From assembly GCA_020725665.1 (NCBI GenBank), contig DYEO01000024.1, positions 17,408 through 81,407 on the forward strand: a stretch of DNA of 64,000 bases, read 5' to 3'. Source of the stretch: Dethiobacter sp. (lineage in GTDB: Bacteria > Bacillota > Dethiobacteria > DTU022 > UBA8154). The notes below the pieces were generated by a model. The model ran no database searches. It was not told the DNA's origin and worked only from the letters and a program-made list of their open reading frames with translations. The position numbers and the translations under genes were made by a program. Of the stretch, positions 1 through 64,000 are shown one piece after another; the first letter of the stretch is position 1; every line of letters begins with the position of its first letter.

Positions 1-348
1 AACCTCAAGAGAGGGGGAATTCTGCTCATCCAGATTGCCGTAGGCAGCCTGTATATGTTCAGTGTCCCCAGAGGATATATCGACGGATTCGTATCATGGT
101 GCAAGCAGGTGGTGGGTTTATGCCTGACCGCATTTTTGCAAGCGACCATCCTCATTGCAGGGCTCATGGTGTTTAACAGCAACATGCTTCTAGGTCTTGG
201 CCTTATGCTTGCAGCTTCAGAGATACCACGGATTGCCGGACAGTTCGGACTTGACACCAGCACCAGGGGCAACCTCATGAGCACCATGTATGCAGCGCAG
301 ACTGCGATGAACATAACGCGCACAGTGGTAAGGGCGGTGGCAAAATGA
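1..348 (+). CDS. Conjugative-transfer integral membrane protein, C-terminal part (ORF enters from upstream of window; VirB6/TrbL-like guess)
   Basis: Reading frame 1 is open from nt 1 through the stop at 346-348. The translated sequence is hydrophobic with predicted TM segments. It sits immediately upstream of VirB3/VirB4-like genes. Confidence 0.35.
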   Translation, partial: NLKRGGILLIQIAVGSLYMFSVPRGYIDGFVSWCKQVVGLCLTAFLQATILIAGLMVFNSNMLLGLGLMLAASEIPRIAGQFGLDTSTRGNLMSTMYAAQTAMNITRTVVRAVAK

Positions 349-914
349 CGGATATGAAGCTGGTCTATATTTGTTCTCCCTATGCCGGGGATATTGAATA
401 TAACATCAAAATGGCAATAGCATACTGCCGCTACGCCGCAGACTGTGGCGTAATTCCCCTGGCTCCACATTTGCTGCTGCCAAGATTTCTCTGTGAATCG
501 AATCCGGTAGAACGAGAGCTGGGAATCAAAATGGGGCTTAAGCTTCTTGCCTTATGCTCTGAGCTGTGGGTGTTCGGTGACCGGATATCTGAGGGTATGC
601 GGCGTGAAATTCAGGAAGCCGAAAGGCTCGGGATTAAAATTATTTTTCAAGATTCAAATAAAATTCAGGGAGTGATGAACATGAAGCGGTGGGGAATTTG
701 GGCAAAGCGCAGTGCTGCCTCTATCTTCGGCGCTGCTGAAGATTGGCTGAAATCGGAAGGAAAAGTGCAAATCTTTGATACTTATGAGGAAGCTGCCGAG
801 AAAGCAAGCACACTTATGAAAAACATTGGCACGGCAAATGTCTCCTATTATCCCAAGGAAATAGAAATTGAACTAAATGAAGATCAATCCTCTGGCATAA
901 ACATGAAGCTATAA
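345..914 (+). CDS. DUF4406 domain protein (nucleoside 2-deoxyribosyltransferase-like fold) with C-terminal extension
   Basis: The N-terminus MKLVYICSPYAGD...IPLAPHLLLPRFL...CSELWVFGDRISEGMRREI matches the DUF4406 family commonly carried by conjugative elements. The protein ends with SGINMKL, a tail motif that recurs on four other proteins. Confidence 0.65.
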   Translation: MTDMKLVYICSPYAGDIEYNIKMAIAYCRYAADCGVIPLAPHLLLPRFLCESNPVERELGIKMGLKLLALCSELWVFGDRISEGMRREIQEAERLGIKIIFQDSNKIQGVMNMKRWGIWAKRSAASIFGAAEDWLKSEGKVQIFDTYEEAAEKASTLMKNIGTANVSYYPKEIEIELNEDQSSGINMKL

Positions 915-927
915 GGAGGGGAAGAGT

Positions 928-1230
928 ATGTATATTTACCCGGATAATTTAAAATCCAAGGCGGTATTGTGGCTGTGGCAGCTTCGGGATATCGGCATCA
1001 TCGGCATCGGATGTCTTGTTTCTGTGTTTGCGCTCGTACAGCTCGGCATCCTGCTTCCGATAGTGGCAACTGCCTTCTATGCTTTTTTAACCATCCGTTT
1101 TGAGGACACTTCTATCCTTGATTTTATCAAGTATGCCTGTGCCTTTTTTATAACCAAACAGCAGTTATATGAATGGAAGCTTCAACCCGCTGTCCATTCA
1201 GAACCGAATAGAAAGCAGGTGGACAAATGA
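928..1230 (+). CDS. PrgI/TcpE-family (VirB3-like) small conjugation membrane protein
   Basis: 100 aa with two predicted TM helices, directly upstream of and overlapping the VirB4-like ATPase start (ATGA overlap). RBS GGAGGGGAAG precedes the start. Confidence 0.55.
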   Translation: MYIYPDNLKSKAVLWLWQLRDIGIIGIGCLVSVFALVQLGILLPIVATAFYAFLTIRFEDTSILDFIKYACAFFITKQQLYEWKLQPAVHSEPNRKQVDK

Positions 1231-1817
1231 GCAAAAAAGAAAAAAAGACAGCCAAACAAAAGATCTCCACACGGCAGCTCATAAACACAAAGGCCATCAC
1301 TGACTACAGCCTTTTGACTTACGGCCACGGCGAACTGGTATATTTTATCATCAAGCCGACCAACATCTCGGTTCTGTCGGAAGCCAGTATCGCCGCCCGG
1401 ATCTATGCTCTGATGACTGTTCTGAAAGGCATGGCTGAGATTGAAATGCTGTGTCTTAACAGCCGTGAAAACTTTGAGGACAACAAGCGTTTTTTGCGAA
1501 ACCGCATTGAACAGGAGGATAACCCCACTGTCCGAAAACTTTTGGAGGCAGACTTGACCTTCCTTGACCGCATACAGGTGCAGATGGCGACCGCCCGTGA
1601 ATTCCTCATTGTTATCCGGTTACGGGATGAAAAATCGAACGAAGTGTTCCCGTATTTAAACCGCATTGAAAAAACCCTGCGAGAGCAGGGCTTTTCCGTT
1701 AAAAGGGCCGAAAAAGAGGACATCAAAAGAATCCTTGCCGTGTACTTTGAGCAGAATGTGACTACCGAAAAATTTGAGGACTTCGATGGTGAGAGATGGG
1801 TGATTTTTGGTGACTAA
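1227..1817 (+). CDS. VirB4/TrsE-like conjugation ATPase, N-terminal segment (196 aa) separated from the ATPase domain ORF
   Basis: Position (after the VirB3-like gene) and sequence character fit the N-terminal domain of Gram-positive VirB4 homologs (Tn916 Orf16 / ConE / TcpF type). Length 196 aa + 610 aa (ORF 3447..5279) = about 806 aa, the usual VirB4 size. Confidence 0.5.
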   Translation: MSKKEKKTAKQKISTRQLINTKAITDYSLLTYGHGELVYFIIKPTNISVLSEASIAARIYALMTVLKGMAEIEMLCLNSRENFEDNKRFLRNRIEQEDNPTVRKLLEADLTFLDRIQVQMATAREFLIVIRLRDEKSNEVFPYLNRIEKTLREQGFSVKRAEKEDIKRILAVYFEQNVTTEKFEDFDGERWVIFGD

Positions 1818-1839
1818 ATGGAAGTTTTTGTGGTATAAT
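1810..1839 (+). promoter_or_regulatory. Sigma-A-like promoter for fic-1 (-35 GTGACT, extended -10 TGTGGTATAAT)
   Basis: TTGTGGTATAAT at 1828-1839 and GTGACT about 17 nt upstream. It lies 36 nt upstream of the Fic start at 1875, and the -35 overlaps the stop of the VirB4 N-terminal ORF. Confidence 0.4.
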
Positions 1840-1874
1840 TAAATGATAAATACAATGAAAACAGGTGAATAAAG

Positions 1875-2645
1875 ATGGATATATACAGATTACTTGACTT
1901 ATATAAGGCTGCCATAGACGAGCGAAGACCCTTCGAGGGTGAGGTGCTGACACAACTTAAAGAATACTATCGTATCGGACTCACTTGGTCATCCAATGCT
2001 CTTGAGGGAAATACCCTTACGGAAAGTGAAACTAAAGTGCTGCTTGAGGATGGATTGACTGTTGGCGGTAAACCCTTGCGTTATACCTTTGAGGCAATCG
2101 GTCACGCAAAAGCCTATGATTTCATGTTCACCCTGCTTAAAAATAGAACCATCACGGAAAGAGATGTTCTGACAATGCATCAAATGTTTTATGAGAATAT
2201 AGAGAAAGAATATGCCGGAAGATACCGTGACATGGATGTTTTCATCAGCGGCTCCAGATATCCTGTGGCAGAAACAAAACGCATACAGGAAGAAATGGAT
2301 GGACTTTTTCAGTGGATTGCAACCGAAAGAGAGAAGTTTCATCCGGTAGTGTTTGCAGCACAGCTCCATAAAAGATTTGTCTTCATTCATCCGTTTAAAG
2401 ACGGAACTGGCAGAATTGCGAGGCTCATTATGAACACCGCACTGATACAGGATGGATATCTTTTGGCTGTAATTCCTCCAGTGCTTAGACATGAATACAT
2501 TGAACTTCTTGAAAAAGCCCATAGAGATGACAAACCTTTTGAACGATTTATTGCGGAGCGGGTTATTGAATCCCAAAAGGAAGTCATGCGGCTTTTGCAC
2601 ATACCAATTCCAAAGCTGGACAGCGGCATGGGTATGCAGCTATAG
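1875..2645 (+). CDS. Fic/DOC family protein (AMPylator-type)
   Basis: Fic motif HPFKDGTGRIARL (HxFx(D/E)GNGRxxR variant) at the expected position. The C-terminal tail is SGMGMQL. Confidence 0.85.
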   Translation: MDIYRLLDLYKAAIDERRPFEGEVLTQLKEYYRIGLTWSSNALEGNTLTESETKVLLEDGLTVGGKPLRYTFEAIGHAKAYDFMFTLLKNRTITERDVLTMHQMFYENIEKEYAGRYRDMDVFISGSRYPVAETKRIQEEMDGLFQWIATEREKFHPVVFAAQLHKRFVFIHPFKDGTGRIARLIMNTALIQDGYLLAVIPPVLRHEYIELLEKAHRDDKPFERFIAERVIESQKEVMRLLHIPIPKLDSGMGMQL

Positions 2646-2726
2646 CATAGATATATCAAATTATGATAGCGGAACCTTATTGCTTTACTATTAAAAGCAC
2701 GATTGCCAGAGATATGGTGATGTTAT

Positions 2727-3182
2727 ATGGACAAAGTCAATATAGTCAAAGGATGGCTTGATTTTGCAAATAAAGATATCAGCTGCGCAAAGCATCTCCT
2801 GGGTATGCGTCCGGTTCCATTGGAAATCATCTGCTATCACAGCGAACAGGCAGCCGAAGAAGCGGTAAAAGGTTTTCTTATATACCATAATGTCGAACCG
2901 CCCCGTACTTACGACTTAGAAATGTTATGCCGTATGTGCATGGATATTGACAATACTTTTGATAAGTTGATTGAGCCTTGTGGAAGACTTGCTAGATATG
3001 GCGAGCAGATATATCCTTTAGAGATGCAAATTTCACACAACGATATGAGAACAGCCATTGCTGATGCTGATCATGTAATGGAATTTGTACTTCAAAGGCT
3101 TCAGCTTGCCGAGGAAATTTCACCGGATGACGATAGGCAAAAAGACCAGCAAGAAAAAACAGCAGGGCAGCAACTAACGTAA
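2727..3182 (+). CDS. HEPN domain protein
   Basis: About 150 aa alpha-helical protein with HEPN-like conserved segments (KDISCAKHLL ... YHSEQAAEEAVKGFLIYH). It follows the Fic gene in the same cassette. Confidence 0.5.
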   Translation: MDKVNIVKGWLDFANKDISCAKHLLGMRPVPLEIICYHSEQAAEEAVKGFLIYHNVEPPRTYDLEMLCRMCMDIDNTFDKLIEPCGRLARYGEQIYPLEMQISHNDMRTAIADADHVMEFVLQRLQLAEEISPDDDRQKDQQEKTAGQQLT

Positions 3183-3446
3183 TATATTCATTATAAATAC
3201 CAAGCGAAAATCGTTTGGTGTTTTATTTTTGCCTTTTTTAAGGCTGCAGCCATGTTCTCTATCTTTATTAATGAAGGGTGAGGCTGCTCTTTATCTATTT
3301 TCTCCTATGGACTTCCGCTGCTTCTTCGTTTATTGTGTGTGCTGAGGTGATTAGGATGGCAGTTGTACAGGATACTTGTGGGAGGCTTGCCATAAAAATT
3401 CAGGCAGGTCTTTTTTATTTGTTTTTCGAGGAGAGGAGATGATGCA

Positions 3447-5279
3447 ATGCCAAAAGCAAATCGAATGAATACTGCCGTGGCGCAGGAGGACGTCCGCATA
3501 CAGGAATTTCTTGATATGATCGCACCGTCGGTCATCAAATTCAACACCGACCACTTCATCTGCGGCAATACCTACCGCTGTGTGTGGGCGCTTCGCGAGT
3601 ACCCCACAGCCACGGAGGAACAGGCAATCCTGCGCCACCTTGGGGAAAAGGACGGTGTCACTTTAAAGATTTATGCCCGTCACGTCACCCCTGTTGAGGA
3701 AAAGAAGATCATTAGCAATGCCGCCAACAAGAACCGCATGAAGCGGAGCAACACCAATGACCTCCAGCAGACCGTCACCGCTGAGAGCAATCTGCAGGAT
3801 GTAGCCTCCATCGTAGCCAGCATGCACCGGAACAAAGAACCACTGCTCCATGCCGCCGTCTACATTGAGCTTTTAGCATACGACCTTGAGCAGTTAAAGC
3901 TGCTGCAGACCGAGGTGCTGACCGAACTGATCCGCTCTAAGCTCAACGTTGACCGCCTCATGCTCCGCCAGCAGCAGGGCTTTATATGCGTGATGCCTTC
4001 GGGTTGGAATGTGTTCGGAGATCAGTTTGAGCGGGTACTGCCGGCATCCTCAGTTGCCAACCTTTATCCTTTTAACTACTCCGGCAAAACCGATGCCAAC
4101 GGCTTCTACCTGGGCAGGGACAAGTTCGGCAGCAACATTCTTGTGGATTTTAATAAACGTGCCGATGACAAGACCAATGCAAACATTCTCATTCTTGGCA
4201 ACTCAGGACAAGGAAAGTCCTACCTCCTGAAGCTCATCCTATGCAACATGCGGCAGTCCGGCATGCATGTACTGGCGCTTGATCCGGAGATGGAGTACGA
4301 GGAACTAACCAACAACCTTGGCGGCTGCTTTATTGACTTAATGTCCGGCGAATATATCATCAATGTGCTGGAACCGAAAACATGGGATGAAAACGGCGAT
4401 CCCAGGGATGCTGAAGCTCCCCAGGCGTTCCGGCAGACCTCCAAACTCAGCCAGCACATCAGCTTTCTCAAGGACTTTTTCAGAACATACAAGGATTTTG
4501 ACGACCGGCAGATCGACACCATTGAAATCATGCTGGGGAAGCTGTATGAGCAATGGGGCATCACGGACCACAGCAACTTTGACCGGCTTAAATCCACCGA
4601 TTATCCCATCCTGTCCAACCTATATGAGCTGATTGAAAACGAATACAAAACCTTTGATGAAAGCAAACGCCAGCTTTATACCGCAGAAATCCTGCAGCAG
4701 ATCTGCCTTGGACTCCATTCCCTATGCAAGGGTGCGGAGTCTAAATTTTTTAACGGGCATACCAACATCACCAGCAGCCATTTCATCACCTTCGGTGTGA
4801 AAGGACTGCTGCAGGCAAGCAAAAATATCCGCAACGCCCTGCTGTTTAACGTGCTGTCCTTCATGTCCAACGAGCTTTTAACCAAGGGCAATACGGTAGC
4901 AAGCATCGATGAGTTTTACCTGTTTCTTAACAACCTCACAGCGGTCGAGTATATCCGCAACTTTATGAAGCGTGTCCGCAAAAAGGACAGCGCCGTGATC
5001 CTTGCCAGCCAGAACCTGGAGGATTTCAATATTGACGGAATCCGGGAGTATACCAAGCCTTTGTTTTCCATACCGACTCATGCCTTCCTCTTTAATGCCG
5101 GAAATATTGATGCCAAATTCTACATCGATACCCTGCAGCTGGAGCAGAGCGAATATAACCTGATCCGCTACCCGCAGCGCGGTGTGTGTCTCTACAAATG
5201 CGGCAACGAGCGGTATAACCTCATGGTGACCGCGCCGGAACACAAGGCAAGGCTCTTTGGAAAGGCGGGCGGCAGATGA
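3447..5279 (+). CDS. VirB4/TrsE-like conjugation ATPase, ATPase-domain segment
   Basis: Walker A ILILGNSGQGKSYLLKLI, Walker B-like VLALDPE, and overall VirB4 (DUF87/TraC-type) architecture. The segment has its own RBS (GGAGAGGAG) and ATG start. Confidence 0.8.
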   Translation: MPKANRMNTAVAQEDVRIQEFLDMIAPSVIKFNTDHFICGNTYRCVWALREYPTATEEQAILRHLGEKDGVTLKIYARHVTPVEEKKIISNAANKNRMKRSNTNDLQQTVTAESNLQDVASIVASMHRNKEPLLHAAVYIELLAYDLEQLKLLQTEVLTELIRSKLNVDRLMLRQQQGFICVMPSGWNVFGDQFERVLPASSVANLYPFNYSGKTDANGFYLGRDKFGSNILVDFNKRADDKTNANILILGNSGQGKSYLLKLILCNMRQSGMHVLALDPEMEYEELTNNLGGCFIDLMSGEYIINVLEPKTWDENGDPRDAEAPQAFRQTSKLSQHISFLKDFFRTYKDFDDRQIDTIEIMLGKLYEQWGITDHSNFDRLKSTDYPILSNLYELIENEYKTFDESKRQLYTAEILQQICLGLHSLCKGAESKFFNGHTNITSSHFITFGVKGLLQASKNIRNALLFNVLSFMSNELLTKGNTVASIDEFYLFLNNLTAVEYIRNFMKRVRKKDSAVILASQNLEDFNIDGIREYTKPLFSIPTHAFLFNAGNIDAKFYIDTLQLEQSEYNLIRYPQRGVCLYKCGNERYNLMVTAPEHKARLFGKAGGR

Positions 5280-5348
5280 TCAAAAACCTGAGAAATCCAG
5301 TATGGGTGAAACGCCTGTGCTGCGACAAGGGGGTGAAGGTTTTTGGAG

Positions 5349-6374
5349 ATGAAGGACCAGCGCTTCGGCATCGAAATCGAATTGACGGGACTGTCCCGTC
5401 TGCGTGCCGCCCAGGTCATGGCGGAATACTTCGGCACGCCGGTTTCCCATGACGGGGGCTATTACGGCATCTATTCCGTCCTGGACGGCCAAAGCCGCCG
5501 GTGGAAGGTCATGAGCGACGGCAGCATCACTACAGAGAAAAAAGAAGGGCGGCGGATTATTCCGGCCGACAGCACCTACAGCGTGGAGCTGGTCAGTCCC
5601 ATTTGCAAATACGAGGATATTGAAACCATACAGGAGATTGTGCGGAAACTCCGGGCTGCCGGAGCCATTGCCAATGCAAGCTGCGGCATCCATGTCCATG
5701 TGGATGCGTCACATCACAATGCTAACACCCTGCGAAATATCACCAACATCATGGCCAGCAAGGAGGACTTGATCTACAAGGCGCTGCAGGTGAACGTGGC
5801 ACGGGAACGCCGCTACTGCAAAAAGGTGGAGCAGAGCTTTTTGGAGGAACTCAACCGCAAGAAGCCGAAAACCCTGGAGCAGGTCAGCCGGATCTGGTAC
5901 AACGGCAATGACGGCAGGCATGAGCATTACCACAACAGCCGGTACCACTGCCTGAACCTCCACAGCGTGTTCCAGAAAGGTACGATTGAATTCAGGCTGT
6001 TCAACGGCACCACCCATGCCGGAAAAATCAAGGCATACATCCAGCTCTGTCTCGCCATCAGCCACCAGGCACTGACACAGAGGTGCGCCAGCCGAATCAA
6101 AACCCAGAGCACCAATGAAAAATATACCTTCCGCACCTGGCTTCTGCGGCTGGGCCTTATCGGCGATGAATTCAAAACCGCACGGCTGCATTTGCTGGAG
6201 CATCTGGAGGGCTGCATTGCCTGGAAAGACCCCCAGCAAGCCGAGCGGCAAAAGGAACGGTTAAAGCAGAAGAAGGAAAAGGAACAGGCAGCCGCAGCTT
6301 TGGAAGAACAAAATCAAGAGGACATCGAACAGACCGAGGCTGAAGAATGCCCCGGTCTTTCTATGTCCATGTAG
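5349..6374 (+). CDS. Amidoligase family enzyme (glutamine-synthetase-like, conjugative-element associated)
   Basis: The GIEIEL start and GIHVHVD motif are typical of the putative amidoligase family (PF12224). RBS AGGGGGTGAAGG sits upstream of ATG 5349 (the ORF track begins at TTG 5343). The tail is PGLSMSM. Confidence 0.65.
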   Translation: MKDQRFGIEIELTGLSRLRAAQVMAEYFGTPVSHDGGYYGIYSVLDGQSRRWKVMSDGSITTEKKEGRRIIPADSTYSVELVSPICKYEDIETIQEIVRKLRAAGAIANASCGIHVHVDASHHNANTLRNITNIMASKEDLIYKALQVNVARERRYCKKVEQSFLEELNRKKPKTLEQVSRIWYNGNDGRHEHYHNSRYHCLNLHSVFQKGTIEFRLFNGTTHAGKIKAYIQLCLAISHQALTQRCASRIKTQSTNEKYTFRTWLLRLGLIGDEFKTARLHLLEHLEGCIAWKDPQQAERQKERLKQKKEKEQAAAALEEQNQEDIEQTEAEECPGLSMSM

Positions 6375-6389
6375 GAGGACTGATCAAAC

Positions 6390-6884
6390 ATGAAAAGCAA
6401 AACCTTGTACATTGCTTACGGAAGCAATCTCAACTTGCAGCAGATGGCATTTAGATGCCCCACTGCCAAGGTAATCGGGGCAAGTAAAATCAAGGACTAT
6501 GAGCTGCTGTTCCGCGGCGGTCGCAGAGGTTCGGTAGCAACGGTAGAACCGCTCAAGGGAAGCCATGTTCCTGTTCTTTTATGGGAACTGAAAGAAAAAG
6601 ACCTGCAGGCCCTTGACCGTTATGAGGGGTATCCCCGTTTTTACCGCAAGGAAATCCTTGATGTCGAGCTTAACGGCAAGACCATTTCTGCGATGGTTTA
6701 TATCATGAATGACGGACATCCCTTCGGATCTCCGTCCGATTACTATCTTAATGCCATCATGGAGGGCTACAAAAGCGCAGGTTTCGATACCGAGTACCTG
6801 GAGCAGGCGGTGGAAAAATCCATCCGGCTTGCTAAGGAACAACAGCCGGAACAGGAAAATCTGTTTGACTTGAAATGGTGGTGA
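6390..6884 (+). CDS. Gamma-glutamyl cyclotransferase (GGCT/AIG2-like)
   Basis: YIAYGSNLN N-terminal motif and GGCT fold length. It lies adjacent to the amidoligase gene, a known pairing in mobile elements. Confidence 0.75.
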   Translation: MKSKTLYIAYGSNLNLQQMAFRCPTAKVIGASKIKDYELLFRGGRRGSVATVEPLKGSHVPVLLWELKEKDLQALDRYEGYPRFYRKEILDVELNGKTISAMVYIMNDGHPFGSPSDYYLNAIMEGYKSAGFDTEYLEQAVEKSIRLAKEQQPEQENLFDLKWW

Positions 6885-7981
6885 TGGTTATGGCTGATCC
6901 GGCTACCATTACCCTTGCGGTCAGGGCGGCCATCGCCGCGGCAACCGACAAAAGGACATGGAAGGTTGTCGGCGTTCTTGTCGCCGCCATCCTGACGCCC
7001 TTCATTCTTATCGTTGTAATGATCGTGAGCCTGCTCTCGGCTGCGGCGGATCACAACAGCAACGCCATAGAATTGTGCTTCAACGGCGGCGCGATCTCTT
7101 CCCGGGTCCCCTCCGATTACGCCGCCTATATCCGGGATATGCAGAACAGCTTCGCCGGGATTGACACCGCCATCTCCGATATATCATCACTGGTGGAGGA
7201 CGGCAGTATCGACAGCACAAGGGTTAAGGCAATTTTCTATTCTCTGTTCTTCGGCGCTGAAAATCTGCAGATGGATAGCTCGGACTACCGTGCCTTTGCT
7301 GACTGCTTTGTCCGTTATGAAACCCGCACCCGAACCGTGGACAATGGCGATGGCACAACCTCGGAGGAAGAATACACCGTGGCTGTGCCGCTTAAATCAC
7401 TGCCGGAAATTTACGGAAACCTTCAGAGCGCCCTCGGTAGGAAAATCACTTATGAGGAACAGGCCAACGCTTCTGAGATTTACTACCGCATTGGCTACGG
7501 TGGCAGTGTCCCCACCTATGGAAAAGAATTCGATGTGTGGGTAAACGGACTGCCGCTGTCCGATGCACCCTTTACCGGCTTGGATGGTTTCTGTTCTCCC
7601 CTCAGGGAAAACTGGCGCAGCATGGTTACCTCGGAATTTGGCTACAGAACTGATCCCTTCACCGGCCAGCGCAGGGGACATTCCGGACTGGACATGGGAG
7701 CGTCTAAAGGCACACCGATCCATGCAGCCCTTGATGGTACGGTGCTGTTTGTGCGCTATAAGAACACAGGCTATGGCTATCATTTGGCCATCGACCATGG
7801 CGGCAGCTTCGTTACCTTATATGCCCATTGCTCCAAAATCCTTGTCACTGAGGGGCATACCGTGAAGGCGGGCGACATCATCGCACAGGTCGGTTCCACA
7901 GGCCGGAGTACCGGAGAGCACTTGCACTTTGAGGTACGAGTGAAGGGTGAAAAACAAAACCCAAGAAACTATCTGCCGTAA
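6875..7981 (+). CDS. M23/LytM family peptidase (conjugation-associated cell-wall hydrolase, TcpG/Orf14-like)
   Basis: N-terminal TM segment and a C-terminal M23 domain with HSGLDMGASKGTPIHAALDG ... GYHLAIDHGG ... STGEHLHFEV (HxxxD and HxH motifs). Confidence 0.85.
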   Translation: MVVMVMADPATITLAVRAAIAAATDKRTWKVVGVLVAAILTPFILIVVMIVSLLSAAADHNSNAIELCFNGGAISSRVPSDYAAYIRDMQNSFAGIDTAISDISSLVEDGSIDSTRVKAIFYSLFFGAENLQMDSSDYRAFADCFVRYETRTRTVDNGDGTTSEEEYTVAVPLKSLPEIYGNLQSALGRKITYEEQANASEIYYRIGYGGSVPTYGKEFDVWVNGLPLSDAPFTGLDGFCSPLRENWRSMVTSEFGYRTDPFTGQRRGHSGLDMGASKGTPIHAALDGTVLFVRYKNTGYGYHLAIDHGGSFVTLYAHCSKILVTEGHTVKAGDIIAQVGSTGRSTGEHLHFEVRVKGEKQNPRNYLP

Positions 7982-8092
7982 GCAGGGTGAAAAACGATGC
8001 CGTGGATTAGAAAAATGGGTAGCTTCCGATGGCGAGACTTCCTGTTAGAATAAACCTATAGCCTTCGTAATTCTGTCTAAGCTTATTAAAAG

Positions 8093-8103
8093 TGTGGTAT
8101 AAT
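8093..8103 (+). promoter_or_regulatory. Extended -10 promoter element TGTGGTATAAT for fic-2
   Basis: The same 11-mer as upstream of fic-1, located about 27 nt upstream of the fic-2 start. Confidence 0.35.
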
Positions 8104-8129
8104 GAAACAAATATTGTAAAAAAGGAGGA

Positions 8130-8933
8130 ATGCGCTTGGATCAATATAACCGGGCTGTTGAACTGTGGCAGTCATACAAAATTGCGTCCGCCGCTGATTT
8201 AGATAAATATCTTGACAGTTTCCGCATCCTGTTTGCGTTTCATTCCGGGAAAATAGAGAACGAGGAAATCACCTACCACGATACAAGAGAAATCTTTGAA
8301 AACGGCAGGGTTGTGGGCTACACCGGGAGTCCCCGTGCCCTGTTTGAGCAGCAAAACCAAAAGCTGTGCTATGAGTTTTTGAAAGAAAAAATCGTCAAGA
8401 AGGAGCCTCTCAGCATCGAGTTGGTCAAGGAGATGCACAAGGTTCTCACCGGCGGGACCTATGATGAGCGCAGGTATGTCGCCAATGAGGAACGGCCGGG
8501 TGAGTTTAAAAAACACGATTATGCGACCGGCGTCCATGAGGTGGGCTCCGCCGCGGAGGATGTGGAAAAGGACATGACAGAGCTGATTGCCGAAGTCAAC
8601 GCGTATGAGGGCAAAGATGTCTTAAAAGCCGCCACCTATCTTCACGCCAGGTTTGAGTATATTCATCCCTTTGCAGACGGCAACGGGCGTGTCGACAGGA
8701 CGCTGATGAATTACTATCTCATGACACATGATCACCCGCCCCTTATTGTCTATAACGAGGATAAGCGGATGTATTACGAGTGCCTGCAAAAGTATGATGA
8801 AGCCGAGGACTTAAATCCCCTTTATGAGTTTCTCAAATATGAAACCGAAAAGACATGGGAAAAGGTGCTGGCTCTTGCCGATGGCAGGAAGCCGGAACGC
8901 AAAGGTTTATCAGATTTTACCCAGAGTATGTAG
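8130..8933 (+). CDS. Fic/DOC family protein (second copy)
   Basis: Canonical Fic motif HPFADGNGRVDRTLMNY. The start may be TTG 8136, given RBS AAAGGAGG at 8121-8128. Confidence 0.85.
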   Translation: MRLDQYNRAVELWQSYKIASAADLDKYLDSFRILFAFHSGKIENEEITYHDTREIFENGRVVGYTGSPRALFEQQNQKLCYEFLKEKIVKKEPLSIELVKEMHKVLTGGTYDERRYVANEERPGEFKKHDYATGVHEVGSAAEDVEKDMTELIAEVNAYEGKDVLKAATYLHARFEYIHPFADGNGRVDRTLMNYYLMTHDHPPLIVYNEDKRMYYECLQKYDEAEDLNPLYEFLKYETEKTWEKVLALADGRKPERKGLSDFTQSM

Positions 8934-9008
8934 CAAACAGAATAATTTAGAAGCGAAAGTCATCTCGAAAAGGGATGGCTTTTTTGTTTGTCAAGGAGGG
9001 AAGAAAAA

Positions 9009-9386
9009 ATGTTAAAGACAAAAGCCATCTTTGAAAGAAAGGCCAATGATTTTCAACCCAGGGACTGCGTTATCGAAAAAATAATTGAGCTTACCTCACA
9101 GCAATACGATGTTTTTTCTAAAAACATGCTGGACGACTATGACTTTATCCGGAACAACATTGATCTCATGTACTGCGATAAGCAAGGTGTGTATCATTGT
9201 CTTTTAGTAGTAGGTGAGGACAGGCCGGACGGTATACTTGTAGAAAGCGAGGGAAGCAGTTACGCCCGTTACGCCGCTTTCTTGCCCAACGCCTGTGATT
9301 TTCTCGCTGCGCATCAGGAGCGAACTCAAGGGCTTCATGATGAAAAATTAAAGCCGGAATCTTTGGGTATGAAAATGAATTTATAG
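9009..9386 (+). CDS. Hypothetical protein
   Basis: RBS AGGAGGG 8 nt upstream of ATG 9009 (the ORF track begins at TTG 8988). No motif recognised. The tail is SLGMKMNL. Confidence 0.4.
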   Translation: MLKTKAIFERKANDFQPRDCVIEKIIELTSQQYDVFSKNMLDDYDFIRNNIDLMYCDKQGVYHCLLVVGEDRPDGILVESEGSSYARYAAFLPNACDFLAAHQERTQGLHDEKLKPESLGMKMNL

Positions 9387-9399
9387 GAGGAAAAGAGCG

Positions 9400-9773
9400 A
9401 TGAGAGAAACCGAACTGAAAATAATGTTCCCTACGGAGAAGCTGGATGCACTCCGTTTTTTATGGGCAAAAAGGAGCTAGCTGTTGAGCAGGAGCTTAAA
9501 GGTTACCTTGATAAAACCTATGAAAAAGTTGTTCCGGCACACGTCCGAGAATATGTGGAAAGCAGACTTGACCAAGTATCGCCGCAGGAGGAAAAGCTTG
9601 AACAGAGAGCTCAGGAGCAGCAGCCGGAGCCACAAAGGGAACGCCAGTCAAGACAAACCCGCCGCCAGCGTGAGCAGGCGGTGGCTGAATCAACGGCGTC
9701 ATCTCCGCAGGCCAGACAGCCGGAGCTGCCGGAAGAACCGGAAGAATCCCAGGGCATAAGCATGAACATGTAA
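9400..9773 (+). CDS. Small conserved conjugative-element protein, apparently frameshifted at a T6 tract (paralog of 11095..11349)
   Basis: ATG 9400 with a strong RBS AGGAGGAAAAG. The frame from 9400 gives MRETELKIMFPTEKLDALRF, then a -1 shift in TTTTTT (9456-9461) joins to FMGKKELAVEQ...YEKVVPAHVREYVESR (ORF 9462..9773). The fused sequence aligns along its length with the intact paralog MRKATIQIQYDAEKLRAIRQYMGK...YEKHVPAPVREYIESR. Confidence 0.5.
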
Positions 9774-9805
9774 AATCAAAAAAGAAAAAGGTGGTGCTAA
9801 TTTCA

Positions 9806-10687
9806 ATGATCAAGGTTGGTGTGGACAACGGAAACTACAACACCAAATCCTCGGAGGGGATGCTCTATGCCTCCGGATACACTGCAAGCGACAAGGAATT
9901 CATCACGCCGGACATGCAGCTCTTCTACGAGGGCAGGTATTACGCCGTCGGCGAGCGCCGCATGCGGTTCCAGCAGGACAAGACCAGAGAGCCGGATACC
10001 TTTATCCTGACGCTGCCGGCTATCGCTGACGCAATGAAGCGCGCAGGAACCATAAGCGCGGAAATCGCCCTTGGCGTGGGTCTGCCCATTGGCAGCTACG
10101 GGGTGCAGAAGGAGGTGTTCCAGCGATATTTCCTACGTGACAATGTTTCGTTCCTGTTCGAGGGAACATCCTACCGCTGCCGCATCGCCGAGTGCAAGGT
10201 GTTCGCGCAGGGTCATGCGGCGCTGTGCCGGTATTATCCGCGGCTGAAGGATTACCGCAGCATCACGATGGTGGATATCGGCGGGTATACGGTGGATGTA
10301 CTTACACTCCATGACTTCCGGCTGGACAGGTCGAGCTGCGCTAGCCTGCGCATGGGGACCATTACCCTCTACAGCCGGATTCAGGATACGCTCCAGCGTA
10401 ATGACATCCTCCTGTCGGACGAGCTCATCACCGACGCGATCCGCGGGGATATCCAGCACGCCGACAGCAAATTGATCCATGCTGTGGTGGAGCAGGCTGT
10501 GGCGGCTTACTGCAAAGAGTTGCTCAATGCGCTCAGGGAGCGCGGACTTGACCTGAGGCTCCCCACGGTGTTCGCGGGCGGCGGCGCGGAACTGCTGGAA
10601 CCAATGCTGCACAGGAGCGATCTCAATACTGTGGCGGTGTTGAACCGGTTTGCCAATGCGGACGGCTACAAGCTCCTGATGGGGTGA
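9806..10687 (+). CDS. ParM/StbA-like actin-family ATPase (partition or segregation protein)
   Basis: N-terminal IKVGVDNGNYNTKS phosphate-1 motif, DIGGYTVD phosphate-2-like motif, and ParM/StbA-like length. RBS GGTGGTG lies upstream of ATG 9806 (the ORF track begins at GTG 9791). Confidence 0.6.
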   Translation: MIKVGVDNGNYNTKSSEGMLYASGYTASDKEFITPDMQLFYEGRYYAVGERRMRFQQDKTREPDTFILTLPAIADAMKRAGTISAEIALGVGLPIGSYGVQKEVFQRYFLRDNVSFLFEGTSYRCRIAECKVFAQGHAALCRYYPRLKDYRSITMVDIGGYTVDVLTLHDFRLDRSSCASLRMGTITLYSRIQDTLQRNDILLSDELITDAIRGDIQHADSKLIHAVVEQAVAAYCKELLNALRERGLDLRLPTVFAGGGAELLEPMLHRSDLNTVAVLNRFANADGYKLLMG

Positions 10688-10691
10688 GCTT

Positions 10692-10985
10692 ATGTCCGGG
10701 CGAAAACGATACTATCTATCCTTTGATATGGACAACCCAAGGCACCGGGAGGCCGAGACGCTGCTTGCGCTGCAGGCCAGCAGGCGGCGCACCGAGTATG
10801 TGGTCACCAGCATCCTGGCGGCGCATCAGACGGAAAGCATGGAGCAGGTTGTCCGGCAAGCGGTCAGGGACGAACTGCGAAATGCTGCGCTGCAGCTTCA
10901 AGCTACACTGCCGGGAGAAACGGGCACCGATGTTCAGCTGTCCGATCTCCCCGACAGCCTTATCCATGCGCTGGAGGAACTGTGA
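10692..10985 (+). CDS. Hypothetical protein, possible ParR-like adaptor of the ParM-like ATPase
   Basis: Small basic protein immediately downstream of and overlapping the ParM-like gene. The assignment is by position only. Confidence 0.3.
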   Translation: MSGRKRYYLSFDMDNPRHREAETLLALQASRRRTEYVVTSILAAHQTESMEQVVRQAVRDELRNAALQLQATLPGETGTDVQLSDLPDSLIHALEEL

Positions 10986-11094
10986 CCATGTTGGCTCGTT
11001 TTCCTGCCGCCGTTATAACGGCAGGCCAGGAAAGTACACCAACATGGCTTACTTTTTCCTGCCATACAATAATTTATAAAGGAGTGAACCCACT

Positions 11095-11349
11095 ATGAGA
11101 AAGGCAACGATCCAAATCCAATACGATGCCGAGAAGCTTCGCGCCATCCGCCAGTACATGGGCAAAATTGACGCCGCCCTTGACAATGAACTGGAAGATG
11201 TGATGCAAAAGCTCTACGAAAAGCATGTCCCAGCGCCTGTCCGTGAGTACATTGAAAGCCGGGATTCCAGGGTGCAGGAAAAGCCGAAAAGACCGTTCCG
11301 GCCTTCCTCTACGGCTGCTGCCAATAATGATGCCAACACTACCGTGTAA
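11095..11349 (+). CDS. Small conserved conjugative-element protein (intact paralog of 9400..9773)
   Basis: Shares MR..T...I.Y..EKL.A.R.YMGK ... YEK.VPA.VREY.ESR with the 9400 gene. RBS AAGGAG precedes the start. Confidence 0.5.
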   Translation: MRKATIQIQYDAEKLRAIRQYMGKIDAALDNELEDVMQKLYEKHVPAPVREYIESRDSRVQEKPKRPFRPSSTAAANNDANTTV

Positions 11350-11399
11350 ATAGGATACAAAAAGCCGCATATTTGGCGGCTGTGTGCCCTTGTGCAGCC

Positions 11400-11730
11400 T
11401 TTTCAGGGGGAGGGTGGCGTCTATTATATACCTGTCGGCAGTTTTCCGCCCCTTTTTGGGGCTTGTTGAGAGCATAAAGAAGAACGGCAACAGGCATGGC
11501 TTTATTATCCTTTGTAGGGGTGAACCATGGGGTCGAAAACGGTGCAGGTTAAAGAGGGGTGGTCGCAAGCGACCTCCCCTCGAATCACATCAGCCCGCAA
11601 TGCGGGCTGAAAGACTTTGAAGCAGGTGCACCTGAGCAGGACTGTGGTTACCTCGCAGGTGGTCGGAACTCCGGGTTTTTCCCGTATGCAAAGGCTTTTA
11701 CAGGTACACCTCACAGGTGGTTGCCGAATA
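11400..11730 (+). promoter_or_regulatory. Candidate oriT or relaxosome assembly region (structured, non-coding)
   Basis: Perfect palindrome CAGGTGCACCTG (about 11623-11634), hairpins GGGGTGGTCGCAAGCGACCTCCCC and CAGCCCGCAATGCGGGCTG, and direct repeats ACCTCGCAGGTGGT / ACCTCACAGGTGGT. It sits directly upstream of the MobC-like and relaxase genes. Confidence 0.4.
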
Positions 11731-11770
11731 TGTAAATAGAATCCAGACAAGGAACGGAGGTGGATTGAGA

Positions 11771-12178
11771 GTGGCAGAGGAGAATAAAAAGAGAATTCCC
11801 CTGTGGCTGTATCCTGAAACCATAAAAAAGACAGACGAGCTTTTCCCGAAGGATAACTGCAAAAGCCGGAGCGAGTATATAGAAAAGGCCATTCACTTTT
11901 ACAGCGGATATATCACATCCGGTGAAAACAACAAATATCTTCCCAGTGCAATCACTTCCACCCTTTCCGGCATCGTTGAAAGCTCCGAAAACCGTATTGC
12001 ACGGCTGCTTTTCAAGCTGGCGGTGGAGATGTCCATGATGATGAATGTTCTTGCGTCTACCGTTGAGATCGATGAGACCCTGCTGCAAAAGCTCCGGGGA
12101 AAATGTATTAACGATGTAAAAAAGACCATCGGCTCCGTTACCTTTGAGGAAACAGTGAAATATCAAAAGGGTAAGTAA
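11771..12178 (+). CDS. MobC-like ribbon-helix-helix relaxosome accessory protein
   Basis: N-terminal KKRIPLWLYPETIKKTDEL is RHH-like. It is immediately upstream of the relaxase. Start uncertain: GTG 11771 with RBS GGAGGTGG, or ATG 11717 as in the ORF track. Confidence 0.45.
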   Translation: MAEENKKRIPLWLYPETIKKTDELFPKDNCKSRSEYIEKAIHFYSGYITSGENNKYLPSAITSTLSGIVESSENRIARLLFKLAVEMSMMMNVLASTVEIDETLLQKLRGKCINDVKKTIGSVTFEETVKYQKGK

Positions 12179-12189
12179 GGTGATATGCT

Positions 12190-13965
12190 ATGCCCAGGAT
12201 CATATTCAAATGCCGGTACTTGAAAAATGCACCCAAAGCACACCTGGTAAATCTGGTAGAATATGTTGCTACTCGTGAAGGTGTTGAAAAAATTGATGAC
12301 AGTTCCAGAACTCTTCCTGCGACAAAAAAACAGCAGCAGCTGATTTCTGAAATCCTGAAAATACTGCCGGATACTGCTGACCTATTCGAGTACGAGGACT
12401 ATCTGAAAAATCCGACAAGCGAAAATGCATCGGAGTTTATTTCTATTGCTCTTGAAAACAATCTCGATCTGATCGGCAAAAAGAAAAACTTTGTAGACTA
12501 CATCGCCAATCGTCCGAGAGTTGAAAAGTTCGGCAGCCACGGACTCTTTACGGATGAAGGTGTACCTGTTGTACTATCAAAAGTTGCTGATGAAGTATCA
12601 AACCATTCCGGAAATGTGTGGACAAATATTGTATCCCTCAGGCGCGAAGATGCGTCAAGGCTGGGATATGACAATGCAAAGTCGTGGCAGGATTTGATCC
12701 GGGCACAGCGGAACGTTATCGCGGAAAACATGAAAATCGCTCCGGAAAATTTGCGATGGTATGCTGCTTTTCACAATGAGAGCCATCACCCGCATATCCA
12801 CCTGATTGCTTACTCCATCAATCCCAAAGAAGCCTATGTCACAAAGCAAGGGATAGAAAACATGCGGGGAAGTCTTGCGCGGGAAATCTTCCGCCAGGAC
12901 TTGATGCAGATTTATGAAAAGCAGACGGAACGACGCAATTCCCTGAATAGACAGAGTCGTGAGGCCATGCAGGACATCATTGCTCAAATTCGTTCAGGGA
13001 TATGTGAAAATAAAAATATAGAAGAATTGATTGCCCGCCTTGCTGAAAAGCTCAAGCATACTTCCGGCAAGAAACAATACGGTTATTTAAAAGCTTCCCT
13101 CAAGGTGCTCGTTAATCAGATTGTTGATGAGCTTGCAAAGGATGAAAGAGTGGCAAAATTATACGATAGTTGGTACGAAATGCGCAATGAAGTTTTAAGT
13201 ACGTATGCTGACAAGCTGCCGCCGCCTCTTCCATTGTCGCAGCAAAAAGAATTCAAAAGCATTAAAAATATGGTGATTGCTGAAGCGTTAAATATCGGCA
13301 GTCACCATTTCACTTTTGGGCCGGACGAGGAACAGGATATATCAATAAAAGGTGACATTGATATTGCTGCTGGTATCACATGTTTTGAAGAATCTGCAAA
13401 GCTCGGAAATGTCAACGCACAGTATATGCTCGGCAGGATTTATCTTGAATCGGACAGCGAGCATGAAAATGTAGAAAAGGCATTGCAGTGGCTGGGGAAA
13501 GCTGCGGACAACGGGAATGCTCTCGCACAGTATGCAATGGGGAAGCTGTACCTTACAGGAAACCATCTAGAGAAAGATGCCGTAAAGGCTGTGGAACTGT
13601 TCACCAAATCTGCAGTACAAGGCAATCAGCATGCGCAATATGCCCTCGGCAAACTGCATCTTTTGGGGCATGATGTCAGGCAGGATAAGGAAACAGCGGT
13701 GCATTGGCTGTCGGCAGCTGAAGCACAGGGAAATATCTATGCAAAGTATTTGTTGGAACGCATGGATTCCTTCAAAGACCCATCAATACTCCTTGCAGCA
13801 ACACGCTTGATGCATCACTTGGGCAACATCTTCAGAGAGAAGTATCAGAAAGCTTTTGGCAATCCTCTCATCCAGGTTGACCGCAAGCTCCACAAAAAAC
13901 TCATGGAGAAAAAACTGGCGCAAGGTCACGCATATAACGACCATGCGCCGCATCAAAGCTATTAG
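12190..13965 (+). CDS. MOBP-family relaxase/mobilization nuclease with C-terminal Sel1-like repeats
   Basis: Histidine triad HNESHHPHIHL typical of MOBP relaxases. The C-terminal 200 aa contain repeated AQY.LG.LY..G motifs (Sel1/TPR-like). Confidence 0.8.
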   Translation: MPRIIFKCRYLKNAPKAHLVNLVEYVATREGVEKIDDSSRTLPATKKQQQLISEILKILPDTADLFEYEDYLKNPTSENASEFISIALENNLDLIGKKKNFVDYIANRPRVEKFGSHGLFTDEGVPVVLSKVADEVSNHSGNVWTNIVSLRREDASRLGYDNAKSWQDLIRAQRNVIAENMKIAPENLRWYAAFHNESHHPHIHLIAYSINPKEAYVTKQGIENMRGSLAREIFRQDLMQIYEKQTERRNSLNRQSREAMQDIIAQIRSGICENKNIEELIARLAEKLKHTSGKKQYGYLKASLKVLVNQIVDELAKDERVAKLYDSWYEMRNEVLSTYADKLPPPLPLSQQKEFKSIKNMVIAEALNIGSHHFTFGPDEEQDISIKGDIDIAAGITCFEESAKLGNVNAQYMLGRIYLESDSEHENVEKALQWLGKAADNGNALAQYAMGKLYLTGNHLEKDAVKAVELFTKSAVQGNQHAQYALGKLHLLGHDVRQDKETAVHWLSAAEAQGNIYAKYLLERMDSFKDPSILLAATRLMHHLGNIFREKYQKAFGNPLIQVDRKLHKKLMEKKLAQGHAYNDHAPHQSY

Positions 13966-14040
13966 GAGGAATTCGCATGAAGAAGAACTACCTGCAGAAA
14001 AAAGAAAAGCTTCCCGTCCTGTATATATTCTCAAGACTGA

Positions 14041-14071
14041 AGCCACCTGTGAAAAGGGTGGCTTATTTTCG
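14041..14071 (+). terminator. Rho-independent terminator after relaxase
   Basis: AAGCCACC-tgtgaaaa-GGGTGGCTT hairpin followed by ATTTT. Confidence 0.4.
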
Positions 14072-14111
14072 CAGGTCGGGCAAGCGGAAACGCTGACAAA
14101 GGAGGATAACT

Positions 14112-15593
14112 ATGGCAGGGTACGTACATTTTACCGATGAGCAGAAACAGCGCGCAAACTCCGTTGACCTTGCGGACTTTCTCAGACGGCAGGGGGAGCA
14201 GTTCATACGCTCCGGCAGGGAGTGGCGGTGGAAGCGTCATGATAGTGTGACAATCCGGGGCAACCGGTGGTTCCGCCACAGCGCCGGGCAAGGTGGTCTG
14301 GCCATTGATTTTGTGCAGGAATTTTATGGTCTCTCATTCCCTGATGCAGTGACATTGCTGCTGGGCGGCGAACAGGGTACGGCGTTTAAGCAAAGTGATA
14401 AAAAGATACCGGAAGCAGAACGAAAAGAATTCATACAGCCGGAGGCCGCAGATAATATGCGCCGGGTATATGCCTACCTTTTGAAGCAGAGATATATTGA
14501 CCGGGATGTCCTCACCCACTTTGTCAGAGAGAAAAAAATATATGAGGACAAGGAATATCACAATGTTGTTTTTGTAGGCTATGATGAAAACGGTACTGCC
14601 CGGCATGCACATAAAAGGGGAACCTATTCCAACGCTGCTGGTTACCGTGGCAATGTGGAAGGCTCCGATCCAAAATACAGTTTCAATTACATTGGTACAA
14701 GCAGTATTCTGTATGTATTTGAAGCTCCCATCGATATGCTGTCATTTATCACCTTGCATAAGAACGGTTGGCAGCAGCATAGTTATGTAGCGCTGGACGG
14801 TGTGGCTGAACATGCCATGCTTCATGTGCTGTCAAAAAATATGCATATTAAAAATGTGGTATTGTGCCTCGACCATGATCCTGCCGGTATAGAAGCTTCC
14901 GGGCGACTTACAGACATATTGCATGAAAAAGGATACGCCTGCATTTCATATTTACAGCCCGCATGCAAGGATTGGAATGAGGACTTGAAAGCGCAGCATG
15001 GCATAACACCGATTCCGGCAAAACCGCATCCGAAGCTTGAAGCCTGCAAAGAGCTGTGCGGAAAGATTCATTACTTGTGTAGCCATATCAAATCCGTGAA
15101 AAATCCCCATGAAATGCTGATGGAGCACTATGAAAAAGCAGTGCCCCTCATGCAGTCATCCAGGTCAGCCGATAGACAAAAAGCTGTCCTGATGGAACAG
15201 TTGCTAAGCATGGCGGTATATGCGTTATTTGCAGTGATGGCGCAATACCGGCAGCTTGAAAAACCAATGAATTTTAAACAACTGACCGATGAACTCTGTC
15301 ACAGCTATCACCCGCAGCAGGACCGGGGAAAGCTGAAAACCAAAGCAGAGGATATCCAGCAGGATGTCAATGCCATTAATGCTCAGCTCAAAACATCTGG
15401 AATCCGTACCCTTGAGGATAAGCAAAAATTAATCGCATCGTATATGAGTCTTGCACTAAACTGTGTCAAGGTTCAAATTTTTATATGTCTTGAAGAGCAG
15501 GAACAGAGAATAGAAGCTCTGCAAAAGCAGAATGAAGAGAGAGTCGATTATATGCAGGCTGTTTGCGAAGAATTTTTGCAGCCTGGTATTTAG
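14112..15593 (+). CDS. DUF3991/Toprim-domain protein (primase-like, conjugative element)
   Basis: The N-terminal region resembles DUF3991 and the central region is TOPRIM-like with acidic residues. Such proteins are commonly found between relaxase and coupling-protein genes in Firmicute ICEs. Assignment is from memory of family character; no diagnostic motif was verified. Confidence 0.4.
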   Translation: MAGYVHFTDEQKQRANSVDLADFLRRQGEQFIRSGREWRWKRHDSVTIRGNRWFRHSAGQGGLAIDFVQEFYGLSFPDAVTLLLGGEQGTAFKQSDKKIPEAERKEFIQPEAADNMRRVYAYLLKQRYIDRDVLTHFVREKKIYEDKEYHNVVFVGYDENGTARHAHKRGTYSNAAGYRGNVEGSDPKYSFNYIGTSSILYVFEAPIDMLSFITLHKNGWQQHSYVALDGVAEHAMLHVLSKNMHIKNVVLCLDHDPAGIEASGRLTDILHEKGYACISYLQPACKDWNEDLKAQHGITPIPAKPHPKLEACKELCGKIHYLCSHIKSVKNPHEMLMEHYEKAVPLMQSSRSADRQKAVLMEQLLSMAVYALFAVMAQYRQLEKPMNFKQLTDELCHSYHPQQDRGKLKTKAEDIQQDVNAINAQLKTSGIRTLEDKQKLIASYMSLALNCVKVQIFICLEEQEQRIEALQKQNEERVDYMQAVCEEFLQPGI

Positions 15594-15685
15594 CAATATT
15601 ATAACTGCATATTTGAAGAAAGCCATGTGCGAATGAAAAACCATTGGTGCATGGCTTTCTCAATTTTGCAAGAAGGAGGAAACCA

Positions 15686-17524
15686 ATGCAAGCATCACAG
15701 GTGGTTACTTTAATCATAGCTGCTGCAACTATGTTTGGAGTCATCGGTTTTATCGTTCTCTTGGCTCATTACTATACCTTAAATGGCATCAAGGCCAGGA
15801 CTGTAGGTGACGGCCAGCATGGCACGGCAAGGTTCGCAACGAAGAATGAAATCAAGAAGACCTATGCTCATGTACTCTATGAGCCGGAACGGTGGCGCAA
15901 GGGTATCAACCTGCCCAAGGTGCAGGGTCTGGTTGTGGGATGCAAAACGGCTCCAGGATCGGTCACCGCTCTTGTAGACCAGGGGGATGTGCATGCATTG
16001 ATGATCGGTGCAGCAGGTGTCGGCAAGACCGCAAATTTCCTTTATCCCAATCTGGAATATGCTTGTGCTTCCGGGATGAGCTTTATTACCACCGACACCA
16101 AGGGCGACCTTTACAGGAATTACGGATGCATCGCCAAGGACTACTATGGCTACGATGTGTCCGTCATTGACCTGAGAAACCCCACCCGCAGCGATGGCAA
16201 CAATATGCTGCACCTTGTGAACAAATATATGGATGAATACCTTGCCAATCCCGATAATCTCTCAGCAAAAGCCAGGGCGGAGAAATATGCAAAGATCATT
16301 GCCAAAACCATCGTCAACTCCGGGGGACTGGATGCAGGTTCCTACGGCCAGAATGCATTTTTCTACGATGCAGCCGAAGGCTTGCTGACCGCTGTCATTT
16401 TATTGGTGGCGGAATACTGTCCAAACGAAAAACGCCATATCATATCGGTCTTTAAGCTCATACAGGACTTGCTGGCTCCCTCTGGCGTAAAAGGCAAAAA
16501 TCAGTTTCAACTGCTTATTGAAAAGCTTCCGTCGGAGCATAAGGCAAGATGGTTCGCAGGAGCAGCATTAAACACTGCGGAGCAGGCGATGCAAAGCGTC
16601 CTGTCGACAGCCCTTTCCCGGTTGAATGCATTCCTGGACTCAGAACTGGAGCAGATACTCTGTTTTGACACCGCCATCGATGCAGAGCGTTTTTGCAAAA
16701 GAAAGTCTGCCATCTTCCTTGTCATGCCGGAAGAAGACAATACAAAATATTTTCTAATTTCTTTAATTGTCCAGCAGCTCTACCGGGAGATACTGTCGGT
16801 AGCCGATGAGCAAGGAGGAAGGCTTCAAAACCGTGTCATGATGTACCTGGATGAGATCGGCACTATACCAAAAATTGAAAGCGCAGAGATGATGTTTTCC
16901 GCTTCCCGTTCCCGCCGCGTTTCCATCGTAGCCATCATACAGAGCTTTGCGCAGCTTGAAAAGAACTACGGCAAGGAAGGAGCCGCCATCATCATCGACA
17001 ACTGCCAGGACACCATTTTTGGAGGCTTTGCACCAAACTCGGAATCAGCAGAGATACTCTCCAGAAGCCTTGGCAATAAGACGGTTTTATCAGGTTCGGT
17101 TACCCGGGGGAAGCATGATCCGTCCCAATCCTTGCAAATGATCCAGCGTCCCCTGATGACTCCCGACGAATTGAAGACCCTGCCCAAAGGCAGCTTCATT
17201 GTCGCAAAGACCGGCGCCTGTCCTATGAAAACCAGTTTAAAGCTGTTCATTGAATGGGGTATCCGGTTTGAAAAGGTGTATGAGCTGCAGGAAAAATCCG
17301 CCCGCAAGGTTGCCTATGCTGACAAAAAAGAACTTGAAGAGGAAATCGTCAAACGGCACATATCATATGAGGATATAGAAGAACAGGAACCATACTCCAC
17401 ATCAGCTCAAGGCGGCATGTCCCTTGCACCTGCTGAAGAGATTCAGGGGAAAGCATTGAAGTCCAGACTGCAAGCAAAGATAAAAGCACAGCAGCAAATG
17501 GAGCCGCCGCTGCGTACAGATTAG
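15686..17524 (+). CDS. Type IV secretion coupling protein (VirD4/TraG/TcpA family)
   Basis: N-terminal TM helix and Walker A GAAGVGKTANFLYPN, with T4CP length. RBS AAGGAGGAAA lies upstream of ATG 15686 (the ORF track begins at TTG 15644). Confidence 0.8.
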   Translation: MQASQVVTLIIAAATMFGVIGFIVLLAHYYTLNGIKARTVGDGQHGTARFATKNEIKKTYAHVLYEPERWRKGINLPKVQGLVVGCKTAPGSVTALVDQGDVHALMIGAAGVGKTANFLYPNLEYACASGMSFITTDTKGDLYRNYGCIAKDYYGYDVSVIDLRNPTRSDGNNMLHLVNKYMDEYLANPDNLSAKARAEKYAKIIAKTIVNSGGLDAGSYGQNAFFYDAAEGLLTAVILLVAEYCPNEKRHIISVFKLIQDLLAPSGVKGKNQFQLLIEKLPSEHKARWFAGAALNTAEQAMQSVLSTALSRLNAFLDSELEQILCFDTAIDAERFCKRKSAIFLVMPEEDNTKYFLISLIVQQLYREILSVADEQGGRLQNRVMMYLDEIGTIPKIESAEMMFSASRSRRVSIVAIIQSFAQLEKNYGKEGAAIIIDNCQDTIFGGFAPNSESAEILSRSLGNKTVLSGSVTRGKHDPSQSLQMIQRPLMTPDELKTLPKGSFIVAKTGACPMKTSLKLFIEWGIRFEKVYELQEKSARKVAYADKKELEEEIVKRHISYEDIEEQEPYSTSAQGGMSLAPAEEIQGKALKSRLQAKIKAQQQMEPPLRTD

Positions 17525-17534
17525 GAGGTGCCTG

Positions 17535-17801
17535 ATGGGCTATTTTGAATCGCTTTATGCATCAGAGCTTCCCCATAGGGCTGTAGCTGTCTACATGTAC
17601 CTTCGTGACAGGGCGGACAGGGACGGCAAATGCTATCCGGCGATCGGTACCATCGCCGAAGAACTGAAGTTGTCACGGAGCACCGTAAAAAGAGCCATCG
17701 CAGACCTTGAAAAGAACGGTTATCTTCGCAAGGAGGAGCGGTGGCGTGAAAACGGGGGCAAGAGCAGCAACATGTATTTTTTGAAATCAGGGATGGGGTA
17801 A
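17535..17801 (+). CDS. Winged-HTH DNA-binding protein (replication initiator/DnaD-like small protein of ICEs)
   Basis: 88 aa with a helix-turn-helix-like segment GTIAEELKLSRSTVKRAIADLEKNGYL. Confidence 0.45.
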   Translation: MGYFESLYASELPHRAVAVYMYLRDRADRDGKCYPAIGTIAEELKLSRSTVKRAIADLEKNGYLRKEERWRENGGKSSNMYFLKSGMG

Positions 17802-17957
17802 CTCTGAAAAACTTTACTTTTACACCAAGGGGGCAGTCTGTTTATTTGGTGAACTGTGGTACGGTTCACCGTGAGCTATGCAGTGAACTGCCCACTCTAA
17901 GAAATATTCAACATCAGACAAAGAAACAAAATAGTTTTATTGATAATAGCATGAAAG

Positions 17958-18212
17958 GTGGAAGATGAGATGAATTTAGAAAAATCAAGGAATGCGGAAT
18001 ATAAAAAGTGTGCAGCTTTATTGTCTCTGCTGGTTGGATTGGATGCTGATACAGAAGAAAGGGTTTGTGGATGTTTTCAAAACATGGGAATAGATGACTT
18101 TTTTCTTCATCTTGAATCACTTGAACTTGACTTATCCCAGGAGACTTCTGAGAAGCTGAAAAGCTTAAAAGCTATTATTGAGATATTTGGTGAGGAAAGG
18201 GGGCAGGCATAA
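17958..18212 (+). CDS. Hypothetical protein
   Basis: 84 aa ORF upstream of radC with no recognised motif. Confidence 0.25.
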   Translation: MEDEMNLEKSRNAEYKKCAALLSLLVGLDADTEERVCGCFQNMGIDDFFLHLESLELDLSQETSEKLKSLKAIIEIFGEERGQA

Positions 18213-18213
18213 C

Positions 18214-18918
18214 ATGAAGAAAAATCTGCATCATACCGAAAGCTTCTTAAAAGGGCTGACAACTTTAACAGGACTGCCATATAAAAAGGTTCGGCAGTAT
18301 GCAAAAGAAAACAACCCCTTTAATATATTAGAACACCCTCATATTATGGAACCAAATGAAAAACAGCTTGAAAAGATAGGGTTGCTCAATGAGTTCATTG
18401 CCTCTTATAACCTCTTGAAAATCTATGAAAGTGAGAAGAAGATCACGCTCAATTCATCAACCGTATCAGGACAGTATTTTTTGGCTCTTTTAGGTGGAAT
18501 GAAGGATAAAGAGAGGTTCATGGTTGCCTTTCTGGATAATGGCAATAACCTGATTGAAACAAAGACCATGTCTGAAGGGAGTGTTGGACAAGCAGTTGTT
18601 TATCCCAGAGAGGTATTGAAATATGCCATTGCCTGTGATTGCAGGGCAATAATCTTAGCCCATAATCATCCTGGCGGCTCCACAAATTTTTCTCCGGAAG
18701 ATAGGGCATTGACACAGAGATTTGTTGATATTTTTCATCCTCTTGAAATTAAGGTTTTAGACCATATCGTTGTGGGTGGCACACGCTATTCTTCCATGGC
18801 GGAAAACGGAGAAATTCCTAATCAGTGTAACAGTAAAGCAAATTATGAAGTGATTGCATTAGGCGAAGCGGCAGTAGAAGAAAACCAGGATAGTTTTCAA
18901 TATACTCATTCATTTTAG
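18214..18918 (+). CDS. radC: RadC-like JAB/MPN domain protein
   Basis: JAMM motif ILAHNHPGGSTNFSPED and N-terminal HhH-like region. RBS AAGGGGG lies upstream of ATG 18214. Confidence 0.85.
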   Translation: MKKNLHHTESFLKGLTTLTGLPYKKVRQYAKENNPFNILEHPHIMEPNEKQLEKIGLLNEFIASYNLLKIYESEKKITLNSSTVSGQYFLALLGGMKDKERFMVAFLDNGNNLIETKTMSEGSVGQAVVYPREVLKYAIACDCRAIILAHNHPGGSTNFSPEDRALTQRFVDIFHPLEIKVLDHIVVGGTRYSSMAENGEIPNQCNSKANYEVIALGEAAVEENQDSFQYTHSF

Positions 18919-19176
18919 GCCGAAGAGAAGGGGAAAAACGATTGCAGCTAGTTCAGTATATCTATTTTGAGTTCATAAAGTCTTGCTATGAAAGGCTTTA
19001 TGAGCTTATGGGCATTGTTATAGTTAGATATATTCCATTGATGGAGAGAACCAATTGAAAATTATCTTTAATTATGAAGGGAATACTTGCCATTATTCGT
19101 AGTTTCGAATATAATATATTTTGTATGATTATAACTTTTAAGAGATATGTCAATGGGATATATCAGTTAAAACAGA

Positions 19177-20262
19177 ATGCAAATACCTTGCTGTAAGTCA
19201 AATCAGAAAGGCTTGCGATTAGGTGGGGGGCTTTCGGTAGAAATGTCAAAGGGTAAGATGGAGAAGCCATTAAGGACGATGAATAGATATATGGAACAAA
19301 TGGATAGAATCAGTAGGTTGACAGGAATAGCATCAAGGCTTAATATAGCAACCATGTTTGAGACTCCTATTAGTCGGTTGCTACAACAGCAAGACTATAT
19401 TGCCAATCTTTTTAAAAGCACAGAATTTACTTCTGCATTTTCATATGCAGAGAAAATTGAAAAGCTTGTATTGCCTAATGCTGCGGTTTTTTCTGAAGTA
19501 CAAAGAGCTTTAGATATTGTCAATACGCCTGCAATCAGAGAGGCAATTCTTTATGCAAATAGGATTGAAGGTATTATGCCTAAGCGTTTAGGCAGTATGT
19601 TTGAGAATTCTATAGCAATCCTTGAGAGGATTAATTTTAATAACAGCAGGCTGTCGTTCATTATAGATTCATTAAATACTTATCAAAACCTTTTCCAAAA
19701 CATAATAAATACCACTGCTTATAACAATTTGTTAGGGAACTTATTTCCTGAAGACGAGTATTCTCAGATATTCAACAATTTTGATAGTGAAATTGACGAG
19801 GTATCTTTAACCTCTATCGAAGAGGAAGAGCTTGCAAATGATATTACAGAGATTTATTCTTCTCCAAACTGGCAGCAACGGCTAAATGCAGCAATAATAA
19901 AATGGCAGGAAAAAAATCCTATAGTTATGCGGGTTTTACAAGCAATTGTTACGATAATTACCATAATAAGTGCAATAGTGACGATAGCTGGTTTTGTGCA
20001 TCAGGCTACCATCGTTTCAGATAAAGCAGCAATAAGAAAAGAACCTTCTAAAGCAGCTCCAATTGTATATACCGTTACAAAAAATGAAATCGTCACGATA
20101 ATTAGCGAAGAACGGTACTGGTACCAGGTCGAATATGTACCTCTAAAATTTGAGGATGAAGATAAAAAAACTGTTTACAGGGGATATATTGCTAAACGGA
20201 CAACAGTGAAAACCATTGAAACGAAGTCTACCAGCGCTGCTGAAGATGATGGTTTGGAATAA
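19177..20262 (+). CDS. Hypothetical membrane protein with C-terminal SH3b-like domain
   Basis: Low-GC region. TM helix VLQAIVTIITIISAIVTIAGFV, and a C-terminal segment IRKEPSKAAPIVYTVTKNEIVTI...YWYQVEY...GYI resembling a bacterial SH3. The true start may be an internal Met (MSKGKM at about 19243). Confidence 0.35.
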   Translation: MQIPCCKSNQKGLRLGGGLSVEMSKGKMEKPLRTMNRYMEQMDRISRLTGIASRLNIATMFETPISRLLQQQDYIANLFKSTEFTSAFSYAEKIEKLVLPNAAVFSEVQRALDIVNTPAIREAILYANRIEGIMPKRLGSMFENSIAILERINFNNSRLSFIIDSLNTYQNLFQNIINTTAYNNLLGNLFPEDEYSQIFNNFDSEIDEVSLTSIEEEELANDITEIYSSPNWQQRLNAAIIKWQEKNPIVMRVLQAIVTIITIISAIVTIAGFVHQATIVSDKAAIRKEPSKAAPIVYTVTKNEIVTIISEERYWYQVEYVPLKFEDEDKKTVYRGYIAKRTTVKTIETKSTSAAEDDGLE

Positions 20263-20302
20263 GTAGAAAAGTTTTGGATGGCAAGAAAGAAGGGGTGTTT
20301 AT

Positions 20303-20797
20303 TTGAAGCAAGTGAATTCTTTAATAAGATGCATACTGGATTTTTATAATCTCCAAAGAATGGAAAATCCAGTAGTTCTTGAACGTATGAAAGAGGGCAA
20401 TAGCGAGGAATGGGTAATGGACAGGTTGGAGCGGGCCATCTTTAATGATTGTGATAAAGAGGCTAAAGCTACTCATTCACGTTATGCCATATGGGGAGAA
20501 GATATCCGCAGTTTAACCTTGAAGGCAAGGAATGAGATGATACAAGGAAACTGTGAGCGTGCGGGGAAATTACTTAATATTGTGATCAACAGTATGGGTG
20601 CATTTATAGACGCACAAGTCATGCTCAGCAATAAGCCGGAAAATACAAGTTTTATAGAACCTGCTGAAATATTGGAATCTTATATAGAAGCATTGAAATC
20701 AAATAATTTTAAAGAAAGTGCCGAAATAGACAGTGTAGTTAAAAGGATGGAAGAGCTGATTAAAGATAAACCATTATTTTATGGGATTGAGGATTAA
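20303..20797 (+). CDS. Hypothetical protein
   Basis: 164 aa in a low-GC region with no motif recognised. Likely co-transcribed with 19177..20262. Confidence 0.3.
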   Translation: MKQVNSLIRCILDFYNLQRMENPVVLERMKEGNSEEWVMDRLERAIFNDCDKEAKATHSRYAIWGEDIRSLTLKARNEMIQGNCERAGKLLNIVINSMGAFIDAQVMLSNKPENTSFIEPAEILESYIEALKSNNFKESAEIDSVVKRMEELIKDKPLFYGIED

Positions 20798-20843
20798 GAA
20801 ATTGCTGGAGCCTAGAAAACTACATTTCGATGAGGGATGAGAA

Positions 20844-21068
20844 ATGGAATATATTACTGCGAAAGAAGCTGCTGAAAAATGGGGCATATCCCAACGGCGG
20901 GTGCAGGTTCTGTGTGAACAGGGCAGAGTTGATGGAGCCAAGCGCCTTGGCTGGGTATGGGCAATTCCTAAAGATGCTCCAAAACCAGCAGATGCAAGGT
21001 TTAAAAGAGAAGAAACCAGGACTAATGAAAAGAAGATAGATGCTAGGACAGGAGGGGTTAGGCAATGA
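20844..21068 (+). CDS. HTH DNA-binding protein (excisionase/MerR-like HTH_17) translationally coupled to Type III mod
   Basis: MEYITAKEAAEKWGISQRRVQVLCEQGRVDGA is a helix-turn-helix. Its stop overlaps the mod start (ATGA). A paralog lies at 36885..37055. Confidence 0.6.
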   Translation: MEYITAKEAAEKWGISQRRVQVLCEQGRVDGAKRLGWVWAIPKDAPKPADARFKREETRTNEKKIDARTGGVRQ

Positions 21069-24000
21069 GCGAAAAACTGCAACGCTTTACCAAACTTTTA
21101 AGGGACATGTTTGAGTTGGAGAAATCAGATCTTGACTTTGGCATATACCGCATCATGAATATCCGAAAAAATGAGATCAATAACTTCATTGAAAATACTC
21201 TTGCCAGTGAAGTTAATTCCATACTATCGAAATATGCTACCGACAACAGCCAGGTAAGAAAGCGTATTGAAGAAATTGAGAAGCAGTGTGAAAGCGTAGG
21301 GGTTAAGGTAGAGGACAGCAAGCTAAGGGAAGAATATGCCGAATATAAGGCGTTGCTTGCCTCCGGTACAGGAGTTGCCGAGCTGGAAAGTGATGTTTAT
21401 TCAGCTTTATATAACTTTTTCAGCCGTTACTATGATGAGGGAGATTTCATCAGCAAACGCCGCTACAAAGAAGGTGTTTATGCTATTCCCTATGAGGGGG
21501 AAGAAGTCAAACTTTACTGGGCCAACCATGACCAATACTATATCAAAACCAGTGAAAACTTCAGGGATTATTCCTTTAAGGTGGATGTACATGGAGAAAA
21601 GTATACGATTCATTTTAAGCTGGTTGACGCCAATACCGAGCAAAATAACAACAAAGAAAGTGATGACAAAAAGCGCGAATTTATTCTGCTGGATGAAAAC
21701 TTCCTGGAAGCGGAGGGTAATGAGCTTACAATAAAATTTGAATATCGTGTTCCTGCAAGTGAGCAGGATAGCGTAAACAAGCTGAAAGATAATTCTAAAT
21801 TAAATAAATCCGCCGTTGATAAAATTAAAGGCGCCGTTTCAGAAAATGCCGACTTAAAGCGCTTTGTCTGGGCCATAAACATGCCTGCTCCAACAGATAA
21901 AAATAAGACCCGCACAATTCTGGAAAAGCACCTGGAAACCTATGTTGCCAAGAACACCTTCGATTATTTTATTCACAAAGATTTGCGCGGTTTCTTGAAC
22001 AGGGAACTGGATTTTTACATAAAAGCCGAGATAATGCACCTGGACGACCTGGACACCGACAATGAAGTGAAAGTAAATGTCTACCTGGCCAAGGTGAAGG
22101 CCATTAAAAAGGTAGGCCGCACCATTATTGACTTTTTGGCGCAAATAGAGGACTTTCAGAAAAAGCTGTGGCTCAAGAAAAAGTTTGTGGTTGAAACAAA
22201 CTGGTGTATCACCCTTGATAAGATTGATGAGAGCTTCTATCCCGAAATAGCTGCAAATGATGCTCAACGGCAGGAATGGGTGGAACTGTATGCCATCGAT
22301 GAGATTGCCGGGGACTTGATGACAGAGGCTTATTCCAATCCGCTGACCGTAGATTTTTTAAAACAGAATAAAAACCTTGTGCTGGATACAAAGCATTTTA
22401 CAACAGAATTCAAGGAGAGGCTGGTTGCGAGCATTGACAATTTAGATGAGGAGACAAACGGCCTCTTAATTCACAGTGAAAATTTTCAGGCATTGAATTT
22501 GCTGCAGGAAAAGTATCGGGAAAAGATTTCTGGAATATATATTGATCCTCCTTATAATACAGATGCAACAGAAATTGTTTATAAAAATGGCTACAAAGAT
22601 AGTTCTTGGTGTTCTTTAATTAATGACAGGATGGCTATTGCAAAAAAACTTATGCATAAGGATGCTTGTGCTTGTACAACTATTGATGAATGCGAAGTCA
22701 ACAATCTTGCCTTTATAATTGGCCAAGTTATGGGAGGGTATATTCTTAGACCGGTAATTATTGAGTATAATCATCGCGGGCGGGTGAAAAGTAACTTTGC
22801 AATTACCCATGAATATGCTTTATGGGCTATTCCTCAAGGCAGAGATTTAATTACTCGCAAAAGAGAAACATCAGATGATATTAGAAGAAATCTAAGAAGA
22901 ACCGGTACAGATTCCACAAGACAAGCGTCACCTAAACAGTTTTACGGGATTGAAGTTGATAATGATACATTGGCTATTGTGGGTGTAACTGAACCTTTGC
23001 CTCTTGGTACTCCTATTCCAGAACATAATAACCCTAAAACAACTATGGTATGGCCGATTGATGAGCAAGGAGTTGAAAGAAGATGGTATTATGGAAGCGA
23101 AAGAGTTCTTATTGAAGCAACTGAGGGGACTGTTTGGGCTAAACGTATAAAAGGAGAAATACAGATACATTATCATCAAGATGGAAAACCCAAAATGAGA
23201 AAATCTGTTTGGGTAGGGAAATTATTAGATGCTAGTACATATGGTTCTGAATTACTGAATGATATTTTTGGTATGGCTAAAGCAGACTTTTCGTTTCCCA
23301 AAAGTATTTATGCTGTTAAAGAATGTTTGGAAGCAATGTCATATAATCCTAAAGCGGTATTTCTTGATTACTTCGCCGGCTCCGGTACAACAGGTCATGC
23401 AGTAATAAACCTCAACCGCGAAGACGGAGGCAATCGTAAATATATCCTTGTAGAAATGGGCAATTATTTCAACACAGTTACCAAGCCGAGGATCAAAAAG
23501 GTTATCTATGCTAAAGACTGGAAAGACGGCAAGCCACAGAACAGAAATACCGGTGTTTCACAGATTTTTAAATACATCCGTCTGGAAAGCTACGAGGATA
23601 CATTGAATAATATCGAGCTTAGGCGCACGCCTGAGCAGGAAAAGCAGCTGAGGATGGACACAAACTTCTTTAATGAGTATCTTATATCATATATGCTGGA
23701 TATTGAAAGCAGGGGCAGCCTCTTAAGCCTTGACCGATTTAAGGAGCCTTTTGCCTATAAAATGAAAATTGCCGAGAACAGCGAAACAAAAGAAACAATC
23801 ATTGATCTAGTGGAAACCTTTAATTACCTCCTTGGCCTTGCTGTTAAGAGACAAAAAGCTGCTGCCCGCTTTAATGCCGTCCCTGATGAGAAGGGTGGAT
23901 ATGAAAATGCAGTAATGCTCACAGAAGACAAGGAAGGAAAGTATATCTTTAAAACAGTGGAAGGCATTATGCCCAATGGGGATAAAGCTCTTGTCATCTG

Positions 24001-24208
24001 GCGCAGCCTTACCGATGATCTGGCAGCTGACAACGCAGCTTTAGACAGCTACTTCATTAAATATTGCGCTGGAGCTAAAGGTAAGGACTTTGATGTTATC
24101 TATGTCAATGGAGACAACAATTTAGAAAACCTCCGCAAGGACAACCAGCAGTGGAAGGTTCATTTAATCGAGCTTGAATTTAAGAAGAGAATGTTCGAGG
24201 AGGTGTGA
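21065..24208 (+). CDS. mod: Type III restriction-modification Mod (N6-adenine/N4-cytosine beta-class DNA methyltransferase) with about 480 aa N-terminal extension
   Basis: Motif IV IYIDPPYNT (about aa 495) precedes motif I FLDYFAGSGTTGHAV (about aa 790), the beta-class order typical of Type III Mod. It overlaps the res start. Confidence 0.8.
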   Translation: MSEKLQRFTKLLRDMFELEKSDLDFGIYRIMNIRKNEINNFIENTLASEVNSILSKYATDNSQVRKRIEEIEKQCESVGVKVEDSKLREEYAEYKALLASGTGVAELESDVYSALYNFFSRYYDEGDFISKRRYKEGVYAIPYEGEEVKLYWANHDQYYIKTSENFRDYSFKVDVHGEKYTIHFKLVDANTEQNNNKESDDKKREFILLDENFLEAEGNELTIKFEYRVPASEQDSVNKLKDNSKLNKSAVDKIKGAVSENADLKRFVWAINMPAPTDKNKTRTILEKHLETYVAKNTFDYFIHKDLRGFLNRELDFYIKAEIMHLDDLDTDNEVKVNVYLAKVKAIKKVGRTIIDFLAQIEDFQKKLWLKKKFVVETNWCITLDKIDESFYPEIAANDAQRQEWVELYAIDEIAGDLMTEAYSNPLTVDFLKQNKNLVLDTKHFTTEFKERLVASIDNLDEETNGLLIHSENFQALNLLQEKYREKISGIYIDPPYNTDATEIVYKNGYKDSSWCSLINDRMAIAKKLMHKDACACTTIDECEVNNLAFIIGQVMGGYILRPVIIEYNHRGRVKSNFAITHEYALWAIPQGRDLITRKRETSDDIRRNLRRTGTDSTRQASPKQFYGIEVDNDTLAIVGVTEPLPLGTPIPEHNNPKTTMVWPIDEQGVERRWYYGSERVLIEATEGTVWAKRIKGEIQIHYHQDGKPKMRKSVWVGKLLDASTYGSELLNDIFGMAKADFSFPKSIYAVKECLEAMSYNPKAVFLDYFAGSGTTGHAVINLNREDGGNRKYILVEMGNYFNTVTKPRIKKVIYAKDWKDGKPQNRNTGVSQIFKYIRLESYEDTLNNIELRRTPEQEKQLRMDTNFFNEYLISYMLDIESRGSLLSLDRFKEPFAYKMKIAENSETKETIIDLVETFNYLLGLAVKRQKAAARFNAVPDEKGGYENAVMLTEDKEGKYIFKTVEGIMPNGDKALVIWRSLTDDLAADNAALDSYFIKYCAGAKGKDFDVIYVNGDNNLENLRKDNQQWKVHLIELEFKKRMFEEV

Positions 24209-27200
24209 TGATGGGAGCAAAGAAGACCAAGAAAGCAAATAAAGCCATCAATCTCAATGATTGCCTGGTGCTCAATAAGTACTTCCTTTCCCTCTTTGGC
24301 AAAAGAGATTTCAGGGAACTGGCGGAAGACATGAGGTCTGCTGATCTGGAAGGGTATAATGAAGAGAACACCTCCTATTTCCATGAATTTATAGTACGCA
24401 AGTATGTTAAGCTGGGCTTTTTAAATAAGGACAAGCTGAAGGAATATGATGAAAACATCTTCCGTTATGTCCAGCATATCGGTGAGGGCCGGGGCGGGCT
24501 TACCCTAAAATATTTCCAGTATCTTGCTTTGCTTTTTACCGAAATGTATCTCGACAGGTATTTCCTGGATAGGGAAAACTTTGTTGCCGACTTAAATAAT
24601 TTCCTGCATGAATTCAATGCTGAAAGCGATGGTGAAACAATTTCGGATTATACACCGGACAGCTTGAACAAGCTAGCCTTTATGTGCGCTACAGGTAGCG
24701 GCAAGACGTTAATTATGCATGCTAATATCCTGCAATTCCAACATTACTTTAAGAGAGCGCAGGAATATAACAAAAGCTTGGCGCTAAATAAAATCATTCT
24801 TCTTACGCCCAATGAAGGTTTATCGCACCAGCACATTGAGGAAATGAAGCTTTCCGGCATCCGCTGCCGCCTCTTTGAAAAGGATACCCTACAGGAAAAA
24901 GACGGAGTGCTGGTCATAGATATCAACAAGCTGGAAGAACAGGGTAAGGTGAAGACAGTTTCTGTGGACAGTTTCGAGCAGAACAACCTTGTCCTGGTTG
25001 ACGAAGGGCACAAAGGGCTCTCGGGGGATGTGTGGTATGATTTTCGCAGCCGGTTGTCGGAAAATGGTTTTTCCTTCGAGTACTCAGCGACTTTTAAGCA
25101 GGCGATCAAGGAGGAAAAAACAAAGTCAGAGGCGGAGGCTCTTGCTCATCAGTACGGCAAGGCTATTATCTTTGACTATTCTTATAAGTACTTCTATAAC
25201 GACGGATATGGCAAGGAATACCGCATTTACAACCTGAAAGAGAGTCTTTCCAAGGAGCAGCAAGAGCTGTATTTAACGGGTTGCTTGCTCAGTTTTTATC
25301 AGCAAATGAAAATTTATCAGAGCGATAGAGGGGCCTTTGTCCCCTTCAATATTGAAAAACCGCTCTTAGTATTTGTTGGCAACAGTGTCAATAAAACCGT
25401 CAGCAAGGACGAGTTAACCGACGTGCAGGAAGTCCTGGCCTTTATTAACGGCTTTACAGCCAATAGAGAAAAGGCCGTAAGCCGAATCAAAATGTTGCTG
25501 GATGACAATACCGGGCTCCTTGATGAAAGAGGGCAGGAGCTGTTTTACGGCGATTTTTCCTATCTGCAAAATCTGTTTAAGCGAGATGCCGGCTCTGTTT
25601 ATGACGATGTGTTAAAAATCGTTTTTGAGGCAACTTCCACAGGCAGGCTGCACTTAGTAAATCTAAAGCAGTTGGGTGGAGAAATCGGTTTACGGGTCGG
25701 CAGCGACAATGAGTTTTTCGGGGTCATCAACGTTGGTGCTGGCGGCGACAGCGAGCTGATTAAGAATATTGAAAAAGGAAAGACCGGGATTGTTACCGAT
25801 GAAAACCAGTTTGAGAACGAGTCTCTGTTTAAAAAAATAAATGATAAAAATTCCAAGATTAATATACTTATTGGCTCTAAAAAGTTTACAGAAGGGTGGA
25901 ACAGCTGGCGGGTTTCCACCATGGGGCTGATTAACTTTGCCAAAGGCGAAGGCTCTCAGGCCATTCAGCTTTTTGGCAGGGGGGTAAGGCTTAAAGGTTA
26001 CGGAAACTGTCTCAAGCGCAGTTCCAAACTGGACTACCCTGTTGAAGTGCCAAGGTATATTAACAAAATAGAAACCTTAACTATATTTGGCGTAAAAGCC
26101 GATTATATGGCACAATTCAAAGAATATCTTGAAAAGGAAGATATGGATCTCAATGACTCCATCAGAGAGTTCAGGCTCCCTGTAGTAAGCCGTTTTCATG
26201 ATGTGAAGGATAAACTGAAGGTGATTAAGGTCAAGGACGGTATCAATTTCAAAAAACAATCGAAACGGCTAATCCTTACTACTCCTTCAGACGGCTTTAT
26301 GGACAACCTGGTCAAAAATAAAATCAAGATTGATTATAATGCTACCGTCCAAAGCCTTACCTCTACCAGGAGTGAAGATGTAAAATATCAAAAGGACGAG
26401 GCTGTATTGGAGCCATATCATATCGCATTTTTAGATGTGGATAAGCTTTATGCTGAGCTGCTGCAATACAAAAACCAAAAGGCTTATTACAATATCAGCA
26501 TCGAAAAGTCATTATTGCCGGAAATACTTAAGACTAAAGGCTGGTACACTTTGTTTGTCCCCAAAGCGCTGATGGAAATTGACAGTTTTGATAAAATCGG
26601 CAGAATCAATGATATATGTGTGATGCTTCTGAAAAACTATCTGGACAGGTTTTATAAATATCATAAGGCAGAGTGGGAAGCGCCGCACCTGGTTTACGGA
26701 GACTTAAAATCCAGTGATAAGAATTTTATCGACGAGTATAATATTACTCTTTTTAACAAAGAGAAATTCGACGAATTTGCAGAGCTGATTGAGGGAATCA
26801 GAGAGGCTTTGGAAAAAAACAGGCGTTTGGACAAGTACGAGGATAAGCATTTGAATTTCCGCTACTTTGATTTTTACAGCCACCTTTACACTCCCCTAAT
26901 CTCTATAGATAAAGGAATCCGTATCGAGGTTTCGCCGGTAAGCCTCAACAGCGATGAAAAGTTGTTTATTGATAGGCTGAAGAAATATTGCGATGATAAT
27001 CCATCTGCTTTTATCGAAAAGAGGCTGTACCTGCTCCGCAATAAGAGCAAAGCTGGTATTGGCTTTTTTGAAGCAGGAAATTTTTACCCGGACTTTATTA
27101 TGTGGATTGCCGAAGATGACAAGCAGTATATTACCTTTATTGACCCAAAAGGCATTATGATGCTGGAAAAGAATATTAATAATCCTAAAATCCAATTTTA

Positions 27201-27414
27201 TAAAACCATCAAGGAAAAGGAAGCCCAGTTGCAGCCATCCTGTACAGAAAAACAGATAATTTTGAATTCCTTCATCATTTCCGGCACACCGGCTGCAGAT
27301 GCCAGCGCTCATTTTGGAGTTAGGAGACCTGAGTTTGAAAGCAGAAATGTGCTTTTTCTGGAGGATGATGATTGTATAGAGAAGATGATGAGCAAGATAT
27401 GTCTGGAATGCTAA
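24205..27414 (+). CDS. res: Type III restriction enzyme Res subunit (SF2 helicase plus PD-(D/E)xK nuclease)
   Basis: Walker A CATGSGKTL, DEAH-like VLVDEGHKG, SAT motif, and LFGRGVR motif VI. The C-terminal YPDF...TFIDPKG is a PD..DxK endonuclease motif. Confidence 0.8.
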   Translation: MMMGAKKTKKANKAINLNDCLVLNKYFLSLFGKRDFRELAEDMRSADLEGYNEENTSYFHEFIVRKYVKLGFLNKDKLKEYDENIFRYVQHIGEGRGGLTLKYFQYLALLFTEMYLDRYFLDRENFVADLNNFLHEFNAESDGETISDYTPDSLNKLAFMCATGSGKTLIMHANILQFQHYFKRAQEYNKSLALNKIILLTPNEGLSHQHIEEMKLSGIRCRLFEKDTLQEKDGVLVIDINKLEEQGKVKTVSVDSFEQNNLVLVDEGHKGLSGDVWYDFRSRLSENGFSFEYSATFKQAIKEEKTKSEAEALAHQYGKAIIFDYSYKYFYNDGYGKEYRIYNLKESLSKEQQELYLTGCLLSFYQQMKIYQSDRGAFVPFNIEKPLLVFVGNSVNKTVSKDELTDVQEVLAFINGFTANREKAVSRIKMLLDDNTGLLDERGQELFYGDFSYLQNLFKRDAGSVYDDVLKIVFEATSTGRLHLVNLKQLGGEIGLRVGSDNEFFGVINVGAGGDSELIKNIEKGKTGIVTDENQFENESLFKKINDKNSKINILIGSKKFTEGWNSWRVSTMGLINFAKGEGSQAIQLFGRGVRLKGYGNCLKRSSKLDYPVEVPRYINKIETLTIFGVKADYMAQFKEYLEKEDMDLNDSIREFRLPVVSRFHDVKDKLKVIKVKDGINFKKQSKRLILTTPSDGFMDNLVKNKIKIDYNATVQSLTSTRSEDVKYQKDEAVLEPYHIAFLDVDKLYAELLQYKNQKAYYNISIEKSLLPEILKTKGWYTLFVPKALMEIDSFDKIGRINDICVMLLKNYLDRFYKYHKAEWEAPHLVYGDLKSSDKNFIDEYNITLFNKEKFDEFAELIEGIREALEKNRRLDKYEDKHLNFRYFDFYSHLYTPLISIDKGIRIEVSPVSLNSDEKLFIDRLKKYCDDNPSAFIEKRLYLLRNKSKAGIGFFEAGNFYPDFIMWIAEDDKQYITFIDPKGIMMLEKNINNPKIQFYKTIKEKEAQLQPSCTEKQIILNSFIISGTPAADASAHFGVRRPEFESRNVLFLEDDDCIEKMMSKICLEC

Positions 27415-27436
27415 GAACCGGCGAGCATGGAGAGGC

Positions 27437-28084
27437 ATGGGGCTAAATGAGCTAAACGAGGTTTGTAATGTGGAGCGTGATGAGTTTATCGTAGCAAAGA
27501 GGTGCGGAAAAGTGGCTGTTAATTATAAAAAGTGCCCTAAATGCGGGTCTAAGAATTCGGTTAAAATTGTATATGGCATGCCAAGTTTTAAGCTTTTCCA
27601 GGAAGGCGAAGCCGGAAAGGTAAAATTGGGTGGTTGTTGCATTATAGAGGGCAGTCCTGAATACCACTGCAAGGATTGTAACAATGAGTGGAACCGGGAG
27701 CAGGTGCTTGACATCGCATACGGTCAGATCAAAGGGCTTAAAGCATCAGTGGGTGGTTACTTCGGTGGTTATTATCGTGTAACTATTGATTTGACAAATC
27801 TTAAAACTACATGGCTGTTCAACGAGGGCGGTTCTGAAGAAGCCAGTACAAGATCCATTCGAACAAAAACAGCAGAAGAATTCATTAAGTGTTTAAAAGA
27901 GATTAACCTGCTGAATTGGAAAGGTAAGTACATAGAACCCGGAGTCTGTGATGGGACCCAATGGAGCATTGAAATAATTACTGACGAGAGAACCGTCAGA
28001 AAATATGGTAGCAATAAGTTTCCGGAAGAATGGAAACAGTTTTGCAAAATTATTAAAAAAATAACCGGAAAAGAATTCAGGTGA
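27437..28084 (+). CDS. Hypothetical zinc-ribbon protein
   Basis: CPKCG ... HCKDCN four-cysteine zinc ribbon near the N-terminus; the remainder is unassigned. Starts 20 nt after res and overlaps the next gene. Confidence 0.35.
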   Translation: MGLNELNEVCNVERDEFIVAKRCGKVAVNYKKCPKCGSKNSVKIVYGMPSFKLFQEGEAGKVKLGGCCIIEGSPEYHCKDCNNEWNREQVLDIAYGQIKGLKASVGGYFGGYYRVTIDLTNLKTTWLFNEGGSEEASTRSIRTKTAEEFIKCLKEINLLNWKGKYIEPGVCDGTQWSIEIITDERTVRKYGSNKFPEEWKQFCKIIKKITGKEFR

Positions 28085-28734
28085 AGCTTATGAAAGCCTA
28101 TCAAATAAAAATCGAATTGATTAATTCCGAACCGCTAATATGGAGAAGGGTAGTTATCCCGGCGGATGTTACCTTCAGACGCCTGCATGACACAATACAA
28201 TTTTCAATGGGTTGGCGGGATTATCATCTTTATGAATTTGAGTTCCCGCAGGAGAAACTCAGAATTACAAATGACGAAGAATCCTATGAGGAATTCAAAT
28301 TTTATTCTTCTAAGTACAAAAGCAAAAAGCCAGCAAAAAAGGAAGACTCTCATGGCATTATAGCCGGGATAATTGAAACAAACGTTAGACAGCCTCAAAC
28401 GATCAAAATTGACAAGTATCTGGAAAAGTATAAGACCTTTGAGTACATTTACGACTTTGGCGACTACTGGAGACATAAAATTGAACTGGAAAAAACCATA
28501 GAAGATTATGAGTTTGGTTACCCTACAATACTTGCGGGCGAGGGCGCTTGTCCGCCGGAAGATGTAGGTGGCCTTGGCGGTTATAAAGAATTCCTTGAAG
28601 CATGGAATGACCCTAAGCACCCGGAACATGAATCAATGAGGCAATGGGGAGAAAGCCAGTATTACAGGGAATTTGACATTGACTTTAGAAATGATCTGCT
28701 AAAGACATGCTTGAAAATCAAAAAAGTAAAGTAG
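28081..28734 (+). CDS. pRiA4b ORF-3-like family protein (PF07929-like)
   Basis: IYDFGDYWRHKIELE and GEGACPPEDVGG motifs are characteristic of the plasmid pRiA4b ORF-3 family, recalled from memory. Its ATGA start overlaps the previous gene. Confidence 0.5.
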   Translation: MKLMKAYQIKIELINSEPLIWRRVVIPADVTFRRLHDTIQFSMGWRDYHLYEFEFPQEKLRITNDEESYEEFKFYSSKYKSKKPAKKEDSHGIIAGIIETNVRQPQTIKIDKYLEKYKTFEYIYDFGDYWRHKIELEKTIEDYEFGYPTILAGEGACPPEDVGGLGGYKEFLEAWNDPKHPEHESMRQWGESQYYREFDIDFRNDLLKTCLKIKKVK

Positions 28735-29231
28735 CGGGTGATGTTATCATGGTAAAAGGCAATATTACATGCAGCTACGGATGCTGTTCGCAGGATTTGG
28801 CTCAAAACAGGGGGAATTGCCCTGTCTGCAATAATAAAGGTGAAGCAGTAGGAAAGGTTACCGTTGAGCATTTAGTGACCGATGACAATCGAAAAGCCGT
28901 AGAGGGAGACCAATATAGGATCTGTTTAAATGAGGAATGTGATGTTGTCTACTATAACGTAGATAACGGCGTAAAATTCCTGAAGAATCAAATTAAAGTT
29001 CCTATCTGGTTTAAGAAAGATGCGACCCCCAAATACGCGTGCTACTGCAGCAAAGTTACAGAAGAACAAGTTATAGAGGCCGTACTTAAGCATGGAGCGA
29101 AAACGGTACAAGAAGTGAATGTTATTACCGGTGCAATGAAAAATTCCAATTGCAAAGAGAATAATCCAATGGGCGTTTGCTGCCATAAGATCATTCAGGA
29201 AGCAATAAATAAAGGATTAGCAATGAAATGA
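28707..29231 (+). CDS. Cysteine-rich protein with C-terminal BFD-like [2Fe-2S]-binding-type domain
   Basis: N-terminal CSYGCCS...CPVCNN. The C-terminal CYCSKVTEEQV...ITGAMKNSNC...GVCCHK resembles the BFD-like/NifU-like Cys pattern. The start may be ATG 28749. Confidence 0.3.
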   Translation: MLENQKSKVAGDVIMVKGNITCSYGCCSQDLAQNRGNCPVCNNKGEAVGKVTVEHLVTDDNRKAVEGDQYRICLNEECDVVYYNVDNGVKFLKNQIKVPIWFKKDATPKYACYCSKVTEEQVIEAVLKHGAKTVQEVNVITGAMKNSNCKENNPMGVCCHKIIQEAINKGLAMK

Positions 29232-29264
29232 TTGTTATTACGCTTAAAATTAGAAACAAGGATG

Positions 29265-29338
29265 TAAGACTGGAATAGTAAAGCAAAAAAACACCCCGTA
29301 CATCTTTAAAAATACGATGTTCGGGGATGTTCGGGGTG
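29265..29338. terminator. Bidirectional terminator hairpin between convergent genes
   Basis: AACACCCCGTACATC ... GATGTTCGGGGATGTTCGGGGTGCT stem-loop with A-run upstream and T-run downstream. Confidence 0.4.
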
Positions 29339-29848
29339 CTATTTTTTCAAAAAATCTCCGGTAGCATTTAGTGGAGCTTCAAGTCTGTAGCCTCTGCTTT
29401 TCAATATCTGAAATTTGAAATCCATTAATTCCGGTGGTACATAAAGTTCCCTTGCGGCCCTGAAAAAATTCATTTCTGCGTCATTTATCAGTTTAATAAC
29501 CTCACAATCAGGCAAGAGGATTTCAGCGGCGAAAATGTTTGCTTCCCTTTCCGGCTTTGAAGACATATCATAGCTGATAAGCTCCTGGGCCTGGGGATTC
29601 ATTATGGCCAAGTGTCTGTGGAAGCGGTCATGGCCGATTTCGTGAGCACATACTAATCGTTTGGCAGGACTGTCCAATTCATTGTTAATGCAGATATATC
29701 GGCTTCGCCTTGTGTATATGTAAATCCCTTTAAGCCTGCCGAGCGGCCTGTAGAGAACATTAATATTAAGACAATCGGCAATCTCAAAAGGGTTTCGTGT
29801 TTTATGCTTTTGGATCAACCTCTCGGCTTCTCTCAAAATAAATTCCAT
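29339..29848 (-). CDS. immA: ImmA/IrrE family metallopeptidase (anti-repressor protease)
   Basis: HEIGH zinc motif (VCAHEIGHDRFH). It lies downstream of and adjacent to the XRE repressor on the same strand. ATG 29848 has RBS GGGGTG. Confidence 0.8.
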   Translation of the reverse strand: MEFILREAERLIQKHKTRNPFEIADCLNINVLYRPLGRLKGIYIYTRRSRYICINNELDSPAKRLVCAHEIGHDRFHRHLAIMNPQAQELISYDMSSKPEREANIFAAEILLPDCEVIKLINDAEMNFFRAARELYVPPELMDFKFQILKSRGYRLEAPLNATGDFLKK

Positions 29849-29864
29849 ACTTTTCACCCCGCAG

Positions 29865-30314
29865 CTAATCAGTTGGTGGATTCTTGCTGCCTTTATTTTT
29901 ACGGGCACCATACTTTTTGGCTTTTTTCTTTGAGTCAAAGTATATTTCGGTTAATACCTCAAAAAGCGCATCTTTATCTTCTTCTGATAATTCTCCGCCG
30001 GCAAATAAACATTTTGTAGTTTCAATGAATTTTTTTGCTTCGCTTTTTCCCCTCAATTTATCTTCTGCTTTAGCTTCCTCTAGAAATATTTCTTCCTTAG
30101 TCATTGCAATGCTTTCGCTATCGTCTGTCAGGAAATCTGAAGATACGTTAAAGAAACCGGCGATTTTATCAATTAGTCCTGCCTCCCGTGGAAAGCGCTC
30201 ACCGTTTTCATAGTATACCAAAGCCCGTCTTGTAATCCCGAGCTGCTCTGCAAAATCCTTCTGAGAAATGCCTGCCCTTTTACGTAATAATCTAATTTTT
30301 TCGCCAAACTGCAT
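29865..30314 (-). CDS. immR: XRE-family HTH transcriptional repressor (ImmR-like)
   Basis: HTH_3 motif IRLLRKRAGISQKDFAEQLGITRRALVYYENGERFP. ATG 30314 has RBS GGAGGTG. Confidence 0.8.
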   Translation of the reverse strand: MQFGEKIRLLRKRAGISQKDFAEQLGITRRALVYYENGERFPREAGLIDKIAGFFNVSSDFLTDDSESIAMTKEEIFLEEAKAEDKLRGKSEAKKFIETTKCLFAGGELSEEDKDALFEVLTEIYFDSKKKAKKYGARKNKGSKNPPTD

Positions 30315-30329
30315 TTGATAAAACACCTC

Positions 30330-30445
30330 CGGTAATATTTTGGCTATAATGTTCACTTATTATACAATAAGAGAACAAATTTATTGACAAAAATATTGTT
30401 CACATATTATAATACAAGAGAACAAAAAATATGTCAATAATTTTG
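30330..30445. promoter_or_regulatory. Divergent promoter/operator region with two palindromic operator copies
   Basis: Two copies of TGTTCAC-N(about 15, AT-rich with TATAAT)-GAGAACAAA (TGTTC...GAACA inverted repeat), each overlapping a -10-like TATAAT. Located between immR and the divergent 30463 gene. Confidence 0.5.
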
Positions 30446-30462
30446 AAAAGAGGTGAAAACAG

Positions 30463-31008
30463 ATGAGTTCTGAAAAAATGGCGTTAGCTGTGTTGAAACG
30501 AGGATTAGCTTCCATGCACATTGATGAAGAGCGGGTATATCATAAAACAAAATTGTTGCTGAAAATATACCGGGATGTGGTTTGGTGTATTGAAGACAGG
30601 ATATGCGAGATTGAAGCAGAGTATTATGCCATGGGAGGCAATCGTCTGGCTGAAGCCTTGGATTACCTGGATGATTATGACCCCAATATCAATAAGAAAG
30701 ACCTTGAAGAAAAGCTGTGCTCATTATTGAAAAGCAAGTGGCTTATTGAAATTGTGGACAAGGCATTGTTAAAAATAAAGAATTATCCTGATTATGGGGA
30801 CTTGTATTTCAATATCCTTTACAAGCAGTACATTGTAAAATACAGGTATTCGGAAAAGGAAATTATCGAATCTCTCAATTGTGAGAGGACAACCTTTTAT
30901 AAAAGAAAAAAGGAAGCTATAAATTTAATGGGCCTTGCCATATGGGGATATGTGATACCTGCTCTAAGGGATATATGGCAGACGGAATGTGAACTAAATA
31001 CGAACTGA
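30463..31008 (+). CDS. Hypothetical protein (possible sigma-factor region-4-like HTH)
   Basis: C-terminal ERTTFYKRKKEAINLMG resembles sigma region 4. Transcribed divergently from immR. Confidence 0.3.
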   Translation: MSSEKMALAVLKRGLASMHIDEERVYHKTKLLLKIYRDVVWCIEDRICEIEAEYYAMGGNRLAEALDYLDDYDPNINKKDLEEKLCSLLKSKWLIEIVDKALLKIKNYPDYGDLYFNILYKQYIVKYRYSEKEIIESLNCERTTFYKRKKEAINLMGLAIWGYVIPALRDIWQTECELNTN

Positions 31009-31112
31009 TAAAGGACAAAATACCTACATAACAAGTACTGAATACGAACTGCCAGGGTGTTACGATAATTATGATGGGTAGCTGCATACTTTAAAGCCCT
31101 CGATTTCAGGCT

Positions 31113-31140
31113 TACACGGCCATGAATCGATGGCTTTTTT
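31113..31140 (+). terminator. Rho-independent terminator
   Basis: GCCATGAATCGATGGC hairpin followed by TTTTTTTT. Confidence 0.4.
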
Positions 31141-31179
31141 TTATGCCCCAAAACTTATCCAAAATTGCACATAGGTACA

Positions 31180-31216
31180 AAAAAGGGTCGCACGAAAAAT
31201 CGTGCGGCCCTTTTTT
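31180..31216. terminator. Bidirectional terminator hairpin
   Basis: AAAAAAGGGTCGCACGaaaaatCGTGCGGCCCTTTTTT. Confidence 0.45.
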
Positions 31217-31329
31217 GCTGCCGGAAAGGGGACATCCGTGAAGCGTTTGTTTTGGTACTACATCCGGTATCCTTGATTTTCTCTGTTTTGCTAAGGCCTG
31301 CAAACAAAGCAAAACGGAGGGAATGAAAG

Positions 31330-31734
31330 ATGAAAGAATACAAAATAAGAGTGAAAAATGAAATTGTTACTGTAAGCAAGGAAATATATACTGCCTATTA
31401 CAAGATGAGAAGACGTGAAAGGTACATAGAGGAAATCAGCATAAAGAACAATCTTTCTTATGACCAGCTAGTCGAGCTGGACTATCCTATCGAGCAGAAA
31501 ATGTGTGATCCGCAACTTCTTGTTGAAGACGTTATTATTGAAAAAATCATGCTTGAGAAATTGATGCTGGCGCTTGAAGAATTGACAGATTATGAGCGGT
31601 TAATAATTAACGAACTGTTCTTTAATGGCAAAAGCGAAAGAGAGCTTGCAGATTCTATGAAGCTGCCAAGAACAACTTTGCAGTCTCGCAAAAACAGCAT
31701 TATCAGCAAACTTAAAAAAATCATTGAAAAATAA
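31330..31734 (+). CDS. Sigma-70 family RNA polymerase sigma factor (small ICE-type; region 4 present)
   Basis: C-terminal DYERLIINELFFNGKSERELADSMKLPRTTLQSRKNSIISKLKK is a region 4 HTH. Confidence 0.6.
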   Translation: MKEYKIRVKNEIVTVSKEIYTAYYKMRRRERYIEEISIKNNLSYDQLVELDYPIEQKMCDPQLLVEDVIIEKIMLEKLMLALEELTDYERLIINELFFNGKSERELADSMKLPRTTLQSRKNSIISKLKKIIEK

Positions 31735-31744
31735 AAATTTATTT

Positions 31745-31795
31745 CGTCCACCCCTTCATTTTTTCGGCTTAAAAAGTGAAGGGGTATTTTTATCC
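31745..31795 (+). terminator. Rho-independent terminator
   Basis: CCACCCCTTCA-ttttttcggcttaaaaag-TGAAGGGGT hairpin followed by ATTTTT. Confidence 0.45.
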
Positions 31796-32298
31796 CTTAT
31801 TGCTCTTTGAAAAATTGCCGGCAAAGGCTCGCTTGTAATCCTTAAAGCCGTACATATCCAACAGCTCAAATACGTTAGCTGTTCAGCCGCTGAAACGGGA
31901 AGCGACATTGGTAAACACGCCAAGACAGCCTGCGGGCATTTTTTGCCCGTCAAAACGATGGCATCAAAGGCTATGAGCGATAAATGTTTGACCATAAAAC
32001 AATCTGTGGTGGATTGTTTCGCCAGGACCTGAACAGCCTACAATGATACTCCTGCATAGTCGAGGTTGAGTCCCAGAGTGCAGCCCGGAGGTTCTCGGGG
32101 AGGTGGAATTCCTGTGATACCTGCTGACCACAGGTAGTTTGAGCTGTTGCCCCGGTGCTTGGGAAGCAGTGGCAAATAGAGCACAGGATGAAGATAGAGA
32201 ACAAGCGTAACCGCTTTGATATCAGAAACTATGCAGCGGAACTTAAAGTCCGCTGCATCCTTGTGGTATTAAAGCAAAATGTAAAGGGGGATTTAACC

Positions 32299-32460
32299 AT
32301 GTCACAAACTCAAATAACCAATGAAATCAAGTATAAAATAGCGCTTTCGCTGCTGAACAGCCTGCTTGAAAAAGGCCTTATTACTCTTTCTGAATTGAAA
32401 GAAATTGACAGATTAAATCGGAATTCATTCACTCCAGCCCTGGCGGAGGTATATGTGTAA
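32299..32460 (+). CDS. Small hypothetical protein upstream of serine recombinase
   Basis: RBS AAAGGGGG lies upstream of ATG 32299 (MSQTQITNE...). The ORF track extends to 32155 but no RBS is seen there. Confidence 0.3.
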   Translation: MSQTQITNEIKYKIALSLLNSLLEKGLITLSELKEIDRLNRNSFTPALAEVYV

Positions 32461-32543
32461 AAACACTTGATATGGCTGGATTTGTGTGGTACTGTGTGTT
32501 GCTGATAAAGCATCATGTACTGAAAAGTGAAAGGAGGAAGCGT

Positions 32544-34145
32544 ATGCCAAAAGTAAGAGTCATCAAGCCAATCAATTGCATGGAAGCAGAAGCTGAAGCT
32601 CCGAAACTGCGGGTGTGTGCATACTGCCGGGTCAGCTCGGACCACACCGGGCAGCTGCAATCCTTTTCAGCACAGGTGGAGTACTACACCCGGCTGATAG
32701 AAAGCAACGATGCCTGGACTTTTGCCGGAATTTATGCGGACGAAGGCATCAGCGGCACCGCCAAAGACAAGAGGGATGAGTTTCTAAGGCTCATTGCCGA
32801 CTGTGAAGCCCAAAAGGTGGACATGGTCATTACCAAGTCCATATCCAGGTTTGCAAGAAACACCGCCGACTGCATTGAGACGGTGAGAAAGCTGAAAACG
32901 CTGGGGATTGCCGTTTTTTTCGAGAAAGAAAACATCAACACCCTGTCTGCTGAAAGTGAGCTGCTGATGACGGTTTTAAGCTCCATTGCCCAGGAGGAAT
33001 CCATATCCACCTCCAAAAACAACCGGTGGGCGATACAAAAAAGGTTTATGAAAGGTGAATGGAAGCCTTCTTACCTTCCCTACGGCTATAAGAAAGACAA
33101 GGACGGAAGAATCATCATCAATGAAGAAGAAGCCGCTATTGTAAAAAGGATTTATACTGACTACCTGAACGGGAAAGGAACGTACGTCATCGCAAAAGAG
33201 CTCACGGAAGAAGGAGTTCCAACAAGAAAAGGGGCGGAAGCCTGGGGAGAAAATGTGGTGAAGGAAATCCTGACCAATGAAAAATACTACGGAGACATAC
33301 TCCTTCAGAAGACCTTTACCACCGACACATTGCCCTTCCGGCGAAAGCGGAACCGGGGACAAAAACAGTGCTACTATATCGCCAACGATCACGAACCCAT
33401 TATTTCAAAAGAGCAGGCTGAACGAGTCAGGGAGATCATGGAGCAGCGAAAAACCGAAAAAGCCATGGTGGATACCGACCCCCGAAAATATAACCAGCGT
33501 TATCCGTTCAGCCGCAAAATCCAGTGCGGCAAATGCGGAAGCACTTTCAAAAGGCAAATCATATACAAGGGCAAACCCTACCAGACAGAGCAGTGGTGCT
33601 GCACCAAGCATATCATGAATCGGGCGGAATGCGGCATGGCAGCCGTCAAGGACAAGCACATCAAAGCTGCATTCATCAATCTATATAACAAGCTGAAAAG
33701 CAATTATGACAAAATATTAACCCCCCTGGCCGAGGATTTGAAAAAGCTTCACTGCGGCAGGGAGTATGAATCCCAGGTCAAGGAAATCAATAAAAGAATA
33801 ACGGAACTTACCGAACAGAGTCATGTATTAAGTAGACTGAGGTCGAAAGGATATCTTGACTCTGTTCTTTTTATAGAGCAAAGCAATCTGATCACCAAGC
33901 AGCTCCACGAAGCCAAAAAGCAGCGAAGCAAGCTGTTCGAATATAACGGATTTAATGATGAGGCCGCCAGGACGGAGGAACTGATCGCTTTCCTCAAAAA
34001 GCAGGATGATCTGATAGAGAGCTTTGATGAAGACATTTTTTCACTGATGGTAGAAAGGATCATTGTAAAATCCAAGCTTGAAATTGCCTTCCGTCTGATC
34101 AATGGACTGGAGCTTCCGGAAATCATCGGAGAGGAAGTGGGCTAA
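32544..34145 (+). CDS. Large serine recombinase (resolvase/invertase catalytic domain plus recombinase domain plus zinc ribbon)
   Basis: Catalytic serine motif AYCRVSSDHTGQLQSFSAQ, recombinase domain, and Cys-rich zinc ribbon. RBS AAGGAGGAAG lies upstream of ATG 32544. Confidence 0.9.
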   Translation: MPKVRVIKPINCMEAEAEAPKLRVCAYCRVSSDHTGQLQSFSAQVEYYTRLIESNDAWTFAGIYADEGISGTAKDKRDEFLRLIADCEAQKVDMVITKSISRFARNTADCIETVRKLKTLGIAVFFEKENINTLSAESELLMTVLSSIAQEESISTSKNNRWAIQKRFMKGEWKPSYLPYGYKKDKDGRIIINEEEAAIVKRIYTDYLNGKGTYVIAKELTEEGVPTRKGAEAWGENVVKEILTNEKYYGDILLQKTFTTDTLPFRRKRNRGQKQCYYIANDHEPIISKEQAERVREIMEQRKTEKAMVDTDPRKYNQRYPFSRKIQCGKCGSTFKRQIIYKGKPYQTEQWCCTKHIMNRAECGMAAVKDKHIKAAFINLYNKLKSNYDKILTPLAEDLKKLHCGREYESQVKEINKRITELTEQSHVLSRLRSKGYLDSVLFIEQSNLITKQLHEAKKQRSKLFEYNGFNDEAARTEELIAFLKKQDDLIESFDEDIFSLMVERIIVKSKLEIAFRLINGLELPEIIGEEVG

Positions 34146-35126
34146 ATGGCGCAAAGACATATGCCTTTTGGCTATAAAATCATAGACGGAGCTGTAACCA
34201 TCGAACCGGATAAAGCAGACCTGGTCAGAAAAATGTTCAATGATTTTATATCGGGCATATCCTTGAAGCAGATGGCAAAGGACCTGACAGAAATGAAGGT
34301 TCCCAATGCCAACGGAAAGCCCTCCTGGAATCACGGCTCCATCGGAAAAATTTTGAGCAACTGCAAATACGTCGGAAGTGATTTCTATCCTGCCATTATC
34401 CCGGAGGAAGTATTCAATGCCGCCAACAGGCTCAGAGAAGAAAAGAACACCCGGCTTGGCAGAAATGTCAATTACTATGCCAACGGCATCGCCAGCACTT
34501 ATCCCTTCAGCGGCAGATTGATATGCGGGGAATGCGGAAGTGTTTTCAAAAGGTACACCGAACACCATGACAAAAATAAAAAATGCAACTGGAAATGCAA
34601 ACGGTATATCGTTGACAACAGGGTATGCTGCAAAAGCGGCGTGGTTGATGACAAGCAGCTTGAAGCTGCCTTTATACAGATTATCAACCGGGTGATGGAG
34701 AACCCTGAAATGATAGAAAAGCGTCCAGCAGTTAATGCTGTGACTGAGAGTGTTGAATTAAGAAAGATAAAATTGCAAATATCCAACGGATTCGATCAAA
34801 ACGGCTTGGAACCGTCGGAAATGGCACAGCTGCTATTCAAAAGAGCTGCAGAACAATATCGAATCTCTCAAATAGATGACTTTGAATACAAAACCAAGAA
34901 ATTGAAAGCGGTGCTTGAGAACTGTAAGCCCATTAAAGCATTTGATGAGGCTTTATTCAAAGCGACCATCAAAAGCATAACAGTGGAAATCACCGGGCAG
35001 CTCCGGTTTGAACTGATCAATGGAGTGATGCTAAGCACCTCATATACACTACGGAGAAAAGGAGGAAAGGCCCATGGCGATGGGACAAAGAACAGTATCG
35101 GTAATCCCTGCAAATCCGATTTATGA
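34146..35126 (+). CDS. Recombinase-domain protein lacking the N-terminal catalytic resolvase domain
   Basis: Aligns with the recombinase/zinc-ribbon/coiled-coil portion of large serine recombinases (LICGECGSVFKRY zinc ribbon) but has no YCRVS catalytic region. The TAAATG stop/start overlaps the upstream recombinase. Confidence 0.6.
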   Translation: MAQRHMPFGYKIIDGAVTIEPDKADLVRKMFNDFISGISLKQMAKDLTEMKVPNANGKPSWNHGSIGKILSNCKYVGSDFYPAIIPEEVFNAANRLREEKNTRLGRNVNYYANGIASTYPFSGRLICGECGSVFKRYTEHHDKNKKCNWKCKRYIVDNRVCCKSGVVDDKQLEAAFIQIINRVMENPEMIEKRPAVNAVTESVELRKIKLQISNGFDQNGLEPSEMAQLLFKRAAEQYRISQIDDFEYKTKKLKAVLENCKPIKAFDEALFKATIKSITVEITGQLRFELINGVMLSTSYTLRRKGGKAHGDGTKNSIGNPCKSDL

Positions 35127-36708
35127 TTTTAAGGAAAAAGCAAAGATAAAAAAGCTGAGAGTGGCTGCCTACTGCCGGGTCAGTACGGAGCTGGAGGAGC
35201 AGCAGTCCAGCTACCAGGCGCAGGTGGATTATTATACGGCGGAGATTATGAAAAACCCAGGCTGGAAGTTTGCAGGCATCTATGCTGATGAGGGCATATC
35301 CGGCACCAGCACAAAAAACAGGACAGGGTTCAATAAATTGATTGAAGACTGCATGGCAGGCAAGATTGACCTGGTGCTGACAAAATCCATCAGCCGTTTT
35401 GCAAGAAACACCCTTGACTGCATTCAATACATACGGAAACTGAAAGAAAAAAACATCGGCGTGTTCTTCGAAAAAGAAAATGTCAACACCCTGGACAGCG
35501 CTGGAGAATTTCTCATCACCATCCTCGGAAGCCTTGCCCAAGAAGAAAGCCGTTCCTTAAGCACTAACACAAGGTGGGGTGTCGTCCGCCGGTTCGAGAA
35601 GGGACAGGTTATGGTCAATCACAACAAGTTTTTAGGCTATACGAAGAATGAGGCCGGAGAGCTGGTGATTGTACCCGAAGAAGCAGAAATTGTAAGATTG
35701 ATTTTCAGATTGTACTTAGAGGGGCAAAGCATTACCCAAATTAAAAAATACTTAGAGGAAAATGGAATTAAAACCGTTACCGGAAAAAACCAATGGTCTA
35801 CAACCACCATCAACAACATGCTCTCAAATGAGAAGTACATGGGAGATGCCCTGCTGCAAAAAAGCTACACCGTAGACTACCTCACTAAGAAAAGAGTTAA
35901 AAATAATGGAATTGTTCCGCAGTATTATGTGGAGGACAGCCATCCGGCCATCATTTCCAAAGACTTGTTTCACCGGATACAGGAAGAAAAAGCACGCCGG
36001 GCTAACATTAAAAAGAGTGCTGAAAAAAGAACCAAAACCGACAGCGGGAAATACAGCTCAATATATGCTCTCACCGAATTATTGATATGCGGGGAGTGCG
36101 GCAAGCCTTATAGACGGGCATCCTGGACAGCATACAGTGAGAAAAGGATTGTCTGGCGGTGCTTAAACAGGCTGGAGTACGGGAAAAAACACTGCCAAAA
36201 GTCTCCGACCATTGATGAAGATGTTTTGCATAGAGCCATCATGGATGCTTTCAATTCACTCATACAGGATAAGGGAGATTTTGTGGACACTCTCCATTCA
36301 AACATTCAGCTGGTGATGAGCAACCGGGCGAAACGGATGGACATAGCAAAAATTGAGGAACGGATTGCGGAATTGAAAAATGAGATGATAGGCTTCGTAG
36401 AGGAAAATGCAAGATGTGGGGCAGATAATACGGACTTTGACGAGTACTATGCTAAAATCTCCGCCGAATTGAAAGAACTTCAGAAGATAAAAACACAATA
36501 TACAGAACAGCAAGCCAGGCAAGACAGCTTCCAGAGAAGGATCGAGGATATGAAGAAGTTTCTGAACGCCGCAGACTGTAAATTATCAAATTTTGATAAC
36601 CAGCTTGTCAGGCAGCTTATACAAAGCATCAAGGTCGTGTCAAGGGATAAGATTCTCATAAAATTCAAGTCGGGCTTAGAGATAGAGCAAGAGCTGAGTA
36701 AAAAATAG
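35074..36708 (+). CDS. Large serine recombinase (second full-length copy)
   Basis: AAYCRVSTELEEQQSSYQAQ catalytic motif and LICGECGKPYRR zinc ribbon. RBS GGAGGAAAGG precedes the start. Confidence 0.9.
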   Translation: MAMGQRTVSVIPANPIYDFKEKAKIKKLRVAAYCRVSTELEEQQSSYQAQVDYYTAEIMKNPGWKFAGIYADEGISGTSTKNRTGFNKLIEDCMAGKIDLVLTKSISRFARNTLDCIQYIRKLKEKNIGVFFEKENVNTLDSAGEFLITILGSLAQEESRSLSTNTRWGVVRRFEKGQVMVNHNKFLGYTKNEAGELVIVPEEAEIVRLIFRLYLEGQSITQIKKYLEENGIKTVTGKNQWSTTTINNMLSNEKYMGDALLQKSYTVDYLTKKRVKNNGIVPQYYVEDSHPAIISKDLFHRIQEEKARRANIKKSAEKRTKTDSGKYSSIYALTELLICGECGKPYRRASWTAYSEKRIVWRCLNRLEYGKKHCQKSPTIDEDVLHRAIMDAFNSLIQDKGDFVDTLHSNIQLVMSNRAKRMDIAKIEERIAELKNEMIGFVEENARCGADNTDFDEYYAKISAELKELQKIKTQYTEQQARQDSFQRRIEDMKKFLNAADCKLSNFDNQLVRQLIQSIKVVSRDKILIKFKSGLEIEQELSKK

Positions 36709-36794
36709 CATTACCGCGAAGAGACAACCGCCAAACTGTGAAAAAGCAGAATGGTGGTTGTTTTATTCATGTATAGTACTTGCTTGAATGGTGC

Positions 36795-36875
36795 CTCGCA
36801 GAAATATGTTCACAAAATTCATTGTTTTCATTCGTTTCTTCGTATATAATATTATTTGGAAAATATTTCTGCGAG
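36795..36875. promoter_or_regulatory. 13-bp inverted repeat pair bracketing a -10-like element upstream of the HTH leader gene
   Basis: CTCGCAGAAATAT (36795-36807) and ATATTTCTGCGAG (36863-36875), with GTATATAAT between them. Located 10 nt upstream of ATG 36885. Confidence 0.35.
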
Positions 36876-36884
36876 ATATAAAGA

Positions 36885-37055
36885 ATGGATTATATTACGG
36901 CAAAAGAAGCAGCAGAAAAATGGGGAATATCCCAGCGCAGAGTTCAGCTTTTATGTGAGCAAGGTCGAGTTGCGGGGGCGGTTCGGTTAGGATGGGCATG
37001 GGCAATTCCAAAAGAAGCGGACAAGCCTGCAGATGCTCGCACAAGGAGGAAATAA
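36885..37055 (+). CDS. HTH DNA-binding protein (paralog of 20844..21068) translationally coupled to gajA
   Basis: MDYITAKEAAEKWGISQRRVQLLCEQGRVAGAVRLGWAWAIPKEADKPADAR, about 85% identical to the leader upstream of the Type III mod. Its TAA overlaps the ATG of the next gene (TAAATG). It is not in the ORF track because it is under 60 aa. Confidence 0.6.
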   Translation: MDYITAKEAAEKWGISQRRVQLLCEQGRVAGAVRLGWAWAIPKEADKPADARTRRK

Positions 37056-39083
37056 ATGTATATCAGTAAAGTTGCGATTAGAAATTTTAGAGTATTTGAC
37101 GATATTGGAATTGTTGCCACTTTCAAAAAGGGCGTTAATGCTATTATTGGAGAAAACAATAGCGGAAAAACAGCCCTGATTGATGCTATTAGAATCGCTT
37201 TCTCCAGTGTCCCTTATAAAAAAGACATTTACTTTAATAAATCAGATTTCCATATTAATACTAAGGGAGAAGTTGCGAAGACTGCACAAATAGATGTATA
37301 TTTTGATGAAGTGTCAGAAGATCTTTTTGAAATATGGGACCCGGAAAATCCAACCAAGGGTGAGTTTCATGTTCGGTATTATACTGTGCCCGGAAAAAAT
37401 GGTTTAGAGAAGATTCGCTATACGGCTTGGGGTGGGCCTGTTGAAGGTAACACATTATCAGTAGAAACTTTTGATGCCCTTGAAGTGGTATTTTTAGGGG
37501 CCTTAAGGGATGCTGAAAGTGAATTGAAGCCTTCACGTTCTAGCAAACTTGCGAACTTACTTGGGACAGTGGCAGATAGTGATATTGCACGACAAGAGCT
37601 TATCGATATACTAATCAAAGCAAATGCAGAATTACTAAAAAAGACAGCTATAACAAAAACACGAGAAATTATTAATACTAACCTTGCAATGATTGAACAA
37701 GAAGTTATGCAGCAAAGAATCGATATAGGTTTAATTGAACCAAAGTTTGAATCTATTGCATCATCTTTAAGAACATGGCTAAAACCCCGCTGGTTTTTTA
37801 TTGATAAGGACAATGATATATACACAAATATAATTGAGATATGCTCTAAAGAAGGGAATCAGAAATTAATTGAACAATGTGTGGAAGGAGTTTACCTTGA
37901 TATTCAGGGTTTTTTGAGGCTAGATGAGCCTATTGAAACAAAAACTAAAGAAGCACTTACCAATTTAGCATCTCACTCATTGGAATTATATCAAAACGGA
38001 CTTGGGTATAACAACATTTTGTTTATGTCGGCGGTCTTAGGGGATATGGGATATTCAAAAGGCAATATAGTCTATAATCTTCTTATAGTAGAAGAACCAG
38101 AAGCCCATCTTCATCCTCAGTTACAAGAGTTAGTACATAGCTTTTTCGAAAATAAGCAGCAACCTTCGCCCAGCATACAAGTTTTTTACACATCACATTC
38201 GCCGACTCTTGTTTCACGAATTGGAATAGATAAAATCAATTTACTTTTTGAAAAAGACCATAGGATACAATGCACTCCATTAGCTGAAGCTAATTTAAAG
38301 GGCAACGAAAAGGAGTATCTTGAACGTTACCTTGATGTAACTAAATCACAAATGTTTTTTGCAAAAGGTATTATATTCGTTGAAGGAATTTGTGAAGCCT
38401 TACTATTACCGGAGATGGCGAAACTCTTATCACGACCATTAGATAAATATGCTGTCGAGGTAGTAAATGTTGACGGCGTTTCTTTTAAACCATTTGCACA
38501 TCTATTCACTAAGTCGGATTCCTCAGTTTGTGCGTTCGCGAAAACGGCACTGATAACTGATGACGATAGATGCACTGATAAAGAGGATAAAGATACTTAT
38601 ATATCTAAGGATTACGACTATGATACGGACAAGCTGGACGAGGTAATTAAAAAACTTTCTATAGGAAAACCATCATCAAGGTGCACAGAAATATGTTCTG
38701 TATGTGAAGCTACTCATATACAGCCATTTACCGCTAAAAAGACTTTAGAGTACGAACTGGCACTATCACCTAATAATGTGCCGTTTATTCTTAACGCTAT
38801 AATTGAAGCATACCCACAGGTAGGACCAAAACTATCAGAAAGAGTTGCATCCTTAAATACCGCTGAAGAAAGGGCTGCATGCATATGGCTCTTTATTCAA
38901 ACCAGAAATAAAAGCAAAGGTAGTTTTGCTCAAGCATTGTCAAAAATTATAAGAGACCAGGTTGAAAAACTAGCAGAAAACATAGAAGTAGAAAAGAAAT
39001 TTTGTGTTCCATTGTACATTAAAAAGGCTATCTATGCTGTTACTGAAGAGGAGGACTCCGTTGATGAAGAAATTGACACCTGA
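37056..39083 (+). CDS. gajA: OLD-family ATPase/Toprim endonuclease (Gabija GajA-like, class 2 OLD)
   Basis: Walker A GENNSGKTALIDA, the EEPEAHLHPQLQ motif typical of OLD ABC-ATPases, and a C-terminal Toprim with IFVEGICEALLL and TDDD. Confidence 0.75.
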   Translation: MYISKVAIRNFRVFDDIGIVATFKKGVNAIIGENNSGKTALIDAIRIAFSSVPYKKDIYFNKSDFHINTKGEVAKTAQIDVYFDEVSEDLFEIWDPENPTKGEFHVRYYTVPGKNGLEKIRYTAWGGPVEGNTLSVETFDALEVVFLGALRDAESELKPSRSSKLANLLGTVADSDIARQELIDILIKANAELLKKTAITKTREIINTNLAMIEQEVMQQRIDIGLIEPKFESIASSLRTWLKPRWFFIDKDNDIYTNIIEICSKEGNQKLIEQCVEGVYLDIQGFLRLDEPIETKTKEALTNLASHSLELYQNGLGYNNILFMSAVLGDMGYSKGNIVYNLLIVEEPEAHLHPQLQELVHSFFENKQQPSPSIQVFYTSHSPTLVSRIGIDKINLLFEKDHRIQCTPLAEANLKGNEKEYLERYLDVTKSQMFFAKGIIFVEGICEALLLPEMAKLLSRPLDKYAVEVVNVDGVSFKPFAHLFTKSDSSVCAFAKTALITDDDRCTDKEDKDTYISKDYDYDTDKLDEVIKKLSIGKPSSRCTEICSVCEATHIQPFTAKKTLEYELALSPNNVPFILNAIIEAYPQVGPKLSERVASLNTAEERAACIWLFIQTRNKSKGSFAQALSKIIRDQVEKLAENIEVEKKFCVPLYIKKAIYAVTEEEDSVDEEIDT

Positions 39084-40821
39084 GCAAGAAGCCTTTTTAG
39101 AAGCAGAGGGTAAAATTGTTCTTTGTGCGTGCCCCGGAAGTGGCAAAACATTTATCGTTGCAAGGAAATTGCTAAAATACGTTGAGAATTGGGAGTATGC
39201 ACATAGAGGTGTAGCTGTACTGTCGTTTACTAATGTTGCAAGTCAAGAAATAGATAAACAAACTAAAGAACTGATGCCAGAGGGGTATCGTATAGAATAC
39301 CCTCATTTTATTGGAACAATAGATAGCTTTATTGACAGTTTTATTCTATTAAGGTTTGGGTATCTGATGCAAGAAGGAAGTAGGAAAAGACCAGTAATAT
39401 TACATGAAAACTATGGTGAGATAAGGTTTTATACCAAAAATAAGGAATGCCATGCTCGAGGTTGTATATCCAATCCTTTTGAATTTCATTGGTCTTCAGA
39501 TGGGAAGTTGTTGAGAAATGGTAAAAAAGTCGATTGCTCCATTACGACCAAAAAACCATGTGTTGCGTTTAAACAGGCAATGATAAAAAAAGGCTTTGTT
39601 ACACAGAATGAAGCAACTGCGTTATCATATAGACTTCTTAAAAAATATCCTCAAATTGTAGATGCTATTGTACGGCGCTTCCCTATTGTAATGATTGATG
39701 AAGCACAAGATACATCAAAGGAACAAATGGAAATTATTGATTTGTTAACTGATGCAGGCGTAAAAACTATTATTCTCGTTGGAGACCCAGACCAATCAAT
39801 ATATGAATGGCGTAATGCTACTCCGGAATTTTTTATTGCCAAAGTGAAGGATGACAACTGGAAAACAATGTGGCTGACTTCCAATTTTAGGAGCTCCCAG
39901 TTAATATGTAATGCAACACAAGTGTTTTCACACTCATTGGCTTCAAGGCAACCAAGTAAGGCTGAGGGAGAGTTTGCTCTGTATCAACAGAAACCGATTT
40001 TATTGAATTATAGCAATCAAACTGATAAGAGTGACATTATTAATAAATTTAAGGAACTCTGCCAAGAAAACGGAATTGAATGGACTCCAAGCAAAGTAGC
40101 AGTTTTGACTAGAGGTAAAATCCATAAAGGTATTGATATCGATGGGCTTTGGAAGAGCCCAGAGGTCGAATCCTTGGCTAAAGCATCTTACGAATGGTAT
40201 AAAGGTTCACGCCGTAAAGCATTTAGTCTTTGTGAAAAAGTGCTGTACAGCCTTACAATTGGTGACATAGGCGATATAAAACATGAGATTAGACAAGTTA
40301 TCGAAAACATTATGCCTTACGAAAACTGGAGAAAACATGTAGTAAAACTACTTGTTTCACTCCCTGATCCAAACATCAAATTGTCAGACTGGGTTAAAAG
40401 TATGTTATCAACAATTACTAATATAATTCAGTCTGCGGAAGATATTTCTCTGATACCAGCTATATCATTGCAAGATAAAATAAAAATTAAGTTACGGGAT
40501 GCTAAAAACCCAGGTTTTCAGTCAATACCATTACGTAATTATATTGAAAAAAGGGACGAAAATGATATTACCTTATCTTCTGTACATGGAGTAAAGGGAG
40601 AAACCTATGATGCAATTATGTTAATTATTGAAGGGATAAAAGGCAATACGTTAACGCCTACTATGATAGATACAGCTCCTTTAGATAGTGAGTTAATTCG
40701 TATAGCATATGTAGCTATGACAAGACCACGAAAGCTTCTTGTCGTAGCACTTCCGGTAATGAAAAATAAGAAGTCGTTTAAAAGGTTACCACTAGATAAA
40801 TGTATATATACGCAAATTTAG
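39064..40821 (+). CDS. gajB: UvrD/Rep-family helicase (Gabija GajB-like)
   Basis: Walker A CACPGSGKTF, Walker B IMIDEAQDTS, and ILVGDPDQSIYEWRNA motif. Overlaps the gajA end. Confidence 0.75.
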   Translation: MKKLTPEQEAFLEAEGKIVLCACPGSGKTFIVARKLLKYVENWEYAHRGVAVLSFTNVASQEIDKQTKELMPEGYRIEYPHFIGTIDSFIDSFILLRFGYLMQEGSRKRPVILHENYGEIRFYTKNKECHARGCISNPFEFHWSSDGKLLRNGKKVDCSITTKKPCVAFKQAMIKKGFVTQNEATALSYRLLKKYPQIVDAIVRRFPIVMIDEAQDTSKEQMEIIDLLTDAGVKTIILVGDPDQSIYEWRNATPEFFIAKVKDDNWKTMWLTSNFRSSQLICNATQVFSHSLASRQPSKAEGEFALYQQKPILLNYSNQTDKSDIINKFKELCQENGIEWTPSKVAVLTRGKIHKGIDIDGLWKSPEVESLAKASYEWYKGSRRKAFSLCEKVLYSLTIGDIGDIKHEIRQVIENIMPYENWRKHVVKLLVSLPDPNIKLSDWVKSMLSTITNIIQSAEDISLIPAISLQDKIKIKLRDAKNPGFQSIPLRNYIEKRDENDITLSSVHGVKGETYDAIMLIIEGIKGNTLTPTMIDTAPLDSELIRIAYVAMTRPRKLLVVALPVMKNKKSFKRLPLDKCIYTQI

Positions 40822-40854
40822 TAAAGAGTTTTAAATTATTGCGGGGGGATAGAA

Positions 40855-42825
40855 ATGAATTTATGGCCAGATCATGAAACAAATATCGACCTTCTTGGCT
40901 TTTCCTACATTGCTGATGCTGTTGCAAATCTGGCTTCCGCAGATCATTTGCTTCCAGCTACCATTGGCGTTTTTGGTGACTGGGGTAGTGGCAAGTCAAG
41001 CCTGATTTCAATGGTTCGGCAAAAGCTTAAAAAAAACGAAAGAACATTAGTGCTAGATTTTAATGGCTGGCTCTTTGAGGGATATGATGACGCAAAGTCC
41101 GCGCTTATGGGTACAATTATCGATGAGATTTTAAGTCATCAAACACCAAGTAAAAAGGTAAAAACTCTTGCGGTGAATTTGTTGCGCCGGGTAAATTGGT
41201 TCCGGGTGGCAGGTACGGTGATGCGCCACAGTGTTAAATATGGGACAGCATTGCTTACCGGAGGTCCAGCAGGTGTGGGGCTGATTGCAGGCCTTGATGC
41301 CAAACAGGCTCTGGAAAAGGCCTCAGAGAAAATTATTGATGTAAAAGAGGAAGAGTTAAACAAGCTGTTTGAGAGCGAGACGGCACACAATTTAAGGCGG
41401 GGCATACGTGAATTCCGGAAGGATTTTGAGTCCTTACTCAGTGAGAGTAACATAGAAAAACTAGTAGTTATCATTGATGATCTTGATAGGTGCCTGCCTG
41501 ACACAATTATAGAAACTCTTGAAGCCATTAAGCTTTTTCTCTTTGTACCCCGGACAGCCTTTATAATCGGAGCGGATGAGAGGCTGGTAGAATACGCTGT
41601 AAAACAGCGTTTTCCGGAGTTTCAGGGCAACAAATCAGAGGTAGGCAAGGACTACCTGGAAAAGCTAATTCAATATCCGGTAAGGGTACCACCTCTTGGC
41701 AGGGCAGAAATGGAAACCTATATCTCACTACTTTTTACCGAAGCCTCTGGTTTAGACAGTGACTTAATAACGAAAACACGCACCAAAGCTTTAGAGTGTA
41801 TAGGCACGGACCTTGAACTAAGCTTTGGCATTGAGGAAGCCCAGGGAGTGATTGGGGAACTATCTAAAGAATTACAGGAGAGCCTGGCCATCTCTGCTCG
41901 AATTGCGCCGCTTTTAGCGAGGGGACTCAATGGGAATCCACGTCAGTGCAAGCGATTCCTAAACACATTTGTTCTCCGTTTAGAAATGGCTAGACTGCGT
42001 GGAATTACCCTTGAGCAGCGCGTCCTGGTAAAACTGATGTTGCTTGAGCGATTCAGGCCGGAATCTTTTAAACAACTTGCCCGCTGGCAGGCTGCCCAGG
42101 GTGGGCGGCCACAACAACTAAAAAATGCTGAATTATTCTTAGAAGCAGAAAAAGAATATTGCCAACCTTCAGTCGAAGCAAGAGATGAGGCAAGAGATAA
42201 ACATGGTGTGAGCGAAACTGAAAAGGGAGCTACAGGAAAAGAACCAGAAAAATCACCTCAACAATTGGATACGGATATGCAAGCCTGGCTTTCCGATCCT
42301 GTATTAAAAGAATGGATCGAATTTGAGCCCAGGCTTCGAGATACAGATCTCCGCCCCTATTTCTTTTTCTCACGGGACCTGTTAGGTGCGATCTCTGGTT
42401 CAGCCCAGAGAATGAGCAGGCAGGCGCAAGAAATATTAGCCAAAATTCTCAATGAAAGTGAAGCTGTCAGAAGGACTGCGCTTAAAAACGCAGCACAACT
42501 GAGTGAAATGGATGCTGCATCGGTTCTTGAAGGAATCAGTTCCCGTGTTCGGCAAGAAGAAGATTATGGAGCGGATACTTCTGCATTTCAACGTCTCTTT
42601 GACTGGGGAGAGGCTCGTCCTGAACTTCTTGGGCAGATAGTTACTATATTAAATGGACTGCCTGAAGAAAGCCTTCCGATGTTTACGCCCATAAAACTTG
42701 TTAATATATGTAATGAAACGCCAACTGCACCTGCGGCATGGCAATTAATCACTCGTTGGGCTGATAGTAGTGCAAATACCAAGCTAAAAAAGGCAGCAGT
42801 TAGCGCTTTAAAAAAGAAGGAATAA
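40855..42825 (+). CDS. qatA: KAP-family P-loop NTPase (QatA-like)
   Basis: GDWGSGKSS Walker A and the hallmark KAP motif VIIDDLDRCLPD. Confidence 0.75.
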   Translation: MNLWPDHETNIDLLGFSYIADAVANLASADHLLPATIGVFGDWGSGKSSLISMVRQKLKKNERTLVLDFNGWLFEGYDDAKSALMGTIIDEILSHQTPSKKVKTLAVNLLRRVNWFRVAGTVMRHSVKYGTALLTGGPAGVGLIAGLDAKQALEKASEKIIDVKEEELNKLFESETAHNLRRGIREFRKDFESLLSESNIEKLVVIIDDLDRCLPDTIIETLEAIKLFLFVPRTAFIIGADERLVEYAVKQRFPEFQGNKSEVGKDYLEKLIQYPVRVPPLGRAEMETYISLLFTEASGLDSDLITKTRTKALECIGTDLELSFGIEEAQGVIGELSKELQESLAISARIAPLLARGLNGNPRQCKRFLNTFVLRLEMARLRGITLEQRVLVKLMLLERFRPESFKQLARWQAAQGGRPQQLKNAELFLEAEKEYCQPSVEARDEARDKHGVSETEKGATGKEPEKSPQQLDTDMQAWLSDPVLKEWIEFEPRLRDTDLRPYFFFSRDLLGAISGSAQRMSRQAQEILAKILNESEAVRRTALKNAAQLSEMDAASVLEGISSRVRQEEDYGADTSAFQRLFDWGEARPELLGQIVTILNGLPEESLPMFTPIKLVNICNETPTAPAAWQLITRWADSSANTKLKKAAVSALKKKE

Positions 42826-42837
42826 GGAGATGTTGTA

Positions 42838-43680
42838 ATGGGTACCTCAACTTCAAACCCTGGTCCGTTTGATAGACAACCCCTTTTGCCGTCCTGGGCA
42901 CTTCCACCAGATACAGGCAACGATGCAGAGCCGAATGATGGCGAAAATGAATCCCCTGATAATGGGGATCAACAAGATAATTCACCCCTCCCAACACCAC
43001 CGGTGACATGGCAGATGGCCAAGGCTTCCATGTCCCGGTTTGCTAGTACTGGTGAAAGGAATTCTTTATCCAGGGCGGGCAGAGATTATGTCGGGGCCAA
43101 AGGTGGTAGGAGGGCGGCAGCTCAAGCGGCCAGCACAGGTAAATCGGTGGCCCTAAAAGTGGGTGGATTTCTTTCCACGGTGGCAAGTGCCGGGATAAGG
43201 ACAGCACTTGATGAGATTGGCCTAGGCCATATGGTAGGAAGAAGTGCACCGGAAGTATTGGCTGCCCTTATAGATGTACTTGCTCCCGCTGGTGCCACAC
43301 TCCAGGAAGCGGCTGCCAGGAAAGCTGCTGATGACGTCTTGGAGAAACTATACGAAGACTATATTGCAAAAACAGGAGATGTAACAGCCCTGGAAAGTCT
43401 TGATAAAGATGGTATTACCAATGCCATTGAAGCAAGTGTTGCTGGCTACATATATAACCTCTGGCTTGATGAACTGGGCTTAAGCATAGAAACAAAGGCG
43501 ATATCACCATTGCAGGCAGTAGGTTTAGAACGTGATGTCAGGGTATATGTCAGGGAACGTGTAAGGCTTGAACTGGGAGAACAAGATCCGGCGTCAATTG
43601 ACTGGAATGGCCCTGCTGGGCGTAATATCATTGATACAGTTTTTCAGGAGGCATATGGCTTTTTGGAGGTGGAACAATGA
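42838..43680 (+). CDS. qatB: Hypothetical protein (QatB position)
   Basis: No motif recognised. Assigned by position between the KAP NTPase and the QueC-like gene, with an overlapping stop/start. Confidence 0.45.
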   Translation: MGTSTSNPGPFDRQPLLPSWALPPDTGNDAEPNDGENESPDNGDQQDNSPLPTPPVTWQMAKASMSRFASTGERNSLSRAGRDYVGAKGGRRAAAQAASTGKSVALKVGGFLSTVASAGIRTALDEIGLGHMVGRSAPEVLAALIDVLAPAGATLQEAAARKAADDVLEKLYEDYIAKTGDVTALESLDKDGITNAIEASVAGYIYNLWLDELGLSIETKAISPLQAVGLERDVRVYVRERVRLELGEQDPASIDWNGPAGRNIIDTVFQEAYGFLEVEQ

Positions 43681-45005
43681 GTTGGGATGTAGTTGTTAGA
43701 ATTGGGAATAGTGATAGTTTTGCTCCTATAAGCCAGGGTGGGCCTGTATTAGGCGTATCATTTGACAGGCCGGGAGATCCATTTTTGGCTCGGGAAAGTG
43801 TCCTTGATAAAATCGCAGATGTTCTTGGTTCTGTCCCAGGAAATACTGCTTGCGATCTTTTGCGTGCTGCAATTGTTGTTTATTCTGCTGATCTATTAAT
43901 CTCACGCAGATATGCAGCAGATGGGTGGACAAGGGATATTAATGTTTATCTTCCTGTCACTTCGTTAGCAGTTTGGCAGCAGGCAGGGCCGTTACTTACC
44001 AAATTATTGACCTTTCTTAGTGGGGACCGCTGGCAATTTTACTTCCGGGAGTCTTCAGCAGAACAGGAATGTTATAAAAAACTGCCTGAAAATCTGCCTG
44101 AGGTAGTATCTTTATTTTCCGGGGGTCTCGACTCCCTTATTGGTGCTATTGACCTGCTATCGGAAGGTAAAAAGGTAGCACTTGTGTCACACCATGGAGG
44201 GGGCAGCACGCCCAAATTCCAGAATGACCTATTTAAGTGTTTAAAAGACGAATATGGTGAACAGGTAGTGCCACTCCAGTTCTATGTTCTTCCTCCGCAA
44301 GTTCCCAGAATAGATTCGGACCCAGACAACGAAGATACTACACGCACGAGATCTTTTCTGTTTTTTGTACTGGGTATTGCAGTGGCTGATACTCTGGGTA
44401 CGGGTATTCCCCTATATGTAGCTGAAAACGGGCTTATCTCACTCAATGTCCCACTGACACCAGCTCGGCTTGGCAGTTGTAGCACCCGTACAACCCATCC
44501 ATACTACATTGCTTTGTTTAGGGAATTATTGCAGGCCCTAAATTTAGCTCATCCTCTGAATCTCGATTACCGGTTTAAGACAAAAGGTGAGATGCTTAGG
44601 GAAAGTAAGAATCAGGATTTGTTAAGAAGAACCCTTCCTCTTAGCATGTCCTGCGCCCACCCGGATAATCGCCGCCTTGAGAACTTACCGCCTGGTGGTC
44701 ACTGCGGGTATTGCTTCCCCTGCATCATCCGCCAGGCAGCAGTCTTTGAAAGTGGTATACCGGATGCAGCCTATGACAATGACATTTTTCACCTGCCGCC
44801 ACTCTCAAGATCAGATAAAGGGAAAGACCTACGGGCAATGGAAATTGCTCTGGAAAGATTTAGTCAACGGGGAGAGGAGAAGGCTGTTTTTGACGTACTC
44901 AGTTCCGGACCTATCTCTCCTGATGAATTATCCCATTACATCGGGGTATATTGTCGTGGGATGAAAGAAATAGCAAAATTTTTGAGGAGTAATAAAGATG
45001 AATAG
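43677..45005 (+). CDS. qatC: QueC-like PP-loop ATPase (QatC-like)
   Basis: PP-loop LFSGGLDSLIGA and a C-terminal Cys cluster CAHPD...GHCGYCFPC, as in QueC. Confidence 0.75.
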   Translation: MSWDVVVRIGNSDSFAPISQGGPVLGVSFDRPGDPFLARESVLDKIADVLGSVPGNTACDLLRAAIVVYSADLLISRRYAADGWTRDINVYLPVTSLAVWQQAGPLLTKLLTFLSGDRWQFYFRESSAEQECYKKLPENLPEVVSLFSGGLDSLIGAIDLLSEGKKVALVSHHGGGSTPKFQNDLFKCLKDEYGEQVVPLQFYVLPPQVPRIDSDPDNEDTTRTRSFLFFVLGIAVADTLGTGIPLYVAENGLISLNVPLTPARLGSCSTRTTHPYYIALFRELLQALNLAHPLNLDYRFKTKGEMLRESKNQDLLRRTLPLSMSCAHPDNRRLENLPPGGHCGYCFPCIIRQAAVFESGIPDAAYDNDIFHLPPLSRSDKGKDLRAMEIALERFSQRGEEKAVFDVLSSGPISPDELSHYIGVYCRGMKEIAKFLRSNKDE

Positions 45006-45747
45006 CCTGAATACGGGTCGGCTAGTAGACTGTCATTTTCATTTGGACCTGTTTGAAAATCCAGTTAGGATCGCAACTGAAATTGAGGCCTCAGGGGTTG
45101 AGGTAATAGCTGTTACGAATACGCCCTCTGTTTTTAAAGCCACTCAGAACCTTGTGAGTTGCTATAAATATATTCACGCTTCTCTGGGTTTACATCCCCA
45201 ACTTGTGGGAACGCGGAGCCAGGAACTTGTACTCATGGAGAATCTAATGAAGGAAACCCGTTTTATTGGGGAAGTAGGCCTGGATTACACTACCGGAAAC
45301 GAACAGGAAATTAAGCTCCAGCGAAAGGTTTTCGAAGAGATTTTAAAGCAATGCGCAGCAGAAGGAAATAAAATTCTCAATGTTCATTCACGTAGGGCAG
45401 CCAGTGATGTTATTGCTATGATTGGGCCTAATTATCCGGGACGAGTTATTCTTCACTGGTTTAGCGGAACAATAAAAGACCTAAAAAAAGCAATGGAGTA
45501 TGGTATGTACATATCAGTCAATATTTCCATGGTAAGATCGGCTAAAGGTCAAAGCCTAATAAAGCATTTGGACCCTAATCTGGTACTCACTGAGACTGAC
45601 GGTCCTTTTGTTCGTGTCGGAAAAGTACCAGCGGTTCCTGCTGAGGTCATTAATGTGATTTATTTTCTCGCTAATGCTTGGAAATGCGATTTGGAGGAAG
45701 CAAAGGCTCGTGTCTATGCAAACTATTTCAGAGCTGTTAATTTTTAA
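44998..45747 (+). CDS. qatD: TatD-family metal-dependent hydrolase/DNase (QatD-like)
   Basis: DCHFHLD, GEVGLDY, NVHSR, HWFSG and TETDGPF motifs. Confidence 0.85.
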   Translation: MNSLNTGRLVDCHFHLDLFENPVRIATEIEASGVEVIAVTNTPSVFKATQNLVSCYKYIHASLGLHPQLVGTRSQELVLMENLMKETRFIGEVGLDYTTGNEQEIKLQRKVFEEILKQCAAEGNKILNVHSRRAASDVIAMIGPNYPGRVILHWFSGTIKDLKKAMEYGMYISVNISMVRSAKGQSLIKHLDPNLVLTETDGPFVRVGKVPAVPAEVINVIYFLANAWKCDLEEAKARVYANYFRAVNF

Positions 45748-46313
45748 TATAGCATCCTGTAAACTCTTTAAAAAAATATATAAATTTTATGTTTGGAATT
45801 TTTGATGACATCTATTTGTTGTAAAGCATAACCGAAGACATCAAATATACCAAATAATTAATGAGATTAAAGAGCTAGCATAGACGGATATTCGGTCAAT
45901 GCTTTTTAGTTTTATCTGTTTCACACGCTCAACGCATATCGAGGTTGTAGTTTCGCTCAAAAGAAAACACAGCTCATAAGGCCTTGTGCGGCAAGGCTTT
46001 ATGGGTTTTTGGGGGGAATTGGCATGTTTCCGTAGGCGGGGGGAGAAAACAGGGAATTAAGCATGCGCAAATGATTTCGGCAGGATTTGGTAGAATAATG
46101 GAGAATTTCTCAAAAAGAAACAAGATGAAGGAGAAGATTGTGGCGGATTCAAGGGACAACGCGCCTTGGCAATGTTTGAGCAATACTCAAGGATGCAAAG
46201 AAACCCGATGATGCCAGATTAAGGACGTTAAAATAGTGTAAAGGTGGTATTAAGAGACTTAAATATAATCAAAGGATAATAATGCCTACTCAGACTAGCA
46301 ATGGAGGGTATAG

Positions 46314-47903
46314 TTGATGGCCAGAGCTAAAAAGGTACAGACGAACGAAACACTGGAGCAGGCCCTTTGGAAGGCGGCCGATAAGCTGCGCAAGAATATG
46401 GATGCAGCGGAATACAAGCATGTTGTCTTGGGGCTTATCTTTTTAAAATACATATCTGATGCCTTTGAGGACTTATACCAAAAATTAAAGGATTGAAAAG
46501 GCGAATACGAAGGCGCAGATCCGGAAGACCCATACGAATACCTGGCGGAAAACGTATTTTATGTCCCGCCCCAGGCCCGCTGGCTCTACCTGCAAAACCG
46601 CGCCAAGCTGCCCACCATCGGCAAAGACATTGACGATACCATGGACGCCATCGAAAAAGACAATCCTTCTTTAAAGGGCGTGTTACCCAAGATATATGCC
46701 CGCCAGAATCTGGACAAGCAGTCTCTGGGCGGCTTGATTGATTTAATTGGCACCATTGCTCTGGGTGACGAAACGGCTAAAGCTAAGGACGTATTGGGGC
46801 AAGTATATGAATATTTCCTGGGCCAGTTTGCCCTGGCTGAAGGCAAGAAGGGCGGACAGTTCTACACGCCAAGGAGCGTAGTTCAGCTGCTGGTAGAAAT
46901 GCTTGAACCGTATGAGGGCAGGGTATTTGACCCGTGCTGTGGCAGCGGCGGCATGTTTGTCCAGAGCGAAAAATTCATCGAAGCCCACAGCGACAGGTAC
47001 AAAAACGGGAAAATGGGCGGGCTGCCCATTAATCCTGCCGACAGGATCTCCATCTACGGACAGGAGAGCAACCAGACCACCTGGCGCTTGTGCAAAATGA
47101 ACCTGGCCATCAGGGGGATTGACAGCAGCAATATTAAATGGAACGCGGAAGGTTCTTTTTTGAACGACGCCCACAAGGACCTGAAGGCCGACTTTGTCAT
47201 TGCCAATCCACCCTTTAACGACAGCGACTGGGGCGGCGAACAGCTGCGCAGTGACGCCCGCTGGCAGTACGGCGTGCCGCCGGTGGGAAATGCCAACTAT
47301 GCCTGGATCCAGCACTTTATTTACCATTTGTCTTATAGGGGTACGGCCGGTTTTGTCATGGCCAAAGGTTCCCTTTCCTCCAAAAGCAATAACGAGGGAG
47401 AAATCCGCAAAAATATTATCGAAGCCAGACTGGTGGACTGTATTGTCAACCTCCCCACCAAGCTGTTTTTGAATACCCAGATCCCGGCCTGCCTGTGGTT
47501 TTTGTCCAAAAACAAGGCCAACGGCGGCTACCGCAGCCGGCAGCATGAAATACTGTTTATCGACGCCAGGAATATGGGACGGCTGATCAACCGCCGCACC
47601 CGCGAGCTTACCCAGGAGGACATCGATTTAATTGCCAGTACCTATCATAACTGGCGCAACATAGACGGTGACTACAAGGATGTTCCCGGTTTCTGCAAAT
47701 CGGCGACCATTGAAGAAGTGGCCGCGCTGGATTATGTTTTAACTCCGGGACGCTACGTAGGATTGCCTGAAGAAGAGGACGATTTCGATTATGAAGAAAG
47801 GATCAAGCAGTTAACCAGAGAGCTGAAGCAGCAGATGGAAGAGTCCCAGAGGCTGGACAGGGCAATTGCGGAAAATTTAAGGAAGATAGGGATTGAGCTA
47901 TGA
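46314..47903 (+). pseudogene. hsdM: Type I R-M methyltransferase HsdM interrupted by an in-frame TGA (46494-46496)
   Basis: N-terminal [43 protein letters not shown], then TGA, then in the same frame [29 protein letters not shown]...[10 protein letters not shown]...IANPPFN (motifs I and IV). The ORF track shows only the two pieces (46314..46496 and 46641..47903). Confidence 0.8.
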
Positions 47904-48988
47904 GTGAGTGGAAGGAAGTTAAGCTGGGGGAGATAGTGGATATAATTGGTGGTGGTACACCTAAAACCAGCGTTAAAGAATATTGGAACGGCGACATTCC
48001 TTGGTTGTCGGTAACTGATTTTAATAACAACAGAAGGTATGTATATGAAACAGAAAAAAGTATAACAGAAAAAGGATTAAACGAAAGTTCTACAAAGCTA
48101 TTAAAAAAAGGTCAACTGATTATTTCAGCAAGAGGAACTGTTGGTGCTTTAGCTCAATTAGCAAGAGATATGGCTTTTAACCAGTCGTGTTATGGTTCAC
48201 ACGGTGCTGTCTTTGATACCATTACGAGGGAAACGTTCGATTTTATAGATGTTATTTTACCCCCCCTCCCCGAACAAAAAGCCATCGCCGGCATCTTAAG
48301 CAGCCTGGACGACAAAATAGAACTGCTGCACAGGCAGAACAAAACCCTGGAAGCTATGGCAGAGACCATATTCAGGAAGTGGTTTGAGGAGGAGGCAAGC
48401 GAAGATTGGGAAATTAAAAAACTTAAAGATTTTGGTAAGATTGTATGCGGTAAAACGCCTCCGACGGTTAATAAGGAGTTTTTTAACGGTAACATACCGT
48501 TCATAAAGATACCAGATATGCATAATAAAGTATTTGTTTTTGATACGATAGATACTCTTTCTGATAAAGGCGCAGAATATCAAGCAAATAAGTTTATTCC
48601 CCCTATGTCGATTTGTGTTAGTTGCATCGCAACAGTAGGATTGGTTTCAATGAACGCATTCAAATGCCAGACAAATCAGCAGATTAATTCTCTCATACCG
48701 CAACATGACAAATATAGATATTATCTATTTCTCTTTTTAAGAGGATATCGACATGAATTATTTGCGCTTGGAAGTGGTGGAACTATGACTCTTAATATAA
48801 ATACTACTTTATTTGGTGAGATAGAATGCTATGCTCCAGATGACTATACTCTATCGAGGTTTAACAATATAATCAAACCGATTTTTGATAAAATATTTAA
48901 TAATTGCAATCAAATCCGCACCACTACAAAACTCCGCGATACATTGCTTCCCAAGCTGATCAGCGGGGAAATCCGGGTTAAGGTTTGA
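47900..48988 (+). CDS. hsdS: Type I R-M specificity subunit HsdS
   Basis: Conserved N-terminal, central and C-terminal HsdS regions ([15 protein letters not shown], central [23 protein letters not shown]-terminal [12 protein letters not shown]) with two AT-rich target-recognition domains. Confidence 0.85.
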
Positions 48989-48998
48989 TTGATAAGGG

Positions 48999-51900
48999 GT
49001 GGAAAATATGCCGAAACTGTGCGAGAACGATATAGAATTAATGGCCATAGAGGAGCTGGAGAAGCTGGGCTATACCTATATTCCTGGCCCCAGCATAGCA
49101 CCTGACGGGGAAAATCCTGAGAGGCAGTCTTACAGAGACGTTTTGTTAGTTGGCCGCGTGCGTTCGGCTATTGCTAAATTAAATCCTACCATCCCTTATG
49201 ATGCCCGGGAAGAGGCGCTGAAGCAGCTGATGCGCCTTTCCTCCCCTGACCTTATAACCAATAACGAACAATTTCACAAATTCCTGACCGAAGGCGTCGA
49301 TGTGGAATACCGCAAAAACAGCGAAATTGTAGGTGACAAAGTGTGGCTCGCTGATTTTGCGCACCCGGAAAATAATGAGTTCCTGGGAGTAAACCAATTT
49401 ACCGTTATGGAAAACAACCAGAACAAGCGCCCCGATGTGGTGCTGTTTATCAACGGCTTGCCCCTGGCGGTTATGGAACTGAAAAACGCAGCCGACGAAA
49501 ATGCGACCATTGGCGAAGCCTACGAGCAGGTTCAGACCTATAAAGCCACTATTCCCACTCTCTTTAACTACAACGAGCTGATTATTATCTCTGACGGGCT
49601 GGAGGCCAAAGCAGGTTCTCTTTCCGCTGAATTTTCGCGCTTTATGGCCTGGAAAACCCGCGACGGCTTAAGGGAAGCGCCTCGGCATGCAGGGCAATTG
49701 GAGACCCTTATCCACGGTATGCTGAAAAAAGAGGTCGTCCTCGACTTAATCCGCTACTTTATCGTCTTTGAGAAATCCAAAACAGAAGATAAACAAACAG
49801 GCCTTGTCAATATCCAAACGGTTAAGAAAATAGCGGCCTATCACCAGTATTATGCGGTAAATAAGGCTATAAGGAGTACCCTTGAAGCAGCCTCGGAAAA
49901 CGGTGACAGGAAGGGCGGGGTAATCTGGCACACCCAGGGCAGCGGAAAATCTCTCACCATGGTTTTTTATACAGGGAAACTGGTGCAACTGCTCAATAAC
50001 CCGACCGTAGTAGTGATTACCGATAGAAACGACCTGGACGACCAGTTGTTTGACACCTTTGCCGCCTCGGCACAAATACTAAAGCAGCCTCCGGTCCAGG
50101 CGGAGAGCAGGGAGCACTTAAAGGACCTCCTGCGGGTAGCCTCAGGCGGGATTATCTTCACTACCATTCAGAAGTTTTTGCCTGAAGACGATAAACTCCA
50201 GTTTGATTTATTAAGCGAGAGACGAAACATCGTGGTAATTGCCGATGAAGCCCACCGGACCCAATACGGATTTAATGCCAGGATAAGAAACATCAAGGAT
50301 GAAAACAAGAGCATCGTGGCGCAAAAAATCGCTTACGGCTTTGCCAAATACATGCGGGACGCCCTGCCCAATGCCACATATATCGGTTTTACCGGCACGC
50401 CCATCGAAAAAGAAGACGCCAATACCCCGGCAGTGTTCGGCAATTATGTTGATATTTATGATATCGCCCAGGCGGTGGAAGACGGGGCAACGGTGCGCAT
50501 TTACTACGAAAGCAGGCTGGCCAAAGTCAACCTGGACGAAGAAGGAAGGCGCCTGATTGAAGAGTTTGACGCCGAACTGGAGGAAACCGACGAATTGTCC
50601 GAAGCCCAGAAAGCCAAGGCCAAGTGGGCAAAATTAGAGGCCATCGTCGGGCATCCCAAGCGCATTGCCAACCTGGCAAAAGATATCATTGAGCATTTTG
50701 AAGCAAGGCAGGCGGTATTCGCAGGCAAAGGCATGATTGTGGCCATGAGCCGCCGGATTGCCGTTGACTTGTACAACGAAATCATAAAGCTGCGCCCCCA
50801 GTGGCACCATGACGGCCTGGACAAAGGGGTGATCAAAGTGGTGATGACGGCGGCCAGCTCCGACGGGGTGGAAATGCAAAAGCATCACACCACCAAGGCC
50901 CAGAGGAAAATGCTGGCGGACCGCATGAAAGATGAAAATGACCCGTTAAAGCTGGTCGTTGTGCGGGACATGTGGCTGACCGGCTTTGACGTGCCCTGCC
51001 TGCATACCATGTACATAGACAAACCCATGAAAGACCACAACTTGATGCAGGCCATTGCCCGGGTGAACAGGGTTTTCAAAGACAAGCCGGGGGGCCTGGT
51101 GGTTGACTATATCGGGATCGGCACCAGCCTAAAGAAGGCACTTTCTTTTTATTCCCATGCCGGTGGCAAGGGCAGCCCGGCGGAAACCCAGGAAAAGGCT
51201 GTAGACATCATGCTGGAGAAGCTGGAAGTCGTCCGCCAGATGTACCATGGGTTCGATTACAGCAAATATTTTGCTGCTCCAACCGGCGAAAAGCTATCAT
51301 TTATCTTAAGGGCGGAAGAACATATTTTAGGCTTGGAGGACGGCAAAGGGCGCTACCTCAAAGAAGTGACCCTCTTAAGCCGCGCCCATGCCCTGGCCAC
51401 ACCGCACCCTAAAACCCGGGAACATGCAGAAGAGATTGCCTTCTTTCAGGCGGTCAAGGCCAGGCTGGTTAAGTTTGAACCAGGCGGAGCAGGCGGTGGG
51501 TCAAGCTGGGAAACGACCATCAAGCAGATTGTCGATGAAGCTTTAAGCTCTGAACAGGTGATAGACATCTTTGCTGCGGCAGGCATGGAAAAACCCGAAA
51601 TCTCCATTCTTTCTGAAGATTTCTTAGCAGAAGTCAAAAACATGAAGCATAAAAATTTAGCCATTGAGCTTTTGAAAAAACTGCTCAACGACGAAATAAA
51701 AGAGCGGGGCAGGCTAAACTATGTTGTGGGCAAATCCCTTATGCAGATGCTGGAGACGGCGATAAAGAAATATCAAAACAATCTACTGACTACAGCTGAA
51801 GTAATCGAAGAGCTGATCAGGATTGCCAAAGAGATTAACGCTGCCGACAGGCGGGGAGAAGACTTGGGCCTCAGCAAAGACGATTTGGCCTTTTATGATG

Positions 51901-52217
51901 CCCTGGGGGTTAACGACAGTGCGGTTAAAGTTCTGGGCGACGACACGCTACGGGATATTGCCAGGGAACTTGCCGATAAGGTGCGTAAGAACGCCACCAT
52001 TGACTGGACAGTGAAGGAAAGCGTGCGGGCAAGGCTGATGGTCCTGGTGCGGCGGACGTTGAATAAGTACGGCTACCCGCCGGACAAACAGCAGCAAGCC
52101 GTGGAAACCGTCATGAAACAGGCGGAGATATTGGCAGATAGGTGGGCTTCACCGCAAGTTGCCTATGATATTGACCCCCTCTTTGGGATGGCCAGGGCAG
52201 CAGAAACAAAAGAGTAA
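48999..52217 (+). CDS. hsdR: Type I restriction enzyme R subunit HsdR
   Basis: SF2 motifs HTQGSGKSLTM and IADEAHRTQ, QAIARVNR, and 1072 aa length. Confidence 0.9.
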   Translation: MENMPKLCENDIELMAIEELEKLGYTYIPGPSIAPDGENPERQSYRDVLLVGRVRSAIAKLNPTIPYDAREEALKQLMRLSSPDLITNNEQFHKFLTEGVDVEYRKNSEIVGDKVWLADFAHPENNEFLGVNQFTVMENNQNKRPDVVLFINGLPLAVMELKNAADENATIGEAYEQVQTYKATIPTLFNYNELIIISDGLEAKAGSLSAEFSRFMAWKTRDGLREAPRHAGQLETLIHGMLKKEVVLDLIRYFIVFEKSKTEDKQTGLVNIQTVKKIAAYHQYYAVNKAIRSTLEAASENGDRKGGVIWHTQGSGKSLTMVFYTGKLVQLLNNPTVVVITDRNDLDDQLFDTFAASAQILKQPPVQAESREHLKDLLRVASGGIIFTTIQKFLPEDDKLQFDLLSERRNIVVIADEAHRTQYGFNARIRNIKDENKSIVAQKIAYGFAKYMRDALPNATYIGFTGTPIEKEDANTPAVFGNYVDIYDIAQAVEDGATVRIYYESRLAKVNLDEEGRRLIEEFDAELEETDELSEAQKAKAKWAKLEAIVGHPKRIANLAKDIIEHFEARQAVFAGKGMIVAMSRRIAVDLYNEIIKLRPQWHHDGLDKGVIKVVMTAASSDGVEMQKHHTTKAQRKMLADRMKDENDPLKLVVVRDMWLTGFDVPCLHTMYIDKPMKDHNLMQAIARVNRVFKDKPGGLVVDYIGIGTSLKKALSFYSHAGGKGSPAETQEKAVDIMLEKLEVVRQMYHGFDYSKYFAAPTGEKLSFILRAEEHILGLEDGKGRYLKEVTLLSRAHALATPHPKTREHAEEIAFFQAVKARLVKFEPGGAGGGSSWETTIKQIVDEALSSEQVIDIFAAAGMEKPEISILSEDFLAEVKNMKHKNLAIELLKKLLNDEIKERGRLNYVVGKSLMQMLETAIKKYQNNLLTTAEVIEELIRIAKEINAADRRGEDLGLSKDDLAFYDALGVNDSAVKVLGDDTLRDIARELADKVRKNATIDWTVKESVRARLMVLVRRTLNKYGYPPDKQQQAVETVMKQAEILADRWASPQVAYDIDPLFGMARAAETKE

Positions 52218-52274
52218 GCCGCTGAACTTTTCTCTGTGGGAAGGTTCAGTGATTACCTATGATAGTGAATAATT

Positions 52275-54095
52275 GTGCAAAAGGAAAGGAGGGCGAGCGC
52301 TTTGCCGACACAGCGCTATGCGGTTACCCAGCCGCCCATCGAGACTGTGCTTACGTGGATAAAATCCGGAGAAATCGCAATCCCGGAAATCCAGCGCCCC
52401 TTTGTTTGGAATGCCACAAAGGTCCGGAATTTTCTGGATTCATTATTTCAAGGGTTCCCAGTGGGTTACTTAATTGCCTGGCGCAACCCCAACATTAAGC
52501 TCAAGGACGGGACCCTTTCTTCCGGCAAGCGCATTTTAATTGACGGGCAGCAACGGGTAACAGCCCTGATGGCTTCATTGCTGGGACAGGAAGTGGTGAA
52601 TAAAAATTACCAGAGGGTTAAAATTCGCATTGCCTTTAATCCCAAAGAAAAAAGATTTGAAGTCACAAACCCTGCCATTGAAAAAGACAGCTCTTGGCTG
52701 CCGGATATATCCCTGGTCTTTAGCCCTCATACCAGCTTGTTTGAACTTGTAAACAGGTATTGTGAGAGGAACCCGGATACCACAACGGACGAGGTTTTTA
52801 AAAGCATTGAGCTGCTTAAGCGTATTACCAGCAACCAGATCGGCCTCATAGAGCTTGACTCCGAGCTTGATATAGAAACAGTTACTGAGATTTTTATCCG
52901 GGTCAATTCCGAGGGGGTAGCTTTAAACCAGGCCGACTTTGCCATGTCGAAAATCGCTGTCAATGAAACTTATGGGGGCAATATGCTCCGCAAGGCTATT
53001 GATTATTTTTGCCATATGGCAGTTAACCCTGAATTTTTCAACGTTGTTAAGAATGACGCTGTTTTTGCCCGCAGCGAGTTTTTTAACCGCATGGCCTGGT
53101 TGGGTAAAGAAAACGATCGCCTGTATGAGCCTTCTTATACAGATATGCTGCGGGTAGCGTTTACTTCTGAATTTAAAAGGGGACGTTTGGAAGACCTGGT
53201 GGCGCTATTATCCGGCCGCAACTTTGAAACCAGGCAGTACGAGGAAGCCATAGTGGAAGATTCTTTCAGCAGGCTGAAACAGGGTATTTTAAACTTTGTC
53301 AATGAAACAAATTTCCAACGCTTTATCATGATCATCCGCTCCGCCGGGTTTGTGGACTCCTCCTTGCTTGGTTCACAAAACGCGCTGAATTTTGCTTATA
53401 TCCTGTATTTAACTATGCGCGGGCAGGGCATACCTCCCGCTGAGATTGAACGTTATGTCCGCCGCTGGTATGTAATGACCGTCCTAACCGGGCGCTATTC
53501 CGGCGATCCGGAAGGAACGATGGACTATGACATTCGCCAGATACATACTCAAGGGGTGCAGGCCTATTTAGACGGGCTAATCCGCGGGGAGCTCTCTGAG
53601 ACCTTCTGGGAGGTAGCCTTGCCCCAGGCTTTAAATACCTCGGTGGCCTCCAGCCCCTATTTCCGTGTGTTCCAGGCTGCCCAGGTAAAGCTGGGCGACC
53701 GCGGCTTTCTCTCTAAAGACATCGGCGTGCGGGAGCTGGTGGAAATCCGGTCGCATGTGCACCACATATTTCCCAGCGACTATTTAAAGAAAAAGGGTTT
53801 TGCCAGAGGGCAGTACAACCAGATTGCCAACTATGTGGTGGCGCAGAGCGAAATAAATATTGCCATAGGCAATAAGGAGCCGAAAGTTTACTTTCAAGAG
53901 CTCCTTGCTCAATGCCAGGGTGGCCCTAAAAAATACGGTAATATAACGGACCTACAGGAGCTGCAGGAAAACCTGGCTATGAACTGTATTCCTGATGGTA
54001 TGGAAAAAATGGCCGCCGATGACTACGAAGAGTTTTTGAAGAAGCGCCGCAAATTAATGGCGGAGAAAATAAGAACATATTTTGAGAGCCTGTAG
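52275..54095 (+). CDS. DUF262 (ParB-like) / DUF1524 (HNH-like) nuclease, GmrSD/BrxU-like Type IV restriction enzyme
   Basis: [10 protein letters not shown] and [10 protein letters not shown] (DUF262 DGQQR motif). C-terminal [13 protein letters not shown] is a His-Me finger. The start may be TTG 52302, given RBS AGGAGGG. Confidence 0.8.
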
Positions 54096-54098
54096 TAA

Positions 54099-54347
<249 letters not shown>

Positions 54348-54445
54348 GTGTCGCCAAATAAAAAGCCTCCTGGTAGGTTTATGCATGGAAGATATTTTAA
54401 AATCCAACTTTATGGTACTGGCTTGTCCAGGTTAGGAGTTGATAA

Positions 54446-55297
54446 TTGTATTGTATGGATACGTTAATCATCGAGCTCACAGCTGGATTGGTTGACAATT
54501 TCGCAACTCCGAACAGTCGAACCAAAGTCGAGACCGAAGTCATCAACAATAGTGGCTGGCTTACGGTCGAGGACCTGTCCGGAGTTCCCCGTTCAGTTCA
54601 TCGGTTCACTGTCCACAATGCGGCGGACGTTGGCTGCCCACCACTTGATGCAGAACAATCATCCTATATCATCGCAATGGGTTGTTCTCTGATCTCATCT
54701 CGGGTTTTGTTTTCACCATTGCAACCGCAGCGGTTCACTCCCAATCTTCGGCTTGGCGAACTTCCTTCCAAAGTGGAGGTTGCAGAGACGCCCACGGGTA
54801 AAAATATCTTGATAACCGAAACCATAAGGGTGACGGGATCGATCAGCATCTTGATAAGCACCAAGGTTATACTCGATGCATCGAAACTCTCAGACGTGAT
54901 CGAGCGTCTCCTGAAGCTTCGTCCGTTTGACTTGGCGAATCGTAGTTTGGCAGAACTTAATGTTCTTGATGCTCTAAAAAGATACAGAGATGCCCTTCAC
55001 GCTGCTGAACCGCTTGCTTGTTACAAAGCTCTCTTTTCGGCATTGGAGAAATCAGTCAATCGCTCCGGAGAGGAGAAGGAAGGAGCTGCCTTTGATTCAG
55101 CCGCATCTGCCGCTACTGGGTTATCGGCAACCGTCATCAAGGAGATTCGTGAATTCAACAATCGTGTCAAGCACGCAATTCGCAAGGAAAAGAAGGAAAA
55201 GGACTTCGAGACATTGAGACGAGGTGAGTCCAATCTGGCTCGCATTGCAATCAACCTAAAGGTAGCCACAGACAATGCATTGCTCGCACAAATATGA
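54446..55297 (+). CDS. Hypothetical protein
   Basis: 283 aa ORF with GC about 50% and no motif recognised. Confidence 0.3.
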   Translation: MYCMDTLIIELTAGLVDNFATPNSRTKVETEVINNSGWLTVEDLSGVPRSVHRFTVHNAADVGCPPLDAEQSSYIIAMGCSLISSRVLFSPLQPQRFTPNLRLGELPSKVEVAETPTGKNILITETIRVTGSISILISTKVILDASKLSDVIERLLKLRPFDLANRSLAELNVLDALKRYRDALHAAEPLACYKALFSALEKSVNRSGEEKEGAAFDSAASAATGLSATVIKEIREFNNRVKHAIRKEKKEKDFETLRRGESNLARIAINLKVATDNALLAQI

Positions 55298-55546
55298 ACT
55301 ATAGTGACAATCATGCCGCCTGCGGCACCATCGGAAGGATGAAAACGCCATCCTGTTGAATTTAGTTCCCGCGGCTGGCGATGAGGGCGAATAACCTTGG
55401 TACTTCGAGTCCGATATTTAGACAGACCTCAGCGATCTGGTGCACCACGGAATGTTGCTCCCGAAAGGGTAAGCACGCAGGGTAGAATATCATTCTACGA
55501 TTGCTGCACCGGCTGCAATTAGACGCCGCAGAAGGGGAATGTCGAA

Positions 55547-55741
55547 ATGCAAAGTATTCATGAGCGGTGCTGCGGGCTGGATGTCCATAAAAAGACCATT
55601 ACGGCCTGCATCATCACACCAAAGGGGAAGGTGATCAAAACTTTTGGCACGATGACCGGCGAGATCCTGGAGCTTGTAGAGTGGATTAAAGAGCATCAAT
55701 GCACGCAAGTAGCCATGGGTGTTGCCTCTCACGCACACTGA
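55547..55741 (+). mobile_element. IS110-family transposase N-terminal fragment (64 aa, truncated)
   Basis: CGLDVHKKTITACIITPKGKVIKTFGT....LVEWIKEHQCTQVAMG matches the IS110 N-terminal DEDD domain (G.D..K....A..D) but ends after 64 aa. The fragment is GC-rich (about 55%). Confidence 0.55.
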
Positions 55742-55797
55742 CGGTAGCATTCTCACCGCCGATGGCGTTGTAGTTTAGCTGACAACACGCAAACAGA

Positions 55798-56052
55798 GTG
55801 AGAATTCAGCCGCCAATTAGCGGCGGCTGTGGATATGCCGCTCGTGTGGATTTGTGGATGACTCCTGGAGGAGAAGTACCACCGGACTTAGTGGGATATA
55901 TCATGGATTCCGAGGTTGCCCCTTACGTTAGGACGGCCCTCCGTAAAGCCAAGGGGAGCGGGGCAACGGTTGATGACTGGAAACGCATCATTGAGGAATT
56001 TGATAGAAAGGGCAAGGGATTGTTTAACAATTTTTTTCTTACCACATATTGA
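55798..56052 (+). CDS. Hypothetical protein
   Basis: 84 aa ORF with no motif. It may be a remnant associated with the IS fragment. Confidence 0.2.
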   Translation: MRIQPPISGGCGYAARVDLWMTPGGEVPPDLVGYIMDSEVAPYVRTALRKAKGSGATVDDWKRIIEEFDRKGKGLFNNFFLTTY

Positions 56053-56118
56053 CAAGCACTTTTTTGCATGATACAAATTCACTATCAGGCGTAAAACGAG
56101 TAAAAAGGAGGTGTTATT

Positions 56119-56523
56119 ATGAAAGAGCAATACATGCGCTTTGGCGACTTCATCAAGAAAAAACGCCTCAGCGACCCCAGGGAACTGACCCTAAAAGACA
56201 TGTCCGAGAGACTGGGAATGTCTATAGGCATGCTAAGCGACATCGAAAACAACCGGAAAAAGCCCTTTGACAGCGACAAGATTGAAAAATTTGCAGAAAT
56301 ACTGGGCCTTTCTGAAGAAGACAAGGCCAAAATGTATGACCTGGCAGCCCGGGAACGCAATCAAATCCCGGCAGATCTAGAGGATATAATGATGTATGAC
56401 AACATCGGCGAAATGGCAAGGTTTGCCTTAAGACAATCCAATGCCGGGGTTGTGACCGAAGAAGATTGGAAGAAATTTATCCGGGAGATTGAGGCCAAAA
56501 AAAGGAGGCAAAAAAGTGATTGA
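56119..56523 (+). CDS. XRE-family HTH transcriptional regulator
   Basis: HTH_3 motif IKKKRLSDPRELTLKDMSERLGMSIGMLSDIENNRKKP. RBS AAGGAGG precedes the start. Confidence 0.7.
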   Translation: MKEQYMRFGDFIKKKRLSDPRELTLKDMSERLGMSIGMLSDIENNRKKPFDSDKIEKFAEILGLSEEDKAKMYDLAARERNQIPADLEDIMMYDNIGEMARFALRQSNAGVVTEEDWKKFIREIEAKKRRQKSD

Positions 56524-56768
56524 GTTTAAATGCTCAATTAAGGGAGCCCTATGTAAAGCCGATAAAGGGTGCGCGATACAAGGGAATTTTTGAATTGAGA
56601 GTTAAATTCGCATCGGACATCAGCAGAATATTTTATTTCACATACCACGAAAAAACCTTTGTGCTGCTTCATGGTTTTACCAAGAAAACCGAAAAAACGC
56701 CGCAAAGAGAGCTTGAACGGGCACTGCGTTATAAAGAAGATTATGAAAGAAGGTGTGATGATGAGTAA
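56520..56768 (+). CDS. Type II toxin (RelE/ParE superfamily, HigB/Gp49-like)
   Basis: IFELRVKFASDISRIFYFTYHEKTFVLLHGFTKKTEKTPQRELERA is the Gp49/HigB-like signature. It is followed by an XRE antitoxin. Confidence 0.7.
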   Translation: MSLNAQLREPYVKPIKGARYKGIFELRVKFASDISRIFYFTYHEKTFVLLHGFTKKTEKTPQRELERALRYKEDYERRCDDE

Positions 56769-57045
56769 AGCTGGAGCGAAGTTTTCCGAAGTGAAAGAGC
56801 TTTTGATGAAAGACGAAGAATTCAAAGCAGAGTACGAAAAGCTAAAACCACGTTATGATGTGATTTCCCAAATCATTGAAGCAAGAACAAGCCAAAACAT
56901 TACCCAAGAAGAATTGGCACTCCGGGTTGGGACTCAGAAATCTAATATCAGCCGCCTGGAAAGCGGAACGTATAATCCATCCCTTGACTTTTTGGCTAAA
57001 GTTGCCCGATCCCTTGGGAAAGAGGTACAGATCATATTAAAATAA
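56758..57045 (+). CDS. XRE-family HTH antitoxin (HigA-like)
   Basis: HTH QNITQEELALRVGTQKSNISRLESG. ATGATG start with RBS AAGGTG. Overlaps the toxin stop. Confidence 0.7.
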   Translation: MMSKAGAKFSEVKELLMKDEEFKAEYEKLKPRYDVISQIIEARTSQNITQEELALRVGTQKSNISRLESGTYNPSLDFLAKVARSLGKEVQIILK

Positions 57046-57262
57046 GGGATTGAGAAGTCATAAAGAAATATACGTGACAGCATTGATGACTATAGTTAAG
57101 GCGCTGAGAAATCAGGGCCTTTTCCTTTAGCACAGAAAATTATTGGGAATATGGCAGTCATAAAAAATATTGCTGTAATTATAGATACTGCTGTAATCCA
57201 TTGTTTTGATAGCATGAAAGGAGTATAATATAATAAGAATACTACTACAAGGAGTTGATACC

Positions 57263-57553
57263 ATGCAGATTAAACCGTCCGCAAGCATCCGACAGAATTA
57301 CAACGAAATTGCGGCGTTGTGCAAGTCCACCGGAGAGCCTGTGTATCTTACCAAAAACGGCGAGGGCGATCTTGTGGTTATGGATATAGAGGCGTTTACC
57401 CGTCGTGAAAAAATGCTGAAGCTGCGGGAAGAACTGCTGGCTGTTGAGGAAGACCGTCTGGCCGGCCGTGTCGGAACTACACCGGATGAACTGGACAAAT
57501 ACCTGGACGGTATTATTGACGAGGTGGAACATGGAAAAGAAGCCTCAATATAA
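57263..57553 (+). CDS. Phd/YefM-family antitoxin
   Basis: MQIKPSASIRQNYNEIAALCKSTGEPVYLTKNGEGDLVVMDIEAF is the classic Phd/YefM N-terminus. Confidence 0.8.
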   Translation: MQIKPSASIRQNYNEIAALCKSTGEPVYLTKNGEGDLVVMDIEAFTRREKMLKLREELLAVEEDRLAGRVGTTPDELDKYLDGIIDEVEHGKEASI

Positions 57554-57848
57554 GGTGATCGTTTCCGACCGTGCCCGCCAAATGCTGGCGGGCCATGTCC
57601 GTTTTCTGGCACAGAAAAGCCCTGCTGCCGCCCGCAAGGTGAAAAACGATCTGATGGACGCTATCCGTTCCCTGCATCAAATGCCCCAGCGTTTTCCATT
57701 TCTGGACGCGGAATTTATGCCGCCCAACAAATATCACAAGATGTTCGTAGAAAAATGGTATCTCATTCTATATCAGATCAAGGACCAGACGGTATACGTT
57801 GATTATATTGTTGATTGCAGGCAGGATTATGGGTGGTTGGTGCGATAA
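57531..57848 (+). CDS. RelE/ParE-family toxin
   Basis: About 105 aa starting at ATG 57531 with RBS GAGGTGG. Overlaps the antitoxin end and has ParE-like length and charge pattern. Confidence 0.65.
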   Translation: MEKKPQYKVIVSDRARQMLAGHVRFLAQKSPAAARKVKNDLMDAIRSLHQMPQRFPFLDAEFMPPNKYHKMFVEKWYLILYQIKDQTVYVDYIVDCRQDYGWLVR

Positions 57849-57984
57849 GACTATAGTATGAGTATGAACCATAAACGCTTGGAAGGGTAAATTCCCATTA
57901 TTTATATAATCTCTGCTTTAAATAAAACTGTAACTGATACTTGCGAAAATTTAACTCCACTGAACAACGAATAGAGGATGTTTT

Positions 57985-58693
57985 ATGTGGATATATTCGG
58001 CTCTAATTCTCACCAGCTTTATCGCTGCTTTTGTTTCGGGTGCGGCTGGTTTCGGCGGCGCTCTTTTGCTGTTGCCTGTGGTAACTGCCTGTGTCGGCGC
58101 GGAGGTTGCCGTGCCGGTACTGACCCTTGCTCAGCTAATTGGGAACCTCTCCCGCATGGCATTCGGGTTCCGGCAGATCGACTGGAAATCAGTTGGTCTG
58201 TTCTGTGCGACGGCGCTCCCGCTGGCCGCCCTGGGCGCGTTTTGGCTTTTCTGTACTTCCGAAGGATATCGTTACCCGTTGTATCGGCGGGGTTTTGATT
58301 GTCCTTGTTTTGATAAAGGTAATTAAGAGATTGGAGTTCAAAAATGACAAAAAAGCCATGCTTATCGGTGGCGCAGCTACCGGATTGCTGTCTGGGCTTG
58401 CCGGAAGCGGCGGGCCTATCGGAGCGGCGGCATTTCTGACACTTGGACTGCCGCCTGTTGCCTATATTGCCAGCGAAGCCACTACCGCCACAGCAATGTA
58501 CATCCTGAAAACTGCCATATACAGCAAACTAGTTGGTCTTGACTCCTCTACGTTCCTTACAGGACATGCAATGGGTGCGGCAATGATAGCCGGAACGTTT
58601 GCAGCAAACCGTATTATTAAAAAAATGGAAAAATTAAATAAATGGAAAAAGGAAAATTTCAGAACTATGTCGCTGTTTTGCTCTGTATTGTAG
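57985..58693 (+). pseudogene. TauE/SafE (DUF81) sulfite-exporter-family membrane protein, frameshifted
   Basis: N-terminal half (ORF 57985..58326) has GAAGFGGALLLLPV. The C-terminal half continues in another frame (ORF 58139..58693), and the frame switch is needed near 58245-58262. Confidence 0.55.
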
Positions 58694-58725
58694 ATGCATA
58701 CATGCTGATATTCGGAGGATAACGG

Positions 58726-59094
58726 ATGAACCTGAAGGAGCGGGCCAAAAAACTCAAAACAGATATTCCGGCGGTATTTATTGCCATGAAGAAGCAAGAA
58801 ACTCCGATTGTGGCAAAGACCATTGCCGTATTGACCGTTGCATATGCGCTATCTCCAATTGATCTGATTCCCGATTTTATTCCTGTGTTGGGCTACATAG
58901 ATGATATTATTTTGCTGCCAGCTCTAGTGGCGCTCACCATACGAATGATTCCATCGGATGTTTTTGACGCATGCCGTAAAGAAGCAGAAGGACTTTGGTC
59001 GGCCGGAAAGCCTAAGAAATGGTATTACGCATTGCCAATTGTGGCGGTGTGGCTGCTGATCGTATTTTTGATCGTTAGAGCAATATGGTTTTAG
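58726..59094 (+). CDS. YkvA/DUF1232 family membrane protein
   Basis: YALSPIDLIPDFIPVLGYIDD signature. Confidence 0.65.
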   Translation: MNLKERAKKLKTDIPAVFIAMKKQETPIVAKTIAVLTVAYALSPIDLIPDFIPVLGYIDDIILLPALVALTIRMIPSDVFDACRKEAEGLWSAGKPKKWYYALPIVAVWLLIVFLIVRAIWF

Positions 59095-59306
59095 GATAAT
59101 TCGGCCGAAAAATTTCAAGTTATGATATTCACATATTGAGCATACTGGGAAATAAACATTATAAACTTTTCCGACCTCTTAATTTATTTTATAAGCCCAA
59201 TGAGGTGCTGAGATATCAGCGCCTTTTCCTTTTTCCCTTCGTGGTGCATACAAATACACTCTAATATGGTATAATATAGAGTGTTATTGTACTGCAAAGG
59301 AGGTAC

Positions 59307-59903
59307 ATGATGGACAATATCGAGAAAATCAGAGAGATGCTCGCGCAAAACAATGGAATAATTACCGCTTCACAGGTTACGGAGGCTAATATACCAAGGC
59401 ATTATCTGAAAAAAATGCTGGACATGAAGCTCCTGACCAAGGTTGACAGGGGGATTTATATCAAGCCGGAAATGTGGGAAGACGAAATGTATATATTGCA
59501 GTACAAGTACAGCAGAGGCATTTTCTCCCATGAAACGGCCTTGTATATTCACGGCCTTACGGATAGGACGCCCATGAAATATACCATGACATTTCCCTAT
59601 GGATATCATGTGCATTCCTTGAAACAAGAAAATGTCAAAGTCAAAAAAGCCGTCGAAGATTTATACGAACTCGGATTGACTACCGGCATTTCTCCCTGTG
59701 GCAATCCGATCCGTTTGTACGATGTGGAACGGACGCTTTGCGATATTGTCAAGGGCAATAATACCTGTGACATCCAGATTGTGAATCAGGCCATGAAGCA
59801 GTACGCCAAGATGCCGGGGAAGAATATTACACGGCTTTTTAACTACGCCGAGAAAGTACGGGTAAAACCCAAAATACTGAACTATATGGGAGTTTTGTTA
59901 TGA
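59307..59903 (+). CDS. abiEi: AbiEi-family antitoxin (type IV TA / abortive infection)
   Basis: N-terminal wHTH plus AbiEi_4-like body, directly upstream of and overlapping the AbiEii gene. Confidence 0.7.
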   Translation: MMDNIEKIREMLAQNNGIITASQVTEANIPRHYLKKMLDMKLLTKVDRGIYIKPEMWEDEMYILQYKYSRGIFSHETALYIHGLTDRTPMKYTMTFPYGYHVHSLKQENVKVKKAVEDLYELGLTTGISPCGNPIRLYDVERTLCDIVKGNNTCDIQIVNQAMKQYAKMPGKNITRLFNYAEKVRVKPKILNYMGVLL

Positions 59904-60244
59904 GAACGAACAATCCGATGCAACTGAAAGCATATATAAAAAAGATGGCCGCCGAAAAAAACATTTCCGCCCAGCTTGTCATGCAGAACTACATGCTGGA
60001 GCGGCTGCTGGAACGTATTTCCGTATCCAGGTATCAATCCAATCTGATCTTAAAAGGCGGCTTTTTGATTTCAGCCATTGTTGGACTGGATGCAAGAGCG
60101 ACGATGGATTTGGATGCCACAATCAAAGGTTTTGACATTACGCATGATACCGTCAGGAGAATTTTTAAGGAAATAGGCTCCTTTCCAATGAGTGTTTGTT
60201 ATGGAAGTGGACACGTACCCTCCCGCTATTCTAGCTCGTTATAA
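59900..60244 (+). pseudogene. abiEii: AbiEii nucleotidyltransferase toxin, N-terminal 114 aa only (truncated)
   Basis: MQLKAYIKKMAAEKNISAQLVMQNYMLERLLERISVS...ILKGGFLISAIVGLDARATMDLDATIKGF matches the AbiEii/DUF1814 N-terminus. Full-length proteins are about 290 aa. The ORF ends where an opposite-strand two-gene module begins. Confidence 0.7.
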
Positions 60245-60426
60245 TCAAACAACTCCTCTACGTTGACCCCGAAAAAGCGCGCCATTTTAAAGGCTAATTT
60301 TAGGGAAGGGTCGTACTTGCCTTTTTCGATGGCATTAACGGTGGCCCGGGCCACACCGATCTTTTTGGCCAATTCTTCCTGCGTCAGATCATGAATGGCC
60401 CGGTGGACTTTTAATTTGTTCTTCAT
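60226..60426 (-). CDS. Small XRE-family HTH regulator (YozG-like)
   Basis: MKNKLKVHRAIHDLTQEELAKKIGVARATVNAIEKGKYDPSLKLAFKMARFFGVNVEELF is an HTH_3 type. Confidence 0.65.
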   Translation of the reverse strand: MKNKLKVHRAIHDLTQEELAKKIGVARATVNAIEKGKYDPSLKLAFKMARFFGVNVEELFDYNELE

Positions 60427-60995
60427 TATTTTTTCAACTCCATGATGGCAATGTTGATAAGCCAAAAAATAAATGCTACTGATAAGACACCAATCCACAA
60501 ACCCTGCTCGTCAAGGCTTATCCAAGGTTGGATAAGTGCCGCTATGACCATGAAAAAGAGGAACAGGTAAGACCATGCACTGGCCCAAGCAAAGTGCGAC
60601 AAGTACCTTTCGTCGTATACCGGAGCATCTTGAAAAAACACCTTGCTGTCGGAACGAAGAATAAAGAACAAAACAACGATGAAGCCCAGTAAATAGATAC
60701 CCATAACCCTTGTTGCAGTTATATCAACATGTAAGAGCGAAAGCAGAAGTGAAACCAAACCGGTAAAGGCAATAGGGAGTGTCAGAGCCAGCGCAATCGC
60801 GCCTATACGCCTGGCAGAGTGCTTCCTGCGGGCGTAAAAATGTATAAATGCTCCCAAGGCAACTCCCGTGGATACACCTAAAATACCTGCCAGATTGATA
60901 TTTTCCGAGTATAAGTATTGCGCTAAAACAGTCCCGAACAATGATCCTGTGAACAGCAAAATGTAGAAAACAAACCAGCCGATTTTTCCATTCAC
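60426..60995 (-). CDS. Membrane protein (multi-TM), co-operonic with small XRE regulator
   Basis: Five or six predicted TM helices. GTG start at 60995 with RBS GGGGG. Overlaps the downstream HTH gene. Confidence 0.5.
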   Translation of the reverse strand: MNGKIGWFVFYILLFTGSLFGTVLAQYLYSENINLAGILGVSTGVALGAFIHFYARRKHSARRIGAIALALTLPIAFTGLVSLLLSLLHVDITATRVMGIYLLGFIVVLFFILRSDSKVFFQDAPVYDERYLSHFAWASAWSYLFLFFMVIAALIQPWISLDEQGLWIGVLSVAFIFWLINIAIMELKK

Positions 60996-61137
60996 CTGTA
61001 TCGCCCCCTTTATACAAAATGTAAAGCATTAATAACATTATGTCAATATATCTTATCATTGCAAAGATAAAATTATACCTCCAAGTGTAGGAAAACTATA
61101 CCTGGCTCTCTGCTGGTCTTTAATACTTCTACCACAT

Positions 61138-61449
61138 ATGGGTTCAACGTCCATTGCGGGAATGCGATCAGCCCCTTTGACCATAACGGATTGGAAAGGC
61201 TGGCTTAAGTATCATCCGGGCTCCTGTCTCGCAGGAACGGATGACTTACGTCCCGGCGTCAAAAGCTGCAGAAGGGTTAGCCAGAGTGTCATGTCAAATT
61301 ACAAAACGGTGTTGGAAAACATCGCCGCAAGTGAACAAATGAAAGGCTTTTGGAGAAAATACCAAACAGATTTTGACTATGCGAAGGACATTGATTTTAC
61401 GGATGTCTGCCATATGATTGTCCGGGTTTTTGATGAAATTGGTTTTTAA
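61138..61449 (+). CDS. Hypothetical protein
   Basis: 103 aa ORF. The start may be the internal Met (MSNYKTV). Confidence 0.2.
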   Translation: MGSTSIAGMRSAPLTITDWKGWLKYHPGSCLAGTDDLRPGVKSCRRVSQSVMSNYKTVLENIAASEQMKGFWRKYQTDFDYAKDIDFTDVCHMIVRVFDEIGF

Positions 61450-61598
61450 GATATACAATAAAACTCTATCTCATTGAAAATTTGAGTTTGTTTGTAAAGT
61501 AAATAAGAATATAAATTTATCCCCAATTATGGTGTGGGTGCTGAAAGAATCAGTGCCTTTTTCTTTTGCGCAAAATCAAAGAGGAGGTTTTGTCATTT

Positions 61599-61826
61599 AT
61601 GAAAACCTATCAGGTGGAAATCAGAGAAACGCTTTGCATGACCGTCGAGGTCAAAGCGAAAAACGCACAAGAAGCGGAAGCGATGGTGACAGTGTAGGAA
61701 GCATACAACAATGAAGAATACATCCTCGACGCGGAACACTTTGCCGGGGTGGAGTTTGCAGCACGGGAAAAAGAAATCGAAGCACGGAGCAGGGGCCAAA
61801 AGCGCCGCCAGTATGAACGATGACCG
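61599..61826 (+). pseudogene. DpnD/PcfM-like small protein with in-frame TAG at 61695-61697
   Basis: RBS AGAGGAGG then MKTYQVEIRETLCMTVEVKAKNAQEAEAMVTV, then TAG, then EAYNNEEYILDAEHFAGVEFAAREKEIEARSRGQKRRQYER. This resembles the DpnD/PcfM family (MK.Y.V.I.ET.....VE....EQAE..V...W.N.EY.LD...F.GVEF). Confidence 0.4.
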
Positions 61827-61878
61827 CCAGACTTTCCTTTTCGGCCGGTGGTATCTGAAACCAACCATAACTTTTACT

Positions 61879-61983
61879 ACAACACAAGACAGCTGTCTTG
61901 TGTTGTAGTGTTGTAGTTGTAGTAGTTGTAGCAAGCACTGAATTTGGTCTCCCAAATTCGCTTGTTAGGGGCGTTGCCCCTAA
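61879..61983. repeat. Palindrome and microsatellite cluster
   Basis: Perfect 28-bp palindrome ACAACACAAGACAGCTGTCTTGTGTTGT (61879-61906), (T)TGTAG tandem repeats (61901-61932), hairpin GAATTTGGtctcCCAAATTC (61940-61959) and hairpin TTAGGGGCgttGCCCCTAA (61965-61983). Confidence 0.7.
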
Positions 61984-62124
61984 TACCCCTGCATAGTTAC
62001 ACGTTTGCTCCCCATGAATATATCCGATGTTGATTGTTATAGGGGAAGAAAACATAAGAATAAAGTTTACCCTGAACTGTCACAATCGTGGCGGTTTTTT
62101 TCATTTATATCACCATAAGGAAGG

Positions 62125-62931
62125 ATGATGAACATGAAAACCTATGACAATGCTGATAAGTGGCGGCAGGAATTCCGCGCCGTCATCGACTGCAAGAACG
62201 CCTTTACAGAAAACGCGGCGCTCTCCCGCAGCTACCATGACCGCAAGCTGCCCGAATTTCTGAAAGAAATCATCGTAGCACATGGATGGGATCGCGTCCG
62301 GCAGGTGCTGGCCGCAACCGTCAACCACGCCCCCTGGAACGGAAGGTATGACCACACGGTAAAGGAATGGGCGGCACGGGTGGAACCTTTCCCGCAGTTT
62401 TCGGGGCATCAGGGAGAACCACGGGATTTTTACGAGTTTTGCCTCAATACACACCCCGTCATCGTCAACGATACGGCGCGGCTTTTAAGGAAACTCACCG
62501 GCCTGCAGGCGCTATACTTCCACTACCTCTACAAGATGGGCATTTTGCCCAGACAGCGCGCGTCCAACAAACGGACGCATTTTTTATTGCGCGAGGACAT
62601 CCGCTATCTGGATCAGCTCACCGCGCAAACAAAGCTGCTCTGCACTCACCGCATTGAGAATAAAGAGCAGCTTCTCACCTATCGGTATGGGCTGGAGCAG
62701 GAAATGGAGTCCCTGGCTGCCGCCCGCAAATCCCTGTACAACAGGATAGGCCGCTGCAAGGACGACGGGCAGATTGCGGCATACAAGCAGCAGATTTCCG
62801 AACTTTCCAAGAAACTGTCCCTGCTCCGGAAGGAGGTGAAACTGTGTTCGGGCATCCTGTCCCGTTCCGAGGAAATGAAGATTATGAAGCGCCGCCGGAG
62901 GAACAAAACTTCCCGATGGTCATGGAAATGA
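62125..62931 (+). CDS. Hypothetical conjugative-element protein (GC about 58%)
   Basis: 268 aa ORF with no firm motif. Its 3' part overlaps, in another frame, the start of the T4CP fragment. Confidence 0.25.
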   Translation: MMNMKTYDNADKWRQEFRAVIDCKNAFTENAALSRSYHDRKLPEFLKEIIVAHGWDRVRQVLAATVNHAPWNGRYDHTVKEWAARVEPFPQFSGHQGEPRDFYEFCLNTHPVIVNDTARLLRKLTGLQALYFHYLYKMGILPRQRASNKRTHFLLREDIRYLDQLTAQTKLLCTHRIENKEQLLTYRYGLEQEMESLAAARKSLYNRIGRCKDDGQIAAYKQQISELSKKLSLLRKEVKLCSGILSRSEEMKIMKRRRRNKTSRWSWK

Positions 62932-63890
62932 TTGCCGCCGCTGAGGTGCGGGAGGAGGACGAAACCTACCAAAGCCCCCTTGATGAGCTGTTTGAGCGGC
63001 TGGAAATGCGGGAGCCGGAACACCTGGCGGTCAAGCAGTACAACATTTTCAAGCTGGCGGCGGGAAAAACGGCCAAATCCATTTTAATCAGCCTGGGCGT
63101 CCGGCTGGAGAAGTTCAATCTGGCCTCCATCGCCGGAATCACCACCACGGACGAACTGGAGCTGCCGTCCATCGGAGAACGCAAAACGGCGCTCTTTGCC
63201 GTAATCCCCGATAATGACAGCAGCTTTAATTTTGTCGTGGGGATGCTCTATACCCAGTTATTTCAACAGCTCTACTACCTTGCCGACCATGTACACGGCG
63301 GGCGGCTTCCCGTCCATGTCCATTTCGTCATGGACGAATTTTCCAATGTCGCCCTGCCGGATGAGTTTGACAAGCTGCTGTCCACCGTGCGCTCCCGGGA
63401 GATCAGCGTTTCCATCATCCTGCAAAATCTGGCGCAATTAAAAGCTCTGTTCAAAGACACCTGGGAGTCCATCGTCGGCAACTGCGACGAATTCCTGTAC
63501 CTGGGCGGCAACGAGCAGTCCACCCATAAGTATGTCTCCGAGCTTTTGGGCAAGGAAACCATCGACTTAAACACCTACGGGCAGAGCAAGGGCGGTCACG
63601 GCAGCTTCTCCACCAATTGCCAGTTGTCGGGCCGGGAGCTTCTGACCCCCGACGAAGTGCGGATGCTGGACAACCGCTGCGCCCTGCTGTTCATCCGGGG
63701 CGAGCGGGCGGTGATGGACGACAAGTACGATATTTTAAAACACCCTAATTTGAAGTTGACCGTTGACGGCGGCGGCGAACCCTTCCGGCACGGGGAGACT
63801 CCCCATGCTTTGGACTGGAAAGCCGTTACGCTGGTCAAGGAAGGCGATTACGAGCTTCTGTCCGAGGAGGAACTCGAAGCCATGATTTAA
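62844..63890 (+). pseudogene. VirD4/TraG-family coupling protein, C-terminal half only
   Basis: VHFVMDEFSNVALP (Walker B region), ILQNLAQLKALF, and LYLGGNEQSTHKYVSELLG are typical of the T4CP C-terminal half. The N-terminal TM/Walker A half is missing. It is distinct from the TcpA-like gene at 15686. Confidence 0.55.
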
Positions 63891-63912
63891 CCCCAAAAAA
63901 CACAAATCAGGA

Positions 63913-64000
63913 GGTATGATTTTATGAAAATGTCCAGGAAAACAAAAAGGGCCTTTTCTTTTTTCTGCGCGCTGGTGCTGGCGCTTACGCTTATTACCGT
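63913..64000 (+). CDS. Start of a secreted or membrane protein (runs off window end)
   Basis: RBS AGGAGG then MKMSRKTKRAFSFFCALVLALTLIT, a signal-peptide-like sequence. Confidence 0.3.

What the first reader, a model, noticed from the sequence alone, without database searches (positions are those of the whole stretch)
20844..37055. Paralogous 56-74 aa HTH leader genes translationally coupled to two different defense operons (Type III R-M and Gabija)
The HTH protein at 20844..21068 overlaps the mod start (ATGA). Its paralog at 36885..37055 overlaps the gajA start (TAAATG). The proteins are about 85% identical over 52 aa while the DNA is only about 70% identical, which indicates purifying selection on both.

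A conserved small HTH_17-type gene acting as the first cistron of unrelated defense systems suggests a portable regulatory or mobilisation module that travels with defense cassettes. It could act as a repressor that prevents autoimmunity on entry, or as a recombination directionality factor for cassette exchange next to the serine recombinases.
Basis: seen in the sequence. Interest (0 to 1): 0.6.

Follow-up and report, generated by a model that had tools for sequence, protein, structure and literature searches.

The report
Small regulator gene heading mobile defence operons
Two copies (plus one decayed copy) of a tiny DNA-binding protein gene sit in front of different anti-phage operons on a conjugative element; the gene belongs to a large, apparently uncharacterised Firmicutes family that carries its own conserved promoter and probable operator and probably switches mobile cargo genes on and off.

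Summary
HTH-A (20844..21068) overlaps the Type III mod start (ATGA). HTH-B (36885..37055) abuts gajA (TAA|ATG). They share 45/52 residues but only 74% of the DNA; synonymous sites are saturated and the flanks are unrelated, so this is not a recent duplication. A third, decayed copy (46063..46236, four in-frame stops) precedes a Type I R-M system.

The protein is an excisionase/MerR-like winged helix from a family of about 6,650 clusters. In 62 of 65 related loci the next gene is on the same strand, usually within 30 nt. At least 21 of those genes are DNA methyltransferases. Others are Gabija-like ATPases or OmpR-type response regulators of peptide-resistance modules.

New here: 82% of copies carry the promoter TTGnnn-TTRTTCG-N6-CG-NN-TATAAT, against 2.5% of control windows. 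I read this as a self-repressed "expression head" for cargo.

HTH-B is the last conserved gene of an ICE inserted in the 3' end of a rumA-like gene. Near-identical elements carry Gabija+Qat, Avs4, pAgo, Hachiman or PDC-M48 in the slot behind it.

The regulator reading is partly supported: the family is not defence-specific, and an excision-factor role is unlikely. DNA binding and repression are inferred, not shown.

The parts
19087..19115 (+). Family-type promoter with operator-like spacer (TTGCCA-ttaTTCGtagtttCGAa-TATAAT) but no adjacent HTH gene. It lies 62 nt upstream of ORF 19177..20262. It is the probable start of the operon 19177..20262 - 20303..20797 - HTH-A - mod - res.
   Evidence: Perfect match to the family motif. 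Only 2 matches occur in the 64 kb window, against 0.17 expected. It is the second-best sigma-70-like site in 18-37 kb, 11 of 12 positions. Sequence shown.
20815..20843 (+). Remnant of the family's conserved 5'-UTR element directly upstream of HTH-A (AGAAAACTACATTTCG..GAGGG). The -35, operator and -10 are missing at this position.
   Evidence: Homology to the independent HTH + Type III cassettes L014 and L017 begins at 20815. Those loci have the full promoter directly upstream.
20844..21068 (+). HTH-A: 74 aa, made of a 52-aa winged-helix core and a 22-aa tail that contains the Shine-Dalgarno sequence of mod. It overlaps mod by ATGA.
21065..27414 (+). Type III R-M system: mod 21065..24208 and res 24205..27414.
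   Evidence: PADLOC MTase_III 1e-223 and REase_III 1e-187. Pfam N6_N4_Mtase and ResIII. The unit from about 20815 to 27391 recurs in another context in L017.
32472..36708 (+). Three tandem large-serine-recombinase genes (32472..34145, 34146..35126, 35074..36708) of the ICE, preceded by sigma-like and SHOCT genes.
   Evidence: Pfam Resolvase, Recombinase and Zn_ribbon_recom.
36795..36875 (.). Inverted repeat CTCGCAGAAATATGTTC / GAAAATATTTCTGCGAG whose arms flank the HTH-B promoter. By my estimate from the -10 position the arms lie at about -62..-46 and +2..+19. Only the core CAGAAATAT is conserved, and only within this clade.
   Evidence: Clade comparison. No compensatory changes were seen.
36822..36850 (+). 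HTH-B promoter: -35 TTGTTT, a 17-nt spacer carrying the operator-like TTCG-N6-CG (tcaTTCGtttcttCGta), and -10 TATAAT.
36885..37055 (+). HTH-B: 56 aa, made of a 52-aa core and the tail TRRK. The tail contains the AGGAGG Shine-Dalgarno sequence of gajA. The stop codon is directly followed by the gajA ATG.
   Evidence: AF2 model with pLDDT 87.7. Fold match to lambda Xis, TM 0.70-0.76.
37056..40821 (+). Gabija: gajA 37056..39083 and gajB about 39004..40821 (gajB start uncertain).
   Evidence: PADLOC GajA 5e-177 and GajB 2e-170.
40855..45747 (+). QatABCD defence system, lying in the same cargo slot as Gabija.
   Evidence: PADLOC QatA 2e-148, QatB 3e-35, QatC 4e-117, QatD 6e-77.
45911..45979 (+). 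Right end of the ICE (TTATCTGTTTCACACGCTCAA, attR-like), followed by the 3' remnant of a rumA-like rRNA/tRNA U5-methyltransferase gene (..HIEVVVSLKRKHSS*).
   Evidence: 98% homology to L091 stops at 45936. The same end sequence follows the cargo in L002, L003, L036 and L087. It aligns with the 3' end of the intact rumA-like gene in L018.
46063..46236 (+). Pseudogene of a third family member, with four in-frame stops. It heads the resident Type I R-M system.
   Evidence: tblastn 44% identity, E 4e-6. Translation. Orthologous intact HTH + Type I R-M arrangements in L016 and L018.
46317..52217 (+). Type I R-M system: hsdM (in-frame stop at 46494-46496), hsdS 47900..48988 and hsdR 48999..52217.

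Best explanation
The two genes encode members of a large Firmicutes family of about 52-residue excisionase/MerR-like winged-helix DNA-binding proteins. Each family gene normally carries its own near-consensus sigma-A promoter, whose 17-nt spacer holds a conserved motif (TTRTTCG-N6-CG, often the palindrome TATTCG-N6-CGAATA). I propose that the protein binds this motif and represses its own promoter. Promoter, operator and HTH together would then form a portable, negatively autoregulated 'expression head'. Whatever lies downstream on the same strand is co-transcribed and often translationally coupled. In a naive cell, for example just after conjugative transfer, the strong promoter would fire; as the repressor accumulates, expression would fall to a low steady level. 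That would limit the cost or toxicity of R-M, Gabija and other cargo.

In this window HTH-B is the last conserved gene of an ICE inserted in the 3' end of a rumA-like gene, and it reads into the variable cargo slot (here Gabija + Qat). HTH-A has been separated from its promoter by two inserted genes and is probably still fed by the family-type promoter at 19087-19115. The two proteins have identical residues in the predicted recognition helix except for V22L. They should therefore recognise both operators and co-regulate both cassettes.

Shown: gene order, conservation, fold prediction, promoter motif and its specificity, cargo variability, and element ends. Inferred: DNA binding to the motif, the sign of regulation, the burst on entry, and cross-regulation.
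For: (1) Purifying selection on both copies, with saturated synonymous sites.
(2) Family breadth: 141 close homologues, all small proteins; at least 550 relatives in species-representative genomes; 6,653 clusters at 50% identity with E<=1e-3.
(3) Directionality: the next gene is on the same strand in 62 of 65 loci, and within 30 nt in 41 of those 62 (23 overlap).
(4) Downstream content: 12 HsdM, 6 N6_N4 methyltransferases, 2 C5 methyltransferases, 1 Dam, ResIII, AAA_15/OLD-TOPRIM and others. Upstream genes show almost no defence families.
(5) Fusions of the domain to Dam (3 loci), a C5 methyltransferase, Fic (2 loci) and AraC domains, and to methyltransferases of about 900 aa. This recalls methyltransferases whose N-terminal HTH autoregulates them (from my own knowledge).
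(6) TTCG-N6-CG lies mostly 50-60 nt before the ATG in 67 of 82 copies, against 2.5% of random 160-nt windows. 66 of 82 full-motif hits in 2.0 Mb lie directly upstream of an HTH gene.
(7) The -35 and -10 hexamers with 17-nt spacing are near consensus, so an activator is not required.
(8) The AF2 model (pLDDT 87.7) matches lambda, HK022 and Pukovnik Xis, BldC and the DNA-binding domain of MerR-family NmlR.
(9) The same or nearly the same HTH heads different systems: Gabija+Qat, Avs4, pAgo+Aga, Hachiman, PDC-M48 and CBASS.
Against: There is no experimental evidence here for DNA binding or for the sign of regulation. The window proteins score just below the Pfam gathering threshold. HTH-A has no operator directly upstream. 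The spacer motif is only partly palindromic in many loci, including HTH-B's own promoter. The 80 loci analysed are those most similar to HTH-B out of at least 550, so the proportions are biased. Gene calls were simple ORF calls. Pfam counts come from top-25 family lists and are lower bounds. The excisionase-like fold and the position beside recombinases and the att site in the HTH-B clade also fit an architectural or recombination role. The motif could instead be recognised by another factor.
Confidence: 0.55

Rival explanations
1. The protein is a recombination directionality factor or architectural protein. Like lambda or Tn916 Xis, it would bind near the element end and steer excision or integration by the adjacent serine recombinases, or promote cassette exchange.
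For: The best fold matches are excisionases. In the HTH-B clade and in a prophage-like element the gene lies directly after the serine recombinase genes. In the 59-aa variants its stop codon lies within about 55 nt of an att-like site. In L002, Avs4 is flanked by two att-like copies.
Against: Only 5 of 64 copies have a recombinase gene immediately upstream. Most copies head R-M or two-component operons with no recombinase gene immediately upstream. Some are fused to methyltransferases or Fic. The conserved DNA motif lies in the gene's own promoter, not at the att site. Known RDFs of large serine recombinases act by protein-protein contact rather than by DNA bending (from my own knowledge). The homology break after the HTH ranges from codon 53 to about 70 nt past the stop, so it is not a precise site-specific junction.
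Confidence: 0.1
2. The protein is a positive factor rather than a repressor. It could act like MerR, activating from the promoter spacer, or like the AlpA/Q family, loading at the promoter as an antiterminator. Either way RNA polymerase would read through whatever foreign cargo follows.
For: The conserved site lies between -35 and -10, where MerR regulators and the AlpA binding element act (PMC9371919). A portable head for arbitrary cargo would benefit from antitermination. The HTH-B clade has a weak -35 (TTGTTT).
Against: The spacer is 17 nt. MerR-activated promoters typically have a 19-20 nt spacer (from my own knowledge). Most family promoters are near consensus. AlpA is a much larger Q-like protein whose N-terminal part forms a ring in the RNA exit channel. 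A 52-residue domain has nothing comparable, and it has no effector-binding or dimerisation domain.
Confidence: 0.12
3. The conserved gene matters mainly as DNA. The roughly 160-220 bp HTH-plus-promoter segment would act as a homology handle: HTH-headed cassettes downstream of the rumA-like gene are captured into ICEs, or swapped between them, by homologous recombination. The protein's regulatory role would be secondary.
For: Homology between 94%-identical elements ends at the end of the HTH core. Resident islands next to the rumA-like gene are themselves HTH-headed (L016, L018, L101, L102 and the pseudogene at 46063). The cargo tail and ribosome-binding site differ while the core is shared.
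Against: Protein-level constraint is strong while DNA identity between paralogues is only about 74%, with saturated third positions, which is poor for homologous recombination. No mosaic crossover pattern is visible inside the core. Other breakpoints lie past the gene.
Confidence: 0.1

Closest known systems
Controller (C) proteins of Type II restriction-modification systems (e.g. C.PvuII, C.Esp1396I)
   Same: A small DNA-binding protein encoded as a leader gene of a mobile R-M operon. C proteins bind operators in their own promoter, giving timed and limited expression after entry into a new host. This comparison rests on my own knowledge and on the introduction of PMC12255303.
   Different: C proteins are XRE-type helix-turn-helix dimers (my own knowledge). 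They precede the endonuclease gene and both activate and repress it. The protein here has an excisionase/MerR-like winged-helix fold, usually precedes the methyltransferase, and also heads non-R-M cargo.
RptR (RMS-proximal transcriptional regulator, E. coli; PMC12255303)
   Same: A small first-gene repressor of a defence island built on a Type I R-M system. Both the protein and its binding site are conserved across many genomes. This is the closest functional analogue.
   Different: RptR is a 79-aa bZIP-like helical dimer from Gammaproteobacteria that binds TAGCTA repeats. The family here has a different fold, a different motif (TTCG-N6-CG), a different phylum and a broader cargo range. Sequence relatedness to RptR was not tested.
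Excisionase/HTH_17 superfamily (lambda Xis, Tn916 Xis, BldC, MerR N-terminal domain)
   Same: Same predicted fold: two helices plus a beta wing, TM 0.70-0.76 to lambda Xis and 0.67-0.69 to BldC. Weak Pfam HTH_17 and HTH_59 hits. Proteins with 4-7 tandem copies of the domain exist, which recalls the cooperative, multi-copy DNA binding of Xis and BldC.
   Different: There is no detectable sequence match to any solved structure. Most members are not next to a recombinase gene. The family has its own conserved promoter motif and an operon-leader position.
BrxR/CapW, CapH/CapP and CapK/CapS regulators of BREX, CBASS and other immune operons
   Same: [quoted passage not shown]
   Different: Those regulators have sensor or partner components (a WYL domain, a protease, a kinase) that couple expression to DNA damage or infection. 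The 52-residue protein here has no sensor domain.
Defence-cargo hotspots of mobile elements (SXT ICE hotspot 5, P2/P4 prophage hotspots, pipolins, integron cassettes)
   Same: A fixed position in a family of near-identical elements carries interchangeable defence systems: Gabija+Qat, Avs4, pAgo, Hachiman or PDC-M48. Pipolins are described in PMC11551731; the other examples are from my own knowledge.
   Different: Here the slot lies between a conserved outward-reading regulator gene and the attR junction in a rumA-like gene of serine-recombinase ICEs. The regulator family also heads cassettes outside such elements.

Membership tests
Pfam HTH_17 (PF12728) / HTH_59 (PF20038): excisionase-MerR-like helix-turn-helix | Sequence score at or above the curated gathering threshold (27 bits) | tested here: not met
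   HTH-A scores 25.8 bits and HTH-B 25.1 bits for HTH_17, and 23.6 and 23.7 bits for HTH_59. Several relatives exceed the threshold (L035 35.6, L078 30.5, L038 28.1 bits), and many homologues carry a precomputed PF12728 annotation. The window copies are therefore borderline members by sequence.
Pfam HTH_17 (PF12728) / HTH_59 (PF20038): excisionase-MerR-like helix-turn-helix | Winged-helix fold of the Xis/MerR N-terminal type | tested here: met
   AF2 model with pLDDT 87.7 and topology beta-alpha-alpha-beta-beta. Foldseek top hits are lambda Xis (TM 0.70-0.76, rmsd 1.7-1.9), Pukovnik and HK022 Xis, BldC, NmlR and RacA. Foldseek E-values are weak (0.05 or higher) because the domain is so small.
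R-M controller (C) proteins | XRE-type (HTH_3) five-helix fold | tested here: not met
   No HTH_3 hit. The predicted fold is Xis-like.
R-M controller (C) proteins | Gene located immediately upstream of, and controlling, the restriction endonuclease gene | tested here: not met
   HTH-A precedes mod, and the pseudogene copy precedes hsdM. At least 21 of 65 downstream genes are methyltransferases.
R-M controller (C) proteins | Conserved operator in its own promoter, with autoregulation | tested here: inconclusive
   A conserved promoter-embedded motif exists, but it differs from C-boxes and binding has not been shown.
Recombination directionality factors (Xis-type) | Encoded next to the recombinase and att site of a mobile element | tested here: inconclusive
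   True for HTH-B and its clade. Untrue for most of the family: only 5 of 64 copies have a recombinase gene immediately upstream. HTH-A lies about 11 kb upstream of the recombinase genes.
Recombination directionality factors (Xis-type) | Binding sites in the att arm, and an effect on the direction of recombination | not testable with these tools
   The conserved motif lies in the promoter, not at the element end (45911-45936). Testing this needs excision assays.
Gabija system (GajA + GajB) | The component is a conserved, system-specific part of Gabija | tested here: not met
   No PADLOC model matches the HTH. The same or nearly the same HTH heads Avs4, pAgo, Hachiman and PDC-M48. Only 2 of the 65 downstream genes analysed are Gabija-like.
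RptR family | 79-aa bZIP-like dimer binding the TAGCTA palindrome | not tested
   No RptR sequence was available for comparison. The description in PMC12255303 gives a different fold and a different binding site, so I treat RptR as a functional analogue only.

The most novel reading that the evidence does not exclude
Promoter, operator and HTH form a universal, cross-recognising 'plug-in head' for accessory cassettes on Firmicutes mobile elements. All family members keep the same recognition helix and the same TTCG-N6-CG site. One resident copy would therefore silence every incoming or co-resident HTH-headed cassette, while a naive host would experience a burst of expression. That would make defence (and peptide-resistance) cargo on unrelated elements a single MGE-borne regulon. 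As the outward-facing last gene of ICEs that target the rumA-like gene, the head may also act as the homology or att-proximal handle through which islands next to that gene are captured into the ICE. It could also couple cargo or transfer-gene expression to the integrated versus excised state.
Probability: 0.2. Interest if true: 0.8.

Novelty: new variant of a known kind. Interest (0 to 1): 0.6.

Why it matters
How defence islands are regulated is a current open question, and only a handful of regulator families are known (C proteins, BrxR/CapW, CapH/P, RptR, CapK/S). This finding points to an apparently uncharacterised and very abundant family in Firmicutes, with about 6,650 clusters at 50% identity.

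The family comes with a directly testable operator, TTCG-N6-CG in a 17-nt promoter spacer. It has a clear architectural role as the head of interchangeable cargo at the end of ICEs that insert in a rumA-like gene.

If confirmed, the family would have three uses. It would be a simple marker for finding new defence systems in Clostridia, by looking downstream of the HTH. It would be a compact autoregulated expression cassette for engineering Gram-positive bacteria. It would also explain how costly systems such as Gabija, Avs, pAgo or R-M are tolerated on transfer.

Tried and rejected
- Recent segmental duplication: rejected. The flanks are unrelated and synonymous sites are saturated.
- HTH as a component of Gabija or of Type III R-M: rejected. 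There is no PADLOC hit, and the same HTH heads other systems.
- A precise site-specific junction at codon 52: considered after and rejected. The 59-aa variants share about 70 nt beyond the stop codon, and breakpoints vary.
- 'The ICE integrates into an HTH gene': considered and rejected. The right end lies at 45911-45936, in the 3' end of a rumA-like gene.
- AlpA-like antiterminator: read PMC9371919. AlpA is a much larger Q-like protein, so this is unlikely.
- Sequence search against solved structures: no hit.
- NCBIfam: no hit for either HTH.
- Literature searches for HTH_17/HTH_59 with R-M, for Gabija with an upstream HTH, for excisionase with hsdM, and for ICE hotspot regulators: nothing on this family. 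The library does not hold most subscription-journal papers.
- PADLOC summary on the 65 downstream genes: dominated by redundant methyltransferase models, so it gave no per-locus table.
- The long inverted repeat 36795/36859: confirmed, but conserved only as a 9-nt core within one clade, with no compensatory changes. Its role remains open.
- Left end of the ICE (rumA 5' part): not found. A tblastn search of the window with the L018 RumA-like protein gave no hit, so the left end presumably lies upstream of the window start.

Full report
**1. Observation**

- The two ORFs exist as described.
- HTH-A is 20844..21068 (74 aa). It ends in ATGA, which is shared with the start of a 1047-aa ORF.
- That ORF is a Type III methyltransferase (PADLOC 1e-223). 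It is followed by the Type III restriction subunit (1e-187).
- HTH-B is 36885..37055 (56 aa). It ends in TAA, directly followed by the ATG of gajA.
- gajA scores PADLOC 5e-177, and gajB follows at 2e-170. The two genes abut; they do not overlap.
- Both downstream genes have an AGGAGG Shine-Dalgarno sequence inside the HTH tail.
- The cores share 45 of 52 residues but only 115 of 156 nucleotides. Third codon positions match at 23 of 52.
- pS is 0.79 (saturated) and pN is 0.106.
- The upstream flanks are unrelated. The copies are therefore old paralogues under purifying selection, not a recent duplication.
- tblastn found a third copy. It is a pseudogene at 46063..46236 with four in-frame stops.
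- That pseudogene heads a Type I R-M system whose hsdM also has an in-frame stop.

**2. Context in the window**

- Positions 1 to about 45.9 kb are an integrative conjugative element.
- Its transfer genes include a VirB4-like ATPase, an M23 peptidase and a ParM-like gene.
- They also include a MobL relaxase, a Toprim protein, a VirD4/TraG coupling protein and RadC.
- HTH-A with the Type III R-M system follows these.
- Next come PRiA4_ORF3, an M78 peptidase, a sigma-like gene, a SHOCT gene and three large serine recombinase genes.
- Last come HTH-B, Gabija and QatABCD.
- The element's right end is TTATCTGTTTCACACGCTCAA at 45911-45936. Here 98% homology to L091 stops.
- The same sequence follows the cargo in L002, L003, L036 and L087.
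- The DNA to the right of it aligns with the 3' end of intact RumA-like U5-methyltransferase genes (H-V-E-x-V-V-L-M..stop).
- The window keeps that remnant at 45935-45979. The ICE therefore sits in the 3' end of a rumA-like gene.
- Beyond it lie the decayed HTH with the Type I R-M system.
- L016 and L018 carry an orthologous intact HTH + Type I R-M; in L018 it directly follows an intact rumA-like gene.
- Further right are a GmrSD-type gene, an AbiEi gene and a fragment of a second coupling-protein gene.

**3. The family**

- A sequence search gave 141 homologues, all small (54-98 aa) and from Firmicutes-type sources. They are named only 'helix-turn-helix/DNA-binding protein'.
- The 52-residue core is highly conserved. 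Y3, T5, W13, R18, R19, V20, Q21, L23, C24, W39, A40 and P42 are invariant.
- A profile search found 6,653 clusters at 50% identity with E<=1e-3, and 2,460 with E<=1e-10.
- The AF2 model (pLDDT 87.7) is a two-helix winged domain.
- Its best structural matches are lambda, HK022 and Pukovnik Xis, BldC, the MerR-family NmlR DNA-binding domain, RacA and Tn916 Xis.
- No solved structure matches by sequence.

**4. What lies downstream**

- A scan of species-representative genomes found at least 550 relatives. The best 80 loci were analysed.
- 69 copies are stand-alone small genes. 11 are N-terminal domains of larger proteins.
- The larger proteins are Dam (3 loci), a C5 methyltransferase, Fic (2 loci), AraC, a 1649-aa FtsK/STAND protein and three others, of which two were scanned and showed no further Pfam domain.
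- The next gene is on the same strand in 62 of 65 loci. It is within 30 nt in 41 of those 62, and overlaps in 23.
- Pfam families of the 65 next genes include 12 HsdM, 6 N6_N4 methyltransferases, 2 C5 methyltransferases and 1 Dam.
- They also include 4 ResIII, 2 AAA_15 + OLD-TOPRIM (Gabija-like), 3 GHKL ATPases, NOV_C, BpuJI_N, AAA_13 and EcoEI_R_C.
- A further 13 are OmpR-type response regulators.
- PADLOC confirmed 11 Type I and 6 Type III methyltransferases.
- In the four response-regulator loci checked, a histidine kinase follows. ABC-2 or FtsX/MacB transporter genes come after it in the three loci followed further. This is the layout of peptide-antibiotic resistance modules.
- The genes upstream of the HTH are different: 6 RumA-like, 5 serine recombinases and 4 XRE regulators, with almost no defence families.
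- Independent metagenomic contexts add more cases:
  - CBASS type II behind a prophage-like recombinase module.
  - An N6_N4 methyltransferase/AAA_5 set directly after a rumA-like gene in two different chromosomal backgrounds.
  - A C5 methyltransferase with a GHKL ATPase.

**5. A conserved promoter and operator (new here)**

- Lining up the upstream regions shows a shared promoter: TTG(c/a)(t/a)a - TT(A/G)TTCG - N6 - CG - NN - TATAAT, with a 17-nt spacer.
- TTCG-N6-CG is present in 67 of 82 copies, mostly 50-60 nt before the ATG. It occurs in 2.5% of random 160-nt windows from the same loci.
- Of 82 full-motif hits in 2.0 Mb, 66 lie directly upstream of an HTH gene.
- In many loci the site is the palindrome TATTCG-N6-CGAATA, which overlaps the -10.
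- The loci were collected by protein similarity only, so the promoter conservation is independent evidence.
- HTH-B has the motif at 36822-36850.
- HTH-A does not have it directly upstream. Homology to stand-alone HTH + Type III cassettes (L014, L017) begins at 20815, just after where their -10 lies.
- A perfect copy of the motif lies at 19087-19115, upstream of 19177..20262 and 20303..20797 on the same strand.
- Only two motif hits occur in the window, against 0.17 expected.
- I infer that two genes were inserted between the promoter and HTH-A.
- The seven differences between HTH-A and HTH-B include only V22L in the predicted recognition helix (residues 17-26). Cross-recognition of the two operators is therefore likely. 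This is an inference.

**6. HTH-B marks a cargo slot**

- Sister elements L002, L003, L081 and L083 are about 94% identical to window 29.1-37.06 kb. Homology ends at codon 52-53 of HTH-B.
- The 56-aa variant always has the recombinases upstream and Gabija (+Qat) downstream.
- An identical 59-aa variant heads a PDC-M48-type set or Hachiman.
- L002 carries Avs4 (2410 bits). L003 carries a class II pAgo with an Aga nuclease.
- The slot is bounded on the right by the att-like end described in section 2.
- In L002 a second att-like copy with its own rumA-like remnant lies 55 nt after the HTH stop. Avs4 is therefore flanked by direct att-like repeats. This suggests cargo gain by accretion or imprecise excision at the rumA-like site.
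- The left breakpoint varies from codon 53 to about 70 nt past the stop. It is not a precise recombination site.
- HTH-A + mod + res (about 20815-27391) recurs as a unit in a different context in L017. That is consistent with a portable HTH-headed cassette.

**7. Mechanism**

- Best supported, at about 0.55 confidence: a negatively autoregulated winged-helix repressor whose promoter, operator and gene form a portable expression head for cargo operons.
- This would give a burst of expression on entry into a naive cell and low steady-state expression afterwards.
- Shown: architecture, conservation, motif specificity and fold prediction.
- Inferred: binding, the sign of regulation and the timing.
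- Three rivals remain:
  - An Xis-type directionality or architectural factor. The fold and the position in the HTH-B clade fit. The family-wide context does not.
  - A MerR- or AlpA-like positive factor. The site is in the spacer. However, the spacer is 17 nt and the protein is far smaller than AlpA.
  - A homology handle for cassette capture.

**8. Comparison and novelty**

- Functionally the protein resembles R-M controller proteins and especially RptR. RptR is a small first-gene repressor of Type I R-M defence islands in Gammaproteobacteria (PMC12255303).
- It also resembles the BrxR/CapW and CapK/CapS class.
- It is not a member of those families: the fold, the binding site and the gene position all differ.
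- By fold it belongs to the excisionase/HTH_17 superfamily. By sequence the window copies fall just under the Pfam threshold.
- Seven literature searches found no description of this family or of its promoter motif. The library is incomplete.
- I rate it a new variant of a known kind, a defence and cargo-operon regulator. Interest is moderate to high (0.6).
- The reasons for that score are the family's abundance, the testable operator it offers, and its usefulness for locating a defence hotspot in ICEs that target the rumA-like gene.

Noticed in passing
P0121, P0122, P0125, P0136: Some family members are single polypeptides with 4-7 tandem copies of the 52-residue HTH domain joined by short K/P-rich linkers. 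This suggests cooperative, multi-site DNA binding as in Xis or BldC filaments. Their genomic contexts were not examined.
   Followed up: partly
window 45911-45979; L002 8235 and 13283; L018 7590-7700: The ICE is inserted in the 3' end of a rumA-like U5-methyltransferase gene. In L002 the Avs4 cargo is flanked by two att-like copies, each followed by a different rumA-like 3' remnant. This points to accretion or imprecise excision as the route of cargo capture.
   Followed up: partly
window 22609-23361: Near-identical ICEs (L009, L010, L017) lose homology only in this roughly 750-nt stretch of mod. It is presumably the target-recognition domain, so the Type III specificity has been swapped between otherwise 93-97% identical elements.
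   Followed up: no
window 46317-47903 and 46063-46236: The resident Type I R-M system has a premature stop in hsdM (46494-46496) and a heavily decayed HTH head, while hsdS and hsdR look intact. The cassette appears to be in the course of inactivation.
   Followed up: partly
window 28856-29138 and about 29139-29330: A 283-nt segment is absent from L002 and L010. Left of about 29.3 kb the sister elements differ: L091 carries a C5 methyltransferase, an NgoFVII-type endonuclease, Vsr and Z1; L081 carries a transposase; L092 has chromosomal genes. This looks like a second variable region of the element.
   Followed up: no
window 29339-29938 (-) and 30384-30437: An M78 peptidase gene lies on the minus strand. 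In sister elements an XRE-type regulator gene sits directly beside the orthologous peptidase gene, an ImmA/ImmR-like pair. About 450-500 nt away in the window are two overlapping, divergently oriented consensus promoters (12/12 and 11/12 matches). This is probably the ICE's induction switch.
   Followed up: no
L046 2804-2887 and 7738-7821: In Desulfotruncus alcoholivorax about 4.85 kb is inserted between the last recombinase gene and the HTH. The insertion is flanked by a duplication of about 84 bp of the recombinase gene's 3' end. The HTH there is truncated or diverged after codon 42.
   Followed up: no
window 52275-54095, 59307-59903, 62844-63890: Further defence and MGE genes lie to the right: a protein with a GmrSD N-terminal domain (Type IV restriction-like), an AbiEi-like antitoxin, and an N-terminally short second VirD4/TraG coupling protein. 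L023 shares 91-93% identity with 56.9-62.9 kb, located upstream of its own HTH + Type I R-M.
   Followed up: no
L002, L036, L081-L090: about 70 nt after the HTH stop: The 59-aa variants share a conserved stretch after the stop codon (..TTTTTGTGGTTGATTATAACGTGATTATAGATGGAATT..). It looks like a second outward-facing promoter in front of the cargo. It is absent from the window, where gajA is fused directly behind the HTH core.
   Followed up: no

Follow-up and report, generated by a model that had tools for sequence, protein, structure and literature searches.

A Type I restriction-modification operon with a nonsense codon in hsdM and an internal deletion in hsdS, probably inactivated recently, in the defence island of a conjugative element

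By translating a stretch of 64,000 nucleotides (hereafter the window, that is the whole stretch of DNA analysed) and comparing its genes with their homologues, we found an hsdM-hsdS-hsdR Type I operon that seems to have been caught early in decay. A cluster of substitutions changed codon 60 of hsdM from Gly to TGA; normal translation would therefore stop at residue 59, short of the catalytic methyltransferase domain, which would not be made at useful levels. Independently of this, about 25-27 codons are missing from the core of the first target-recognition domain (TRD1) of hsdS. With the M2S1 core lost, neither methylation nor positioning of HsdR is expected, and the predicted phenotype is r- m-. 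M2S1 is required for methylation as well as for restriction (PMC12707154). Loss of M or S would therefore, in contrast to that of a Type II methylase, be non-toxic; since restriction is lost together with modification, the inactivation would be harmless to the host. We infer both the loss of function and its timing from the sequence, and we consider it likely that the operon is a decaying Type I system (r- m-), inactivated recently, within the crowded defence island that a conjugative element carries. As a pseudogenisation event it is an ordinary one, of an already known kind.

The features of the hsdM region are the following:

46303-46308, + strand: Shine-Dalgarno-like GGAGGG, 8 nt 5' of the hsdM ATG, read directly and kept in the related loci L001, L002 and L003
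46317-47903, + strand: hsdM (Type I methyltransferase subunit), a single frame of 528 codons with a stop at codon 60, from translation, Pfam and homologues
46317-46496, + strand: N-terminal ORF of 59 aa left by the stop, spanning the first part of the HsdM N-terminal domain
46493-46496, + strand: three clustered substitutions by comparison with L001, L002 and L003 (GAG GGC to GAT TGA; E59D plus G60stop), from DNA alignment and branch assignment
46494-46496, + strand: premature TGA in place of Gly60, next base A (TGAA context)

The preliminary description had presented hsdM as a single frame broken by one in-frame TGA, and the translation together with three assemblies bears this out. From ATG 46317 to the terminal TGA at 47901-47903, the sole internal break in the translated frame is the TGA at 46494-46496, which is in frame with TTG 46314 as well as with ATG 46317. 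The latter is the likely start, and homologues start with MA(K/R)AK. When the stop was masked, the joined product displayed complete HsdM_N (residues 13-143, 3.8e-27) and N6_Mtase (residues 156-488, 3.6e-111) Pfam domains, and the motifs DPCCGSGG and NPPF (IANPPFN) were present in the translation, that is an N-terminal domain followed by a gamma-class N6-adenine methyltransferase. The product is 94% identical to the full-length homologues P0001 and P0002 (528/529 aa). Hence, all the parts of an HsdM are encoded, but the uninterrupted hsdM of a functional Type I system is not, codon 60 being TGA.

The TGA is the consensus of at least three assemblies and not a one-off assembly glitch. Besides the window itself, contig JBFMEO010000029.1 (53,336 bases) of assembly GCA_040753375.1 is 100% identical to the window over 21,089 bases (37900-58988), TGA included, and its record annotates no gene at hsdM. 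The Logan contig SRR29635773_106484 (1,057 bases) is also 100% identical to 45993-47049, stop included, and the 59-aa N-terminal ORF is annotated on it (L087) as a separate gene. Next to it in the same Logan assembly, the contig spanning 47031-49116 departs from the window by a single synonymous T/C at 47546. This position belongs to His410, which is CAT in the window and CAC in SRR29635773, and the Logan contigs break at about 47031-47049; the difference and the break together hint at some strain-level variation in the sample. Exact-pattern scans of JGI metagenomes found neither the hsdM TGA allele nor a near-identical wild-type allele.

A sequencing or assembly artefact, or a minority allele, would leave the true hsdM with a sense codon at position 60. 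The source is indeed a metagenome-assembled genome, the samples behind the three assemblies may be identical or closely related, the pattern of three differences in four bases is unusual, and TauE, also in the window, is split by a frameshift beside a T run. Nevertheless, the same sequence stands in two assemblies at NCBI, and Logan, an independent assembler, recovered it directly from run SRR29635773 in a contig that runs unbroken for about 500 bases on each side of the stop. Since the neighbouring Logan contig carries the synonymous difference at 47546, it is not a mere copy of the same consensus; moreover, substitution clusters are not typical of assembly errors. Such an artefact is thus quite improbable.

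As an origin of the stop, the preliminary description had raised a transition from a TGG (Trp) codon, a possibility that the homologues contradict. HsdM column 60 is Gly in 118/118 of the closest homologues (76-94% identity), and at the DNA level AAG GAT TGA AAA in the window corresponds to AAG GAG GGC AAA in L001/L002 and L003, the nearest relatives (94% protein identity). Codon 60 is GGG and GGA in the related loci L004 and L005, respectively, and a stop was found at this codon in none of the 83 related hsdM loci that could be aligned there (84 loci in the set). Gly in the closest homologues and in the DNA relatives therefore rules out a Trp-codon origin, the ancestral codon being a Gly codon (GGN). 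In this light, the simplest path to the stop would be GGC to GGA, a synonymous change, and then GGA to TGA; the second step and the G-to-T change beside it (E59D) may have arisen at once, through a tandem GG-to-TT event. In more distant HsdM homologues, site 60 is occupied by Q, E, D, S, L, P or V, and PDB 3KHK, the solved HsdM structure closest to this one, shows insertions of 13, 6 and 3 residues near the site, from which site 60 is read as a variable surface loop.

Genetic code 25 (Gracilibacteria/Absconditabacteria), in which UGA means Gly, offers another way to look at this codon. If recoding were programmed, UGA would be decoded here as selenocysteine or, as in code 25, as glycine, and the in-frame UGA of hsdM does stand at the homologues' Gly position, a likeness to genes of code 25 and to selenoprotein genes. 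We give this reading next to no chance, because here UGA behaves as a normal terminator, a single gene is affected, the homologues carry Gly and not Cys, and nothing resembling a SECIS structure accompanies the codon. Indeed, TGA terminates 15 of the 45 long ORFs in the window, hsdM included. The TGA ends of hsdM and hsdS match the C-termini of their homologues, and GajA and QatB, which also end with TGA, cover their PADLOC profiles end to end. When TGA was read as sense, hsdM was the sole real gene in the 64 kb to be joined across a single TGA, in-frame TGA being absent from all the other genes. These data uphold the earlier statements that TGA is used as a genuine stop elsewhere in the window, at ends supported by homologues, and that global recoding is unlikely; global reassignment of UGA (code 25 or code 4) is ruled out by the same counts. 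As for selenocysteine, no SECIS-like hairpin was found downstream, the 67 nt from the UGA folding at -8.4 kcal/mol against a mean of -10.85 for shuffled sequences (z = +0.98), that is no better than shuffled RNA. An Rfam search at the stop region returned zero matches and no tRNA gene, tRNA-Sec included, was found in the window. Without a hairpin or an Rfam match, and with Gly rather than Cys in the homologues, we reject selenocysteine as well. Also against programmed recoding, the organism is labelled as a member of the Bacillota (HsdS record MEW5920528.1, 'MAG: ... [Bacillota bacterium]'). The match between UGA and Gly at codon 60 is a coincidence.

Downstream of hsdM, the operon continues as follows:

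47900-48988, + strand: hsdS (specificity subunit), 362 aa, its start overlapping the hsdM stop (ATGA); Pfam Methylase_S 3.9e-45
48194-48202, + strand: in-frame deletion junction in TRD1 of hsdS (...NQSCYG / SHGAVFDT...), break at about 48196/48197, about 25-27 codons missing
49008-52217, + strand: intact hsdR (restriction/translocase subunit), 1069 aa when counted from ATG 49008, with GTG 48999 as the start of the mechanical ORF

Both hsdS and hsdR had been described as intact, which stands for hsdR, with its full-length domains and no stops, but not for hsdS, whose TRD1 carries a deletion shared by 0/120 homologues. HsdS retains both conserved regions and TRD2, and its central and C-terminal conserved regions align with those of L003 and L004 HsdS. 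By using residues 1-162 as query for TRD1, we retrieved 2,063 homologues and compared the best 120. The interval from Q95 to F105 counts 11 residues in the window and 36-38 in 120/120 of these best homologues of the 2,063, and the missing segment includes a nearly invariant FLYYLLK helix. In the HsdS structure PDB 1YF2, about 25-40 extra residues occupy the same place in both TRDs. Logan contig L086 carries the deletion as well. Thus, a functional HsdS has two complete TRDs and this one has a TRD1 short by 25-27 residues: its frame is open, yet the gene as read here is not intact, with an irreversible deletion in a conserved part of the DNA-recognition domain, which would impair function. The HsdR domains HSDR_N, SWI2_SNF2/ResIII, T1R_D3-like and T1RH-like_C, in contrast, are all full length (Pfam), as expected of a complete HsdR, and the protein is stop-free and 90% identical to HsdR of L002 and L003.

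In the L001 and L002 operons, extra genes lie between hsdM and hsdR, encoding a nucleotidyltransferase-substrate-binding protein, an HsdS-nucleotidyltransferase fusion and a SIR2 plus HerA/DUF87 pair. The cargo within such Type I operons is variable.

The operon resembles the classical Type I systems EcoKI and EcoR124I by its three subunit genes in one operon, with overlapping or adjacent ORFs, and by the same HsdM, HsdS and HsdR domains. It differs from them by the TGA at hsdM codon 60 and by a TRD1 without about 25-27 residues, so that a normal M2S1 core would not be assembled as encoded. Phase-variable Type I systems, which carry simple-sequence repeats in hsdM or hsdS or invertible hsdS shufflons, reach the same outcome, the system being off through a change in hsdM or hsdS; here the changes are a substitution and a deletion, neither of which is a reversible switch. 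No tandem repeat was found near 46494, and within 45700-54200 we found no inverted repeat longer than 23 nt, hsdS-sized repeats included, and no second copy of hsdS. Phase variation is therefore ruled out, neither simple-sequence repeats nor inverted repeats having been found.

Selection on hsdM and hsdR bears on the age of the inactivation. Changes on the hsdM branch leading to the window were counted in a three-taxon comparison with L001 and L003, which gave 43.5 synonymous and 7.5 non-synonymous changes (dN/dS 0.047); the nearest relatives stand at dS 0.4-0.7, so these estimates of selection on hsdM are poorly resolved. In the same comparison, codons 1-108 hold 7.5 non-synonymous against 12.5 synonymous changes and the other 420 codons 0 against 31. 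With wider sampling the contrast softens. Pairwise dN/dS is 0.06-0.08 in the first 108 codons against 0.05-0.06 in the rest, and departures of HsdM from conserved columns number 6 in the N-terminal and 14 in the C-terminal part, compared with 3-10 and 9-29 in near relatives. Residues unique to the window also occur in the C-terminal part (T153, M233 and H410), at sites that also vary between the sisters. The N-terminal clustering of non-synonymous changes is thus a weak hint, and relaxed selection limited to the 108 N-terminal codons, considered as a sign of a functional truncated HsdM, failed on wider sampling. Stop aside, hsdM is, from these substitution counts, still under purifying selection, which was maintained over nearly all of the branch.

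Within 46317-46640, the changes assigned to the window branch in codons 1-108 are T16A, E59D, G60*, R76L, S90L and A108T. Two double-base changes were seen in this part of hsdM, GG to TT at 46493-46494 and TCC to CTC at codon 90.

For hsdR, window-branch dN/dS is 0.075, compared with 0.077 and 0.087 in the sisters, and HsdR departs from columns conserved at >=90% at 8 positions, compared with 5-27 in relatives. By a rough calculation, had hsdR evolved neutrally for more than about 3-4% of the branch (dS ~0.13), an excess of non-synonymous changes would be detectable in it; this roughly bounds the inactivation to less than about 3-4% of the synonymous branch length. Since hsdR is intact and displays no relaxed constraint, the inactivation would be recent, although an intact hsdR under purifying selection is also what is expected if the system were still working. 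Among the explanations offered by the preliminary description, the favoured one is therefore that hsdM, undegraded in all other respects, recently acquired a nonsense mutation, with dN/dS of hsdM (0.047) and hsdR (0.075) as in the sisters and the stop present in three assemblies.

A recent mutation has to be weighed against a leaky stop, which would account for an undegraded remainder of hsdM too. UGA is the most leaky stop codon, and some full-length HsdM with Trp60 could be made and might be active. Near-cognate tRNA-Trp would read UGA at a few per cent and yield a low level of full-length HsdM(W60), the stop acting as an attenuator or as an easily revertible off state. Readthrough of TGA inserts mostly Trp in E. 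coli (PMC11126739), and about 6% readthrough has been reported for a TGA reporter in wild-type Bacillus subtilis (PMC7918605). The loop at site 60 varies and tolerates many residues as well as insertions, so Trp is probably tolerated there; the base after the stop is A, a context shared by just 2 of the 15 genuine TGA stops in the window; and 7/8 sense codons one substitution away would regain the open frame, Leu and Ser among them being seen at this site in homologues. We nonetheless hold this reading to be unlikely. A recent mutation explains the low dN/dS equally well, the TGA allele was seen in no other lineage, be it among the related loci or in the JGI scans, and no stimulatory structure was found downstream of the UGA. 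The TRD1 deletion is non-revertible, so that a regained HsdM would not regain the enzyme, and readthrough does nothing to repair hsdS. With two lesions in one operon, decay is favoured over programmed readthrough. In-frame stops in genes with dN/dS below 1 have been reported to be widespread (Belinky et al. 2021, PMC7918605). The case described here resembles these polymorphisms (PMC7918605), and naturally inactivated restriction-modification genes, by its single stop in a conserved gene with dN/dS far below 1 and by an allele that is apparently short-lived and restricted to one lineage; it differs from them by the lesion in a partner gene, which argues for a real loss of function and not for tolerated readthrough. 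A stronger version strikes us as very unlikely: hsdM would be off or attenuated through a UGA that leaks and readily reverts, a few per cent of ribosomes would put Trp into the tolerant surface loop and so maintain traces of full-length HsdM, and any of seven single-base changes would bring back full expression. If it were true, the nonsense codon would regulate, over the short term, a costly defence system carried by a conjugative element.

Another product could be started behind the stop:

46641-47903, + strand: downstream ORF of 420 aa, from the first canonical in-frame start (Met109)

This ORF is on record as the NCBI-sourced protein P0042 (100% identical; contig of 96,585 bases) and holds the entire N6_Mtase domain; in the mechanical ORF list, hsdM appears as this ORF and a piece of 60 aa. 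In EcoKI, HsdM's N-terminal domain (about 150 aa) carries the preference for maintenance methylation, and some mutations in the domain abolish restriction (PMC12707154). An N-terminally truncated HsdM (420 aa, ATG 46641) could be made and still be functional, for instance with an altered preference for maintenance or de novo methylation, and the three-taxon count, with all window-specific non-synonymous changes in codons 1-108 and none in the other 420, would fit. That clustering, however, weakens with wider sampling. Moreover, no Shine-Dalgarno-like motif precedes ATG 46641 or the other in-frame starts: GGAGG, GAGG and AGGA were all absent from the <=20 nt upstream of any in-frame start (CTG, ATT and ATC included) between 46497 and 46650, and the AAGGA that relatives have before the Met109 site is better than the window's sequence there. 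A start at Met109 would also cut through the folded N-terminal domain (Pfam 13-143) and remove most of it, the domain with the above roles in EcoKI, and hsdS is deleted too. A functional truncated HsdM is accordingly highly improbable.

Recent inactivation of the operon also has to be placed in its surroundings, and the entire window looks like a conjugative element. Its other features are listed below:

3447-17524: conjugation genes, namely a VirB4/TraG-like ATPase, a MobL relaxase with Sel1 repeats, a Toprim protein and a type IV coupling protein
21065-27414: two overlapping large genes, one of 1047 aa with N6_N4_Mtase and one of 1069 aa with ResIII/DEAD helicase motifs
32040-32117: pemK RNA motif RF02913 (Rfam score 57.3 bits, gathering score 34.8), just 5' of the serine recombinase gene that comes first
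32472-36708: large-serine-recombinase ORFs, three in a row
37056-39083 and ~39064-40821: Gabija, GajA and GajB, respectively
40855-45747: QatABCD
52275-54095: GmrSD_N (DUF262) protein directly after hsdR, PADLOC HEC-05 match
54446-55297: ORF of 283 aa after the GmrSD_N gene, without a family match
57985-58326 and 58139/58310-58693: split TauE/SafE-type permease gene, two overlapping ORFs
62844-63890: second, shorter coupling-protein ORF (348 aa; profile positions 162-442 only), at the window end

The second, short coupling-protein ORF suggests nested or decayed mobile elements. The pair at 21065-27414 resembles a Type III-like Mod/Res or another helicase-linked restriction-modification system, and the GmrSD_N protein is probably a modification-dependent nuclease. 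The Gabija and QatABCD block (37056-45747) is a widely travelling defence module: an identical QatD sequence was found in 121 index blocks of a public collection, and the contigs that were read differ downstream (IS91-like, methylases). A Phd/ParE pair is also found in the window.

Damage is not confined to the Type I operon. The middle serine recombinase (34146-35126, 326 aa) has Recombinase and zinc-ribbon domains without a catalytic Resolvase domain and is probably a remnant. TauE appears to be split by a frameshift near a T run at about 58235-58241, its halves being recorded at NCBI as separate genes of 113 and 127 aa. We counted both, the split TauE and the recombinase without its catalytic domain, in favour of decay. 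Besides the Type I operon, at least four other defence systems lie in the window, and such redundancy may explain why loss of the Type I system is tolerated.

For annotation, these observations mean that hsdM should be described as a pseudogene rather than as the 420-aa protein found in one public record, that hsdS should be flagged as internally deleted, and that an active Type I specificity should not be predicted for this organism. The operon would offer a small, clean example of the early decay of a defence system on a crowded mobile island, with a nonsense codon in M, a deletion in S and a pristine R, and this pattern would fit with what is known of Type I systems, where M or S can safely be the first to go.

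Follow-up and report, generated by a model that had tools for sequence, protein, structure and literature searches.

A probable transfer origin of the Tn1549 (MOBP7) family in a decayed conjugative element of Dethiobacter sp.

Known MOBP transfer origins and the cluster in the window

In IncP RP4 and IncI R64 (MOBP1), which show the classical MOBP arrangement, the transferred strand has an inverted repeat some 8 nt 5' of nic, to which a ribbon-helix-helix accessory protein (TraJ or NikA) binds, and the relaxase operon is transferred last. Tn1549, the vanB2 conjugative transposon, has a MOBP7 relaxase, Orf28, and a MobC-like protein, Orf29; Tsvetkova, Marvaud and Lambert are said to have mapped its oriT, in 2010 (J Bacteriol 192:702), to the orf29-orf30 intergenic region. 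That study is named among those mapping a nic site (PMC6414798), and an oriTDB-derived table gives the nic sequence as RYGCTTG^C for Tn1549 and as TGCTTG^CCA for the MOBP7 plasmid pRJ6 (PMC7755788; the caret marks the nick). For the Tn1549 nick, the strand and precise position used here are taken from the motif string in this secondary table and from the reported place of oriT. The Tn1549 relaxase has been reported to act preferentially in cis (PMC6856555).

The window, i.e. the whole 64,000-nt stretch of Dethiobacter sp. DNA that was analysed, carries a cluster of inverted and direct repeats in non-coding DNA, on which our analysis and an earlier note on the sequence agree. The most prominent component, IR1, is a 34-bp perfect palindrome (61876-61909, no strand assigned; ACTACAACACAAGACAG followed by CTGTCTTGTGTTGTAGT), with core arms CAACACAAGAC (61880-61890) and GTCTTGTGTTG (61895-61905) on either side of a 4-nt spacer. 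The 28-bp perfect palindrome pointed out in the earlier note is indeed present, at 61879-61906, nested in the 34-bp one; a search for this 28-mer, allowing up to three mismatches, gave 0 matches in 100 dinucleotide-preserving shuffles of the window. The repeat tract at 61900-61930 reads GTGTTGTA GTGTTGTA GTTGTA GTA GTTGTA. It had been described as about five TTGTAG repeats; the tract is there, with four exact copies of TTGTAG rather than five, and Tandem Repeats Finder reports a period of 9, 3.6 copies and a score of 41. Between the tract and two further hairpins stands GCAAGCACT. These hairpins, which had also been noticed before, are both exact, with 8-bp stems: H2 is GAATTTGG tctc CCAAATTC (61940-61959), and H3 is TTAGGGGC gtt GCCCCTAA (61965-61983).

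Comparison with other sequences makes it very likely that the cluster is the oriT of an integrative conjugative element of the Tn1549 family (MOBP7), stranded as a relic. Homology, position upstream of the mob operon, a motif match, spacing and covariation were all observed and form the basis of this assignment. A transfer origin of the neighbouring element had been one of the options offered for the cluster, and it gains support on two counts: dozens of related elements, and Tn1549 as well, carry a homologue of the module immediately upstream of mobC and the relaxase gene, and the recorded Tn1549 nic motif occurs in the module. Specifically, opposite plus-strand GCAAGCAC (61931-61938) the minus strand reads GTGCTTG^C, and the window matches RYGCTTG^C on this strand only. 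Because the plus-strand copy of GCTTG, TCGCTTGT, does not fit RY..^C, the nick is predicted on the minus strand, between 61932 and 61931.

Read along the minus strand, the order of the components is 5'-GGGGTA, H3, CAAGC, H2, AGT, GCTTG^C, (expansion), IR1, box-3'. H2, the putative relaxase-recognition hairpin, occupies 61932-61964 (minus strand) if its 8-bp stem at 61940-61959 is taken together with an extension in which CAAGC (61932-61936) pairs with GCTTG (61960-61964); from the end of the 8-bp stem to the predicted nick, which lies 3' of it, there are 8 nt. When the minus strand was folded as single-stranded DNA (-37.3 kcal/mol, z = -6.75), the extended H2 stem was present, so that the nick would fall at the 3' foot of this longer hairpin. 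H3 and the conserved TACCCC that adjoins it (61984-61989) together span 61965-61989 (minus strand), and IR1 lies just 3' of the predicted nick. Beyond IR1, a MAFFT alignment of 46 relatives with 100-nt flanks revealed a conserved upstream box, TTTTCGGCCGGTG in the window (61838-61850, no strand assigned) and TTYYCGGCNGGT in the consensus.

The module shares with Tn1549 (L003, on pMG2200) its position directly upstream of mobC and the relaxase gene and the succession of its parts, which in the intergenic region upstream of the Tn1549 mobC are TAGCAAGCAT, a hairpin, GCTTG, TTGGGGAaaTCCCCAA and ACCCC. At the equivalent place, the strand antisense to mobC reads ATGCTTG^C, the end of the hairpin lies 8 nt 5' of this nic motif, and Tn1549, like the relatives of the module, encodes a PF03432 relaxase and a NikA-like/MobC protein. 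The 28-nt stretch comprising H2, spacer and nic is presumably Tn1549 22239-22266 (GGGAGTGgctaCACTCCCTATGCTTGCT), antisense to mobC. However, the Tn1549 relaxase is 35% identical to that of the subfamily to which the window belongs, approximately 45 nt are inserted between H2 and GCTTG, a weak 7-bp repeat takes the place of IR1 with its 11-bp arms, and blastn detects no DNA-level similarity to the module; the window, unlike Tn1549, has lost the cognate relaxase. Staphylococcal plasmids of the pC221/pRJ6 type (MobC and MobA, MOBP7) have the nic core TGCTTG^CCA (PMC7755788), encode MobC beside oriT and possess a related relaxase (158 Staphylococcus plasmids in a tblastn search with the L001 relaxase), but they are small plasmids, not integrative elements. 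The resemblance to RP4 and R64 extends to the accessory protein, given that MobC of the module's relatives matches the Pfam NikA-like family, whereas the nic core (YATCCTG^Y vs. GCTTG^C; PMC7755788) and the relaxase subfamily are different. Among the features by which an oriT can be recognised, we thus find the nic motif, an inverted repeat at a fixed distance and, in the relatives and Tn1549, a position upstream of mobC and a PF03432 relaxase gene; a relaxase and MobC encoded in cis are missing from the window.

Conservation and covariation of the module

The module was found, with order and spacing unchanged, in 61 other loci (genomes, a plasmid and metagenomes), and in those with enough sequence it is almost always located 80-520 bp upstream of a mobC-relaxase-PcfB-VirD4 operon. 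The 20-bp core of the palindrome has one occurrence among 185,579 species-representative genomes, in a Syntrophomonas metagenome-assembled genome (L001) that keeps the palindrome, both hairpins and about 25 nt of the left flank, is without the repeat tract, and carries mobC, relaxase, PcfB and VirD4 genes about 200 bp downstream. In a Cohnella plasmid (L002), the module lies 110 bp upstream of an annotated mobC, and its IR1, CAACGCGAGAC gaat GTCTCGTGTTG, includes a compensatory change from A-T to G-C. A metagenome scan with the pattern GTGTTG-N(0-30)-GCAAGCA-N(12-40)-GCTTGTTAGGGG returned 59 loci, in which the invariance of the fixed letters (GTGTTG, GCAAGCA and GCTTGTTAGGGG) is partly a matter of ascertainment; in nine of the metagenome loci, as in the window, a DUF3849 gene stands between the module and the mob operon. 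The relaxases encoded next to the modules belong to PF03432, and the MobC proteins match the Pfam NikA-like and MobC families. One subtype has a ParE toxin gene instead of DpnD upstream of the module, and the module is unchanged.

Since blastn of the L002 module against plasmids gave only L002 itself, Tn1549 was reached through the relaxase protein, as were the other distant members, in Subdoligranulum (L004, L006) and Monoglobus (L005). Just upstream of mobC, L003-L006 display the same skeleton, namely (T)AGCAAGCA, a hairpin with a different stem, GCTTG, a TTRGGGG..CCCCYAA hairpin and (T/A)ACCCC. Exact-protein look-ups of the two ORFs flanking the cluster, megablast against phages and a scan of viral contigs with the module pattern produced no match, and megablast against plasmids matched the VirD4 gene only.

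In alignment A1 (46 sequences), 97.9% of the cells are paired and four pairs show double-sided changes; these values were reached in 0 of 500 shuffles, a control that overstates significance because the members of the alignment are related, and the slid controls were 33-48% paired. The H2 stem begins exactly 3 nt after CAAGC, i.e. 8 nt from the predicted nick, in 40 of the 46 distinct sequences, Tn1549 among them, and this spacing is kept despite at least nine different, unrelated stem sequences (GAATTTGG, GAATATGG, GAATTTTG, GGGAGTG, GCCTTTGTG, GAATCTGT, GAACCTGT, GCATCTGC and GCGTTTGT). In L005, the two sides of the H2 extension change together, CGAGC with (A)CTCG. The invariance of GCAAGCA in A1 is not independent evidence for the nic motif because the search pattern fixed it; independent support comes from the presence of the motif in Tn1549, L004 and L006 and from the covarying CGAGC variant in L005. 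The left arm of H3, TTAGGGG, was likewise fixed by the pattern, whereas the right arm, CCCCTAA, and TACCCC lie outside the pattern and are nearly invariant across A1, with a variable loop. The equivalents of H3 are TTGGGGA aa TCCCCAA ACCCC in Tn1549 and TCTGGGGC aat GCCCCTGA AACCCC in L006.

The arms of IR1 are conserved with compensatory change (in A1, pair 13/26 is A-T in 28 sequences, G-C in 14 and G-T in 3), and in 44 of the 46 sequences 3 nt lie between the end of the right arm and the predicted nick. The spacer AGCT occurs in the window and L001 only, and the perfect palindrome is peculiar to these two because in most relatives the spacer lacks self-complementarity. The left half of IR1 carries two differences between the window and L037, both of which bring the window closer to perfect symmetry. 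The upstream box (TTTTCGGCNGGTG / TTCYCGGCAGGT) is kept 5' of IR1 in both sequence subtypes at different spacing, about 38 nt from IR1 in one and about 8 nt in the other, and is a putative binding site for an accessory protein. IR1 is weak in Tn1549, and no counterpart was seen in the distant members; IR1 and the box TTTTCGGCNGGTG may be accessory sites particular to this subfamily.

The earlier note's TTGTAG microsatellite corresponds to a 23-nt expansion (61908-61930, no strand assigned; GTGTTGTA GTTGTA GTA GTTGTA) between IR1 and the nic motif, with an insertion point that is ambiguous within 61900-61930 because the units repeat. Relative to the consensus GTGTTG(C/T)AGCAAGC, the window has 23 extra nucleotides, L037 has 8 (a single extra GTGTTGTA) and the 44 other distinct sequences have none, so that the guess of a variable repeat number holds as variation between relatives. 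This series of lengths indicates a recent, stepwise expansion by slippage at the foot of IR1. The expansion lies directly 3' of the predicted nick, leaves GTGCTTG^CTACAAC intact and breaks the otherwise fixed distance from IR1 to nic; it is curious and probably inconsequential. There is a slim chance, in our judgement, that the tract is a hypermutable spacer that toggles oriT on and off through the changed distance between nic and IR1. The three alleles (0, +8 and +23 nt) and the two symmetry-ward substitutions relative to L037 are compatible with active mutation at the tract, and such a spacer could arise by hairpin-promoted slippage or by aberrant strand transfer by the relaxase; if real, it would amount to contingency-type control of conjugative transfer in elements of gut Clostridia.

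Several relatives depart from the common layout. In L008, L044, L049, L050, L024, L026 and L010, cargo directly downstream of H3 stands in place of mobC, which in L010 follows only 2.9 kb further on; judged by the translated sequences, the cargo 3' of H3 includes SIR2-like and TIR-like proteins, a cytosine methylase with Vsr and a restriction enzyme, a helicase, and BlaI/BlaR1. On sequence grounds, cargo and defence genes have often entered just 3' of the site, and the stretch from oriT to mobC looks like a hot spot for such insertions. In eight loci (L014, L021, L028, L051, L058, L061, L062 and L065), IR1 is absent, homology to the module ends directly after GCTTGTTAGGGGG, and the right arm of H3 is missing, with mobC and the relaxase gene still downstream; the break could be a recombinant junction within oriT. 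In L025, a second GCAAGCA-hairpin-GCTTG unit stands in tandem with the module, about 45 nt upstream of it, and L049 has a second, inverted partial module at the start of the contig (1-45, as oriented), about 1.25 kb from the first, possibly an assembly artefact. In the window, a second GCAAGCA..GCTTG match at 21319-21360, without a hairpin and inside a methylase ORF (21065-24208), was rejected as a chance match.

Alternative readings of the cluster

IR1 could instead act at the RNA level, as an intrinsic terminator or stabiliser of the DpnD operon or as a structure in the 5'-UTR of the mob operon, with the smaller hairpins as further RNA structures. A consensus scan marks 61875-61910 as terminator-like, and IR1 begins about 50 nt after the stop codon of the DpnD-like ORF. 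However, the terminator-like call is a by-product of the expansion specific to the window, which supplies the T-rich tail: in 44 of the 46 relatives, IR1 is followed by (C/T)AGCAAGCACTG and there is no T-run, so that, in place of the conserved T tract that would follow the GC-rich stem of a terminator, the relatives have CAGCAAGCACTG. The single-sided changes in IR1, which on the plus strand are mostly of the G.T type (30 cells vs. 4 for A.C), might also seem to favour a folded RNA, but the search pattern had a fixed right arm, which explains the excess and makes the asymmetry uninterpretable, and we dropped it as an indicator of the folding strand. Moreover, the module stays the same where ParE replaces DpnD upstream, Rfam yields only sub-threshold matches to eukaryotic miRNA hairpins, and neither the nic motif nor the 8-nt spacing is explained by RNA structure. 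We therefore regard an RNA element as unlikely to account for the cluster; an RNA-level role of IR1 could nevertheless coexist with its role in oriT.

Readings at the DNA level other than a transfer origin fare worse still. An element end, an attachment site or another site for a serine or tyrosine recombinase, as proposed in the earlier note, would suit a palindrome in non-coding DNA near a shift in GC content, in a window with three serine recombinase genes; the loss of module homology directly after GCTTGTTAGGGGG in the eight loci of the L014 type and the frequent insertion of cargo just downstream of H3 also point in this direction. Against it, the continuous synteny in relatives that had been named beforehand as speaking against a boundary is what we observed. 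Synteny crosses the cluster in L037, L033, L046, L043 and L035; L037 is collinear with window positions 59392-62494, and L033, L046 and L043 are collinear with 61540-62490, with uninterrupted alignment through 61530-62135 for L037 and L033. The cluster is accordingly not an element end. The module furthermore keeps a constant internal position upstream of the mob operon, the recombinase genes are 25 kb from the cluster, beside another conjugative element, one with a MobL relaxase, and no second copy or half-site of the module was found elsewhere in the window. A recombinase site is thus highly improbable, and we give equally little credence to a replication origin in which the repeats would serve as iterons and the palindrome as an unwinding element. 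Short direct repeats do adjoin a palindrome here, and rolling-circle replication of integrative elements can also start from some relaxase-type origins. Nonetheless, the repeats are missing in 44 of the 46 relatives and so cannot be a conserved functional part; the units are slippage units of 6-9 nt, not iterons of 17-22 bp, and no rep gene is adjacent.

The decayed element and its probable transfer origin

The transfer origin, as we read the cluster, sits in the remains of the element that it would have served. To its left lies a DpnD/PcfM-like pseudogene (61599-61823, plus strand) with an in-frame TAG, identified by translation, at 61695-61697, where relatives have CAG; the intact homologue in L033 matches PF14207 (E=2.9e-20). 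To its right, a fusion ORF (62125-62931, plus strand) joins the N-terminal part of a DUF3849 protein (to about 62494) to the C-terminal third of a MobA/VirD2-type relaxase (about 62487-62880), as shown by the Pfam DUF3849 match and by tblastn and blastn against L001, L043, L046 and L037. It is followed by the C-terminal part of a VirD4/TraG coupling protein of the CD1115 type (62883-63890, plus strand; in ORF 62844-63890), which matches the Pfam profile from position 162 of 468 and, by blastn, L043 5182-6297 and L001; the matching plasmid genes are annotated 'VirD4-like conjugal transfer protein, CD1115 family'. The ORFs right of the cluster are therefore deletion remnants of the mobC-relaxase-PcfB-VirD4 operon. 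Compared with the intact L043, about 1.27 kb are gone, comprising the 3' end of DUF3849, mobC and relaxase residues 1 to ~299, as are a further ~2.74 kb with the end of the relaxase gene, PcfB, two small genes and the first ~250 aa of VirD4. The catalytic domain of the relaxase is among the parts deleted from the window.

In the earlier note, remnants of a second conjugative element were thought to begin at the cluster, but they are already present to the left of it, in the form of the DpnD/PcfM-like pseudogene and backbone-associated toxin-antitoxin genes. The latter (56533-57848) form two pairs, one of a Gp49-like toxin and an HTH partner, the other of Phd and ParE. A homologue of this segment directly adjoins the DpnD gene or the module in L046, L015, L033, L007, L012 and L042, which marks the stretch 57.85-61.54 kb as cargo inserted within this one element. 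L037, the closest relative, is about 87-93% identical over its collinear part. As for base composition, a rise in GC is real (from ~0.39-0.48 to ~0.55); it does not fall exactly at the cluster, as had been claimed, but near 62100-62200, where the next ORF starts, 150-250 bp to the right, and it is a contrast between cargo and backbone, not a junction. Because mobC and relaxase residues 1 to ~299 are deleted, the window holds a homologue of the site rather than a working system; with mobC and the relaxase catalytic domain gone, and the Tn1549 relaxase reported to be cis-acting, the site is most likely an inactive relic. The element as a whole is a decayed, probably immobile remnant.

Other parts of the window were annotated as well. 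Within the cargo, an AbiEii toxin ORF comes after an AbiEi antitoxin gene (together 59307-60244); the toxin gene is disrupted, since its 114-aa ORF covers only profile positions 1-63 of 238, and L037 is 92% identical to the window over 59392-60189 in this region. Positions 1-36708 belong to a separate conjugative element of another family, with a VirB4-like ATPase (3447-5279), the MobL relaxase (12190-13965), a coupling protein (15644-17524), a DUF3991/Toprim primase, a large methylase/helicase pair and the three serine recombinase genes (32472-36708), of which the middle one (34146-35126) lacks the catalytic resolvase domain. A defence island follows (37056-54095), which comprises a Gabija-like pair (37056-40821; an OLD-type AAA_15/TOPRIM ATPase, then a UvrD helicase), a KAP NTPase (40855-42825), type I restriction-modification genes (hsdM 46641-47903, hsdS, hsdR 48999-52217), a GmrSD endonuclease (52275-54095) and a TatD DNase. 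A 64-aa ORF at 55547-55741 (MQSIHERCCGLDVHKK...) is, we assume, similar to an N-terminal fragment of an IS110-family transposase.

In an intact relative, a MobA/VirD2-type relaxase and a ribbon-helix-helix MobC would recognise H2, and perhaps H3, on the minus strand, and cleavage would occur 8 nt 3' of H2, within 5'-GTGCTTG^C-3' (window 61938-61931); the place and strand of the nick, like the protein contacts, are predictions from the sequence. The minus strand would then be transferred 5' to 3', such that the side with IR1 and DpnD enters the recipient first and the mob genes last, and H2 and H3 would be read again at termination. IR1 and the box TTTTCGGCNGGTG may bind MobC or another accessory protein, or form a hairpin. 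In the window, mobC, the relaxase catalytic domain, PcfB and the VirD4 N-terminus were lost through two deletions, DpnD next to the site has a nonsense codon, and the 23-nt slippage expansion has moved IR1 away from the predicted nick.

If the assignment as an oriT is right, this eye-catching feature is a standard, already understood part of a very common family of conjugative elements in gut Firmicutes, which corrects the notion of the feature as an element boundary. The comparative set provides an oriT signature for Tn1549-like elements and for relaxase-less islands, whose parts come in the order upstream box, IR1, GCAAGC (nic), a covarying hairpin at a fixed distance, GCTTG, the TTAGGGG hairpin and TACCCC.
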